From Octopus vulgaris (lineage: Eukaryota), in assembly GCA_951406725.2 (NCBI GenBank), contig OX597822.1:38812001-38876000 (forward strand): a stretch of DNA of 64,000 nt, given 5' to 3'. Below the pieces are notes generated by a model. That model made no database searches and was not told the DNA's origin. It was given only the letters and a program-made list of their open reading frames with translations. A program made the position numbers and the translations under genes. Positions 1-64,000 of the stretch are shown here, piece by piece. Each line of letters opens with the position of its first letter. Position 1 is the first letter of the stretch.

Positions 1-473
1 GAATAGTTGTAGAGAGTAGCATCAGCTTTTCATTTTACACACACGGTAAACAGCACCATGGCCATGTGTTAGAAAAAGTTCACTTAACATCTAGATGGCT
101 CCTGTTTCAATATCACGGCACTGGTACCCTGGCCAAATGTCTCCAACTATAACCCCAGGTTGTGAGTCACCACCAGGGAGTTTACAATCCTCTTTCATTC
201 ATCGCAACTTTCATAATTAACTACATTGCAGTGGCTACGTGATCATCTCTGGATGTCAATGGCACGTGAATCCCTAGGTGGACTTTGAACTCAATGCAAA
301 AAGCCAGTAAAATATCACAAAGGTACTTCCCTAAGGCTCCTTCTTTATGTTCATTATTTATTGACCTCAGAAGGATGAAAGGCAAAAACTAAAACCTTGG
401 TGAGATTTGAACCCAGAAAACTAAAACAAATACAGCAAGCCAGTCTATCCAATGCACTGATAACTGGCCTAAT

Positions 474-690
474 CATCATCATCATTTAACATCCGCTTTC
501 CATGCGAGCATGGGTTGGACGGTTCAACTGGGGTCTGGGAAGTCCAAAGGCTGCACCAGGCCAGTCAGATCTGGCAGTGTTTCTACAGCTGGATACCCTT
601 CCTAACACCAACCACTCCGTGAGTGTAGTGGGTACTTTTTATGTGCCACCGACACAGGTGCCAGACGAGGCTGGCGAACAGCCACGCCAA
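474..690 (-). mobile_element. SINE family A (RTE-like 3' end, (GAT)n tail), partial
   Basis: Shares catcatttaacgtccgttttccatgctagcatgggttgg...ctacagctggatgcccttcctaacgccaaccactc with more than 10 other copies (about 11132, 12388, 26080, 34895, 43143, 44698, 51270, 52080, 60455, 60930). Confidence 0.85.
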
Positions 691-1157
691 AATTAGGGTT
701 AGGGTTAAGATTGTCAAAATATCAAGAATGGAATTTAAGAAATGGAGAATTGTGACATGAGAATGCTTACTGACTAAAAAAAAAAACTGGTGCTTTTAAT
801 TTTTATGTCTTATTTTTATGTAAGCTAGCAGGTCAGCAAACAGACATTGATAAAATACATAGAAGGAGGGAAAATATGTTTCGCAGTTGATGTGATTGAT
901 TAAACAGTTGAAGGCAGTGATCCAGTATGGCAAAAGTCCGATGACGGGAATCAAAAAAGTACAAGTGTGTGTGTGTGTGTGTGTGTGTGCATGTGTAGAT
1001 GTTTGTTACTGCTGTTGCTTTTTCATTCTCAGTGTTGTATGTATGTATGTATTATTCATGTTGGTGCTGTTTGTCATCCTTGATTTGATATGTAGCTGCT
1101 GCTTATTGTTGTGTGAGTGTGTACATATACATACATACATGTGTGTGTGTGTGTGTG

Positions 1158-1217
<60 letters not shown>

Positions 1218-1293
1218 TGTGTGCGTGTATATATATACATGTATACACACACATATACAACATATATATATACACAAAAAACACATATACACT

Positions 1294-1330
<37 letters not shown>

Positions 1331-1712
1331 TGCCGAAGCAGTTTGTCATTGTTATGTATAGTGAAAAATCACAAAGAACTGAGTAACTCTGGTGTAAAAA
1401 AAAAAAAAAAAAAACAGAAGTGAGAAAGTGAGGAGAGAGAGGTGGGCGACTAACTAACAGGCCAAAACTACCAGTATGATCATCACCACCACCACCACCA
1501 CCACAACAACCATCATCATCATCATCATCATCACCATAACATCCCCACCACAGCCACCACTACCGGCAGCAGTGGTGGCAGGTACAAGGATGGTATGTTT
1601 GGATGAAGGAAGTGGAAGATGGAGGAGAGACTGAGTCATAAGTGTGAAGTGGAAGCAAGGGACTACACAAGCACTGCGGCTCTCTTAAACACACAAAATG
1701 TACGTATGTGCG

Positions 1713-1762
<50 letters not shown>

Positions 1763-2794
1763 AGGCTTGCTTACTTTATCACCCACCACTCACAGCTACA
1801 TCTACATCACCAAACTATTCTTCCCATTCATCAATATATATATAACTGCAGCAACAGCAACGGCAGCAGCAACAACAACGACAACGACAACAGAAGTAAC
1901 ATCTTCAACAAACAACAACAACAAACAAGAACAGTTAGTGTTGTTATTGTAGATGTTGCTATTGCAGTTAATGTTGTTCTTGCTCATGTCATTGGAATGA
2001 TGTCAGCTGTAGTTCCTTCCCCAACACACACACACACACACACACTCTTTCACACATGCACACACACACTCTCTCTCTCTAACACATACACACACTCTCT
2101 CTCTCTCTCTCTCTCACACACACATACACACACACACAGATTCTATTGGGGGTGGGGCTCAACTTTGCTTTTCGTCCATCTGGTGATCAATAGAATACCA
2201 GTCATATCTTGAGGGCCATTTCCTCAACTGTCTTATTCAATAATCTAACAATCCTACTGATCCAAAGCCCAAAACTGGAACTCCATCAACCACAAAAAAA
2301 AACAAAAAAACAAAATTAAAATGAACATTAAAGTTGACTTTGATAAGATTTGAACTCAGTACCTAGCTATGTGTGTGTGTGATGGGAGGCATGCACATAT
2401 AGATGCGTGTCTGTATGCATACATGCAAAAGAGACTGCATCATTCTACCCTCATCCTTTCATTAGGCCAATGTATATGAGACTGTACTGGACCATCCTTA
2501 TGCCTCTATAAATTCCTTGTTGGAGCATCCCTTTCTCACTCTCTACCCCTACCAGCTACCACACTCTCCACCCTCTTGGAGTCAGTTCCATTGCTACCCA
2601 TCACCAAATATTTATCTTATTCCATCATTCACTCTTATCTTTGTCCAGCTCTGATGCTGCCAATCACTCCCTACTCCACCCCAAATAACCTTGCTGCTTA
2701 CATCATACTATTGTTCTTTTGTTCAATCCAGCCATCAATGTTCTGATGTCATCTCCCTCCCTCCCTCTCCCTCTTTCTCTCTCTCTCTTTCTCC

Positions 2795-2830
<36 letters not shown>

Positions 2831-3165
2831 ATTCCAACCCATCCTTTGTCACCTGGGGAAATATACACACCCTAGGTTTTTGAATAATCTTGGCACATAC
2901 TTCCTTCCTCCACTCTTTTCTTCCCTCCTCACTGGCATTATTCTCTGCCCCACCTGGTTTCCCTAGTCAACATGGTCTAGCTCTGAGTACACTCTGAACT
3001 CTCTTGTATACAAAGTATTCCCCCCATACACACACACACAACCACTACCAATGTATTGGCGCTACAACAAACAGGGGACAACTCATGCTCCCTCAAAGTG
3101 ACAGGTGAACAAGACAATCTTTCTAGTAATGGTACTACAAAATGATCTCAGTACACCCTACAAGG

Positions 3166-3430
3166 CACTGGTTCTTCACCATTTTGATTCCCATTTCAAT
3201 TTACTGAACTCCTATAGCCATTTGATGTTTAAAAAATCTTATTATAATTAAGATTTTAATATATAATTATAATTATAATTAAATGTTACAAGGAATCGTA
3301 TAAAAATAGCTGTTAAAATATTTTGTGTATCATAGAAGTATAACCAAATTTATTGTACATAAATTTTAACAACAAAATCTTATGTAGACCCTGCCCAAAA
3401 GCCAGTGTGGACCTTGGTTGAGAACCGCTG
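3166..3430. mobile_element. hAT (Charlie-like) MITE
   Basis: TIRs cactggttcttcacc / ggttgagaaccgctg (CAGTGGTTCTCAACC type); degenerate 8-bp TSD ctacaagg / ctataaag. Confidence 0.7.
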
Positions 3431-3817
3431 CTATAAAGTATGAACTTGTTACCAATTCAAATATGCTTGAGATACATTTTAATCCCGTAAGAAAGCCCCA
3501 CTGCATTTTGTCATGGAGATAAATTCTCACTGTAGACAAAAAAGTATAAACACACCTTGTCAGTCTGGGACATCGTCTACCCAGATCAGTGGCTGCAAGC
3601 GTTTGGGTTTAGTTATTGCCTCTTCAGCATCAAACACTGAAAAGAGAGGTGCTCTGAACTGAGCACGAGAGATCAGGTCTCTCTTATTATATTCTAGTCC
3701 AAGTACTGTGACTGGTTGTGTTAATCAGCAGCCCAGCTGTATCAAAATATGGATTAGAAGTGCTAAGCAGTGATGTAAATAAATATAAACTTGTTGCCAG
3801 TTCACATATGCTGGAGA

Positions 3818-4310
3818 CAGGTGCAGGCATGGTTGCGTGGTAAGAAGCCTGCTTCCCAATCCCATGGTTCCGGGTTCAGCCCCACTGCATGGCACCTGGG
3901 GCAAATGTCTTCTACTATAGCCTTGGGTTGACCAAAGCATCGTTAGTGGATTTGGTAGATGGAAACTGAAAGGAGCCTGTTGTGTATATATATGTACATG
4001 TTTATGTATGTGTGTCTTTGTGTCTGTGTTTATGTCCCCATAACTTAGCAGTTCGGCAAAAGAGACAGATGGAAAGAAATCCATCATATGTGTGTGTGTG
4101 TGTCTGTGTCTGTGTTTGTGCCCCCCACCATCACAATGCTGGTGTGTTTATGTCCCTGTAGCTTAGCGGTTCAGCAAAAGAGAATAAGTAACAGGCTTAC
4201 AAAGAATAAGTCCGGGGGTCGATTTCTTCAACTAAAAAAAAAAAACCCTTTAAGATGGTGCTCCAACATGGCCACAATCAAATTACTAAAGCACGTAAAA
4301 GAATATCAGA
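3818..4310 (+). mobile_element. SINE family B (tRNA-derived head, internal microsatellite)
   Basis: A/B-box-like head (tggttgcgtggtaag...gggttcagccc), gggcaaatgtcttctactatagcc, and the family 3' part cttacaaagaataagtcc...ctccaacatggccac. Confidence 0.8.
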
Positions 4311-4412
4311 ATAAACCCATAAGGAAGCTAGTCATTGCATTTTGTCATGGAGAAAAATTCTCACTGTAGACAAAACAGTTTAAAGACACCAAGTGTCTCT
4401 ACCCTATAAAAT

Positions 4413-4470
4413 GTGCCCTCTACCTGGGTGCCCTCTACTTGGGTGCCCTCTACCTGGGTGCCCTCTACCC
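4413..4470 (+). repeat. 15-bp tandem repeat (gtgccctctacctgg), about 4 copies
   Basis: Directly visible tandem copies. Confidence 0.85.
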
Positions 4471-5010
4471 TAAAAAATGTGAGGCAAGTTTGAGTAGAGA
4501 ATGCACAGAGTTCTGAGGTCTGATGTGGGTGGTGCAGAAAAAGTACCTAGTGCCCTCTGCGAAGAGGTTGGCAGTAGGAGAAGGTGTCCAGTCGTAGAAA
4601 CCAAGCCAAATAACACCACATATGAAGGAGGGGCAGCTCTTGGCAGGGGATGAATCAAAGCATGATGACTTGTCCAACCCAAGCCAGTAGACATAAAAAT
4701 GATGATGATGATGATATACACACACAATATATATCTTCCATCTTTTTATTATTTCAGATATTAGACTTCGGCCATGCTGGGGCACTTGCCTTGAAGGGTT
4801 TTAGTTGAATGAACCAACTCTAGAACTTATTCTATCAGTCTCTTTGGCAGAACCACTAAGTTACAAGGATGCAAACAAACCAGCATTGGTTGTCAAGCAG
4901 TGATGAGGACACACATACATACACACATGCATGCATACAAACATACATACATACATACATACATACACACACACACATACATGCATGCATACATACATAC
5001 ACACACACAC

Positions 5011-5052
<42 letters not shown>

Positions 5053-5515
5053 ACACACATACATACACACATACATACATACACAATGGGCTTCTTTCAG
5101 TTCCCATCTACCAAACCCACTCACAAGTCTTTGGCTGGCCCAAGGCTATAACAGAAGATAAGGCCCAAGGTACTATGTGGTGGGAATGATCCTAGAACCC
5201 TGTAGTTGGGAAACAAACCTCTTCCCACACACACACATGCAGACATAACGACACTATAAAACCTGGCAGCTGTTTTCCAAGTTTATTTAATTCAGTTGTT
5301 TAGTCACACAGCTAAGAGTATCATGTTGTATGTGTTAATTCTATGGTAGTCTAGACTACTCCTGGCTCTAAGTATGGAAACCCACAGGCATGCACATTAA
5401 GTAACAGTGGCAACATTACATTCTTCCCTACTAGAAGAGAAAAATTTTATCAGCATCAAACAATTTAATGGGATTACTCCCACCCATTTTGAATGGGAAG
5501 TTTTTGGTACACAAC

Positions 5516-5790
5516 TGCAATAGAGCAATTTAAGATTGGCTATACATGGGAAATTCTATAAGCTGGTGACCTAGTTCTCATAGCAGAATTTGTCAAAGAA
5601 TTAGAGAAGAAATTAAAAATGTGGAAGCAGAGCCTAGAATCAAGAAACCTTAGAATAAATCTAACACAGACAAAAGATTTAATTAGCTGGAAAGAAGACA
5701 GGACTACCATTTGGAAAATGGCTATGATTGATATGTGGAATTCTGTACAGGGGACCCTGTGAAAGGCATAAAAGATGAAGTGGATCACAA
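5516..5790 (+). pseudogene. RTE-clade LINE reverse transcriptase fragment
   Basis: Translates EQFKIGYTWEIL*AGDLVLIAEFVKELEKKLKMWKQSLESRNLRINLTQTK, a decayed PWELLYADDLVL...WK..LE..GLRVN..KTK RT motif. Confidence 0.8.
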
Positions 5791-6884
5791 GCAGGTTGAC
5801 AGAGAAAGACCATCAATATAACAGGTGCATGAAAGTAGTTAGCAATGAGGAAATCTGTATATCTTCCTTTTTTATTTGTTTTGGTCATTGAACTGTGACC
5901 ATGCTGGGGCACTGTCATGTAGGGTTTATTTGAACAAATCAACCCTGGTACTTAATTGTTTTTCAAGTCTTGTACTTATTCTATTGGTCTCACTTGCTAA
6001 ACCACAAAATTATGGGGATGTAAACAAACCAATACCAGTTGTCAAATGGTAGTGGTGGTGGTGGTGGTGGGGACAAACACAAAGACAGTCATCCCCACAG
6101 ATATATACATAGAAAAGGCAAAAATAATGGTTTTTACACATTTATTTATTTGTGCATCTCAGACTTACAGCTGTTTCTGATACACCTTTTAGGTGCGTTC
6201 ATAGTTCTATTTACTCAATTGTTCAACTGATCGATTGTAAAAAGTGAATGACCTTTACAAAAACTATCACCTTCAGAGTCTACAGAGTAAGATCTGTATA
6301 AACATACATAAATATGATGGGCTTCTTTTAGTTTCCATCTACAAATCTACTCAGAAGGATTTGGCTTGGCCTGGGACTATAGTAGAAGACATTTGCCCAA
6401 AGTACCTTACAGAGGTACTGAACTCAGAACCATGTGGTTGAGAAGCAAACTTTTTACCACATAGTCACGCCTGTGGTATCTATAAGACAAACTCCTTCAA
6501 ATGCTTTGTTACTTCCCATGAAGTAGCTGACAGTTTTTATTATTTGTTAACCTAATTAACAGTAGCCAGGATAGACAATGGTAAAAATTTGCAGGGAGCA
6601 ATTTACCCTTGCTGACGACAAAGGACTTTTCAATGAGAATAGAGGGCAGATTATATGACATCATCATCATCATTGTTTAGCCTCCACCTTTCTATGGGTC
6701 AGATGGAATCTGTTGAGGCAGATTTTCTAGATGAATGCCCGCCCTGTCACTAACCCTCACCTTCTTCCAAATAAGGCCATGTTCCCCATGACTAGACATG
6801 CTTTCAAGGAAGATCGGAAATGAAAGACACCACTTGCATGACTGAGACTCATTTACAGCTACCATGCAATGTCAAGGCAAAGAG

Positions 6885-6927
<43 letters not shown>

Positions 6928-7339
6928 CAACGTCCTTCCTTCTTCCTACCGCGGTAGCAATGTATCTCCTTAACAAGATGCCTGTTTCTGTCACTCTATT
7001 AATACTCAAATTTCTTGTCTCCGGTAGAAAGCCATCTCCTTCTCTACTTCTTCTCCTCTAGGTTGAGGGGTTTTGTCTTGTAAATTATTTGGTGACCTCA
7101 CAGGTGCTGGTGCTATATAAAAAAGCACCCAATACATTCAGAAAAATGGTTGGCATTAGGAAGGGCACCCAGCCACAGAAACCATGTCAAAGCAGAGAAG
7201 TAAAATTTGGCGCAGTCATGCCAGCACGGAAAGCAGATGTCAAATGATAATGTGTGTGTGTGTGTGTGTCTCTTAACAGAAGCAATTGAGTGATGACACA
7301 AGGGCTGAGAGTTTCATGTGTTAGTACTCATCAGAATAT

Positions 7340-7375
<36 letters not shown>

Positions 7376-7457
7376 CTCATATTTAGCTGTTTTTCTTGTT
7401 TGCATCACGAGACTTCCGTGTGTGTGTGAGCATATATATATACATATATATATATAC

Positions 7458-7503
<46 letters not shown>

Positions 7504-8413
7504 TTGTTAGTCTGTGTTTGTCTTCCCACCATCGCTTGACAACCAATGTTGGTGTGTTTATGTCCCTGTAACTTAGCAGTACGGCAAAAGAGACCAATAG
7601 AATAAGTACTAGGCTTACAAAGAATAAGTCCTGAGGTTGATTTGTTATATTTGATTTTATTGAAAATACTATATATTGGGCACAATGTTGATTATCAAAA
7701 AAAAATCAAACAATAAAAAAAAAGAAGAAAAATGGAAACCTTAATAATTCTGGAGCAAAATATGAGGAGAGAAATTGTAGGAGTGTATTATTTCACTATA
7801 ATGGAGATATAAAACCTAACAGTGAATATAATTGACATTGAAGACTTTGAATATTTGTAGTAGAGTAAAGCTGAAAAGGCACAATAAACCAATCTACCTC
7901 AGTACAGCATATACTGCTTGTGTGTGTGATATGTATAGTGGTAATGATATGCCTCCTCCTCCTCCCATTCTATCAGCTGGTGGTGGTGGTGGTGGTGGGA
8001 GTGAGTGGAAGCTGAATGGATTATGGTGGGGAGGGGTAGCGACTTACAAACAACACATTAAAGGCCAATAGAGAGGACTGGTAGGTGTTGGTATATAGTG
8101 TTGTGGTGTGATGTAAAGGTTGTAGTGTGTAGTGTTAAGGTGTTGGTCGTAGTCTGGGATTGCATAGCTGTGCGGTTAAGAAATTTGCTTCCCAACGACA
8201 TGGTTTGGGTTCTGTCCCATTGTGGGCAAGTGTCTTCTACTATAGCCACGGGTCGACCAAACTCTTGTGTGACTTTAGTACATGGAAGCTGAAAGAAGCC
8301 CATCATATGTGAGTGTGTGTGTGTGTGTGTGTGTGAGAGTGTAAGTCTATGTGTGTGAAAATTTGTGCATGTGAACGTGTGTGTAAAGCAGTTTTATATT
8401 TAAGAGATGAGGA

Positions 8414-8841
8414 ATTATGTACATTATTTACATTTGACGGATATTTGTCCTCATCTTGTTTGTTGTTAATACGTTTCGGCTGATATACACTCCAGCCTTC
8501 ATCAGGTATCTTGGGGAAATTTCGAAACCGGAGTCTCATTCCTAAGGTATTTTTCGATGTTGTTATTATTATTATTCAGGTCACTGCCTGCAATTGAACT
8601 CGAATCTTGGGGTTAGTAGCCCGCGCTCTTAACCCCAACATTCCAAGTTCAATTACAAGCAGTGACCTGAATAATAATAATAAAAATAATAATAACAACA
8701 TCGAAAAATACCTTAGGAATGAGAATTCGGGTTCGAAATTTCACCTGAGATGAAGGCTGGAGGGTATATCAGCCGAAATGTTGTGTTAACAACAAACAAG
8801 ATGAGGACAAATATCCGTCAATTGTAAATAATGTAAATAAT
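8414..8841. mobile_element. Head-to-head inverted pair of tRNA-headed, hammerhead-containing retroelements (fold-back)
   Basis: 8414-8615 is the reverse complement of 8630-8841 around a 14-nt loop. The left arm (minus) has CTGATGA-A-GGCTG...CAGCC-GAAAC; the right arm has a damaged core. Confidence 0.8.
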
Positions 8842-9133
8842 GTATGTGTGTAAATTTGTGTGCGTAAGTATGTGCGTGTGTTTGTGTGTATGTGTGTGTG
8901 TATGTATGTGTGTGTGTGTGTGTGTATGTGTGTGTGTGTGTATGTGTGTGAATGTGAATCTGTGTATGGTTGTGTCTCCATGTCTAGACATTGCTCAATT
9001 ATTGTAAATGAATTTCATTCATTTCCAACATTCTATGAGAACACGTCTGGTGGTGGGAAAATATTACCTTGCTTGGAAACAGATAAGGGTTTGTGACAGG
9101 AAGGACAGCCAATGTCACCGATTGACCAACTGA

Positions 9134-9187
<54 letters not shown>

Positions 9188-9194
9188 TATATTT

Positions 9195-9339
9195 CTTTAC
9201 TATCCACATGGGGCTAAACACAGAGGGGACAAACAAGGACAGACAAACGGATTAAGTCGATTACATCAACCCCAGTGCGTAACTGGTACTTAATTTATCG
9301 ACCCCGAAAGGATGAAAGGCAAAGTCGACCTTGGCGGAA
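9195..9339 (-). mobile_element. SINE family C (Meta-domain-like)
   Basis: Reverse complement of gactttgcctttcatcctttcggggtcgataaattaagtaccag. Other copies at about 12818, 14075, 14335, 18758, 18890, 19315, 23417, 30360, 31970, 37890, 40920. Confidence 0.8.
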
Positions 9340-9760
9340 GGCGCAGGAGTGGCTGTATGGTAAGTAGCTTGCTTACCAACCACATGGTCCCGGATTCAGT
9401 CCCACTGCGTGGCACCTTGGACAAGTGTGTTCTACAATAGCATCGAGTCGACCAAAGCCTTGTGAGTAGATTTGGTAGACAGAAACTGGAAGAAGCCTGC
9501 CGTATATGTATATTTATATATAAATATATATATGTATATGTATGTGTGTGTATATGTTTGTGTGTGTATGTTTGTCCCCCCCAACATCGCTTGACGACCG
9601 ATGTTGGTATGTTTACATCCCCGTAACTTAGCGGTTCAGTAAAAGAGACCGATACAATAAGTACTAGGCTTACAAAGAATAGGTCCTGGGGTTGATTTGT
9701 TCGACTAAAGGTGATGCTCCAGCATAGCCGCAGTCAAATGACTGAAACAATTAAAGAATA
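9340..9760 (+). mobile_element. SINE family B, full length
   Basis: ggcgcaggagtggctgtatggtaagtagc...ggattcagtccc head, central (TA/TG)n, tail gtcaaatgactgaaac. Other copies at about 4745, 33820, 35130, 41757, 49300, 50835, 55848, 57180, 58918, 59865. Confidence 0.85.
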
Positions 9761-9874
9761 TATACACCCACTTACACACCTGAATATCGTCCAAGAAATT
9801 CTATATGACATCAAACAGCAATAGTCTCACATACACTAGCAGCAGTGATTATATAAGATATAGTATGTGCGTGA

Positions 9875-9947
<73 letters not shown>

Positions 9948-10279
9948 TATGTGTGTGTAGGAGGAGACTGGCTATAGTGATAGCTAGAGAAGAGGACAAC
10001 AGTGAAAAGAAGAGTGGGAGGTAGTAGAGGCAGTTGTTCTTGTTGTAGCCCTCAGGTCAGCCTTGATAAAGTAGTTCCATGATATGGAGTGGTGGTCAGC
10101 TGAATGAGGAGGCATGATCTTTGTGCGATAGTGGTAGCGATGTCTGGTGCAAAGGAGAAATGGCACGCGTAGGTGGTATTGATGTATGCGATAGCGCAGC
10201 ATGGTTGTGACTGCATGGTGCAGTTGTGACAGCGTGGTTGTGGTTGACAGCACAGAATGGTTGTGAGTGTGGCATGGTT

Positions 10280-10328
10280 GTACAGCAGCAGCAGCAGTAG
10301 TAGTGATGGTGGTGGTAATAGTGGTGGC

Positions 10329-10398
<70 letters not shown>

Positions 10399-11060
10399 AT
10401 GGTGGTAGTAATAGTTGTGGTAGCAGTGGTGGTAGTGGTGGTGGTGGTAGTATTAGTAGTCACAGAAGTAGCAGCAGAAGCAACAGTAGTAGTAGTCGTA
10501 GTAGTAGTAGTAGTAGTAGTAGTAGTGTGCATGTGTAAAGTAGTTTGGTGTTTGAGAGTGGTATATATGTATAGTGGTGTATGTAGTAGTAGTAGGGTGG
10601 TGGTGGTGGTGGTGGCAGTGATGTGTAAAGTAGTTCAGAGTCAGAGGAGAACTACTGGGAGACATTCTACTGATGGGTTCCCAGCTGTAGAGTGTGGTAG
10701 TGGTGGTGGTGGTGGTGATGGTAGTAGCAATGGTGGTAGTTGTACAACAGTCACAGTAGTGGTAGGGCTACTAGTGTCGGTAGCAGCAGTCGTGGTAGTT
10801 GGGTGGTGTACAGCAGTTTTAGTAACTTTACAGATGAGATGTAGTGGATGTGGCAGTGACAGTACGAGTAGTAGTAGTAGTAGTAGTAGTAAGGGTTACG
10901 GTTGTACTAGTAGTGGTTGAAGCAGTAGTACTACTGGTAGTGGTGGCAGTACTAGTAGTAGTATTGGTAGTGGTAATACTAGTAGCTGTATATAGTTATA
11001 GTAGTACTAGTAGTGGCATGTGGTAGTAGAGGTAGTAGTACTAGAAGAGGTGTGTAGTGA
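10280..11060. repeat. Degenerate (GTA/GTG)n trinucleotide low-complexity tract
   Basis: Visible triplet runs that produce the poly-V/S/T ORFs. Confidence 0.9.
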
Positions 11061-11131
11061 TATTTGTTGTGGAAGTGGTAGTGAATGTAATTGTGAATAA
11101 CAATTGTTGGTATAACTAGTGCTATTGGTAT

Positions 11132-11460
11132 CATCATCATCATCATCATCATCATTTAACGTCCGTTTTCCATGCTAGCATGGGTTGGACAGTTCGACCA
11201 GGGTCTGGGAAGCCAGGAGGCTGCACCAGGTTGCAGTCTGCTCTGGCAGTGTTTCTACAGCTGGATGCCCATCCTAACGCCAACAACTCCATGAGTGTAG
11301 TGGGTGCTTTTTACATGCCACCAGCACAGGGGCCAGAGGAGGCTGGCAAACGGCCACAATCGGTTGGTGCTTTTACATGTCACTGACACGGACGCCAGTC
11401 AGGCAGCACTGGCATCTGCCACGTTCGGACAGTGCTTTTTACATGTCACTGGCACGGGTA
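11132..11460 (-). mobile_element. SINE family A
   Basis: (CAT)n followed by the family consensus, with internal tandem gtgctttttacatg.cac units. Confidence 0.85.
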
Positions 11461-11687
11461 TCTTAACTGCAATTTCCATACAGTTACTACATTGCAACAC
11501 TATATTACACAAATACAACACATTGCGTCACAACACAACATATACACACCCATACAACTTAGATCAGATACACATGCATTGCATTTCATTACATCATATA
11601 CACACAAAATATATCAGCTGTCACAACACATGGCAAACTTATTATCCCACCACAAAATATATCATATCACATCATATCACTATATAA

Positions 11688-12045
11688 TGAGGGTTCCAGT
11701 TGATCCGATCAACAGAACAGCCTGCTTGTGAAATTAACGTGCAAGTGGCTGAGCACTCCACAGACATGTGTACCCTTATCGTAGTTCTTGAGGGGATTCA
11801 GTGTGACACAGAGTGTGACAAGGCTGGCCCTTTGAACTATGGGCACAACAGAAACAGGAAGTAAGAGTGAGAGAAAGTAATGGTGAAAGAGTAGAGCAGT
11901 GTTTGCCAACACCCCCTGCCAGAGCCTCATGGAGCTTTAAGTGTTTTCGCTCAATAAACACTCACGACACCCGGTCTGGGAATTGAAACTGCAATCCTAT
12001 GACTGCGAGTCCACTGCCCTAACCTCTGGGCCATTGTGCCTCCAC
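11688..12045 (-). mobile_element. SINE family D (tRNA-derived head)
   Basis: Minus strand begins ggaggcacaatggcccagaggttagggcagtggactcgcagtc...gtttcaattccc (A and B boxes). Its 3' end is repeated at 46099-46177. Confidence 0.75.
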
Positions 12046-12087
12046 ACACTACACAATACATTCATTATATCACACATGTGTGCACAT

Positions 12088-12119
<32 letters not shown>

Positions 12120-13338
12120 GCATGCATGCACACAAGTCAATACAGGAAGCCGTACACGGTCACTGGCTTTGATAAAGACAACAGTCACATTTAAAGTAAA
12201 AAGCTCACTGCCTTCTATCAGTAGAGCAATATGTTCAGTGGAGGTTCTATATGAGCAAAAAATAGAGATCTATTGATGGTGAGAATAAGGACATTCTTGA
12301 GGTAACTTTAGACATTGATGATGATGAACGAGCCAGCCTGTTTCAGAGGGCTTTTGGATCAGTGATTACTATAGGTCGTCAGCAGCGGCATCGTTTAACG
12401 TCCGTTTTCCATGCTAGCATGGGTTGGATGATTTGACTGAGGACTGGCGAACCAGATGGCTGCACCAGGCTCAAATCTGATCTGGCAGAGTTTCTAAAGC
12501 TGGATGCCCTTCATAACGCCAACCACTCCGAGAGTGTAGTGGGTGCTTTTACGTGCCACCAGCACAAGGACCAGTCGTGCAGCACTGGCAATGATCTTGC
12601 TTGAATGAATCCAGCTCTAAGCCAAATCCATTGTGAGAAATGCCTGACCACCTTCCCTTAACAAAGCAGGGCAAGTGGTATTCTTCTGTGTAGTGTCTAT
12701 GGGGAAAGAGGTCATGCAGTAGACAAGGCTGAGAGGATTGGGGAAAGCCATCTTCCTCTGGGGGTCAACAGTATCAGCTAATTGCTGGCATTGTGCACAA
12801 ATCAGAAACCAGTTTATAGTGGTGAGCTGGCAGAACCATTAGCATGTTGGACAAAATGCTTAATGGTAGTTTTTCCAGCTCTTTATATTCCAAGTTCAAA
12901 TACCATTGAGATCAACTTTGCTATTCATACCTTTTGGGTCATTAAAATAAAGTACCAGTCAAGTACTGAGGTTGATGTAATCAACTTCCCCTTCCCCCAG
13001 GAATTCCTGGCCTTGTACCAAAATTTGAAGTCAAAGACAGCAAGCTGACAGAATTGTAAGCATACTGCGCAAAATGCTTATTGGCATTTTGTTCATCTTT
13101 AAGTTCTGAGTTCAAATTCCACCGAGGTCAACTTTGTATTTTATCCTTTTGAGGGTTGACAAAATAAGTACCAGTTGTGTACTGGGGCCAATGTAATCAA
13201 CTTACCCCTTCTCCTGAACTTTCTCCCCTTGTGACAACATTTGAAACCAATATTTATATATAACGTTGACACAACAGTCAACATTCTATAAACCCTCTCT
13301 TAACATTTTGGAAATACCACAACCACACCACCACCACC

Positions 13339-13369
<31 letters not shown>

Positions 13370-13399
13370 TTATAAATATAAATGCCACCTCTCTCTCTT

Positions 13400-13607
13400 T
13401 ACTCTCTTTTACTTTTTCACTTGTTTCAGTCATTTGACTGTGGCCATGCTGGAGCACCGCCTTTAGTTGAGCAAATCAACCCCAGGACTTATTCTTTGTA
13501 AGCCTAGTACTTATTCTATCGGTCTCTTTTGCCGAATCGCTAAGTTACGGGAACGTAAATACACCAGGATCAGTTGTCAAGCGATGTTGGGGGACAAACA
13601 CACAAAC

Positions 13608-13644
<37 letters not shown>

Positions 13645-13890
13645 ACGGGAAGCTTTATGAAAATAGACAAAAGACGAAGGCAGGTGGAAAACACATACAT
13701 ATATATACATACATATATATACATATATACGACGGGCTTCTTTTCAGTTTTCATCTATCAAATCCACTCACAAGGCATTGGTCAGCCCGAGGCTATAGTA
13801 GAAGACACTTGCCCAAGGTACCACGCAGTGGGACTGAACCTGGAACCATGTGGTTAGTAAGCAAGCTACTTACCACACAGCCACTCCTAC
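13400..13890 (-). mobile_element. SINE family B, full length, with a Penelope-like fragment inside its microsatellite
   Basis: Reverse complement of the family B consensus. The insert ataacgggaagctttatgaaaatagacaaaagacgaaggcaggt also occurs at about 17247. Confidence 0.85.
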
Positions 13891-14074
13891 GCCATCAACA
13901 TTATATAAATTTGTACCTTTTCTAAAAACCACTGAATATTTTTGCTACATCTTTTTTTTTTAATATTTATAGACACTTCTTAAGCAAACCCACTCTGTAT
14001 TGTCCTGCACTGTCCTTGACCTTTTTGTCAACACTTGTGGTTAATAAAGAAAGCGTTATTATCGTCATTATTAA

Positions 14075-14296
14075 GATGGCGAGCTGGCAGAATCGTTAGG
14101 ACACTGGACAAAATGCTTAGTGGTATTTCGCCCGTCGCTATGTTCTGAATTCAAATTCTGCCAAAGTTAACTTTGCCTTTCATCTTTTCAGGGTCGATAA
14201 ATCAAGTACCAGTTACGCACTGGGGTCAATATAATTGACTAGTCCCCTCCGGCAAACTTTCAGGCCTTGTGCCTTTAGTAGAAAAGAATATTATTA

Positions 14297-14337
<41 letters not shown>

Positions 14338-14535
14338 ACTAGCAGAATTGTTAGCATGCTGGATGAAATGCTTAGCAGCATTTCGTCCATCTTTACGTTC
14401 CGAGTTCAAATTCTGCCAAGGTTGACTTTGCCTTCCAGGGTCAATAAAATAAGTACCAGTTGAGCACTGTGGTTGATGTCATTGACTTAGGCCCCCTCCT
14501 CTGAAATTGCTGGCCTTGTGCCAAAATTTTAAATC
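14075..14535 (+). mobile_element. Two tandem SINE family C copies
   Basis: gagctggcagaatcgttag...ttcaaattctgcc...gtcgataaatcaagtaccag, separated by an (ATT)n tail. Confidence 0.8.
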
Positions 14536-15164
14536 ATTATTACCTTTAATATTGTTGTTTAGCCCCAGGTCAGTCCCTGACCCAGTAGACCTATGTTAAT
14601 CAAAGACATTCTAGCCATAGCTCTGTATATATCTAGGACAACATCATGAAATGTGTTTGATGTTTAAGACGGGGTGGGGGGTAAGAACAATGAGAGAGAG
14701 AGAGGGGTGTTTGGTTACTACTTCTGGCATGGTGACCGACTTCACAGAGGCCTGCTGTTGTTGCAAAACTTTGGTGTGAGCAACACTGAAGAAAGGCTAA
14801 GCCAAAGTGAAAAGTGAAAGAATTCTCATTATTTGAGAATAATTACAGGATCTTCAAATGTCAAGCAGCCACACACACACACACACACATGCACTAATTA
14901 CCCAAGCTAACACAATCTTGCAACCACCACCGCCACCACCAATACTGATAATGCTGCTGCTGTAACAGATATCACCATACAACACCGCTACCTCCATGTA
15001 ATCAAACTCCATGCAACCTCCCCCACTGTTGTTACAGACACCACCACCACTAACAACAACAACAACAATACCAACATCAGTTGAAACCACATTATTAAAA
15101 CCCCAGCTGTCTGGGAAAATAATTATATTTAATTAGACTAGAGTGGGGCTATGGACACTGGACG

Positions 15165-15560
15165 TGGTGGTGGTGGTGGCAGAGATGATGTTAGTAATGG
15201 TGGTGGTGATGATAATGTTGATAGTGGTGATGATGTTGGTCGTAGTGGTGATGGGAGTGATGTTGGTGGTGGTGGTGATGCTTGTAGTGGTGATGATGGT
15301 GGTGGTAATGGAAGCAGTGTGGTGATAAAGGTGATGTCGGTAGTGATGATGAAGTAGTTAATCGTGGATGATGGTATCGGTGGTGGCGGTGAAGGAGGAG
15401 GAGGTGATTTTTGGTGATGGTGGTAGGGTTAATTATAGCTGTAATGATGATGATGACTATGATGATGACGATGGAAACAGTGATAGTAGAAGTGGTGGTG
15501 GTAGTAGTAATTATGTACATAGTGGTGCTGTGATGGTGGGTAGTAGAGATAGTACTGCTG
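15165..15560. repeat. Degenerate (GGT/GAT)n low-complexity tract
   Basis: Visible triplet runs. Confidence 0.85.
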
Positions 15561-16087
15561 TGACAGATGTGTGAGGGGGAGATCTTGACATTTCGGACGA
15601 TGCACTCATTATCAATAGTTATATAATCTGAGGTACAATTGTGGTAATAGCAGTGGTGTTGGTGGTGGCAACAGTAATCATTGTAGTAATTGCAGTTGTG
15701 GTGGTTGTATTCCTGGTAATAGTGGTAGTGCTAGTTGTCGCGAATGCTGTTTAGCCCTGGGTAAGCCCTTACCCAGAAGACCTATGATCATCATTGCCAC
15801 CATTCCACTATGGTTACTATTGCAATTTCTAACATACAACTAATGAAGAATCAACAATGTGATTGGTTAGTGTGAGCTGCAAGAAACAGCAGTCAAATCT
15901 CACTCAAAACATATCCCACTGTTTTAACTGTGAATATTACTGGTTTATTAACTGCATTTTTTTTCAATGTTATTTTGTACAGAATATATCTATAGATTTT
16001 TAACTGACATTGTATGTATAGACAGATATAAACATCATGTCTTTATATTACATACAATATCTTTGTGGAAAGAAAAAGAGAGATCAG

Positions 16088-16127
16088 CTGGACTAGTTTC
16101 AGTCATGCATTGGGACTTCATCAGCAA
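16088..16127 (-). ncRNA. Minimal type-I hammerhead ribozyme motif (Penelope-type)
   Basis: Minus strand reads uug-CUGAUGA-AGUC-ccaaugcau-GACU-GAAAC-ua-GUC-cag: full core, 4-bp stem II, palindromic stem III (ACUAGU), short stem I. Confidence 0.6.
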
Positions 16128-16947
16128 GTGAGTACTCTCTTTAACTATCCCTAGAGACATTGCTTATAAAACCACTATTAGTGAGAGCTTGAATTTTGTA
16201 GACCTATTTGCATATATAATGCATTCTTGGCAGCTAGTTCAATTGATAAAATACTGATATATGAACAGCTGGAAGCAACTTGGCTATCATAAATAGTGAT
16301 GGCTAAAATCTATAGTTATATTTGATAGTTCAGCATAGCATTGAATAAGAACACATTAGATAATGTAGTGTTACATATTCACAAAATGACAGGATGGTCA
16401 TTGCCACCTTCACATGATCTCCTCTGACTTCCCCCTTCCGTTGTCTTTTCTCTAATAACAGAAGAAAGCAGGGAGGAAATTAGACAAGAGAGAGAGCAAG
16501 AGAAAGAGAGATGTCAAACGAAAGACTGAAGGAAAAGGTGGGGTATTAATAATAACCCAGTAAAGCAAAATTTTGAATCATAGAAACTGAATGTGTATCT
16601 GTATTGGAAATAGCATGATATCGAAAGAAAATGTAGTTATTAAAACTAAATGTAATTTACCTTGAGGAAAAGAAAATCATCGATGTTTTGAACAGAGGCT
16701 CCTTATCAAGAAATTACTATTGTGACTCCTGTACAACACAACACACAATTTGCTTTTCTTCTATTCCCCAATAAATAACCATTTTCTGAAATTTTAGTAA
16801 TATCTTTTTCTTATTGCAATTAACTACATTCACACATTTTCTTTCCTTGTCAGCCAGTATTTGACTGTGTTAGAAAGAGGTTAGTTGTCCAATTCTTGTA
16901 GTGGGGATTGTTATCACAATCAATCTAAACTGTTGTTTACAAGTGCA

Positions 16948-16949
<2 letters not shown>

Positions 16950-17041
<92 letters not shown>

Positions 17042-17064
17042 GTATGTGTATATATATATGTATG

Positions 17065-17103
<39 letters not shown>

Positions 17104-17318
17104 ATATATATATACACATATATGTATGTATATGTATATATATATCATTTTTTTCCATTTTTGCTATATATATATATATATATATATATATAGATAGATA
17201 GATATATACATATATATATATACATATGTGTATGTGTGTATATATATAACGGGAAGCTTTATGAAAATAGACAAAAGACGAAGGCAGGTTTACGGAAATA
17301 AACAAAAGACGAAGGCAG

Positions 17319-17369
<51 letters not shown>

Positions 17370-17420
17370 TGTATGTGTGTATGTATGTATATATATGTAT
17401 ATATATATATATATATATAT
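16950..17420. repeat. Compound (TA)n/(TATG)n microsatellite
   Basis: Directly visible; source of the IYIYIY ORFs. Confidence 0.95.
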
Positions 17421-17454
17421 CTGTAATATATGTGACAATTATTCGGTTGCCATA

Positions 17455-17513
17455 ATAAAACTCCGAGTTTTGGATGTCGGGGCGGAAATCTGCTCCAGCA
17501 TCTCATCAGTTAT
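17455..17513 (-). ncRNA. Degenerate hammerhead-like motif
   Basis: Minus strand reads auaa-CUGAUGA-GAUG-[22 nt]-CAUC-c-AAAAC-ucgga-GUU-uuau. Stems I and II pair, but GAAAC is mutated to AAAAC. Confidence 0.4.
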
Positions 17514-18283
17514 CAAGACAATCTAAAAGATGCTATGAAAGTGACCGTTAAACAAAGGGAAATTTCTATGTAATTGACCGTTATTAAGACAAAAGAGCTA
17601 TTAGAATGGTCATTAAATAAGGGGAAAAAATTGAAGAGGAGAAAGTAAAAAAAGTAAAAATGGTCATAGAAATTGCTTATGCGCACATATACACACATAC
17701 ACATGCGCGCATGCACACTCACGTGAAACACATACATGCACACACATACATATGCCTATGTATGCACATATATATGCAACCATACATATACATATCTGCA
17801 CACATGCATGCACACACACATGTGCACATACCTATACGTGCATAATTATATTCAAATACGCGTCTAAAATATGCACATGCTATATATGCATATGCCCACT
17901 CACACTTGAGTGAAACACATGCATGTACACCCACACACATATATACAAACATATATTGTAAAACCTTATTTGTAAAACAAGACCTTTGTGTGTGTGGGAG
18001 TATAATAGTTATGTGTCTAAACACAAACATAAATAGACACATCTCACAGTGAACTAAGGAGCCTATATGCAGTCATTTAATATGCTAGATATAGTAGCCA
18101 CACCTCCCTCAAATCACATCCTACTCTCTTAAAAAGAAAAGGAAGTTCATTTTATGTAGTAGTAGATGAATTGTGTCTGAAGTGGTGGTCTTAGTTGGAA
18201 TTGCTTTAATCATTAGTCTTGATCAAGGCTGGCTCAGGGTTAAGCAAGAACAGTGTAAGGAAAGCAAGTCAGACAATACTCAC

Positions 18284-18350
18284 AGTAAAGATTCAATATA
18301 TTTTTGGAAGGACAAACCAAACACTTACCTGAAATAAAGAAACAGAAAAT
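18284..18350 (-). other. Candidate recursive splice site (AG|GT) with 45-nt cryptic exon
   Basis: Minus strand attttctgtttctttatttCAG|GTAAGT (junction 18329/18328). No other AG lies within ~135 nt upstream. A second donor, tact|GTGAGT, is at 18284/18283. Confidence 0.65.
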
Positions 18351-18405
18351 TATTATAATGTTTTGTTATAAGTAGCAGTATTAGTAATAGCAGTAATATT
18401 ATTAT

Positions 18406-18444
<39 letters not shown>

Positions 18445-18760
18445 TAGAAATTAGCAAAATGTAGAACCTGTAGACTAAAACAATACCTGTTGTCATAGAT
18501 GCCCAGGGAATGCTAACAAGGAAACCCAAAAATGGCAGAAATTCAAAAGATAGTGCTCATGGGAACTGCCCATGTCCTGCGTAAAATACTGTCCATGTAA
18601 TTTCAAATGTTAAAACAAACTTATAATTTTCTTATGGTTCCTTAAACATTCTCTAGAACAACACTATGTGCAAAACCAAATATATGGCACCCTAGGCATA
18701 ACGCCAACATTGAACTTCTAACTTGTTGTCTCTTGATGTCTCTGGGTGAGCCTTGGATGA
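18445..18760 (+). mobile_element. R4/Dong-clade LINE 3' fragment next to (AAT)n
   Basis: Frameshifted translation EISKM*NL*TKTIPVVIDAQGM...EIQKIVLMGTAHVLRKILSM*, like the C-terminus of RLE-type LINEs. It abuts an (AAT)n tract, the known Dong target. Confidence 0.7.
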
Positions 18761-19659
18761 AAGGCAAAGTCAACATTAGCAGAATTTGAACTCAGAATGT
18801 AGCAATGGGTGAAATACTGCTGTGTTTCATCCAGCATGCTAACGATTCTGCCAGCTCACTGCCTATTAATAATAATAATAATAATAATAATCCTTTCTAC
18901 TAAATGCACAAGGCCTGAAATTTGTGGGGAGGGGGTAAATCAAGCCCAGTGTTTTGCTGTTACTTAATTTATTGACTCTGAAAGGATGAAAGGCAAAGTC
19001 GACCTCAGCGGAATTTGAACTCAGAACATAAAGATGGGATGAAATGCTCTGCTAATGATTCTGCTAGCTCGCTGCCTTGATGATGGCAATGATGACAATG
19101 ACGATGATAATTGTTTCTAACACAGGAACAAGGCCAGAAATTTTGAGGGGTGGGGCAGTTAATTATGTCAATGTCAAAACATAACTGGTATTTTATTTTA
19201 TAGGCCTTCAACCCCCAGAAGAATCGAAAACAAAATTAACCTCAGAGAGTATTGAACATAAAGAACTAGGACAAATACAGTAAGGCAGTTTTGTCCACTG
19301 CTTTAACAATTCTTATTTCTTTATTGCCCACAAGGGGCTAAACACAGAGGGGACAAACAAGGACAGACAAAGGGAATAAGTCGATTACATTAACCCCAGT
19401 GCACAACTGGTACTTAATTTATCGACCCCGAAAGGCTGAAAGGCAAAGTCAACCTCGGCAGAATTTGAACTCAGAACGTAATGGCAGGCGAAATACCGCT
19501 AAGCATTTCACCTGGCGTGCTTATGATTCTGCCAGCTCACTGCCTTGCTTTAACGATTCTGCTAAACTACTACCCTTATGATGATGAGGATAAACCTTTC
19601 TGCTATAGGCACAAGGTTTTTAAATTTAGGGTAAGTAGTCAGCATATATATTATATATA

Positions 19660-20133
19660 CTAGCTTAAAAGCTACACTATCGGGCAGATTTTAAGCTAGT
19701 ACCTAGCTTTTAAGCAACTGACCCTGACTGGGAAGATCTGCAAACAGATCTCTGACTTGTTTTGGAGAATTTGTTGCAATTGCTTTTTCCAGAGTCATAT
19801 TCCAATAATGATCATATTTGTAGCAACAAAAATCACATAAGAAAATCACTGAAAATAATCACTGGATTATGCCATTAATTTCGATTAATCCCAAAATTTA
19901 TTTCCAAGTTAGAAAAATTGTCGCAAAAAGTCATGTAAAACAAATTGCCGAAAACAATAGCAATTTTGGGAATACAAAACTTCAGGATTGCAGATCTGGA
20001 TTCCACCCAGAATGTTTTTAATTTACTCAAGGAACCAGCCTGATTCCAAAATGATATGATATGTTGGGCTGTGGCTTCTAGGAGTAAAGTTGAAAAAGTG
20101 TGACATATTGATATTCACATTTATAATATTAGA
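19660..20133 (-). mobile_element. Probable non-autonomous Helitron
   Basis: Minus 5' end A|TCTAATATTATAAATG and 3' end CTAG|T, with a decayed subterminal hairpin. Confidence 0.5.
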
Positions 20134-20539
20134 TTGTGCAAAAACGTCCTTCAGATTGCAATATTTGATAAAACAGAAAAAAACAAAACCTAATGTATTC
20201 TTTCTGTGTGAATGAGTACCAAATGAACCGTAGGCTGGTGGTTGGGGTCCCTTGCTTTATGTTATATATGTCAATAGAGTTTACTTATTCATGCTATGTG
20301 TATTTGTGTGGGCCCTAGTATACTCTACATAGTATATACCTGCAGTGTCTAGCAGGGCTGTGGGCTTATACCATGTAAGCTACATGGTATACTCAACATA
20401 AAACACATATGGTACTTGCAAGTGCCATTGTTTGTATGTTGTATCTAAGATTTGGGGAACTTGGTTATGGATTTGAACACATCTTTTTCTTTACTAGTTT
20501 GCATCTAGAATTTACATAATGCACCACATCCTCTTTTAT

Positions 20540-20710
20540 GTTAGCATTAGCTTAGCCAGAGCATGTGCCACCTGGGGCTACCCCTCCGTTTACCACCCCC
20601 AGACTCCACAAAAAATACATATTGCCTACAACAGACCCAAAAGTGTTGCCCCTTTAAAAGTGCTGCCTGGGGTGGATCACCCCTACCGCCCCACCCTAGC
20701 TATGCTAGTG
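20540..20710. mobile_element. Small TIR element (hAT-like MITE), copy 1
   Basis: Homologous to 41382-41539 (catattgcctac...agacccaaaagtgt...ggggtgga...gctatgctagt). Confidence 0.6.
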
Positions 20711-20714
20711 TACG

Positions 20715-20968
20715 TATTGGTGACAGCTATAATAGTTAGTATTGATGATGTAATAGTCAGTATTGGTGATAGCTAGAATAGTTAGTATTGATGGTTACAG
20801 TAGTTAGAATTGATGGTTACAGTAGTTAGTATCAACAGCTACATTAGTTAGAATTGGTGACGGCTATAGTAGTTAGAATTGGTGACAGCTATAGTAGTTA
20901 GAATTGGTGACAGCTATAGTAGTTAGTATCAATGGGCATAGCAGTTAGTATAGGTGATAGTTATAGTA
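20715..20968 (+). repeat. 25-bp minisatellite (ggtgacagctatagtagttagaatt)n
   Basis: Period 25 (ggtgac at 20881 and 20906); resumes at about 21675 after the MITE array. Confidence 0.8.
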
Positions 20969-21674
20969 TTAACCCTTTTGTTACCAACCCAGCTGAAACT
21001 GGCTCTGGCTCTCAGTACAAATGTCTTGTTTCCATAAGTTTTGAATTAAAATCTTCCACCAAACCTTTGTCACTATGTTCGTAACACTAGCTAAATGATA
21101 ACTAAGTTATTTTACTAAATTCTTTGTTATATGTAAAATTAATTGAAAGAAACACAGAACACCTCAACAGAAATATGGTAACAAAAGGGTTAACAACTTA
21201 TTAATTTAACCCTTTTGATACCAACCTGGCTGAAACTGCCTCTGGCTCTGTAGTACAAATGTCTTGTTTTCAAAAGTTTTGAATTAAAATCTTCCACCAA
21301 ACCTTAGTCACAATTTATGTTCCTGACACTAGCTGAATGACAGCTAAGTTATTTTACTAAATTCTTTGTTATATTTAAAATTAATTGAAGGAAACACTGA
21401 ACATCTCAACAGAAATATGGTAACAAAAGGGTTAACAAATGATTAATTTAACCCTTTCGATACCAACCCAGCTGAAACCAGCTCTGGCTCTGAGTACAAA
21501 TGTCTTGTTTTCATAAGTTCTGAATTGAAATCTTCCACCAAACCTTAGTCACAATTTATGTTCCTAACACTAGCTGAATGATAACTAAGTTATTTTACTA
21601 ATTCTTTGTTATATTTAAAGTAATTGAAAGAAACACAGAGTATCTCAAAATAAATACAGTAATGAAATGGTTAA
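20969..21674. mobile_element. Three tandem piggyBac-like MITEs (~220 bp each)
   Basis: TTAA-CCCTTTTG...CAAAAGGG-TTAA termini at 20973-21189, 21210-21431 and 21452-21670 (third copy's right end is decayed). Confidence 0.85.
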
Positions 21675-21914
21675 TATTCGTGTTAGCTATAGTAGTTAGC
21701 ATTCATGACAGCTATATGACTATAGTTGTTAGTATTATTGATTATAGTGCCCCTCCCCCACAGATTTAAGGCCTTGTGTCTATAGTAGAAAGGATTGTAG
21801 TGAATATTAGTGTCTATAAATAGTGAGTAGTAAAAAATATAGACTACATATGAAGAGAATGTTCTTGTGTTCTCCCATTAACTTTTAGTTTAATGTTGGA
21901 TAAAACAGTAGATA

Positions 21915-22075
21915 AATGTCCTGGAAAACATTGAAGTTTATTGTGCACTTGGATATAGTGGAGTACATTGTGTGCTGGATGCTTTAGAGTACATTGTGTA
22001 ATGGAAACAGAGTATATTGTGTACTGGAAAACATTAGAGTACACTATGTACCAGAAAACAGTGGAGTACATTGTA
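21915..22075 (+). repeat. Degenerate ~27-bp minisatellite (ctggaaaacattggagtacattgtgta)
   Basis: About 6 imperfect copies. Confidence 0.65.
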
Positions 22076-23660
22076 TTTTGGAATGGTTAATGAGGTGGAG
22101 GGTAGTAGGAAATAAATATAGTCCTTAACCTAATATTTTGGTTTGTAACTGTTGGCACATTGCCCTAAATGGTAGAATCATTATTCAATGATGCCTGCAA
22201 TTATATTCTATCTTTGCTAAAACTGGACAGACAGAGATAAGATAATTTAATGTCCATTCATATTGGTTTGGTCAGTCTGCTACTATTGCTATTAACTCAT
22301 TGCTTTGTTATCTTTCATAGAATTATTGTAGATAAGCAATTGGTCATTTCACTGCAAAATCCAGGTCATTCCTGTCTACTGCTGGTTCGGTCTGGAGATT
22401 TTGACCAACTGTTGACCTTCATAATGGCTTGCAAAGTAGAATAGACAAATGCCTAAATGTTAAAGATTGATTTGTTATTCAGAGGGGAGCTGTGTCCATA
22501 GCCTCTACTGACCCTCTTAGGCTGATCGGACTGATGATGAAATGGACGGGTGATGTTCTGTTTTAGCATATTTGTAGGTCAGTGTCTGCAGGGAAAATAG
22601 GGGTTGAGAGAGAGCAGAGTGTAGTAGTCATAGGGAGAAAGAGGATGGGACAACATGCTTAGTTTAGGATCTGTTATAGGAGTGGGCAGGTGGGGGGAGA
22701 TTGTGAAGGATGATGAGAAGAAAAGTATTTAGTTAGCTGGATCTTAGGAACTGAGACTGTATAGTAGTAGCAGTGGTGGTGATGGCGAAAATAGTAGTAG
22801 TAATAATAGTAGAAAACAGAAAAAAACAGCCTGTCTGATACAGTAGTTGTGTGTTGGTGAGTTAATCTTTGTTAATCAGTCATGTGGTCTTTTGGATATA
22901 ATCTAGGATGTGTGTGTGCATGTGTGTAGCAGAACTAGCCCAGATATGGTAATTGGTTCCAAAACATGCAACTCAATTTGAAAAACAAAGTAACATGAAA
23001 AAACACGAAAATTAATTAACATATCTATTTTAATAAATACTTTGTGTATATTTTCACATGTATTTAATTTGATTTTCCCTTCAATATTGGTGTTTACATG
23101 GGTTTTTTTCTAAAATAATTTTTATGCTTTTAAATATGTTCTTTTTGAGTCAGATAAATCAACTAAAATTAAGGTTTATTCTTTCCATTAATTTCTTTAA
23201 AAAAAAATCTAAAAAGATGCAATTCAAAACAATGTAAATTGAAGTATGCCTGTACTTCCTTGAAGTTTGAAGAGGATCAGTGATTGACCAGAGCTGAAGT
23301 ATCTTTAGTTTTGTGGTACTAAAAGCAGGTTTCCTACTCTTTGAAATTCAGTTTTAGCAACGGTGTATTCATCAGGTCATCATGAAGGATCATTCAATAA
23401 TAATAATAATAATAATCCTTTCTACTAAAGGTACAAGGCCTGAAATTTTGGCAGGAGAGGACTAGTCGATTACATTGACCCCAGTGAAACACTGGTACTT
23501 AATTTATCAATCCTGAAAGGATGAAAGGCAAAGTTGATCTCAACAGAATTTGAACCCAGAACATAAAGACAAATGAAATACACTAAGCATTTTGTCTGGT
23601 GTACTCGTCAATCACTATCATCATCATCACCATTTAACATCTGATCCGGCATGGGTTGGA

Positions 23661-24172
23661 TGTTAGTTAGTTAGTTAGTTAATTTGGCTCAAAAGCAAAT
23701 AGCAAGGCCATGTAGGGGGACATGGAGTTAAGTACAGGGTGGTGTTCATGTAAAGAGTTCAGGCCACTTGAGGTCAAGGGAGGCTTTGAACAAAGCGGTC
23801 GTCGGCATCTTCACCATCTCGTCTGGCAGCTTGTTCCACAGATCCGCAACCCGGACGGAGAAAGCTCCTCTCCTTCGATTGAGATGAAATCGTCGCAGGT
23901 AGAGCTTTTCGGAATGACCCCGCAGCCGACGCTCTGGAGCAGGAGTGAAGAACAGCTCTTTCGAGAGGTTACACTTTCCGCTTATGATGTTGTGGGCGAG
24001 AATGAGATCACCACGGCGGCGGCGTTTTCAAGAGAATAAAGGTCGAGCGTCCTCAGCCTTTCTTCGTAGGACAAATTTTTGAGACCATGAACCATGCGGG
24101 TAGCCAGCTTCTGGACTCTTTCGAGATGCTGTATGTCTTTGAGGAGATAAGGAGAAGAGGCTTGAATCCCAT
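23661..24172 (-). mobile_element. 5'-truncated CR1-like LINE 3' end with (TAAC)n tail, nested in SINE A
   Basis: Minus translation GIQASSPYLLKDIQHLERVQKLATRMVHGLKNLSYEERLRTLDLYSLE[fs]RRRRGDLILAHNII...AFSVRVADLWNKLP...FKASLD; CpG-rich. Confidence 0.9.
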
Positions 24173-24764
24173 GGTTTTGACAAGAGGTGATGAGCCAGAA
24201 GACTGCACCAAGCTCCACTGTCTTCTCTGACATGGTTTCTATGGCTGGATGCCCTTCCTAATATCATTGAAAGCTAAAATTTTTACCAATTAAAAAAAAA
24301 ATTTGGTTGTTTATAGAAGGAAGTATTTTTCTTTTTTTCTCTAGTATAACACAATATATATAGAACTATTTAGTTTCTGTAAAACATCTGATGCCATGTA
24401 TATCTGCTTATGTTTAATCTGAGACTGAACTCATATTTATTGCAAGCAGAAGTTCAATGCTCTAATCCACTAAGCTATGCATTTATATGACATCCCATCT
24501 ATGACAAACCAAACATTAAACCTTATACTCTCTTTTACTTGTTTCAGTCATTTGACTGTGGCCATGCTGGAGCACCGCCTTTAGTCGAGCAAATCAACCA
24601 CAGGACTTATTCTTTGTAAGCCTAGTACTTATTCTATTGGTCTCTTTTTGCCGAACCGCTAAGTTACGGGGGACGTAAACACATCAGCATCGGTTGTCAA
24701 GTGATGTTGGGGGACAAACACAGACACACAAACATATACACACACATGTACATATATATATATG

Positions 24765-24890
24765 AACTGAGTGAACTGGAGCAACATGAAATAAAGTGAA
24801 ATAAACACACAGCCCAGCCCGGTAAATGAACTCACTATCTCATGATTGTGAGCCCAACACTCTAACCACTGAGCTATGCGCCTTCGCACT
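24765..24890 (-). mobile_element. SINE family E head (tRNA-derived)
   Basis: Minus gaaggcgcatagctcagtggttagagtgttgggctcacaatcatgag...; related to 56878 and 59535. Confidence 0.65.
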
Positions 24891-27439
24891 ACTCTACTAC
24901 TCCATCATCAATATGCCACACCAATACCACTAGACTACTCCATCACCACCGCCACCACCACTACACACTAAATTCCAGTGAAACTGTAGGAATTTTTATG
25001 CAATAGTTTTGCCAGTTAGAAATAGCAGCCAAATCGCAACCTACCATTTTGATAAAAAATATAGGACTATATCATCCCTGAAATACAAAATAGATGGGAC
25101 GGTCATAGATGGATTGTATTTGATCATAAATCTACTTCATTAGGAAAGCTCTGGGGTTAAACAACAATAGTATTCTAGGTTGATGAGACAGCAAATGAGC
25201 TTCTATGGTGGTCACTCAGCCTGCTAGAAATAACAGCCAAATCTCCTTCAAATCACACATCACTAACTTAAAAAGGGAAGTACATATCAATAAGTGTAGC
25301 CCTAGATATACAGTACCTAAAACTAAGATGGGATGGTTGCAGGTTGGACACATTTGACCCAAGGATAGCTGGATCAGGACTAAATTGAAGCTAAACAATA
25401 ACACCGATTGTAAGACGATAATATAATATATAATTACGGAGCTGTTGTTAATTACTTCTGTAATTAAAACAACAGTTCTGTTCAGGTACTGACACTGACC
25501 ATGGAGAGGACTTCTGATTTACTGTTTTCTTAAGAGTACCACTTACATTTTGACCTTTCATGTGTCTGTGAGTTGTTGAACTCTAAGATAACAGAAAGGT
25601 GTTCCAACTATAATTATTTCAGTTTATTTTTACTTTTCCCCCTCATTTTTCTGTTGCTGTTTCTAACATCTAATGTAGCCCCCTTCTAGGGTATCTTCCA
25701 ATTTTTTTTTTTTTTTTTTTAGTGCTCAGTGCACCACATTGCCCAGTTTAATATCACCACTTGGCCCTTGGGCACCTTTAGCAAAGTTCATTTGTTGCAA
25801 GCATCTAGACCAGCCTCTTGTTTAGGGACATCTGTGACCTATTCATGTACCATCCCCTTTTATATTTCCCTTGGCCAATGTTACCTCACCTCAAACATCA
25901 GAGATCTTCTCTCCAACCACAAGCCCATACACAGGGCTGTTTCAGCAGCATTTTAGGCCCCTGTCTTAGATTTACCATGGATTAGCTTGTAACTTTGGGA
26001 TTTTGATGATGTGATTGTTTATGATTAGAATGAGATCGTAGGGTAGGTATGAGAGGCCATACCTGGCTAGTTTGAACATTGTGCCGGCTGACTGGTCCCG
26101 TGCTGGTGGCACGTAAAAAGCACCATTCAAGCATGGCCGATGCCAGTACCACCTCTATGGCCCTCATGCCAGTGACATGTAAAAAGCACCCACTACACTC
26201 CTGGAGTGGTTGGTGTTAAAAAGGACATCTAGCTGTAGAAACTTTACCAGATCGGATTGGAGCCTGGTGCAGCCTTCTGGCTTGCCAGCCCCCAGTCAGT
26301 TGAACGACAATGATGATGATGATGACGACTATTTAGGTCAGATATGGCTGGTTTAATTGCTAAAGGGTTAAAGGTTTGAATATCGTAGACCAGAGGAAAA
26401 CAAGATGATGGTAATGAGTTTTAGAGATCAGTTTGAAGGAAGAAATTACTAGAATAAAAGGACCTATGACTAAATGGAAGCTCAACAGAGAAAAGATGAG
26501 CCTGGACAACTGCTTCATTGGAATCACTGTGTTTCTACAAGAATCAAGCACAACATCTGCAGATCAGTGATGTTATCCAATGTGGCCATGTTTGATTTTG
26601 TAGACAGGGCATGATTTGAGGAAGATTTGGCTACTGTTTCTAATAGCTCACGCACCCAGAGAGAGGCACACACATTAGCTCACATGTGTACCTTTGACAG
26701 TGTGGTTGGTGATATATACATTTCTTTTATATGTGTGGGAAGTGGTAAGAAAGAGAGAGAGAGAGAGAAAGAAAGAGAGAGTATGTGTGTGTTTCCAAGT
26801 TGGTAGATATTTGACAGCAAGGTGTGCAGAAGGGCTGTAGTGTAGGAGTGGACAGGGTAGTGTGTATGCGCAGGTGAGGATCAGTGGACAAGGAGGACAT
26901 CCAGTTGTAAAAGATAATACTGCAATAATATCTACTTAATCCATGCCAGGATAGAAAAACAGACATGAAACAAACAAATGAACATACATACAAACACACA
27001 CACATGCATGTACTGACAAACAGATAAATAGATAGATAGACAGATGTTGATATATACGTATATATATATCTGTAAGCTGGATATATATATGTGTGCGTGT
27101 GTGTGTGTGTATATATATTATATTAAACATATATATTATATATATATATTATATTAAACAATATTTTGTATACACAAAAGTGTTTCTTGAGATGAAATTG
27201 GAGAAAAGATCTTTTGTCCGACATTTATAAACCCCAACCGCACCCCCCCACACACCACACACCTTGTGTCTCCTTATTAAAACAATCAGTCTTAACTTTC
27301 CTCTCTCAGAAGTATTTTATTTCTCAATCCATTCATGTTCGTGATCTGATTCATGGTTTCAATATAACACATGATTCTCTACATACATACATAATTATAT
27401 ATACATATATATGTGTGTGTGTGTGTGTATATATATATG

Positions 27440-27498
<59 letters not shown>

Positions 27499-27507
27499 TA
27501 TTTGTGA

Positions 27508-27540
<33 letters not shown>

Positions 27541-27556
27541 TATGTATGTATGTATG

Positions 27557-27596
<40 letters not shown>

Positions 27597-27605
27597 ATCT
27601 GTGAG

Positions 27606-27636
<31 letters not shown>

Positions 27637-27637
27637 A

Positions 27638-27668
<31 letters not shown>

Positions 27669-27964
27669 ACACACACACACACAGATAGATGTGAGGGTGA
27701 TAGAGGAGGAAAGTGTGAGAGAAGTAGACAAATAGCTGGGCAGACAAACATCCAGACAAATACAGAAACAGATGAAAACAGACAGAGATAGAAAGACATA
27801 TGGAGAGAGATAACGAGATATACAACAGATATGATAGATAGGTAGAAAGTCAGAAAAACAAACGGTTGGATATATGGATATATGGAGAGATAAGCAGAGA
27901 GAAGACAAGACAGACATACTGTGAAAGGTGTATGACTCTGTATGCCTTTGTGCATGTGTGTGTA

Positions 27965-28007
<43 letters not shown>

Positions 28008-28269
28008 TGCTCCACTGTTACCACTCTAATAATGAATCTGGCCTTAAAGCAGTCCATAGACAAAACCAACATAAATATGTCCAGTTGAATGACAATGGCC
28101 AAATAAATATATCAGTGTAGCAGTTTGTTAGTATGGTCTGTGAACAGTGGAATAATAGAGATAGGTATTAAATTATAGACAAAGGACAGAAGGAATTATG
28201 GGATAGCTTGGATAATTTGTAATGAAAAACAGACATACAACCATGCAAACATTAAATTCATATTATATA

Positions 28270-29153
28270 TAGGTTGCGATGGGTAAATTGTCACCATTTT
28301 ATATTTTTACTTTCACACACGCACATTGTTTGTTTTTGATTTTGTCAACTACACAGTATAGTAGGGTCAGTTGGGCACTGTCTGTAAGAAGAACAGCATC
28401 ATGACACAATCCACACTGTCACAAATTTGGAAATGACATGATGTACTGCTTGGCATCCATACCGGAAGCTCCAATACCAACATTTCAGAGTGTTTGGGTG
28501 TCAATCTGAGGATATGTACTGGATGTTTGATGAAAATCAAGCATCCAGTCAACATCATGATGTTTGGAGTAATCACTAGTGATGGTGACGTTATGCCTCC
28601 ATTCATCTTCCCACACAGCCCCAGACTCAACACAGAGGCCTACATCAAGTGCCTGGAGGTGGTAGTGCTGCCCTGTGTCAAGAAGGTGGCTGCTGGAACA
28701 CCCTATGTCTGGCAACAGGATTCTGCACCATGCCACACTAGCAGGAGAACCCAGTAATGGCTGTCAGACAATTTCTGTGACCACATCACCCCTAACATCT
28801 GGCCATCTAACTCACCAGACTGCAACTTCCTTGATTATTACGTGTGGGGCACAGTTGAGTAAGAGGCCAACAAAACTCCTTGTAACACCAAAGATGAACT
28901 GAAGGCAAGGATTATGGCAGCATTCACCAACTTAAATAAGGAGACCGCCCAGAAAAGTTGTAGGAGACTCCGAAGTCATCTGGAAGCTGTAATTGAAGCC
29001 AATGACGATTTTATTGAATAAATTTACTATTTCGTATTTCCAGATATTATTTATGTAATTTTGTTAAATACATCTGCTATATAACATCAATGAGATGTTA
29101 GTGTTATTTTCATTTTTGCATAATTTAGATGACAGTTTATTCACTGCACCCTG
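28270..29153 (+). mobile_element. Internally deleted Tc1/mariner DD37D (maT/Bmmar1-like) transposon
   Basis: Imperfect TIRs (taggttgcgatgggtaaattgtca / tgacagtttattcactgcaccctg) with TA TSD. Pseudo-ORF ...WQQDSAPCH...WPSNSPDCNFLDYYVW has 37 residues between the second and third catalytic D, and in-frame stops. Confidence 0.9.
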
Positions 29154-29209
<56 letters not shown>

Positions 29210-32200
29210 ATTCGACAACTAAGGAGGAGTTATCTTCTTTTGGTATTTTGTCTTGTACTTATCTCTGTGCATTACATATTTTTCACTCGTTGGTGATATC
29301 CTGTACTTAATGTGTATTTTTAATTATATATCTTGGGCCCAGGTTTGCCCTAGAATCAAACTAGCATTAAATTTTGTAAACATTATTTAATAAAGAATAC
29401 AATACATAGTATTTACTTTGTTTTTGTAAACCTCACTCATACAAACAATATCCTATACATACACATACACATACATATTTATATACATATATATTTCCTT
29501 AAATATGCAACTATGCTCAAGTTTTATCTTTTTTATATTCTTTATATTTTTTATTAGTGTTTTACAAATGGTTTGGAAAAGTATTTCTTAAATCCATGAC
29601 ATTTCTAGACCTTCACAGCCTCATTATCAGGAATTGAAGCGAATATATTTGTATTGCTTCTTATACACTGATTACGTGCAAGTCAGCTCTTTTGATCATT
29701 AGCACCATGATTTGTTTGTTGTGGATATGGACATAAATCCATATCTTAACATTTGCATCAGTTCTTTTGATCATTAGCACCATGCATCAGCAGTCACATG
29801 TTGATTTGTTTGTTGTGGATATGGACATAAATCTATATCTAACATGTTCTCCATGTCAGCATAGAAAACAGGCGTTGGATGATTGGACAGAATCTGATGT
29901 GCTGAAGGACTGTGTCATGCTCAGAAATTCACTTTGCATGGTTTATACAGCTGGACACCGTTTCTAATGCCAACCACTTAACAGTTTGTACTGGGTACTT
30001 TCCTTGTGACACCAGCACAAGTGAGGTCACCATTCATTATCTTGTAAGACTAAAGATCTACTGAGTAGGGCTACAGTACAGAAGGAGGTAACTTTATGCT
30101 AGATGACAAGAATGTGGAAAATTTACAAAAGCAGGAAAGAAATGAAGTGCACAACTGGATGTGTAATGTTAATCTTCATGATTGATAGAACACGAGTGAA
30201 TTGAGGGAAAAACTGACTATAAGAGGAATCATGTGTAGTGTAGTAGAGAGAAGACTCAGAAGGACAGTTACCTAATTTCCATGATGTAAGTGACCAAAAA
30301 CACAACAATCCTCTGAACAGGATGCTGGTCCATTGCAAGGTTTTGAGGGAGGGGACAAGTACTTTGTTTTATTGGTCCTCGAAAGAGATGAAAGACAAAG
30401 TTGACCTTGGCAGAATTTGAACTCAGAACTTAGAGAGCTGGAAGAAATGCTGCTAAGCATTTTGTCCAATGTGCTAACGATTCGGCCAGCTCACTGCCTT
30501 AAATTGATATCAAATATAGGTTAATTATGTAAACAAATATACACACATACATTCATACACTCACCAGGATACACAGACATATAAGTACATATAAACACAC
30601 TTAAATACACAGATTTATATACACATACAAGCATTGCGGGGAGGGGCGGGCGAGAAGGTGAATGACAAGGTAGTAAGTAACGAGTAGGCAGGTACAAAAA
30701 AAGGGAGGAGTGTTTCTTTGTGTGTGTATGTGTGAGTTTGTGCGTATGTGTGCATGTGTGTGTGTGTGCACATGTGTGCGTGTGTGAGTTTGTGTATAAT
30801 TGTGTATGCGTGTGTGTGTGTTGTGTGAGCGGAGGGATGATGTATTAAACATGACTTCACAATAGAAATATCTTTGTTTTAATCATTTCCAACCCTATCC
30901 AAGGGAAATCTCTGAGATATTACACCCCACCCGCTGTGTTATATCACAGAGTGGAAGGTGTGAATGACTTTGGGATAGATGTTGTCTATAGGTGGAGGAT
31001 AATAATAATTTCATTGATCATAAAAGAGAATGACTCAACCGTTGGATGTAGTGTGTTGATGACAACAACAACAACATCTAAAACACACATGGTCAGAACA
31101 ACAACAATAATATAGTAATGAGTTCAAGCGAAAGAGAAGTTATACAGCCACTCAGCCTTCTAAAAATAACAGCTAAATCATCATGATCATCATCATCATT
31201 GTCACCATTTAATGTTGTATTTTTTTCCATGGATTAAAATTACACCCTGCTACCATAATAAATTATTTCATGGATCTGCTGGATTAGGGCAAACTTTGGG
31301 ATAAAAAAGACAATAACATTCTGCAAGGCATGGCTTTCCCAACCATGCGGCCTGGAGTTCAGTCCCATTGCATCGTACCTTGGGCAAGTGTCTTCTACTA
31401 TAGCCCTGGGCCGATCAAAGCCTTGTGAATGGATTTGGAGAGAGAAGCTGTGTGAAAGCCCACTGTATGTGTGTGTGTCCGTCCATTTCCAGTCTCAGTG
31501 ATAAACATGTCTGGCTATAGGGAAATAATGCTTTGCTTGGAAATAGGTGAGGGTTGGCAACAAGAAAGGCATCAAGCCATAAAAAATCTGCCTCAATAAA
31601 TTCTATCCAACCCATGCAAGCATGGAAAAGCAGATATTAAATGATGGTGATGATGATGATGATTTATGCTTGAGCTAATGGGAGAGAAAGGGCCACAATA
31701 TAGACTTTTGACCTGCTAAAAACACCAACCAAATCATCTTCCAACCATATAAAAGAGTGTTTTAAAAAGAATGACATTGCAAAATGTAAGCCTGAAGTAT
31801 ATTATATCTGACTAGATGGTCACAGCTGGAATATTTTTAGTCTTAAGTCTGTCGGATTTGGAAATGACCTAGGACTAAATAACAGTCAAAATTTATGATC
31901 ATTGCAGGGTCAGCCAAAAGACAATTCAATGTTGTTAAATTACTGAGAGGGGCAGTAGGGGTGGGGCAAAGCAGCAAGCTGGCAGAATCGTTAGCACACC
32001 GGGCGAATTACTTAGCAGTATTTCATCTGTCTTTATGTTCTGAGTTCAAATTCCACCAAGGTCAACATTGCCTTTCATCCTTTCGGGTTGATAAATTAAG
32101 TACCGGAGTTGATAAATTAAGTACAGGAGTCGATCTAATTGACTGGCCCCCTCCCCCAAAACTTTTGGGCCTTGTGCCTAAAGTAGAAAAAATATTACTG

Positions 32201-32346
32201 AGTGGGGTTTAACTTGTTAGTTGTGGTTTGGGACTGTACAATGTTTGCTGGGGCTTGTATCTATGACTAGCTATTAACATTATCACATTGCTGAAGACTT
32301 TGTCTTTAAATTGATAATGTGACTTTCTTGATAACACTATTTTTGC

Positions 32347-32396
<50 letters not shown>

Positions 32397-32915
32397 GGGG
32401 CCTTGAAGAATCAAGGCCTGTCACGAAATATTTCAGTAAAGTTCCTATTCTAATGAATTCTTTATCTTTTGCTTGCTTTCATCTTAGGACTGTGGCCATG
32501 CCGGGGCACTGCCTCGAAGGGTTTAGTTGGACAAATCGACCATTGCACTATTTTTTTTATATGCCTGAGACTCAATTTGTTGGTCTCTTTTGCTGAACTG
32601 CTATGTTTTGGGAATGTAAACACACCAACACCAGATGCCAAGCTGTGGTGGGGGACAAACAGGCACAAAGACACACAGATAAATATAAATGTGTGTGTGT
32701 GTGTGTACAAAGTATGGTAGTTTAGATCACGGGTAATCTAAGCGATTAGGTATGCTAGGTAAGTGCTGTAACAGATTACTAGGGCTCCAAGGTTATAGCT
32801 GAGATGGTAGTTATGGAGCCATTGCAGATTTCCGATGCAGCGGATACATAATTGTTAAAGAGGACAAAAAACAGTAAGGCAAAGCAAGGCAAACATCTCA
32901 AATACGACTTGCGAT

Positions 32916-33086
32916 ATGGACATATGGCGTGGGCTACTAACCCCAAAATTCCGAGTTCGATTCCAGGCAAGAAGAAGAAGAAGAAGAAGAAGAAGAAGAA
33001 GAAGAAGAAGAAGAAGAAGAAGAAGAAGAAGAAGAAGAAGAAGAAGAAGAAGAAGAAGAAGAAGAAGAAGAAGAAGCAACAACAGC

Positions 33087-33150
<64 letters not shown>

Positions 33151-33153
33151 GTG

Positions 33154-33194
<41 letters not shown>

Positions 33195-33341
33195 AATAAC
33201 ATCGAAAAATACCTTAGGAATGAGAACCCAGGTTCGAAATTTCCCCAAGACACCTGATGAAAGCTGGAGGGGTATATCAGCTGAAACATTGTGGTAACAA
33301 CAAACGAGATGAGGGCAAATATCCAGCAAATGTAAATAATG
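32916..33341 (+). mobile_element. tRNA-headed hammerhead-containing element with expanded (AAG)n(AAC)n
   Basis: Head tggcgtgggctactaacccc...gagttcgattcc; core gacac-CTGATGA-A-AGCTG...CAGCT-GAAAC-ATT-gtggt at 33249-33295; 13-bp TSD-like repeat tacgacttg(c/a)gat at 32903 and 33342. Confidence 0.8.
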
Positions 33342-33441
33342 TACGACTTGAGATGTTTGCCTTGCCTTAAAATGTTTGTTGTCCTCTAGAAAAATTATAT
33401 ATATCTATGTGTGTGTGTGTGTGTATGTATGTATCTATGTA

Positions 33442-33504
<63 letters not shown>

Positions 33505-34595
33505 CAGGCTTCTTTCAGTTTCCTTCAACCAGATCTACTTACAAGGCTTTGGTTGGCCTGAGGCTATAGTAGAAGACACTTGCCCAAGGTGCCATGCAGT
33601 GGAACTGAACCTAGAACCACGTGGTTAGGAAGCAAGTTTCTTACCACACAGCTAAGCCTGTAGTTGCTTTCAATATTACATGCTTTAATGCATTAAAAAC
33701 CTCTTTCCTTGCATATGTGCTGTTGAATTGGAGTGCATCTGACACCCATGCATCGTCTATGCCCTAGAATTCTTTTTTTTTTGTTTTTGTTTTTTGCATT
33801 GAATTCTTTCCAAATCTGTATCTTTTACTTGTTTCACTCATAAGAGCATGGCCATGCTGGGTCACCACCTCCAAGAATGTTTAGGCAAATGAATCAACCC
33901 CAGGACTTATTTTACTTTTTTTTGTAAACTTGATACTTATTCTATCAGTCTCTTTTACCGAACCACTAAGTTATGGCAATGTAAACCCACCAATAGTAAC
34001 TAACAAATGACGGTGACAGACAAACACACACACAATGAGCTTCTTTCAGTTTCCATCAACCAAATCCACTCACAAGGCTTTGGTTGGTCTGAGGTTATAA
34101 TGGAAAACACCTAAGGTGCCATGCAATGGGACTGAACCTAGAACCATGTGGTTGGGAAGCAAGCTTCTTACCACAGTTATGCATGCACCTATACATATGA
34201 AATATTTCTCCTTATTCTAAGGAGTCTATTTCAATATTAATTTTACCATCATGTTGATTTTAAATTGCTTTACTGTTAATTCAAGTTGTTTTTGTTAAGA
34301 TTTCTTACAACATGGAGGGATTCTATGGACTAAGAAAAGTTTGTTTTTTTTATTCTTCTGACACATTTTTCAGCTCTTTTCTGTATTGTATATATTCCAG
34401 ACAATGCAAAAAAGATTTCAATATATATACTGAAGATTCTATTCTACTTTCTTGAATATATTCATGTGTTTGTGTTTGTATGCATGATTTTAGTCTATCA
34501 GATTTGGTTCAATAAAAAACTAGAGTGAAATAAACAGACTATTGCCAAAAATATCACACAAACAAATCTAAACACCATGTTTACAGCAATGCAAC

Positions 34596-34660
<65 letters not shown>

Positions 34661-35468
34661 GCTCTTAGCTTAGTTTTTCCTTGGGGCTGGCCAGATTGGA
34701 GCAATCTCAAGTATAATCAGCTGAAATTGCAAAGATAACCTGGTACTCGACTGAGGAAAGAAAACTTTGAATGATCCGTCCTTGTTTTCTTTGTATTGTC
34801 TATCTGGATGTTTTGTTATCTCATTTTTGTATTACCTAACTGTATGGATGTTTTGCGTTCTTGTCCCATTTTGTATTTTATATATATATATTCATACTGA
34901 CTGGCCTTCATGCTGGTAGCATGTAAAAGCACCCACTACACTCTCAGAGTGGTTGGCATTAGGAAGGGCATCAAGCTGTAGAAACTCTGCCAGATCAGAT
35001 TAGAGCCTGGTGCAGACATCTGGTTTGCCAGTCTTCAGTCAAATCGCCCATGCCAGCATGGAAAGCGGATGTTAAACGATGATGATGATATATATATATA
35101 TATATATATGTGCATGAGTGTGTCTGTATTGGTGTGGCTGTGTGGTAGGAAACTTGCTTCCCAACCACAATGTTCTAGGTTCAGTCCCACTGCATTGCAC
35201 CTTGAGCAAGCTTCTTGTACTACAACCTCGGGCCGACCAAAGCCTTGTGAGTGGATTTCGTGAACGGAAACTGAAAGAAGCCCGTCATATATATGTTTGT
35301 TCCCCACCACCATCACTTGACAACCGATATTGGTGTGTTTAAGTGCCCGTAACTTAGCGGTTCGGCAAAAGAGACCAATCGAATAAGTACTAGGTTTACA
35401 AAGAATAAGTCCTGGGGTTGATTTGTTCAACTAATGGCCACAGTCAAATGACTGAAACAAGTAAAAGA

Positions 35469-35499
<31 letters not shown>

Positions 35500-38400
35500 G
35501 GGGGAGAATGAGAGAGAGATGTGTGTGGGCATATGTATATTAAAAGACTAACACGTCATATTTGTATATCCACACACACACACACACATACACACACACA
35601 CACACGTCTCAAGTGCCCCAATCCAAGCCCTCTTCTCGATGAGTAATAGTATGTCTGCCCTCTACACTTGACTACATCCTGTACCCCAGATCAATAAACC
35701 ACAGCATTAGAACCAGGGAACCAAAGAACCAGGGTGGGTGTTACACTCAGACTCGACTAAAAGCACTAAAAGTTTGAGTGTTGCTCAATGTTCGTTAAAC
35801 AGTGTTTGGAGGCAGGACTATACTTGAATGAGTGACTCATCCTTGCAGAATACACAAATACATATAAATATATAAACAGCCACTGCATGTAAGCGGAGTA
35901 GAGGAGAAGGATGGGGATGTATGGAGTTGGTGGAAGTAGTGGGTGCAAGGGGACAAATAGTGGGGTGACTGGGTGTGATGGTTATGGTGGGTGGGTGAAT
36001 GAGTGCCCGTCGCGGTTGCAGTGTTTGGATGTTGGGTGAAGAATAAAAGTACTTCTGCTGATTCACCTCAAGCCACACCTCAATGCAGCCTATCAAATAG
36101 CACTTCACACACACACACACACACACACCGACCAACCTATCTGCCTATATACACCACATAAAAACATCAACACACCATGCCACGCTAGCCAGCCAGCCAA
36201 CCAACCAACCAGCCACCAGGAGGCCTCTATGTGTACGTGGGATGCTCCACCTGCCAAATCTTCTCCAAATCACACCTTTGTGTCTTAAAAAAACACTATC
36301 ACAAAGACACACACCCGCACAAATATAACATATACACACATATAAATACACATACATACACTCATGCATATATGCATACATACACACACACACATATATA
36401 TGCACATGCATACACTTGTATATATATATACACACACATACATATACACACATGTGTACATATGTATACACACACATACATATACACACATGTGTACACA
36501 TACACTTGTACATATGAATACACATATATGCAGACAAATGTAGATATACACATACACACATATATATGCATACATATATACATACTACATGTACTAATTG
36601 AAGTTATATACATGTACATGCACACACATTATTCATTGGTGGGGTGTGTTAAAAAAAAACCTACTTCAGGTAATGCAGTCATAAACACACAACGCCTGAA
36701 CAAAAGATGGGATGGTCACAGCTGGAATGTCTTTGATGATAAGCTCTGCTGGATCAGAACTGACCTAGATCTAAACAATAACACAACATTGCCAAAAGAT
36801 TATTTCTGGCTTTGGCGGAAAGCACACACACACACACACACAGAGGGCACTACCCCTACTAGTCCCTAATTTCTTTTTTAATATATGCAGAGGTTAAGCA
36901 GGCTTGAGTCATGTTTACGTTTATATGAGTGGCTTGTTCAGGGAATCGAATTTGAGACTGTGTAATTGAATTATCTGCTTAACTAACAAACATGGTCACC
37001 TCCACCGCCATCCCCGTCTCACCGAAGGCTCCCTCCACCGTTCATTCACCACCTCTCACCGCCTCTCATCATTGGTGCTTTAGCAGGGACTGAAAGACAA
37101 AGTTTTATGGGCACACATTTGTACACACATACACACACACATACAAACATATTGTGCAAACATACACTATATACACACACACACACATAAACAGAATATA
37201 ATGCAAGGAGGGATTGAGAGAGAGAGAGAATGTTATGTGTTTGTGCATGCTTGCATTTATGCATGTGGAGAGAGAGGGAGTGTGTGTGTGTGTATGTGTG
37301 TTTTAGCATGCATGCATGCATATATGTGTGTATGTAGAGGAAGAAGGAGAGATAGAACGCGTAAGGGAGAGAGAGAAAGAGGCAGAAGAAAGATAGAGGG
37401 AGGAGAGAGAGAGATTAAGAAAGAAAGGAGAGAAAGAAAGAAGGAAAGAAAGAAAGAAAGAAAGAAGGAAAGAAAGAAAGACAGTTGTATGTCATCCCTG
37501 GAGAAAGTGAATCAGCCTCTCATCAACGTTGCTTGACCTGTCGGTTCAAACCTGTTAACCTCACAACAGGCAGGCATCTTCTTAAGTGGCAGGGATACAG
37601 AAGAGGACCCAATACTGACAGTGATGTGTGTGAAGCAAAAACAACCCGTATAAACAAACACAGACACATGACTGTGTGGGATTTCATGCTCACCTACACC
37701 ACATTCTTCTTGATTCAAATGCAGCTTCGTTATGCTGGAGAGAATCAAATGTAAAATGATCTCTATTTTTCTCACAAAACTATATAAAAATGATTAATCA
37801 CATTTAAGAGAGAGCCCACAGACATAAGATGTAATGGAATGGGTTCAGTTGCTTAAATCAAACTTAGGAGATGACTGGAAATATATAAGGGAAGCTGGCA
37901 GAATTGTTAGCATACTGGACAAAATGCTTTGCGATGTTTCGTCTGTCTTTACGTTCTCAGTTCAAATTCCGTTGACTTTACTTTGTATCTTTTCAAGGTC
38001 GATAAAATAAGTACCAGTTGAACACTGGGGTCGATGTAATTGACTCACCCCCCCCCCCTACGAATTCGATGGCCTGGTGTCAAAATTTGAAACTAATATA
38101 TTTGATTTAATAAGGATATTTTAGTATTATCTATTAAATTACAGGTATAAGTTTAACATTAAAGCATGTTAGGATAACGAATATTTAATACGTATGGAGT
38201 GTTCTAATTATTTGGGTTACGAAATAGTGTAATTAGAATTAGTTATTAGTTAAGTTCAATCGAATTTGTTTTGTTTTGGAAAGACTAGAATATAAAGCTT
38301 TCACTTTTATATCAATAACTATGGAAGACTGGTGGGAATATTATCTGCATGGACTTCAAGTGCTAGGTCACTATTTAGTTAGATAATTTAGGAGTTAATT

Positions 38401-38975
38401 ATAGGTTTACTTATTGAATTAATTTACAGATGCTGTTTTTGTACATAGGGTAAATGTGTTTCTTTGTTATAGGTTAATTAATGATGTTAGTGTTTAATTC
38501 TTCCTAGAATTAAGATTGAATGAATGTAGTGATATCTATGGTATGTTTGTTTCCAAACAGCACTTATTTTAGTGTTGTTCACACTGCCGGATTGAATGGT
38601 ACTGCCCGGGTGTCAAAACCATAGTGATATCCATAAGGCAGCTGATGATGGAGGTATGTTGGATGTTGGCATGGCTGTTATTGTATGTGCAGAACAGTTT
38701 TATAAGACATCCATTTGATATTAAGTGTACCAAAAAGTAATGTATTTTCAAAGTAAGTAGTCTGACGTCATAATAGAAATAGTTTACAAGCTAATAAAAG
38801 GTCCCTTTGCAATCAACTCATCAGCATAGAGTTTACGACCAAACATTAACGTGGACATATGCTGTGCGTGTGTATGTTCTATCTGACTGGCCAGTGAAGA
38901 TGAGGACTTTAGTGAGCTCTATTCAGCATTGCTTGCTTTACAAATTTCATAATGGCAACAATGCAAGCGAAAACA

Positions 38976-39194
38976 TACAAGAAGGTGCTGAAAAGTTCCT
39001 GGCTTTAAGGGTATCACGAAAGGCCTGGTTGGAGGCCCCACCTTCAGTGTTCTTTCACAGGGCTTAGAAAAACTGAAGGACTGCTGCAATAATTGTGTCA
39101 ATCTGAGAGGAGAATATGTTGAATAAGACCATAATTAACTGATCCTCCTGTATTTTCTTTTACCTAAAGTTAGGAACTTTTCAGAACCTCCTCA
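38976..39194 (+). mobile_element. Mariner-derived MITE
   Basis: TIRs gtgctgaaaagttcctggcttta / taaagttaggaacttttcagaac; internal GLEKLKDCCNNCVNLRGEYVE* resembles a mariner C-terminus. Confidence 0.75.
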
Positions 39195-39214
39195 AATGCA
39201 TTGTCTATCCTGAT

Positions 39215-39632
39215 TGTATGAGTATTCGGAAATGCCAAAAGTGGTTTACCAAATTTAAAAAATGGTGATTTCAATCTTTTGGATGGGTATTGATTAGGAA
39301 GACCAACTGTTCTCATTAACAATGCCATAAAAACAGCAACTGAAGAGGATCCCCATCAAAGTATTGGGGAAGTAACCCAAGAGCATAATAAACTGTGGTC
39401 CATTGTACAAAATCATCTCAAGCTGATTAAAAAGTCTATAGTGAAGGAAAGTTTGAATCTCATGAGTTGACCATCAAGAATAATGCAGTGTGTTCAACAA
39501 GATAACCCAAGAAAAGATAAATTCATTTAATTGCGAAGCTCTATCTCACCCTTCCTATTCATCAGATTTAGGACCGTCAGATTTTCACTTATTTGGGTCA
39601 ATTGAACACTTTACCAGTAGAAAAACATTCAG
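39215..39632 (+). pseudogene. Mariner transposase fragments
   Basis: CQKWFTKFK.GDFNL and HPSYSSDLGPSDFHLF (YSPDLAPSDFHLF motif). Confidence 0.8.
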
Positions 39633-40197
39633 AATCATGATCACGCGCAGGCATGTCTGTGTGTTAAGTAGCTTGTCTGTGTGGTAAGTACAGAAGTGGC
39701 TGTATGGTAAGTAGCTTGCTTACTGCTTACATGCATACACTATTGTTAGTGTTGTTCTTTGCACTAAGGAAGTTGCATGCTATTTTGTAGCTGTGAATTA
39801 TTAACAAAAAGAGCTCAACTGTAAGGTAAAGCTTTTGTTTTTTGGGTTCACTGAGGGTTTGGTGTGTAATATTTTTTCCCAGGCAAGAAGTCCTCACTGG
39901 ATTCTAGACATTTGTCAGCTTGCAGTAGAGCATTATTGTTTCACCTCCAAAAAAGTTGTAAAATTTGTAGAATTTTACCAAAAATTGTGGATTTTACCAA
40001 AAAGTTGTGAAATTCGTGGAATTGTACTAATATGTGGAGCTCTGTTCCTGCTGGTGGATTACCCTAGGCCAGGAGTACTGTCGGCTGGAATTGTGCTTTA
40101 TTGAATTCTGCTGTTTTGAACTGTCTTCCCTCTTTCTTCTTTTTTGTTTTTTCTTCTTTTTTTGAACTTGTGTTTGACTTTTTTTGGACTCAAAAAC

Positions 40198-40920
40198 ATG
40201 GCAAAGAAAGCTGATAAGGTGTCGGAGTGGGAAATTGCCCCACCCAAACAGTGAATAAAAAGTCTTGAGGAGAGGACGGTGGTGCTGCGGATGTACTCCA
40301 AGTTGCTCGACACCATTGCCCTCTTCAAAAAGATTGATATAGAGAGAGAGTTGACAGAATAAATGCCAACTATAAAATTTATTTGCAGGAGTGTCAAATA
40401 TGCGACGGTGTGGTTGCTATTTGACACCCCTGAAGAGGCTCACAATTTTGCAAGTCAGCCCTTAGAGGGCGAAGAGATATTGTTTCTTTCCATGTATTGT
40501 GGGAAATAGTTGACAAGGGCTTGGGTCTGCAGGTTGCCACACGGGATAGAACCTGAGTGGATAGAAGACACTATCTGCTGGGGTCTGGGTGGCAGTGGAG
40601 CCAAGGTCCTCAATGTCAAAATTTTGCATGCGGCTAATTGGGTGGGGTCAAAAGCGGTTTTGACCCTGTGAACCCAATCAGCCAAGAACCTGGTGTTTTC
40701 AGATTTTCTTAAAATAGCCAGTTCTAGGTATCCGGTGATTCTTGCGGGACACCTTCTCCACCCTAGTGTCACCTGTGCCTGGAACCAGGCAACATTAAAA
40801 AAAACTGTCCCCAGGACCAAGGTAAGGTCCTGGAACAGTAAGTGATGGAAAAACCTCCACCTCCTCTTTCGGAGGGAGAGATGGAGGCAGTGAAGACCCC
40901 ACCCCGCAAAAGGGGAATGT
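40198..40920 (+). pseudogene. Decayed ORF1/Gag-like protein of an L1/Tx1-like retroelement
   Basis: Long coding-like frame MAKKADKVSEWEIAPPKQ*IKSLEERTVVLRMYSK...LLFDTPEEA...RLPHGIEPEWIE with stops, then a frameshifted CHLCLEPGNIKKNC (CX2CX4[H>N]X4C knuckle, 40767-40808). Confidence 0.65.
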
Positions 40921-41178
40921 CTTGCAGTATTTCTTCTGGCTCATTACATTCCGAGTTCAAATCTCACTGAGATCGACTTTGCCTTCCATCTCTCTAGGTT
41001 GATAAAATAAAGAACCAGTTGAGTGCCAGGGTAGATGACATTGACTAATCCCCGACCCCTAAAATTGCCGGCCTTGTGCCAGAATTAGAAACAGTTATTC
41101 ACAGCATTTACATCACCATGATTCGCAGTTACATAATTGTCAACATTCACAACAACAACAACAAAGAGAAGTTCTTAC

Positions 41179-41280
41179 CTGGATATGAAGACAGGTGCTC
41201 GGTCAATACATGAAAAGGTAAATATCCCAAAATATCATAACAGCAAGGCTTACCTGTAATAGAAAGATAAATAGTATCAA
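41179..41280 (-). other. Candidate recursive splice site (AG|GT) with 75-nt cryptic exon
   Basis: Minus strand ttgatactatttatctttctattaCAG|GTAAGC (junction 41254/41253), with a ~70-nt AG-free zone upstream. A second strong donor, CAG|GTAAGA, is at 41179/41178. Confidence 0.65.
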
Positions 41281-41381
41281 TAAATTGACAAATACATACA
41301 CACACACACAAACATCATCATCATTACTGTTCACGTTTCCATGCCCACATTGGTCAGACAGAGTTTCTTGAGGTGATAATT

Positions 41382-41539
41382 TACTAGCGTAGCCGGAGTG
41401 TGTGCTGCTCAGGGTGGCCCTTCCGTTTGCCACACCCATCCACCTCAGACCCCACAAAAGATTCATATTGCCTATGGCAGACCCAAAAGTGTCGCCCGGA
41501 GTGGACCGACCCCTACCCCCATCCCCAGCTATGCTAGTA
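41382..41539. mobile_element. Small TIR element (hAT-like MITE), copy 2
   Basis: TIRs tactagcgtagc / gctatgctagta; it interrupts a SINE-A-related copy. Confidence 0.65.
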
Positions 41540-43376
41540 AATCTACAGCAAGATGCTCTTCCTCTTGCCAACCCTCACCAATTCCCAAGAAATGTAATAT
41601 CCTCATGTCCAGATATTTTCACAGAAGATTAGGAATGAAGGACAGAGGTAATATGATGTAGCTAACTGCCATGCAATGTCAGGGGAAAGATACAGCAACA
41701 CACACACAAACATGCGCACATACATATGTATATACACACACCCACACTTATATATCAGTTGGCTGTGTGGTAAGAAGTTTGCTTCCCTCCCACATGGTTC
41801 CAGGTTCAGCCCCACTTCCTGACACCTTGGACAAGTGTCTTCTATTATAACCTTGGGCCAACCATAGCCTTGTGAGTGCATTTGGCAGATGGAAAGTTAA
41901 GGAACCCCATGGTGTGTACATGTATAAACACACACACACACACACATTTACATACATGTATGTATGTGTGTGTCTGTGTTTGTCTCCCACCGCCACTTGT
42001 GTGTATGTCTCCATAACTTAGCAGTTTGGCAAAAGAGACCAACAGAACAAGTACTAGGCTTAAACTAAATTCCAGGGTTGATGCTTTCAACTAAAAATTC
42101 TTCAAGATGGTACCCCAGCATGGCCACAGTCTAACTGACTGAAACAAGGAAAAGATAAAAGATACACACACACAAACACAGAAGGGTTTTTTTTTCAGTT
42201 TCTATCTACCAAGTCCATTCATAAACTTTAGTTGTTCCAGGGCTATAGTTGAAGATACTTGTCCAAGGTACCACACAGTGGGACTGAACCTAAGACCACA
42301 TGGTTGGGAAGTAAGCTTCTTAACCACACAGCCACATGTATCCTTGTGTGTGTATGTGTGTATGTGTGTGTGTGTGTATGTGTGTGTGTGTATGTGTGTG
42401 TGTGTATGTGTGTGTGTTATATTTGTCTCCCACCACATCTTGACAACTGGTGTTGGTTTGTTTACGTTCCTGTAACCAAGTGGCTCAGAAATAATACTGG
42501 GGTAAAGTTGTTTCACGAAACCCCTCAAGGTAGTGCTACAGTTTGGCCACAGTCCAGTGACAAACAAATAGAAGATGAAAGAAAGACTCTTACACACTAG
42601 TGTAATTAAAAACATTACAAACGTTATCAAAATAACCTCCACCCATGACCACAATGACCAACTCCTCTTCCCTTCATCTGGGATCAATAACTAACACAAT
42701 ATTTTCATGGTGCAGTCTGAAGAAGACAACAGCAACAACTAAAATATTGACATCAATATCATCACAACCACCACCATTGCCATCATTATCATCACCCTGA
42801 CTATCAACACCATAACCATAACCATCATCACCCCTACCATCATCAGATTATTCTTATCACTATAACTGCCACCATCACCACATCATAAAATCCATTTGTC
42901 TATGCTGGCAGAAGTTGGAAAGGGAAGAGAAAATTTAATTATAAAACTGTAAACACAGGGTTTATATTATATATATATAAGTTCAAATAAAGGTTATAAA
43001 CCTGATTAAAGGATAATAAAATCCAATGAAAATACTGGTTAGTTACCTATTTAAAAAGTGTTGAATATTACAATTAATATTCAACTGCAAGGTAACTAGA
43101 TAAACCATGGTTTATATATATATTTTAATATATTTTAATATACATCATCATCATCATTTAACGTCCGTTTTCCATGCTGGCATGGGTTGGACGGTTTGAC
43201 TGGGGTCTGGGAAGCCAGGAAGCTGCACCAGGCTCCGAGAGTGTAGTGGGTGCCACCGGCACAGGGGATAGAGGAGGCTGGCATCAACCAAAACCGGATG
43301 GTGCTTTTTACGTGTCACAAGCACGGAAGCCAATAAAGGCAGCACTGGCATCTATATATATATATATATATATATA

Positions 43377-44248
43377 TGAGGTGGTATCAAAGAGTTCCTG
43401 GACTAGTTATGTTTATTAAAAAAATAACTCATTTACCTAAATTTTAACATCATCTCCTTCAAAATAGTCAACTTGCGCAGCAATACACTGGCCCAGTGTC
43501 CCTGCCACTTTTGGAATCTGACCTGGAAGTGGTTTTCTGTAACCAAGTCAGACCATCTACAATTCGTTTTGGATTTTAACAATGATGTTAAAACAGCAAC
43601 CTTTGAGCTGCATTTTCATCTGGGGCAAGAGACAGAAGTCCACAGGTGCTAAATCTGTCAAATAGGGTGGATGCAGAAGTGATATTATGATTTTGGCGAG
43701 AAACTCATAAGTGAGGAAAGCTCAGTGACAGGGTGCATTGTCAGCATGAAGAACCTAATTCTTCATGTTCCACAGATTGAGTTGCTTTCACCAAATGCCC
43801 TCCCTTGAATACTTCAAAGCATTGTTGATTGTCCTCTGATGATCCTCATACACAAGCCGATGAATTTTCTCCACATTTCTAGAGGTGACGCTTATGGTAG
43901 GTCTTCCATATCACACATCTTCCAGGGACGTTCTGCCCACGCCACTTCAAACATTGCATACAATGCATTACCTCGTCACTGTAAGCTTGTTGAAGCATGC
44001 CTGATATCTCCGCAGCAGACTTCCTAAGTTTAATGCAAAATTTCACGTTTGCTATTTGTTCCAACCTCCTGTCTGTGGCAAAATTCATATACACATGATC
44101 ACAAAACCACAAATTTCACAACTTGCGAAGGAAACACAGCGATGTCGTTTGGCACATTGCCTCATGAAGGTCACTGCTAGCTCTCACTGCACACATAACT
44201 ATGTGTTGCCATCTGTTGTCATGCTACAAGACTAGTCCTGAAGCATTT

Positions 44249-44255
<7 letters not shown>
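43377..44255 (-). mobile_element. Decayed mariner transposon
   Basis: TIR remnants in TA repeats. Minus translation gives EQIANVKFCIKLRKSAAEISGMLQQAYSDE (HTH), HPPYLTDLAPVDF, and FQKWQ...CIAAQVDYFEGD. Confidence 0.85.
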
Positions 44256-44295
<40 letters not shown>

Positions 44296-45714
44296 AAATA
44301 ATTAAAGGGCGGGCAGCAGGCTGCCTCGCCGCATACCGAAGGAATTAGAAATGGCAGTCAAAGACTGTTTTTTCCATTTTCTATAAGTGGATTTTCCAAA
44401 TACGACGAACCCTGCGATTCACATACGCAAAAAACGGAGTAGCAAATAAACGAAACCAATCTCTTACCGTTAATGATGAACATGTTTCTAGATCACAAGC
44501 ACGAAAATAGCTTGATTTCCTTTATCAACACCATATTCGATAGATTTACCAAATGCCACAAGCCCTCACTTCTGACCAAGCGACATCAGATAGTGGGGGA
44601 GGTGTGCATATGTTAAAACTAAGTAATGACTGAGAACGTAAATTTTCCCTCCAAAAATTTTGCCGTGCGCACCGCCTGGCCGATCGCAATGGAATAAGAT
44701 CATTTTAACATCCGCTTTCCATGCTGGCATGGGTTGGATGGTTTGACTGAGGACTGGTGAGCCAGAAGCTGCACCAGGTCCAATCTGATCTGGTAAAGTT
44801 TCTACGGCTGGATGCCCTTCCAAATGCCAACCACTCTGAGAGTGTAGTGGGTGCTTTTTACATGCCACTGGCATGGGTACCAATCAGGCGGTACTGTCAT
44901 TGGCCACGTCAGCGATTTTGATTTGTTTACACTTGCCTCAATAGGTCTTCGCAAGCAAAGTTCATTGTCCAATGAATGAGAGGTAATCATAAGTGGGCCG
45001 GTTACACCCCACGTTCGGATGTGCTTTTAATGTTCCACTGGCACAAGTGCCAATCAGGTGGTACTGTGATCAGCCACGTCAGCGATATATATATATATAT
45101 AATTATTTATAGGTTTCATTTGAATCAAAGTATTTTAACATTCAAGACATCAAGAGAAGGTCAAGTTTGGCATATATGTGTATATATATCACATACAAAT
45201 ACATCCATACATACGTGTGCATATACAGACATATCCATACACCTACATTTATACATATAAATGTAAATATATACATATGCATACAGGCATGCAGGCTCAA
45301 GATCCAATGAAAGTTCCAGATCTAACATAGGGAAGGTTCTTGGTATGGTGTTTGCATAAAGAATGTTCTTAACCCATGCCAGCACAGACAACAGATGTTA
45401 AATGGTGATGATGATGATGATGATGATGGTGATATATATCGTTCAGCAACATACAAGTGTTAAACTATGTTATATACTATGCAGAAGACGTGAATTTTTA
45501 GAATATTTGCTGTTTCTCAGAAAACTGATATAAATCTCCAAATCATTAGAATGTTAAGAAAAAAAAAATAAAAACATCAAAGACTTCATTGGAAGAAAAG
45601 AAACAAAAATATTTAGGTTTCATGTTTATTTGGTCAAATTTCTCTAAAACACACACACACTAACATAAATATATATACAGTAGATGATGATGATTACATA
45701 CATGTTTGTAGTAG

Positions 45715-45835
45715 GGAGCCCATGCTTCTGCCCCATACAAAAGTGTGCTCAAAATACAAGATCTGTATACTCTTATCTAAGTTTTCAAACTGACACGGTG
45801 TTCATCCCATGAACTTGTAGCCTTAGATATTTTAA
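45715..45835 (-). pseudogene. RTE-BovB-like LINE ORF2 fragment
   Basis: Minus translation IRVYRSCILSTLLYGAEAW. Confidence 0.75.
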
Positions 45836-46816
45836 CATTAATTAAAAAAATTATATCCTGCAATCAACAGATGCATTCGTCCGATTCTAAGCAAAACCAA
45901 AATCCTCATTGTCCCCAATGTAAAAGCCAAACCTGGATGCAAATTACATTCACACATTCATCAAAAATAGATGCAGCTTTTTCTTTTTAACTTTTTTGTT
46001 TTTTTTTGTTTTTAATACTTTCCTTCAAACATTCATACTTTGCAATCAATGAGAGTGACCATCATTTATATATATGAAAGGTACTCCGTCAGTTACTACG
46101 AGGGTTCCAGTTGATCCGATCAACGGAACAGCCTGCTCGTGAAATTAACATGCAAGTGGCTGAGCACTCCACAGACAAACTGACCAATTCCTTGTGAGCA
46201 GAATTTAGCAAACTGAAATTGTGCAGAAACCAGTCAAATACACACACACACACCAAACATAAACATACATACACAAACTCTCTCTCACACACACACACAC
46301 ATATCAAAACAGTTATATACACCAAACATAAAAACAGTGTCTCTTTCTTACATACACAGTAAATATTTAAATACACACACACACACACACACACTGAAAC
46401 ATGAACACACACCAAAGACAAAAGCTCACACACACACACACCAAACATCAAAATACATACACAAACTCTCATACATACACATATACAAACATACATGCAC
46501 ACATACATACACAAATATCATAGTCTCTCTTTTACACACACACACACACTAAATATATAAATACACACACAAATTCTTATACGCACACATATCAAAACAT
46601 AAATACACACCCCCAAACACAAAAACTCACACACACAAATTTTCATACACACATACATTGAAACATAAATACACACCCCAAAAACAAAAGCTCACACACA
46701 GAGACACACATCGAAACTAATACACACACCAAAGACAAAAGCTCACACACATACACCAGATATAAACACACACATACACACACACACACAAATAGACACA
46801 GTTAATATATACTGAC

Positions 46817-46825
46817 CAGTAGGAA
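46817..46825 (-). other. Candidate 9-nt microexon (TTCCTACTG)
   Basis: Minus strand ttcactgTGCtttccttctttctttctttCAG|TTCCTACTG|GTCAGT; about 250 nt of unique non-repeat sequence lies upstream. Confidence 0.45.
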
Positions 46826-48629
46826 CTGAAAGAAAGAAAGAAGGAAAGCACAGTGAAAATGGCCCTCACCAGCAAAACATGGCAGTTACAACAACAATAA
46901 CAACAACAAGAGTATAAAAACTTAGCTGAGAGTTGTAAACACTGCCTACGAAAGGTGAAGTTGGTTGTGTCAGAGGTCTACAAACATAAAGACAGTAGGA
47001 TCAAACCTCAGCTTCAGTCGAAATATCAATGAGAGAGAGGACAAAACGAGATTGAAGGAAGAGAACAGCATTGAGTGATTTCCTTCATGTCTGAGACGGA
47101 CTGCTATGACACACGGACACATACATATGCACACACACATACACGTATATATATACACACATATACACACACATACAAACACTTAGGCACATATATACCT
47201 ACAAATATATATATATATATATATATGCATATACACACACACATAGAAATACTAGATTACATACACACAAATAACCTCAAGATACATACATATATCCATA
47301 CTAATGCAAGAAAACATTTAGTTGGTACCAGACCACATACACACACCAGTACAGTTTGACTTAAACACAAGCATACATATGCACACTAAGTTCACACACA
47401 CACACACACACACATACATGTATACTCTATACACACACATATGTATACATCATTAAACAGAGACTTGGTGACATCCCCCCAGGCACACATATGCTAGTAC
47501 ATACATCCTCTACTAACAAATACATATACACACACATTATAAAGACACATACCCTAATGCATTAACATCCACACTGAAACACACACACACATACATATAT
47601 GCTAAGCTAACACACACATACACACATTCATACATCATTAACCAGAGAAGTGGTGACATCACAGTCAGTATGTTCGTTAAATGTTAACAGTTGTCCGTGT
47701 GTCCCTCACTCACACCAGTAATTACTACCAATCATCAACAAGGAAAGACACTATGTGGTTGCTCAGTCTGCTAACAATAACAACCAAATCTCTCTCAAAC
47801 CACCTCTCAGCGACTTGAGAAAGGCAAGAAGACACTAGATAATGCTCTCCTGCTACACGTTCCTAAAAACACAGGATGATAATGATTGGAATATATTTAA
47901 TCATATATTTGACCTAGGGCTGAACAACAACAAGAAAACCCTAGTTATTATGTCTGTCTGTATGTCAAAAAAAAAATGAGCAGCCTGCCTGATCAGGGCG
48001 GCTAACAGGCTTTATCTATGGTTAAGGTTAATATTATCATCGTGTGATGTATCTGGTCACATCATATATAAATGGTCAATTTTGTTATTTTTACAGCTTA
48101 ATAGACCAATTATGATCAAGATGCAATAGATATTTCTCCTGTATCTTTTCACATATATCAATCAACACTATCTGCAATCCATTGTGGTTTCCTTACATAA
48201 ATATTTACAAGTTCTATATTTGGATCACTGGTAGATTAAGCTGCAGAAATCCTAACTCAAAGCCCCAGTCAAACCAACACACACACAACATGTAAACATT
48301 ATATGCGAAGATGCATGGCCTGGTGGGTGAAAGTGTTAGGGTTACAATCATAAAGTGGTACACTATTCTTGAACAAGATACATCATTTCACATTGCTCCA
48401 TCCAATCTGCTAAAAATGTGTATCAGACTAGTGCTGGTGCAAGCTGCTATTTCCCTCCAAATGTCCTCTCAAAGGTTAAATAGAGGACCAGAAGTTGCAC
48501 CTCATGCAACAGGTCGCCCCTCACCTTACAACCAATGATGTCCAAAGGATGGACAGACAAAGGCCAACACCTCTTAGTATTAGTGCTATTGCAGGAGCGC
48601 CAGAATAAAGATGAAAGACAACACTAACA

Positions 48630-48850
48630 TTTAACATTTAAACAGGCCATATCCAACCCAAATACTTTACCTGTTCTATGCTCAAACTAGCCAGATCCAG
48701 CTTCTCACACCTACCCTACAATTACCTTCTAAAAATAAACAATCACTTCATTAAAATCTCAAAGTTATGAGATAATACATGATTAATTCAAAACAAAGAG
48801 AATAAATAAGCATTACATTTGACAGAGTAATCTGAATGCTTAAAGGGTTA
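48630..48850. mobile_element. piggyBac-like MITE, decayed
   Basis: Right end aatgcttaaagggtta matches the end at about 26340-26371 (gatatggctggtttaattgctaaagggttaa). Confidence 0.5.
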
Positions 48851-49699
48851 GACTGCTTGAGGGACTCCAGCTCGTGATGTGCGTTTCATTGAATGGACCC
48901 CAGTACCTAATTGACCGTAGCAGGTTTTGAATGCAGAACATAAAGTAGCCAAACAAATACTGCTAAGTATTTCATCCAATATCATAATGATCTACTCCTA
49001 AAACCCCATGGACCTACAGAAATAATCTGGACAATGGACAAGCAACAGAATCAGTACAGCAGACCATGTAGTATATGAATTTACATGCAGCATTTTCTGG
49101 TATGCAAACTGACAGTTTGTAGTGTAAACACTCAAGCATTTCCAAATCCTGCTGCAATTCACATGGAAATTTTGGTTCTCCGAAGTTGTCTTGGTGTATA
49201 AGTCAACCTACCCATTTTTTGACTGTAAATTTTAGTGTAAAAAATTCAACTTGTAAGCCAAAAAATACAGTGTATGTATATATGTATGTACATATGTAAG
49301 AGTGGCTGTGTGGTAAGTAGCCTTGCCAACTACATGGTTCCGGATTCAGTCCCAATGTGTGGCACCTTGGACAAGTGTCTTCTACTATAGCCTCAGGCTG
49401 ACCAAAGGCTTGTGAGTGAATTTGGTAGAAGGAAACTGAAAGAATCCCATCATATATATGTATATATGTGTGCGTGTGTGTTTGTATGTCTGTGTTTATC
49501 CCCCCAGCATTGCTTGACAACCAATGCTAGTGTGTTTACGTCCCCATAACTTAGTGGTTCGGCAAAAGAGACCGATAGAATAAGTACTAGGGTTACAAAG
49601 AATAAGTCCTGGGGTTGATTTGCTCGAATAAAGGCGGTGCTCCAGCATGGCAGCAGTCAAATGACTGAAACAAGTAAAGGAGAGAGTATATATATATAT

Positions 49700-49909
49700 A
49701 TTTCTCTCCTTGTTTTTTTCTGTGTCCCTTTCTGTAGAAGAGCAAAGACTCGAAACGTAAAAGACTTTTTCTATTCCTGAGCGTTATACTAATACATCTG
49801 TTTGTTTTGTACACCACCTGTCTTCGTCTTTAGTTTTTTTCGTAAACTCTCCCAATCATCATCATCATTGTTTAACGTCCGTTCTCCATGCTAGCATGGG
49901 TTGGACATA

Positions 49910-49957
<48 letters not shown>

Positions 49958-50120
49958 GTTGGAATATACAAAAAACAAAAAACAATGAAAGGTGTATAAA
50001 CAACAAACAGGTGTATTAGTTTAACGCTTGGGAAGGTGAAAAAGTCTTTTACGTTTCAAGCCTACGCTCTTCAACAGAAAGGAACATGAGAAAATAAACA
50101 GAAAGAGAGAATAAAAAAAG
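49700..50120. mobile_element. Inverted pair of Penelope-like 3' fragments with variant hammerhead cores
   Basis: 49700-49855 and 49960-50120 are inverted homologs. Cores are cttt-CTGTAGA-A-GAG...CTC-GAAAC-GTA-aaag (+, 49728-49763) and the CTGTTGA equivalent (-, 50046-50081). Confidence 0.6.
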
Positions 50121-50684
50121 CTTTAGTGGCTAGAGGTCGGTCACAGACACACATTTACATACACGTGTGTGTATATACAAATGTATTTTTTGATAATAGC
50201 TTCTTAAAAAACACATTGAGGTTCAACTGGGTTAACAGATGACAATATTTTGGTTGTCAAGTCACCCTCCACAGGTTCCTCCCCTCAAACAACAGTTATT
50301 TTAACCTAAAAATTATTTTTAGAATCACACCACAAACGCACGCACATACATACACACACACACTTTCATATACAGCTTTAATTAACTCATATGTTCTGTG
50401 GTATATTACATAAACATGTGGGTGTATACAAAATCCAAGTAATGTGTGTATGTGTGCGTGTGAATGTAAGAATATATTTATGTGTTTATACATGAAGACA
50501 GAATAAATTTGTAAATCTTAACTTCACATAAATTAATAAACTCCTGTATTTGTTAAGAATATCTGACTTGTTTATATACTTAAATTTATATATATAACAT
50601 ACATAAAATCTCTCATAAGTGTATACACACGCACGCATACGTATATACAAACACACACATAAACATATGTACTAATACATATAC

Positions 50685-50726
<42 letters not shown>

Positions 50727-51694
50727 TATTTTAAAATCTAATTTGCAGTGTAGAGCATTCCCTTCATCAGTTGTCAACTGGAGGATCACTTTTGGAGATT
50801 CACATTATTACTTCTTCCATCAATGCCAAGAGGTACAGGAGTGGCAGCGTGATAAGTAGCTTGCTTACCAACCACAATTCCAGGTTCAGTCCCACTGCGT
50901 GGCACTATAGGCAGGTGTCCTCTACTGTAGCCTCAGGGCAACCAATGCCTTGTGAGTGGATTTGGTAGACGGAAGCTGAAAGAAGCCCGTCATATGTATA
51001 TAAATATACATATATGTATCTGTGTTTGTTCCCCCGACATCGCTTAACAACCAATGCTGTAACTTAGCGATTCAGTGAAAGAGACTGATAGAATAAGTAC
51101 TAGGCTTACAAAAAAATAAGTCCGCGGGTTGATTTGCTCAACTAAAGGCAGTGCTCCAGCATGGCCACAATCAAATGACTGAAACAAGTAAAAGAGTAAC
51201 ACTGAGACTACCAGGAAATATCAAAGTTCTTTCAGCTTCCATACCATTTTAGCTTCTCCTGTCGTCCATGGCAGATACCAGTGTCATGCAAATGGCACCC
51301 GTACTGGTACGAATTAAAAGCATCCATTTCACTCTTGGAGTGGTTGGCATTAAGAAAGGCATCAAGCTGTAGAAAACCATGCCAAATCAGACTGGAACCT
51401 GGTGCAGTTCTCCAGCCTACCAGTTCCAGTCAAACCATTCAACCCATGCTAGCATAGAAAGCAGACATTAAATAATGATGATGATGTTGATGTTGATGAA
51501 GCAAGCATTTGGTATTTTGCTTCAGAAATATAAATGTGAGTGCAGAAGAACATCCTTTAGTTAGTATTAACATGTAGCTGAACTTGGAACATAGCTGAGT
51601 GAGCTGTGTTTGACAGGAAACTTAACTATTGTTCATGATGCAAGTGAGACACAGGAGATCCATAAGATAAAACATCACAAACAGCAAAATATAA

Positions 51695-51935
51695 GAAATG
51701 TTGGACATAAGAAGCATCAGATATAGTGTAAAAGAGAGACTGCGCTGGCATGGTTATGTGCTGCATATAGATGAAGAGAGCTGTGTGAAGAAGTATCACA
51801 CCCTAACAGTGGAAGGAGATCCAGGAAGACATGGGATGAGGTGGTGAAGCATGACCTTCAAACATTGGGCCTCACAGAGGCAATGACAAGAGACCTTTGG
51901 AGATATGCTGTGATCGAGAAAACCTGGCAAGTAAA
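51695..51935 (+). pseudogene. RTE-clade LINE ORF2 C-terminal fragment
   Basis: RLRWHGYVLHIDEESCVKKYHTLTVEG...RKTWDEVVKHDLQTLGLTEAMTRD..WRYAV. Confidence 0.85.
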
Positions 51936-52443
51936 GTGAGATCACAGCTGTAGCTTGTGCCAGTGTCGCATAATCCTATTTTAAAAGTCCCTTGAGAAGA
52001 CCTATTGAGTCAAACAAAATCAAAAATCAAAATCTAAAGCAAATCAAGATCGAAATCAAAATGGAAATTGTAGTTGTTGCCATTGTCAGTACCACCTGAC
52101 TGGCACCCATGTTGGTGACATGTAATAAGCACCATTCAAGTGTGGGTTGATGCCAGTGACACCTGATTGGCTCCCAGTGCCGGTGGCATATAAAAAGTGC
52201 CATCCAAACATGGTCGATGCCAGTACAGTCTGACTGGCTCCTGTGCTGGTGGCATGTAAAAAGTACCCACTACAGTTTCAGAGTGGTTGGCGTTAGGAAG
52301 GACATCCAGCTGTAGAAAGCTTACCAGGTCAGATTGGAGCCTGGTGCAGCCTACTGGCTTGCCAGTCCCCAGTCAAACCATCCGACCCATGCCCGCATGG
52401 AAAACGGATGTTAAACGATGACGACAATGATAATGATGATATA

Positions 52444-55400
52444 TCTAATATATAAAATAGAGATGTGTACGTATTCACTTTTAATGCGAAAACGGCTTTA
52501 CCAATTACTTCCATACTTCTGATGCATGAATAATTTGACATCGGACATATAATAAGGTCTTCATTTGATTTTTTTTACTAAAAATTATTAAAAATAAAAA
52601 TTTTGCTTTTTATATTACATTCACGACTGTCAATGGTTTTTAAATAATTACTTCCGGTTTCCTACCGTCAGTGACGTAACATATCTCTCTATCTATTTCT
52701 CTATATCTCTTGTTTTCAGTTTCATTTTTCAGACACTATTCTTTCATTAACAATATTCATACACCATTGTTTCACTTCTATGTCATTGTTTTCACTTTAA
52801 GTCTAAGTTTTGAATCGCTATTCATAAACAAATGACAAATTACTGATAGAAAGAAGTTCACAATTACTGATGTACGTAATTTCATAATTTACTGACATAA
52901 GTATCTTCATTAATTTCACTTCAATCCGTACTGCTATGTGTTTTTCTGTTGTCGATGGTTTCTTTCTGGTTCCTTCGATATTGGCTCTTTGGTTCACTGA
53001 GTAACAAATTTCACTTTAACCCGTACAATTCTTTATTTTCCATTAAAATTTCTTATTTACTTCCTGCCCATCGTATTAAGAAACATAATTTACGTCATCA
53101 AGTTATTGTCATTGTTTACTATCTTCTGCACTCCTGTATTTCTGTATACACAATATAACCATGCATAGAAAGAAAATGTCAAATTTGTCAGCATAACTAT
53201 AGATTTCTGACCCCTCCACCAAATTTCAATGATCATAACTTTCAGAAAAATGGATATTTTTTAATAAAATTTTCTACGAATATGTGTTCATTTCAAACAT
53301 ATTCAATTTTTTTTGGGGGGGGGGGTTAGGAGGGGTTCAGGAATTTCTGAAATCTCATCGGAGTCTACTTTAATTTGTCTTCACTTTCAAGAAAATGGAT
53401 ATTTTTTTAATGAAATTCGCTACAATTATACCTTCGAATATTATTACTTCTTTCAAAAAGGTTTTTTTTCAATGTCTACTTCCAGTATTGACATAAAACT
53501 GGCGAAGTCTGACCCTGTCTAATTTTGAATATTTTCTTTTAAAGTTTCAATTCACTGTTTGTAAGCAACTACGATAAATTATTGAAAGAATTATTTACTA
53601 GGTTCACAAATTTAAATATTTGGTACAAGAGAGTTTTCAACGTGTTTCTATTTATACGAATTTTTTCATTCCATGTCCATCTCATTCATTATTTGCAAAG
53701 TTCTCTCTCTCTCTCTCTCTCTCTCTATTTCTATCTCACACACACACTCCAGGTTTGATTTCTTTATTACACAAATATCATGTTAAAATTTTGCAATTCA
53801 ACATGGGGTGTCAAAAATATGGGCATTATTTTGCTGGAACTCGCACACTTGGTTATTTTACGTAAAATTTATTTATATATTTTCTTTTTCATGCTGTGTT
53901 CAGCTCTATGTATTTCTAGTGAATCACACATACTCACGTGTTTTTGTATGTACGTTTGTATACATTTATGTATGGTGTGAGTGTCTGTGTGAGTGAATGA
54001 GGGGGGGTGTTGTCATATATTCGTGGATTGCCCATAAGGTTTATTTCAGTAGGATGAACAGCTCATTCTGCTTTTAAATTACCACTAAACCTGGTCACAA
54101 GTGACAGTCTAATTTGAAACATAAGCAAAGATTCAGGTTCAGCAGAAGTGTTGTGCCAATGCCACCTGATCATTTGGGATGAATGCACCAAGTAACAGAG
54201 GTGCAAATGAAAGTTCTTTGTAAGTAAGATCTTACAGGTCATCAGAGGCAACAATAAATTTATGAGAGGAGTTACATTTGCTTTATCAGGTGACTTCAGA
54301 CAGACATTACCAGTCATTCTGACACGAACAAGATCTGATAAAATAAAATTATGCATTAAGTCTTCACACCTATGGAATAAAGTAATGAAATTCTCCTTCA
54401 ATACTAACGTATGAGATTCATTACATGGGGATTGATGTGTGAAACAGTTTTCAATCTGGCTCTTCCAATTACGAAATGGCAAAGTACCATTTGATGGGAA
54501 TGGTGATATCGGTTTGCTTCATATTGCTATCATGGTGAATTCTCCAACTGAATTGAAGTACAGGGTATTGCCAGACTTAAGTAATAATTATAATTCACAT
54601 AAATGGTTGTGTGAAAGGGCAATTCTTACTCCAAAAAATGACACAGTAGTAAGAATTAACCATGAATAAATAAGATTCCAACAGTCATTAAGAAGTACAA
54701 ATCAGTTGATTCAGTCCTTGATGAAAATCAAGCTGTCCATTACCCAACAGAGTTCATTAATTCTCTGGAGCCACCTGCAATTCCACCACATAAAGTTTTT
54801 CTGAAGGTAAGAGTCTCAATAATACTTCTAAGAAATTTAGATCCTCTTCAATTATGCGATAGGATAGGGTTATTGAGAAGACATTATCCCTAATGTAACA
54901 GGAGCTACCATCATCACTGGATGTGCCTCTGGAGAAGAAGCTTTTGTTCCAAGAATTACAATCAAATCAACAGATATGCCCTTTCAGTTCAAACGAACAC
55001 AATTCCCAGTGCGACTTCACTTTGCAATGTCTATTCATAAAGGTCAAGGTCAGTCTCTGAAATCTACTGGCTTGCTTTTCTCATGGTCAACTTTGGTGGT
55101 TGCTCCAGGGTAGGTAATTTGCAATACTTATTTGTCTATGCTCCAAACCAGAAAACGAAAGAATGTTGTTTACTCAATAGCTCCTACATAGTTTCCTGCA
55201 ACATGTGGTAGAAATTATCTCCTTTCATAAAAGTGGTAAATTTTGTATTTCCGTTTATCATTATTGTTATTATTATTATTATTTTGTATTATGAATTCAT
55301 AATTGATTTCCCAATTAAAGAATAAATTGTATCCCAACTGAATAAATTGAATTTACAATAACAAATTTCTATACAACTTATTTTGCTATTTTCTTCTTAT

Positions 55401-55447
55401 ATGTAAGGGAAAATTTCATTCCCGGATAACGCCGGGTGCCTCTGCTA

Positions 55448-55448
<1 letters not shown>
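52444..55448 (+). mobile_element. Helitron, internally deleted, both termini intact
   Basis: 5' A|TCTAATATATAAAA; 3' hairpin CCCGG-ataacg-CCGGG then CTAG|T; no TSD; contains a helicase remnant. Confidence 0.9.
54050..55190 (+). pseudogene. Helitron RepHel PIF1-family helicase, C-terminal part, disrupted
   Basis: Motifs AHSAFKLPLN, LIIWDECT, SGDFRQTLPVI, ERAILTPKND, YPTEFINSLEPP, IILLRNLDP, QFPVRLHFAMSIHKGQGQSL, FSHGQL, with frameshifts and stops. Confidence 0.9.
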
Positions 55449-55481
<33 letters not shown>

Positions 55482-56557
55482 TTGTGTCCCGGTTTTTGTC
55501 CCCCATCATCACTTGACAACCGATGTTGGTATGTTTAAGTCCCCATAACTTAGCAGTTCGGTAAAAGAGACCCGTTAGAATAAGTACTAGGCTTACAAAG
55601 AATAAGTCCTGGGGTCGACTCATTCGATTAAAGGCGGTACTCCAGTATGGCCACAGTCAAATGACTGAAAGATGTAAAAAAAATAAAAGGATACTTCCCA
55701 AACAGCTTGTTTTACCCAGCTGTTTCCATCTCATGATTATATTGTGGACTTCCCTGTCGCTGACAACAGATAAAGGCTTTGCAATATCTTGCTGTACATC
55801 CTACACTGATGATTTGTCTATAATGATCGAAAGTTTGTGTTCTGCATTACTCTTTTACTCGTTTCAATCATTTGACTGCGGCCATGCTGGAACACTGCCT
55901 TTAGTCGACCAAATCGACCCCAGGACTTATTCTTTGTAAGCCTAGTACTTATTCTATTGGTCTTCTCTTTTTGCTGAACCGCTAAGTTACGGGGATGTAA
56001 ACACACAAGCATCGGTTGTCAAGCGATGTTGGGGGACAACACAGACACACATACATATATATATATATATATATTTATATACGACGGGCTGCTTTCAGTT
56101 TCCGTCTACCAAATCCACTAACAAGGCTCTGGTCGACCTGAGTCTATAGTAGAAGACACTTGCCCAAGATGCCACGCAGTGGGACTGAACCCGGAACCAT
56201 GTGGTTGGTAAGCAAGCTACTTACCACACAGCCACTCCTGCGCTTATAGTTCACTTTCTCCATCAAATTGACATCAATTGCAGAGCAAAGCGAGATGAAA
56301 TGTTTTTATCAAGAACACAACATGCTGTTCAGTCCAGGAATTGACACCATGACCTTAACCACTAGACCTTGCACACTATATCTAGCTATCTATGGTTTAG
56401 TGGTTAGGGTGTTGCATTTATGACTGTGAGATCATGGGTTCGATTCCCAGACCAGGTGTTGCATTGTGCTCTTGTACTACACATTCATCTCCAACACTCC
56501 CACCACCATGAAAGTTGTGGGGGGTGTTGGGATTGACCATTAGTGTATCTGGGACTA

Positions 56558-56750
56558 CATCTCAATCGAAATGTTGCGGATCCGTGGAATAAGCTGCCGG
56601 ACGAGATAGTGAAGATGCCGACGACCACTCGGTTCAAAGTCTCTCTTGACCAGAAATGGCCTGAACTCTTTGCATGAACACCCCTGTACATAACTTCATG
56701 TCCCCCTACATGGCCTTGCTTTTTGCTTTTTGAGTAAAAAAATTAACTTA
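56558..56750 (+). mobile_element. Second CR1-like 3' fragment
   Basis: Same family as 23661-24172 (gaagatgccgacgacc...gtccccctacatggccttgc), with a ~21-nt internal deletion. Confidence 0.85.
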
Positions 56751-56877
56751 AGTTATCAATGATGGCATTTTGGTGGTGGTAATAGTAGTGTGTGTATGTG
56801 GGGGGAGGATAGTGTTTGTAGGTGGCAGTGGTGGTGTAACCACTAGGCAATGTACCTATATCTATCTATCTATCTAT

Positions 56878-57170
56878 GGCTTAGTGGTTAGGGTGATGCA
56901 CTCACAATTGCGAGATCATGGGTTCGATTCCCAGACCGGGTGTTGTGCTTCTTGAGCAAAGCACTTCATTTCACGTTGCTCTGCGATCATTTCTTCATCT
57001 GACATGTGGCACCTGTTGCACCTGTACAGGTAAATTCGATGCAATGGAGGGAGTGAGCTTATGTGTACACAAACATTTGATCACTATAAACAAACCATCT
57101 GTGTGGTAGTTCAGTAAGAAATATTCAAGCCCTCATAGTCATCTGCCGAGGAGAGAGTCCATCATTATAT
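56878..57170 (+). mobile_element. SINE family E (tRNA head plus CORE-like cttgagcaaagcactt)
   Basis: ggcttagtggttagg...gggttcgattccc; near-full homolog at 59535-59830. Confidence 0.75.
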
Positions 57171-57361
57171 ATGATATACTCTTTACTCTCTTTTACTCAT
57201 TTCAGTCATTTGAATGTGGCCATGCTAGAGCAAATCAATTCCAGGACTTATTCTTTGTAAGCCTAGTACTTATTCTATCGGTCTCTTTTGCCGAACCACT
57301 AAGTTACGGGGATGTAAACACACCAGCGATGTTGGGTGGACAAACACAGACACACAAACAT

Positions 57362-57406
<45 letters not shown>

Positions 57407-57572
57407 TACACATATACGATGGGCTTCTTTCAGTTTCCATCTACCAAATCCACTCACCAGTCTTTGGTTGACTTGAGACTATAGTAGAAGGCACCTGCCC
57501 AAGGTGCCATGCAGTGGGACTGGACCTGGAACCATGTGGTTAGTAAGCAAGCTAATTACCATACAACCACTC

Positions 57573-57612
<40 letters not shown>

Positions 57613-57904
57613 GTGTACATATGCATACAAACTGCTCTAAAAGAAATAAGCATGGATGTAGATGCAAGGAGTTGAGAGAAATGTCTTTCATCTGTTTGAA
57701 GAGGTAGGATTAAGTCTAACAACCATCATTTCAAAAATCCACATCTGTAGCACTCCAGCCATATTTGCTTATTTCACTACTGCATACATACCACTGATAA
57801 CAGAACCACTCCAAACACAACACCACCACCACTACTTTAACTACTACTACTACATGTACATGACCACTGCCACCTACAAACACCATCCTCCCACACACAA
57901 CCAC

Positions 57905-57942
<38 letters not shown>

Positions 57943-59125
57943 CTATTGCCACCACCAAAATGCCACCATTGACAACCTACTTTAGATGTAGTCCCAGATA
58001 CACTAAGGAAGACAGAATGGTCAATCCCAACACCCCCACAACTTTCATGGTGGTGGGAGTGTTGCAGGTGAATGTACAGTACAGGTCAGATCAACCAAAA
58101 GACATCTACTTCCCTCCCACTATATCACACACATCTCTCTCCCTCTCTCTTTCTCTCTCTCTCATTCTCACTCTCACAAACACACGCACCTTCTCATACA
58201 TTCGGCTCTCTCACATTCTTATACCCACCCCCCATCCTGATATTTTCCTCTGTTCCTATCCACAGACAGCAAATTGGAAAGAATTTTCTAGGAAGTAAGA
58301 AAGAGACATGAAGATAGGAAATGTGTGATTCTTGTTGCTATGTGGGTGTGTATATGTAAAATGTTTTGTGTGTATGTATGTGTGTATGTGCACGAGTGTG
58401 TGTGTGTATAGGTATGCATGGATATATATGTATGTGTGTGTGTGTTATGTATGTGAAAAAGTGAGGCTGAAAGAGAGAGGAAGTAATTAATGAGTGTGTG
58501 CATGTGTATGTGTGTGTGTGTGTGTGTACACATACAGAGAAGAGTATAAGGAAACAGAGAGGAAGTAATTAATGACGTGTGTCTGGGTATAGGCGTGTGT
58601 TTAAGTTGGCTTATATAATAGTATAGGTATTAGTAAGTCAGCTGTGTGTTTGCATAACTTACACCAGTTTTTTTAAGTGCACTTGTTTGTGTGTGTATAT
58701 GTGTGTGCATGTGTGTTTAAGTTTATGTTGGCCTGAGTATGTGCATGCGTTAAATGCATGACTGCTCATGACCCAGCTTCTGTGTGCATATGTTTTTAGC
58801 ACACTCTACAAATGGGGAGAAGAAAACAGTACTCAATACATGATGTAGAGTTCTATTATATATTTATATACACATGCACATATATGTATATATATATACA
58901 CACATATACATATATATACTCTTTTACTTGTTTCAGTCATTTGACAGCGGCCATGCTGGAGCACTGCCTTTAGTCAAGCAAATCGACCCAGGACTTATTC
59001 TTTGTAAGCTTAGTACTTATTCTATCAGTCTCTTTTACTGAACTGCTAAGATACAGGGAGATAGACACACCACCATCAGTTGTCAAGCGATGTTGGGGGG
59101 GACAAACACAGACACTCAAACATAT

Positions 59126-59176
<51 letters not shown>

Positions 59177-59286
59177 CCTGCTCGCCTAGCCAGCGGGGTG
59201 GCGTCATTCGAAGGCTAAAACAATGCGAACGCATTGTGACCAGCGATGTGTAACAACATCTGATGGTCTGGTCGGTCATGTGGTGG

Positions 59287-59321
<35 letters not shown>

Positions 59322-59826
59322 TGATGGGCTTCTTTCAGTTTCCATCTACCAAATCCACTCACAAGGATTTGGTTGGTCCGAGGCTATAGTAGAAGACATT
59401 TGGAACCAGGAACCATGTGGTTGATAAGCAAGCTACTTACCACACAGTCACAAATAAACATGTATAAACACAGAGGTATATATATATATATATATAGACA
59501 CATATATGTACGTGTGTATATATATGTGTGTGTGAAAGCACATGGCTTAGTGGTTAAGGAGTTGCACTCACAATTGTGAGATCATGGGTTCAATTCCTTG
59601 ATTGGGCCTTGCATTGTGTTCTTGAGCAAAGCACTTTATTTCACGTTGCTCTGCGATCATTTGTCATCTGACATGTGGAACCCATTGCACCTGTGCAGGT
59701 AATGTCGATCTGATGGAGTGAGGGAGCTATGTGTACACAAACATTTGATCACTATAATCAAATCATCTGTGTGGTTGTTTGGTAAAAATTGTCAAACCCC
59801 TATATGTTATCTAACAATGGGAGAGC

Positions 59827-59866
<40 letters not shown>

Positions 59867-60189
59867 AGTTGAACAAATCGACCCAAGGACTTATTCTTTG
59901 TAAGCTTAGTACTTATGCTATCGGTCTCTTTTGCCGAACCGCTAAGTTACGGGGGATGTAAACACACCAACATTGGTTGTCAAGCGATGGTGGGCAGGGC
60001 AAACAGACAAACAAACATACACACGCACACACATTTATATACGACGAGCTTCTTTCAGTTTCCGTCTACCAAATCCACTCACAAGGCTTTGGTCATCCTG
60101 AGGCTATAGTAGAAGACACTTGCCCAAGGTGCCACGCAGGAACCCATGTGGTTGGTAAGCAAGCTGCTTACCACACAGCCAATCCTGCA

Positions 60190-60230
<41 letters not shown>

Positions 60231-61264
60231 GCATACACAGACATGTTTATGTATGTTCATATATACAAATACATATGCATGCACATATGGCTGTGTGTGT
60301 GTTTGAAAGCTGAACGTTTCACTAAGTGGTATTCTGAGTTTTAGAAAAATGCGAAACTCATTGTGACAGACAGTGAACTTTCCAGTTTCCACATACACAA
60401 ACATGTATGTATGTATGTATGTATGTATATATATATATATACATATATGCATGTGCGCCGCCTTGACTGGCTTCCGTGCCAGTGGCACGTAAAAACCACC
60501 ATCCAATCGTGGCCGTTGCCAGCCTCGCCTGGCACGTAAAAAGCACACACTACACTCATGAAGTTGTTGGCGTTAGGAAGGGCATCCAGCTGTAGAAACA
60601 CTGCCAGATCCGACCGGAGCCTGGTGCAGCCTTCTGGCTTCCCAGATCCCAGTTGAACCGTCCAACCCATGCTATCATGGAAAACGGATGTTAAACGATG
60701 ATGATGTGTGTATGTGATGCAGATGGATGCAGGATGTGTCAGATGTAGTATGTTACAATTTGTGTGTTAGTACATGTATGCGTATGTAAAATGAACGCAA
60801 ACACACACACATTTACACACACATGGTGAATGATACGTTATTACACCTATTTAGATGCAATCACTAAAATTCTCATCCAACACTGTGAATATATATACAT
60901 ATACATATATACATTTATTTGAGTGTAATTGATGCCAGTGCCGCCTGACTGGTCCCGTGCCGGTGGCATGTAAATAAGTCCATTCAAGTGTGATTGTTGC
61001 TGGTGCTGCCTGACTGGCTCCTGTGCCAGTAGCACGTAAAAAACACCATTTGAGTGTGGTCAATGCCAGTACCGCCTGACTGGTCCCCATGCCGGTGGCA
61101 CATAAAAAGCACCCACTACACTCTCAGAGTGGTTGGCATTAGGGATGGCATCCAACTTTGCCAGATCGGATTGGATCCTGGTGCAGCCTTTTGGCTTGCC
61201 AGCCCTCAGTCAAACCGTCCAACCCATGCCTGCATGGAAAGCAGATGTTAAACGATGATGATGA

Positions 61265-61307
<43 letters not shown>

Positions 61308-61712
61308 TAAAGAGAAAGAGAGAGTGTGTGTATGTGTATAGATATATATATATTTTTGGTTTTTTTTATAATATATTATTATTAATATTAGGAAATCAGT
61401 ATCAGAAAACTCCTCAGAAAGACATACGCATGTGAAAAATAATTGTTGTATTAAAAATATATAAATAAATAAATATAAATATGTATAAAAATATATGTAA
61501 ATAAGTATAAGTATAAATATATAATGTATATGACAGTTTAAAAGTTTTGAATTAAGTATTTAATATCCTAATATCAATAATAATATATCATTACAAAAAA
61601 AATATATATATATAAAAATAATCGCTCGTATTAAATATATAAATACTTTGATACAATAGAGCACTCAATATAAATTCAGTAAATAATATTCTCATTGAAT
61701 ATATTTAACTAA

Positions 61713-61759
<47 letters not shown>

Positions 61760-62000
61760 GGGGGAGAGAGGGAGAGAAGGGGGGGTAAGACCACACAGGA
61801 AAGCAGAAAAGGGGGTTTCGGATATAGTAAGTTGCAGTGTGTTTGTGTGTGCATGATTTGATATATATATCTATGTGTGTATATTAAATGCGAACATCCA
61901 CATACACACACACCAAATTATACACATGCACCTATTTACATACAGTCACCGACATTTTTTCCTACACCCACTCATCAGCCACATTTCTCTCTCTCCCTCC

Positions 62001-62046
<46 letters not shown>

Positions 62047-62607
62047 CATCCATACCATGCCCAGGGAGTGACACATAGGTGGTGACCTCATTCCATTAGC
62101 ATACTATAAAAATACATGCCAGTGCAAAACTCTGACTTACCACCATTGATGATGATGAAGATTATATAGTGGTGATGGTGGTGGTTATGAAGATGATGAT
62201 GGTGGTGATGACAATGATGATGACGATGATGATGATAGTGTAATGGTGAGAAAATGATGGTAGTTTTGACAAAAATGATAATGATGAATGATGATGATGG
62301 TGGTGGTAATGGTGGTTGTGATTGTCACCAAAATGATGATAATGTCCAACACTTTGCTGCTTTGTTGATAGTGTTTGATGTCTATAGCAGTTTGGTAATC
62401 TCACTAATTATTGGATCTGGTGATCTGTATGTGTAATTCTAATGGGTGTGCATTAGGTATTTTGCTTCAGAAATATAAATATGAGTGCAGAAGAACATCC
62501 TTTGGTTAGCGTTAACATGTAGCTGCACTTGGAACGTAGTTGAGTGCGCTGTGTTTAACAGGAAACTCAACTATTGTTCACGATGCAAATGAGACATAAG
62601 AGATCCA

Positions 62608-62810
62608 CAGAGTCTTGAATATTTACCCCCTCATGGACAATAACTGACCCCTCACGGACAATTAATTAACCTTGAGGACAACAGATGATGATTTAAAACT
62701 TCTTAATATATTGAAGAGGGGGTATTCAACCAAGGTGGGTAATTGTCCTAGAGGGGTAGTTGTCATTAAGGGGAATTGTCCTATGGGGGGGGGGTAATTG
62801 TCCTGATATG
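62608..62810. mobile_element. Foldback-like insertion with inverted ggacaat/attgtcc subrepeats
   Basis: Flanked by duplicated gatcca (62602-62607 and 62811-62816). The uninterrupted site is visible in the paralogous repeat at about 51506-51690. Confidence 0.65.
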
Positions 62811-63350
62811 GATCCATAAGATAAAACATCACAAACAGCGAAATTCTGGTATGTCGTGGCGTATAACCACATCGACATACCAGAAGATCCAGCTCTTATA
62901 CTGTAGACATTGATTAGTAAACTTCTCTGAGGAATGACTTAGTATCACAGATTGTGAATACCAAGTCATCATCATTATCATCATCACTGCTGCTGCCAAC
63001 CACCACCACCATCATCATCATCATCTGTTTATGTCCACTATCAGCATCCTGCTGTGTGCTGATCAGCTATTACCATTGCTGCGGTTGCCCATAATACAAG
63101 TTGCAAAAATGCTGCAGCCTGAGTTGGTACAGTAGAACAGCTTCAATAGCTTCAAATATGATTGAGAATCAAAACTTCTAGGGGAGAACTTGACCATGAG
63201 TTCTGAGCCATGGGCAAGTGAGGTGGAGAAATATGCATGCCATTCAGAATATGGTTTTGTGTTGAAATCACTGCTCCATTGAAACCTCTTGTCATATGTT
63301 ACCATCTGCTTCATCTTGCTTACACAGCTTACCTTTGGTGCTGCTGTGTG

Positions 63351-63770
63351 CAGGGCCGGATTAAGACCCATCGAGGCCCTAAGCATTTAAAAGATTTTGG
63401 TGCCCCCATAAAAGATTATGTAATTCTAAATATAAACAATAACAAACCATAAAATAAATTTTCATTTTTCAAAACAAAACAAAGCAGTAAGAGGGAAAAT
63501 AATGTTTATTTTTTTATACTTCCATTTTATTTATATTTGAAAAGTTTCCTCCTACTTTTTTGAATTGCAAAGTCTTTGATCAGATCCTCAAACTTAATCT
63601 TAGGTAATTTGCATCTATACTTAGAGATAAAGGCATCCTAAATATTATTTTAGCAAGTTTAAAGTGATTTCTTTTGTGCCGTAAACCATTTACCATTTCT
63701 GTGGTGTCCCCTCCCTTTCCTTGATGCCCTAAGCATGTGCTTATTTTGCTTAATGGTTAATCCAGCACTG
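63351..63770 (-). mobile_element. Non-autonomous hAT transposon
   Basis: TIRs cagggccggattaa / ttaatccagcactg; perfect 8-bp TSD gctgtgtg; minus strand retains IKFEDLIKDFAIQKSRRKL (hAT dimerization-domain tail). Confidence 0.9.
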
Positions 63771-64000
63771 GCTGTGTGTATCACTCGTGTATTTTATCAA
63801 ATCACTAGAACTAGGGACAGGTAAAGGTAAAGTTACTTTCTCAAGACATGCCAACTTCTAAGCACCGGTTCCCCAATTTCCACAGTGTATAAGTTCCCCA
63901 CCTTGACAGGAAGCAGGGTTACTCATTTTTGCCAGCTGAGTAGACTGGAGCAATGTAAAATGAAGGTACCTTTTTAAGTCATGTCAACTCATAAGGGCTC

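Follow-up and report, generated by a model that had tools for sequence, protein, structure and literature searches.

It is an open question how very long introns leave their transcripts and whether flies and vertebrates inherited recursive splicing from a common ancestor or acquired it independently; a locus of Octopus vulgaris may bear on both points. Fly ratchet points, such as those of kuz, Bx, Ubx-RP and Ten-m, consist of a fused (Y)nCAG/GTAAGT element (the slash marks the splice junction), lie in sense in a long, 5'-located intron and occur several to a gene; a weaker second donor follows less than 100 nt downstream, and the segment is missing from the mRNA, as set out in four reports (PMC8605326, PMC6110457, PMC2773006, PMC6224609). 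In the 64,000-nt stretch of octopus DNA analysed here (the window), an earlier note had drawn attention to two elements of this kind on the minus strand, CAG/GTAAGC at 41254/41253 (site 1) and CAG/GTAAGT at 18329/18328 (site 2), and had proposed that an unseen minus-strand gene spans the window and loses a giant intron in steps. Is this a locus of recursive splicing, and do both sites take part in it?

The two fused acceptor-donor sites exist as described, are each unique in sequence and greatly exceed chance expectation. They lie on the minus strand at exactly the coordinates claimed, each with the AG-free zone and the second donor ascribed to it (Table 1), and 15 (site 1) and 16 (site 2) of the 20 bases upstream are pyrimidines. 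YAG/GTRAG occurs seven times in the window (three on the plus, four on the minus strand), one of the other five matches being the downstream donor of site 1, and the best tracts among the seven are those of sites 1 and 2. To call them the window's two best 3' splice sites is correct within this set but not by pyrimidine content alone, as 44 YAG tracts, site 2 among them, have at least 16 pyrimidines in 20; the unusual feature of both sites is the fusion to a donor, not the acceptor tract alone. Splice sites were scored with a hand-set, untrained weight matrix, and a fused site was considered strong with an acceptor of at least 9 and a donor of at least 7. By this threshold the window contains two strong fused sites on the minus strand and none on the plus strand (about 0.02 expected), in agreement with the claim that nothing else in it is of equal quality. 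Across 664 kb, three were found on the minus and none on the plus strand, where independence predicts 0.08 and 0.02, respectively. When the window was simulated 60 times with a Markov-4 model, 59 sequences lacked a strong fused site and one contained a single one. Among all loci compared, sites 1 and 2 yielded only self-matches across the site and did not match each other; the site-1 region has one full and one weak partial match in the genome.

The postulated minus-strand gene proved to be RAPH1 (lamellipodin), the window lying in its 5' region, as established by protein identity, domains, exon mapping and contig joins. One exon of 835 aa has 100% identity to a RAPH1 isoform of O. sinensis, a PH exon matches RAPH1 in the PDB (E 2.6e-16), and both the RA and the PH family are matched by the host gene, placing it in the MRL family with RAPH1. 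The coding exons all map downstream of the window, on the minus strand, with the conserved start-codon exon 102 kb beyond it. The gene has many alternative 5' exons, and some isoforms have different upstream partners (MGR- and MTGSN- N-termini, with five candidate loci for the MGR exon). Each fused site has one open frame, yet none of the 10 RAPH1 N-termini mapped, full-length or alternative, uses the peptides of the 75- or 45-nt segments, and we rejected coding micro-exons; the 75-nt exon is in addition interrupted by stops in the frame of the main ORF. Upstream, CpG depletion and a minus-strand T>A skew persist to about +148 to +177 kb. First-exon candidates were inspected at +115 kb (ending ATGGGGAG and fitting the MGR isoforms), +161 kb and +177 kb. 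Searching proteins with the frame of the +115-kb candidate gave no match, and a CpG-rich block at about +140 kb was discarded as a promoter, being a satellite with a LINE fragment. Another fused site, of lower strength, is found 5.4 kb past the window end (G000:C9:38881360).

Exon joins were read from public contigs, which drop rare forms, in 4 of 24 listed runs, at the ATG exon. The runs carry the label 'RNA by guess', and we argue that their contigs represent spliced RNA because joins spanning 143 and 131 kb fall at exon edges. In runs X3, X4 and X13 (three of the four, from three studies), the 75-nt segment of site 1 is connected through its 3' end (41213-41179) to the ATG exon of RAPH1, and contigs over this exon continue one way into the 75-nt segment and the other way into the next coding exon, 131 kb off; in run X1, only repeat pieces of 31 nt matched the ATG exon. 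A run search with 38500-44000 returned no RNA run on record and is not counted as evidence. The join proves an intron of 142,987 nt, which ends 101,808 bases past position 0 of the window (G000:C9:38710192). Site 2 lies within it in sense, as does an equally strong third site 91 kb further on (G000:C9:38739425); both have weak second donors and both are skipped in the contigs, the 45-nt segment of site 2 in all three spliced ones, with rare inclusion still possible.

Table 1. Features of the RAPH1 5' region in the window (window positions; the branch-point-like element is given relative to the site)
Feature	Position	Strand	Basis or remark
Site 1 acceptor	41254..41326	-	71-nt AG-free zone, pyrimidine tract, CAG; probable acceptor
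Branch-point-like TATTGAT of site 1	-29	-	sequence
75-nt RAPH1 5'-UTR exon, starts with donor motif GTAAGC (expressed RS-type)	41179..41253	-	3' end in contigs
11-codon upstream ORF in 75-nt exon	41238-41203	-	frame analysis
Used 5' splice site CAG/GTAAGA, opens 142,987-nt intron (second donor of site 1, at +75; strong)	41173..41178	-	contig join
First 41 kb of 142,987-nt RAPH1 intron	1..41178	-	exon-exon join
Site 2 acceptor: 137-nt AG-free zone, pyrimidine tract, CAG	18329..18467	-	sequence
Site 2 fused donor GTAAGT, likely ratchet point	18323..18328	-	score 9.0 if re-created
45-nt cryptic exon of site 2	18284..18328	-	absent from 3/3 spliced contigs
Weak second donor ACT/GTGAGT (at +45)	18278..18283	-	score 1.9 vs fused donor 9.0
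Probable RAPH1 intron upstream of the 75-nt exon	41254..64000	-	CpG depletion and strand skew

These joins separate the roles of the two sites. Because the 3' end of its 75-nt segment is spliced to the ATG exon, site 1 does not mark a hidden cryptic exon, and it behaves unlike an intronic ratchet point: the donor at 41178 is used in three of four runs and, scoring 7.5 against at most 7.5 for the fused donor, is not the weaker of the two. We attribute the retention of the exon to this equal strength of its downstream donor; in some isoforms it may still be skipped recursively. The proposal in the earlier note that the sites are two steps of one intron, each with a hidden exon, thus fails for site 1: its segment shows the routine inclusion that the note itself had named as a refutation, and site 1 stands at the start of the exon whose donor opens the intron containing site 2. 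Site 1 is most likely an expressed 5'-UTR exon starting with a donor motif, with a putative 5' boundary at 41253 and a probable intron upstream. It is unlikely, albeit compatible with our reading of site 2, that site 1 is no acceptor and that 41253 is internal to a longer first exon starting 150-270 nt upstream. The contigs do run 220, 259 and 343 nt past the join, with 30 letters of their sequence inspected; the DNA further upstream consists of an old repeat (~78% identity), at which a contig would not break, and the search for an upstream exon yielded none. Against this stand the AG-free zone and pyrimidine tract of site 1 with an acceptor score of 9.4, the lack of a CpG-rich, promoter-like stretch around 41.5 kb, and CpG depletion and T>A skew extending more than 100 kb upstream.

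For site 2, more of the proposal holds: the giant intron exists, the site lies in it in sense and its 45-nt segment is skipped, with site 1 placed outside that intron. The acceptors of site 2 and the third site score 10.6 and 11.2, compared to 3.3-10.7 for seven real RAPH1 acceptors, and their fused donors score 9.0 against 1.9 and 4.2 for the second donors, so that at site 2 the cryptic donor is weaker than the fused one, as at ratchet points, when judged with the hand-set matrix. With the 75-nt segment spliced into mature RNA of minus-strand RAPH1, we consider site 2 a probable ratchet point in the 143-kb intron. In the stepwise removal that we infer, the 75-nt exon, ending in CAG, would first be spliced during transcription to the acceptor at 18328, which may be defined with help from the weak donor 45 nt downstream. 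This join would re-create a full-consensus CAG/GTAAGT, which would beat the weak donor; the cycle would be repeated 91 kb on, at the third site, and the intron would be excised as segments of 22.9, 90.9 and 29.2 kb, with no trace in the mRNA. If the exons were spliced to each other directly, the junction in mature RNA would be identical. A giant intron can do without fused sites here, since the next RAPH1 intron (131 kb) and a 76-kb intron contained no strong one (best 5.0/5.8).

The motif is also enriched genome-wide. Y10-N-CAG/GTAAGT has 117 matches, compared to 21 for the reversed pattern and 45 for a same-composition control, GTTGAA; the three GTAAGV hexamers together have 86, and AAG and GAG in place of CAG before GTAAGT have 59 together. 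The overall enrichment is only 2-5-fold, 117 being 2.2-fold above the mean of 144 GTBBNN hexamers (7500 matches), and since controls yield 21-52 matches per hexamer, chance may account for between one and two fifths of the 117. Among the 100 of 117 matches listed, neighbours within 500 kb are on the same strand in 13 cases and on opposite strands in 1 (P 0.0009; 2.35 pairs expected). GTAAGV sites, by contrast, show a 1:1 ratio at this distance and no clustering, which makes the genome-wide signal specific to GTAAGT; site 1, with GTAAGC, is not covered by it. A GTRAG follows 20-155 nt downstream in 12 of the first 30 of the 117 matches, compared to 82 of 450 flanking windows (P 0.006), and in 5 of the first 30 of the 45 controls (P 0.67). 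Only 4 of 30 matches have an open frame of at least 40 aa, and only one pair among 30 is repeat-derived. Sense orientation is established for RAPH1, and genome-wide strand was read from annotation-free proxies; a weak one, T>A outside +/-200 nt, agrees in 20 of 30 matches (P 0.049) and in 16 of 30 controls. For a same-strand pair on C13, which displays cryptic-exon anatomy (46 and 50 nt), the one pair checked, tandem duplication was ruled out as the cause of clustering, and the stretch between its sites contained no further strong fused site when scanned. In a trio on C18, two of the three sites have an identical 20-mer in common. It is likely that similar fused sites are numerous in this octopus genome, and the balance tilts slightly towards fly-style recursive splicing, with hundreds to a few thousand ratchet points, serving vertebrate-sized introns.

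These counts bear on the remaining alternatives. All sites could be ordinary alternative 5'-UTR cassette exons that start with GTAAG by accident, the 45-nt one being tissue-limited and otherwise skipped in one step. The 75-nt segment does act as an exon, RAPH1 has numerous alternative 5' exons, GT is given as the most frequent exon-start dinucleotide in PMC6224609, and rare forms may have escaped the contigs of the few runs examined. Such an accident is nevertheless rather improbable: three to four exons of one gene starting with GTAAG are not expected by chance (0.08 expected), the 45-nt segment pairs a poor donor with a perfect fused one, and it is the full hexamer GTAAGT that is enriched over GTAAGV and GTTGAA. 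We give still less weight to the idea that the sites are selected but uncut, and that they stabilise the long transcript or block premature polyadenylation by acting as decoys for splicing or as U1/U2 landing pads. It would accommodate the uneven spacing, the 131-kb RAPH1 intron without sites and RAPH1 RNA evidence that consists of mature joins, and vertebrate decoy exons are described (PMC6097662); a decoy or U1 pad, however, needs neither the exact zero-nucleotide fusion nor the preference for CAG over AAG and GAG, and the second donor downstream is that of proven ratchet points. That the motifs are chance or repeat-derived products of AT-rich, microsatellite-rich DNA is very improbable, even with a window chosen for these sites, a heterogeneous background and the control counts above, as their sequence is unique, 0.02-0.08 are expected, the third strong site lies outside the chosen window on the same strand with none on the other, and one site heads a transcribed exon.

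While the mechanism of recursive splicing is known from flies and vertebrates, the clade is likely new. Our literature search, to which subscription journals and bioRxiv supplements were outside scope, found no paper on recursive splicing in octopus, and with molluscs or cephalopods the term came up only as a single passing mention in each of a few papers; the accessible text of a computational survey covering insects, sea urchin and vertebrates does not mention molluscs (PMC2773006), nor does that of a study reporting the longest octopus genes in neural tissue mention recursive splicing (PMC7222433). The gain, given the known mechanism, would be evolutionary breadth rather than new chemistry. 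If correct, this would be the first lophotrochozoan case, extending cryptic-exon ratchet points to all three bilaterian branches, and RAPH1 would pair a silent ratchet point with an expressed RS-exon, the two distinguished by the strength of the second donor. With a genome-wide signature and one mapped gene, exact junctions become testable in existing total-RNA data.

Among known systems, Drosophila ratchet points with cryptic RS-exons are matched in anatomy by site 2 and the third site. Differences are the host, a cephalopod mollusc, the basis of the RAPH1 case in sequence and mature joins, and the segment lengths, an uneven 23, 91 and 29 kb, compared to ~9-15 kb reported for flies in PMC6110457. 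Site 1 instead resembles expressed RS-exons, described in PMC8605326 and PMC6224609 for Drosophila Ubx mI/mII and msi and for annotated human RS-exons kept by the exon junction complex, in being short, with a partial donor at its putative start, a strong donor of its own and its 3' end in mRNA; it differs in being non-coding 5' UTR with an upstream ORF, and in that its acceptor use and any recursive skipping are putative. Vertebrate RS-sites in long first introns (CADM2 type; Sibley 2015; reviewed in PMC5126111) share with RAPH1 an intron of more than 100 kb near the 5' end, and their inclusion is set by donor competition, as we propose for RAPH1. In human, PMC8605326 and PMC6224609 give only ~9-10 fully suppressed sites, whereas the octopus pattern count points to a fly-like abundance.

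Contigs from 4 of 24 listed public sequencing runs, classed as RNA by guess, were compared with 244 bases around the start-codon (ATG) exon of RAPH1 (lamellipodin) at -101809 (signed positions are coordinates of the window, G000:C9:38812001-38876000, extended outward). In three of the four, from three studies (X3, X4 and X13), a contig covered this exon exactly; the fourth yielded only 31-nt repeat pieces. On one side these contigs join the ATG exon to the following coding exon at a distance of 131 kb, and on the other to window 41213-41184, the 3' part of a 75-nt segment. Two such exact joins over long distances point to spliced RNA. The second proves an intron of 142,987 nt and shows splicing from the donor at 41178 in mature RNA; the 75-nt segment is therefore no hidden cryptic exon. 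The contigs reach 220-343 nt past this join, with 30 letters visible, and the acceptor sequence at 41253 suggests that this site is used too. In the 75-nt exon, X4 differs by one letter (41194 region, C-to-T on the transcribed strand), probably an allelic difference rather than A-to-I editing.

The unseen minus-strand gene that the earlier note had postulated across the window is RAPH1. In the 710 kb of flanks analysed, exon-like frames at -101809 and -232998 and an RA-domain match at -379752 belong to this gene, a PH exon matches RAPH1 structures, the last coding exon matches an Octopus sinensis isoform with 100% identity, and all coding exons are arranged in order along the minus strand between -101809 and -394305. 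CpG depletion that extends past -300 kb on one side and to about +177 kb on the other, together with A outnumbering T in 27 of 28 plus-strand bins of 16 kb as far as +148 kb, suggests that the transcription unit begins well upstream of the window. Its first exon was not located in the flanks examined; further upstream, the minus strand next carries enkurin, between +257 and +269 kb. RAPH1 extends over more than 435 kb, and the alternative N-terminal coding exons in annotated Octopus isoforms number at least four (-95090, -139549, -208491 and -303420). A sharp change in CpG content at about +177 kb (flank piece L022), from an o/e near 0.3 (depleted) to one near 0.85 (undepleted), probably marks the border of a gene-body methylation domain.

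Two fused sites, each a 3' splice site joined directly to a 5' splice site, had been proposed to mediate stepwise removal of one giant intron. Their minus-strand positions are exact (site 1, CAG/GTAAGC at 41254/41253; site 2, CAG/GTAAGT at 18329/18328), and the claimed long AG-free zones (71 and 137 nt) and second donors (CAG/GTAAGA at +75 and ACT/GTGAGT at +45) are present. Both sites are unique sequence. By a hand-set, untrained weight matrix, the source of all splice scores here, the window holds no other site of this quality (strong fused sites: two minus, none plus), and the count over 664 kb is 3 versus 0; at most 0.08 were expected by chance, and no such site arose in 59 of 60 simulated windows.

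Site 1 more plausibly represents an expressed RS-type exon than a ratchet point (recursive splice site), since its segment is present in mRNA, from which that of a ratchet point would be absent. Expressed RS-exons described in PMC8605326 and PMC6224609 are likewise included in mRNA. The second donor of site 1 scores 7.5 in the hand-set matrix, its fused donor 7.5 if preceded by CAG and 6.5 if preceded by the most favourable candidate upstream exon, in line with the inclusion in the contigs. The 75-nt exon is non-coding: stops occur in the reading frame of the main ORF, and it contains an upstream ORF of 11 codons. As the MGR- and MTGSN- N-termini of annotated isoforms show, the ATG exon also has different upstream partners. 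The exon for MTGSN maps to -95090; for the MGR exon there are five candidate places, including one that lies downstream of the window, and MGR isoforms therefore do not prove skipping of site 1.

Site 2, in contrast, lies in sense orientation inside the 142,987-nt intron, its 45-nt segment is skipped in the spliced contigs, and all four ratchet-point features examined at the sequence and mRNA levels were found there; it is likely a ratchet point of the Drosophila type. A third site at -72575, the strongest fused site of the locus, lies in the same intron, also in sense, and is likewise skipped. As the 75-nt exon ends in CAG, its splicing to 18328 or -72575 would re-create CAG/GTAAGT, scoring 9.0 against second donors of 1.9 (site 2) and 4.2 (third site) in the hand-set matrix; in Drosophila, according to PMC8605326, such competition decides cryptic-exon skipping. 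The intron would thereby leave as pieces of 22,850, 90,903 and 29,234 nt. The interpretation in the earlier note is thus partly supported: the giant intron exists and contains site 2, with a skipped cryptic exon, but the segment of site 1 is an exon joined to the ATG exon.

Against stepwise removal stands that the mature junction is identical under one-step splicing. Strong fused sites are absent from the 131-kb and 76-kb RAPH1 introns, and spacing in octopus RAPH1 is uneven, whereas Drosophila ratchet segments measure about 9-15 kb (PMC6110457). Enrichment of the motif in octopus is 2-5-fold, far lower than the sense/antisense ratio of roughly 20-fold in flies (PMC2773006), although the octopus figure was measured differently and covers the whole genome; a strand proxy at genome-wide sites outside RAPH1 gave a weak 20/30. 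On balance, we consider it probable that the window lies in the RAPH1 5' region, with the 75-nt segment in mature RNA and site 2 acting as a recursive-splicing ratchet point in the 143-kb intron.

A strict pattern (ten pyrimidines, any base, CAG/GTAAGT) had 117 matches genome-wide, compared with 21 for the reversed control, 45 for GTTGAA in place of GTAAGT, 86 over the three GTAAGV hexamers, 59 for AAG and GAG together in place of CAG, and a mean of 52 over 144 GTBBNN hexamers. Among the 100 of 117 sites listed, neighbours less than 500 kb apart were on the same strand in 13 cases and on opposite strands in 1 (2.35 pairs expected); controls gave 1:1 (GTAAGV) and 1:0 (GTTGAA). In the first 30 of the 117, the best donor score at +20 to +150 was 2.05 versus 0.17 in flanks (P 0.001), GTRAG followed 12/30 sites versus 82/450 flanks, the median AG-free zone was 46 nt versus 28, a frame of at least 40 aa occurred in 4/30, and one pair was repeat-derived; the second-donor excess was absent from the first 30 of the 45 control sites. 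The same-strand pair on contig C13 lies in CpG-undepleted DNA, and duplication as its origin was ruled out, this being the one clustered pair checked. Neither window site fits the strict pattern, so the true number of fused sites exceeds 117; roughly, the genome may hold hundreds to a few thousand. We found no paper on recursive splicing in octopus and only passing mentions for molluscs or cephalopods, in a search largely outside subscription journals.

Features of the locus, its flanks and other contigs of the same genome
Feature	Location	Strand	Remark
Third fused site, CAG/GTAAGT	-72575 = G000:C9:38739425 (L018)	minus	acceptor 11.2, donor 9.0 (hand-set matrix); second donors two identical TTG/GTGAGT, +62 and +116
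Fourth, weaker fused site, CAG/GTAAGC	G000:C9:38881360 (L001; window +69360)	minus	branch-like TACTAAT at -37; second donor absent within 400 nt
CAG/GTAAGT, modest tract	G000:C9:38413890 (L062; window -398110)	minus	3.8 kb past RAPH1 stop codon
Fused-site pair, 82 kb apart	G000:C13:4468681 and 4550882	plus	both CAG/GTAAGTACG; cryptic-exon anatomy of 46 and 50 nt, CAG/GTAGG donor at +46 and +50
Strict-pattern trio within 126 kb	G000:C18:15812668-15938509	minus	two share an identical 20-mer
Enkurin, four coding exons	+256901 to +269200 (L030-L031)	minus	
Exon-like frames	+225965, +231098, +244919	plus	two of the four frames paralogous
Exon-like frame	+322282	minus	
Inverted-repeat element	L010:6370-6910 and 7450-7850 (about +160.4 to +161.9 kb)		ATTTGCAT-type octamer motifs
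GCGCAT-based satellite	L008:6440-7090 (about +140.4 to +141.1 kb)		very rich in CpG, beside LINE fragment
Tandem array, three 242-bp units	20969-21674		89% identity; 47-bp-period array just before

The exon-like frames beyond +225 kb presumably resemble C-type lectin and PAN/apple domains; Pfam returned no match for the one frame searched. The inverted-repeat element adjoins unique, CpG-rich sequence that has a plus-strand donor, possibly a promoter region, and the satellite sits inside an otherwise CpG-depleted domain.
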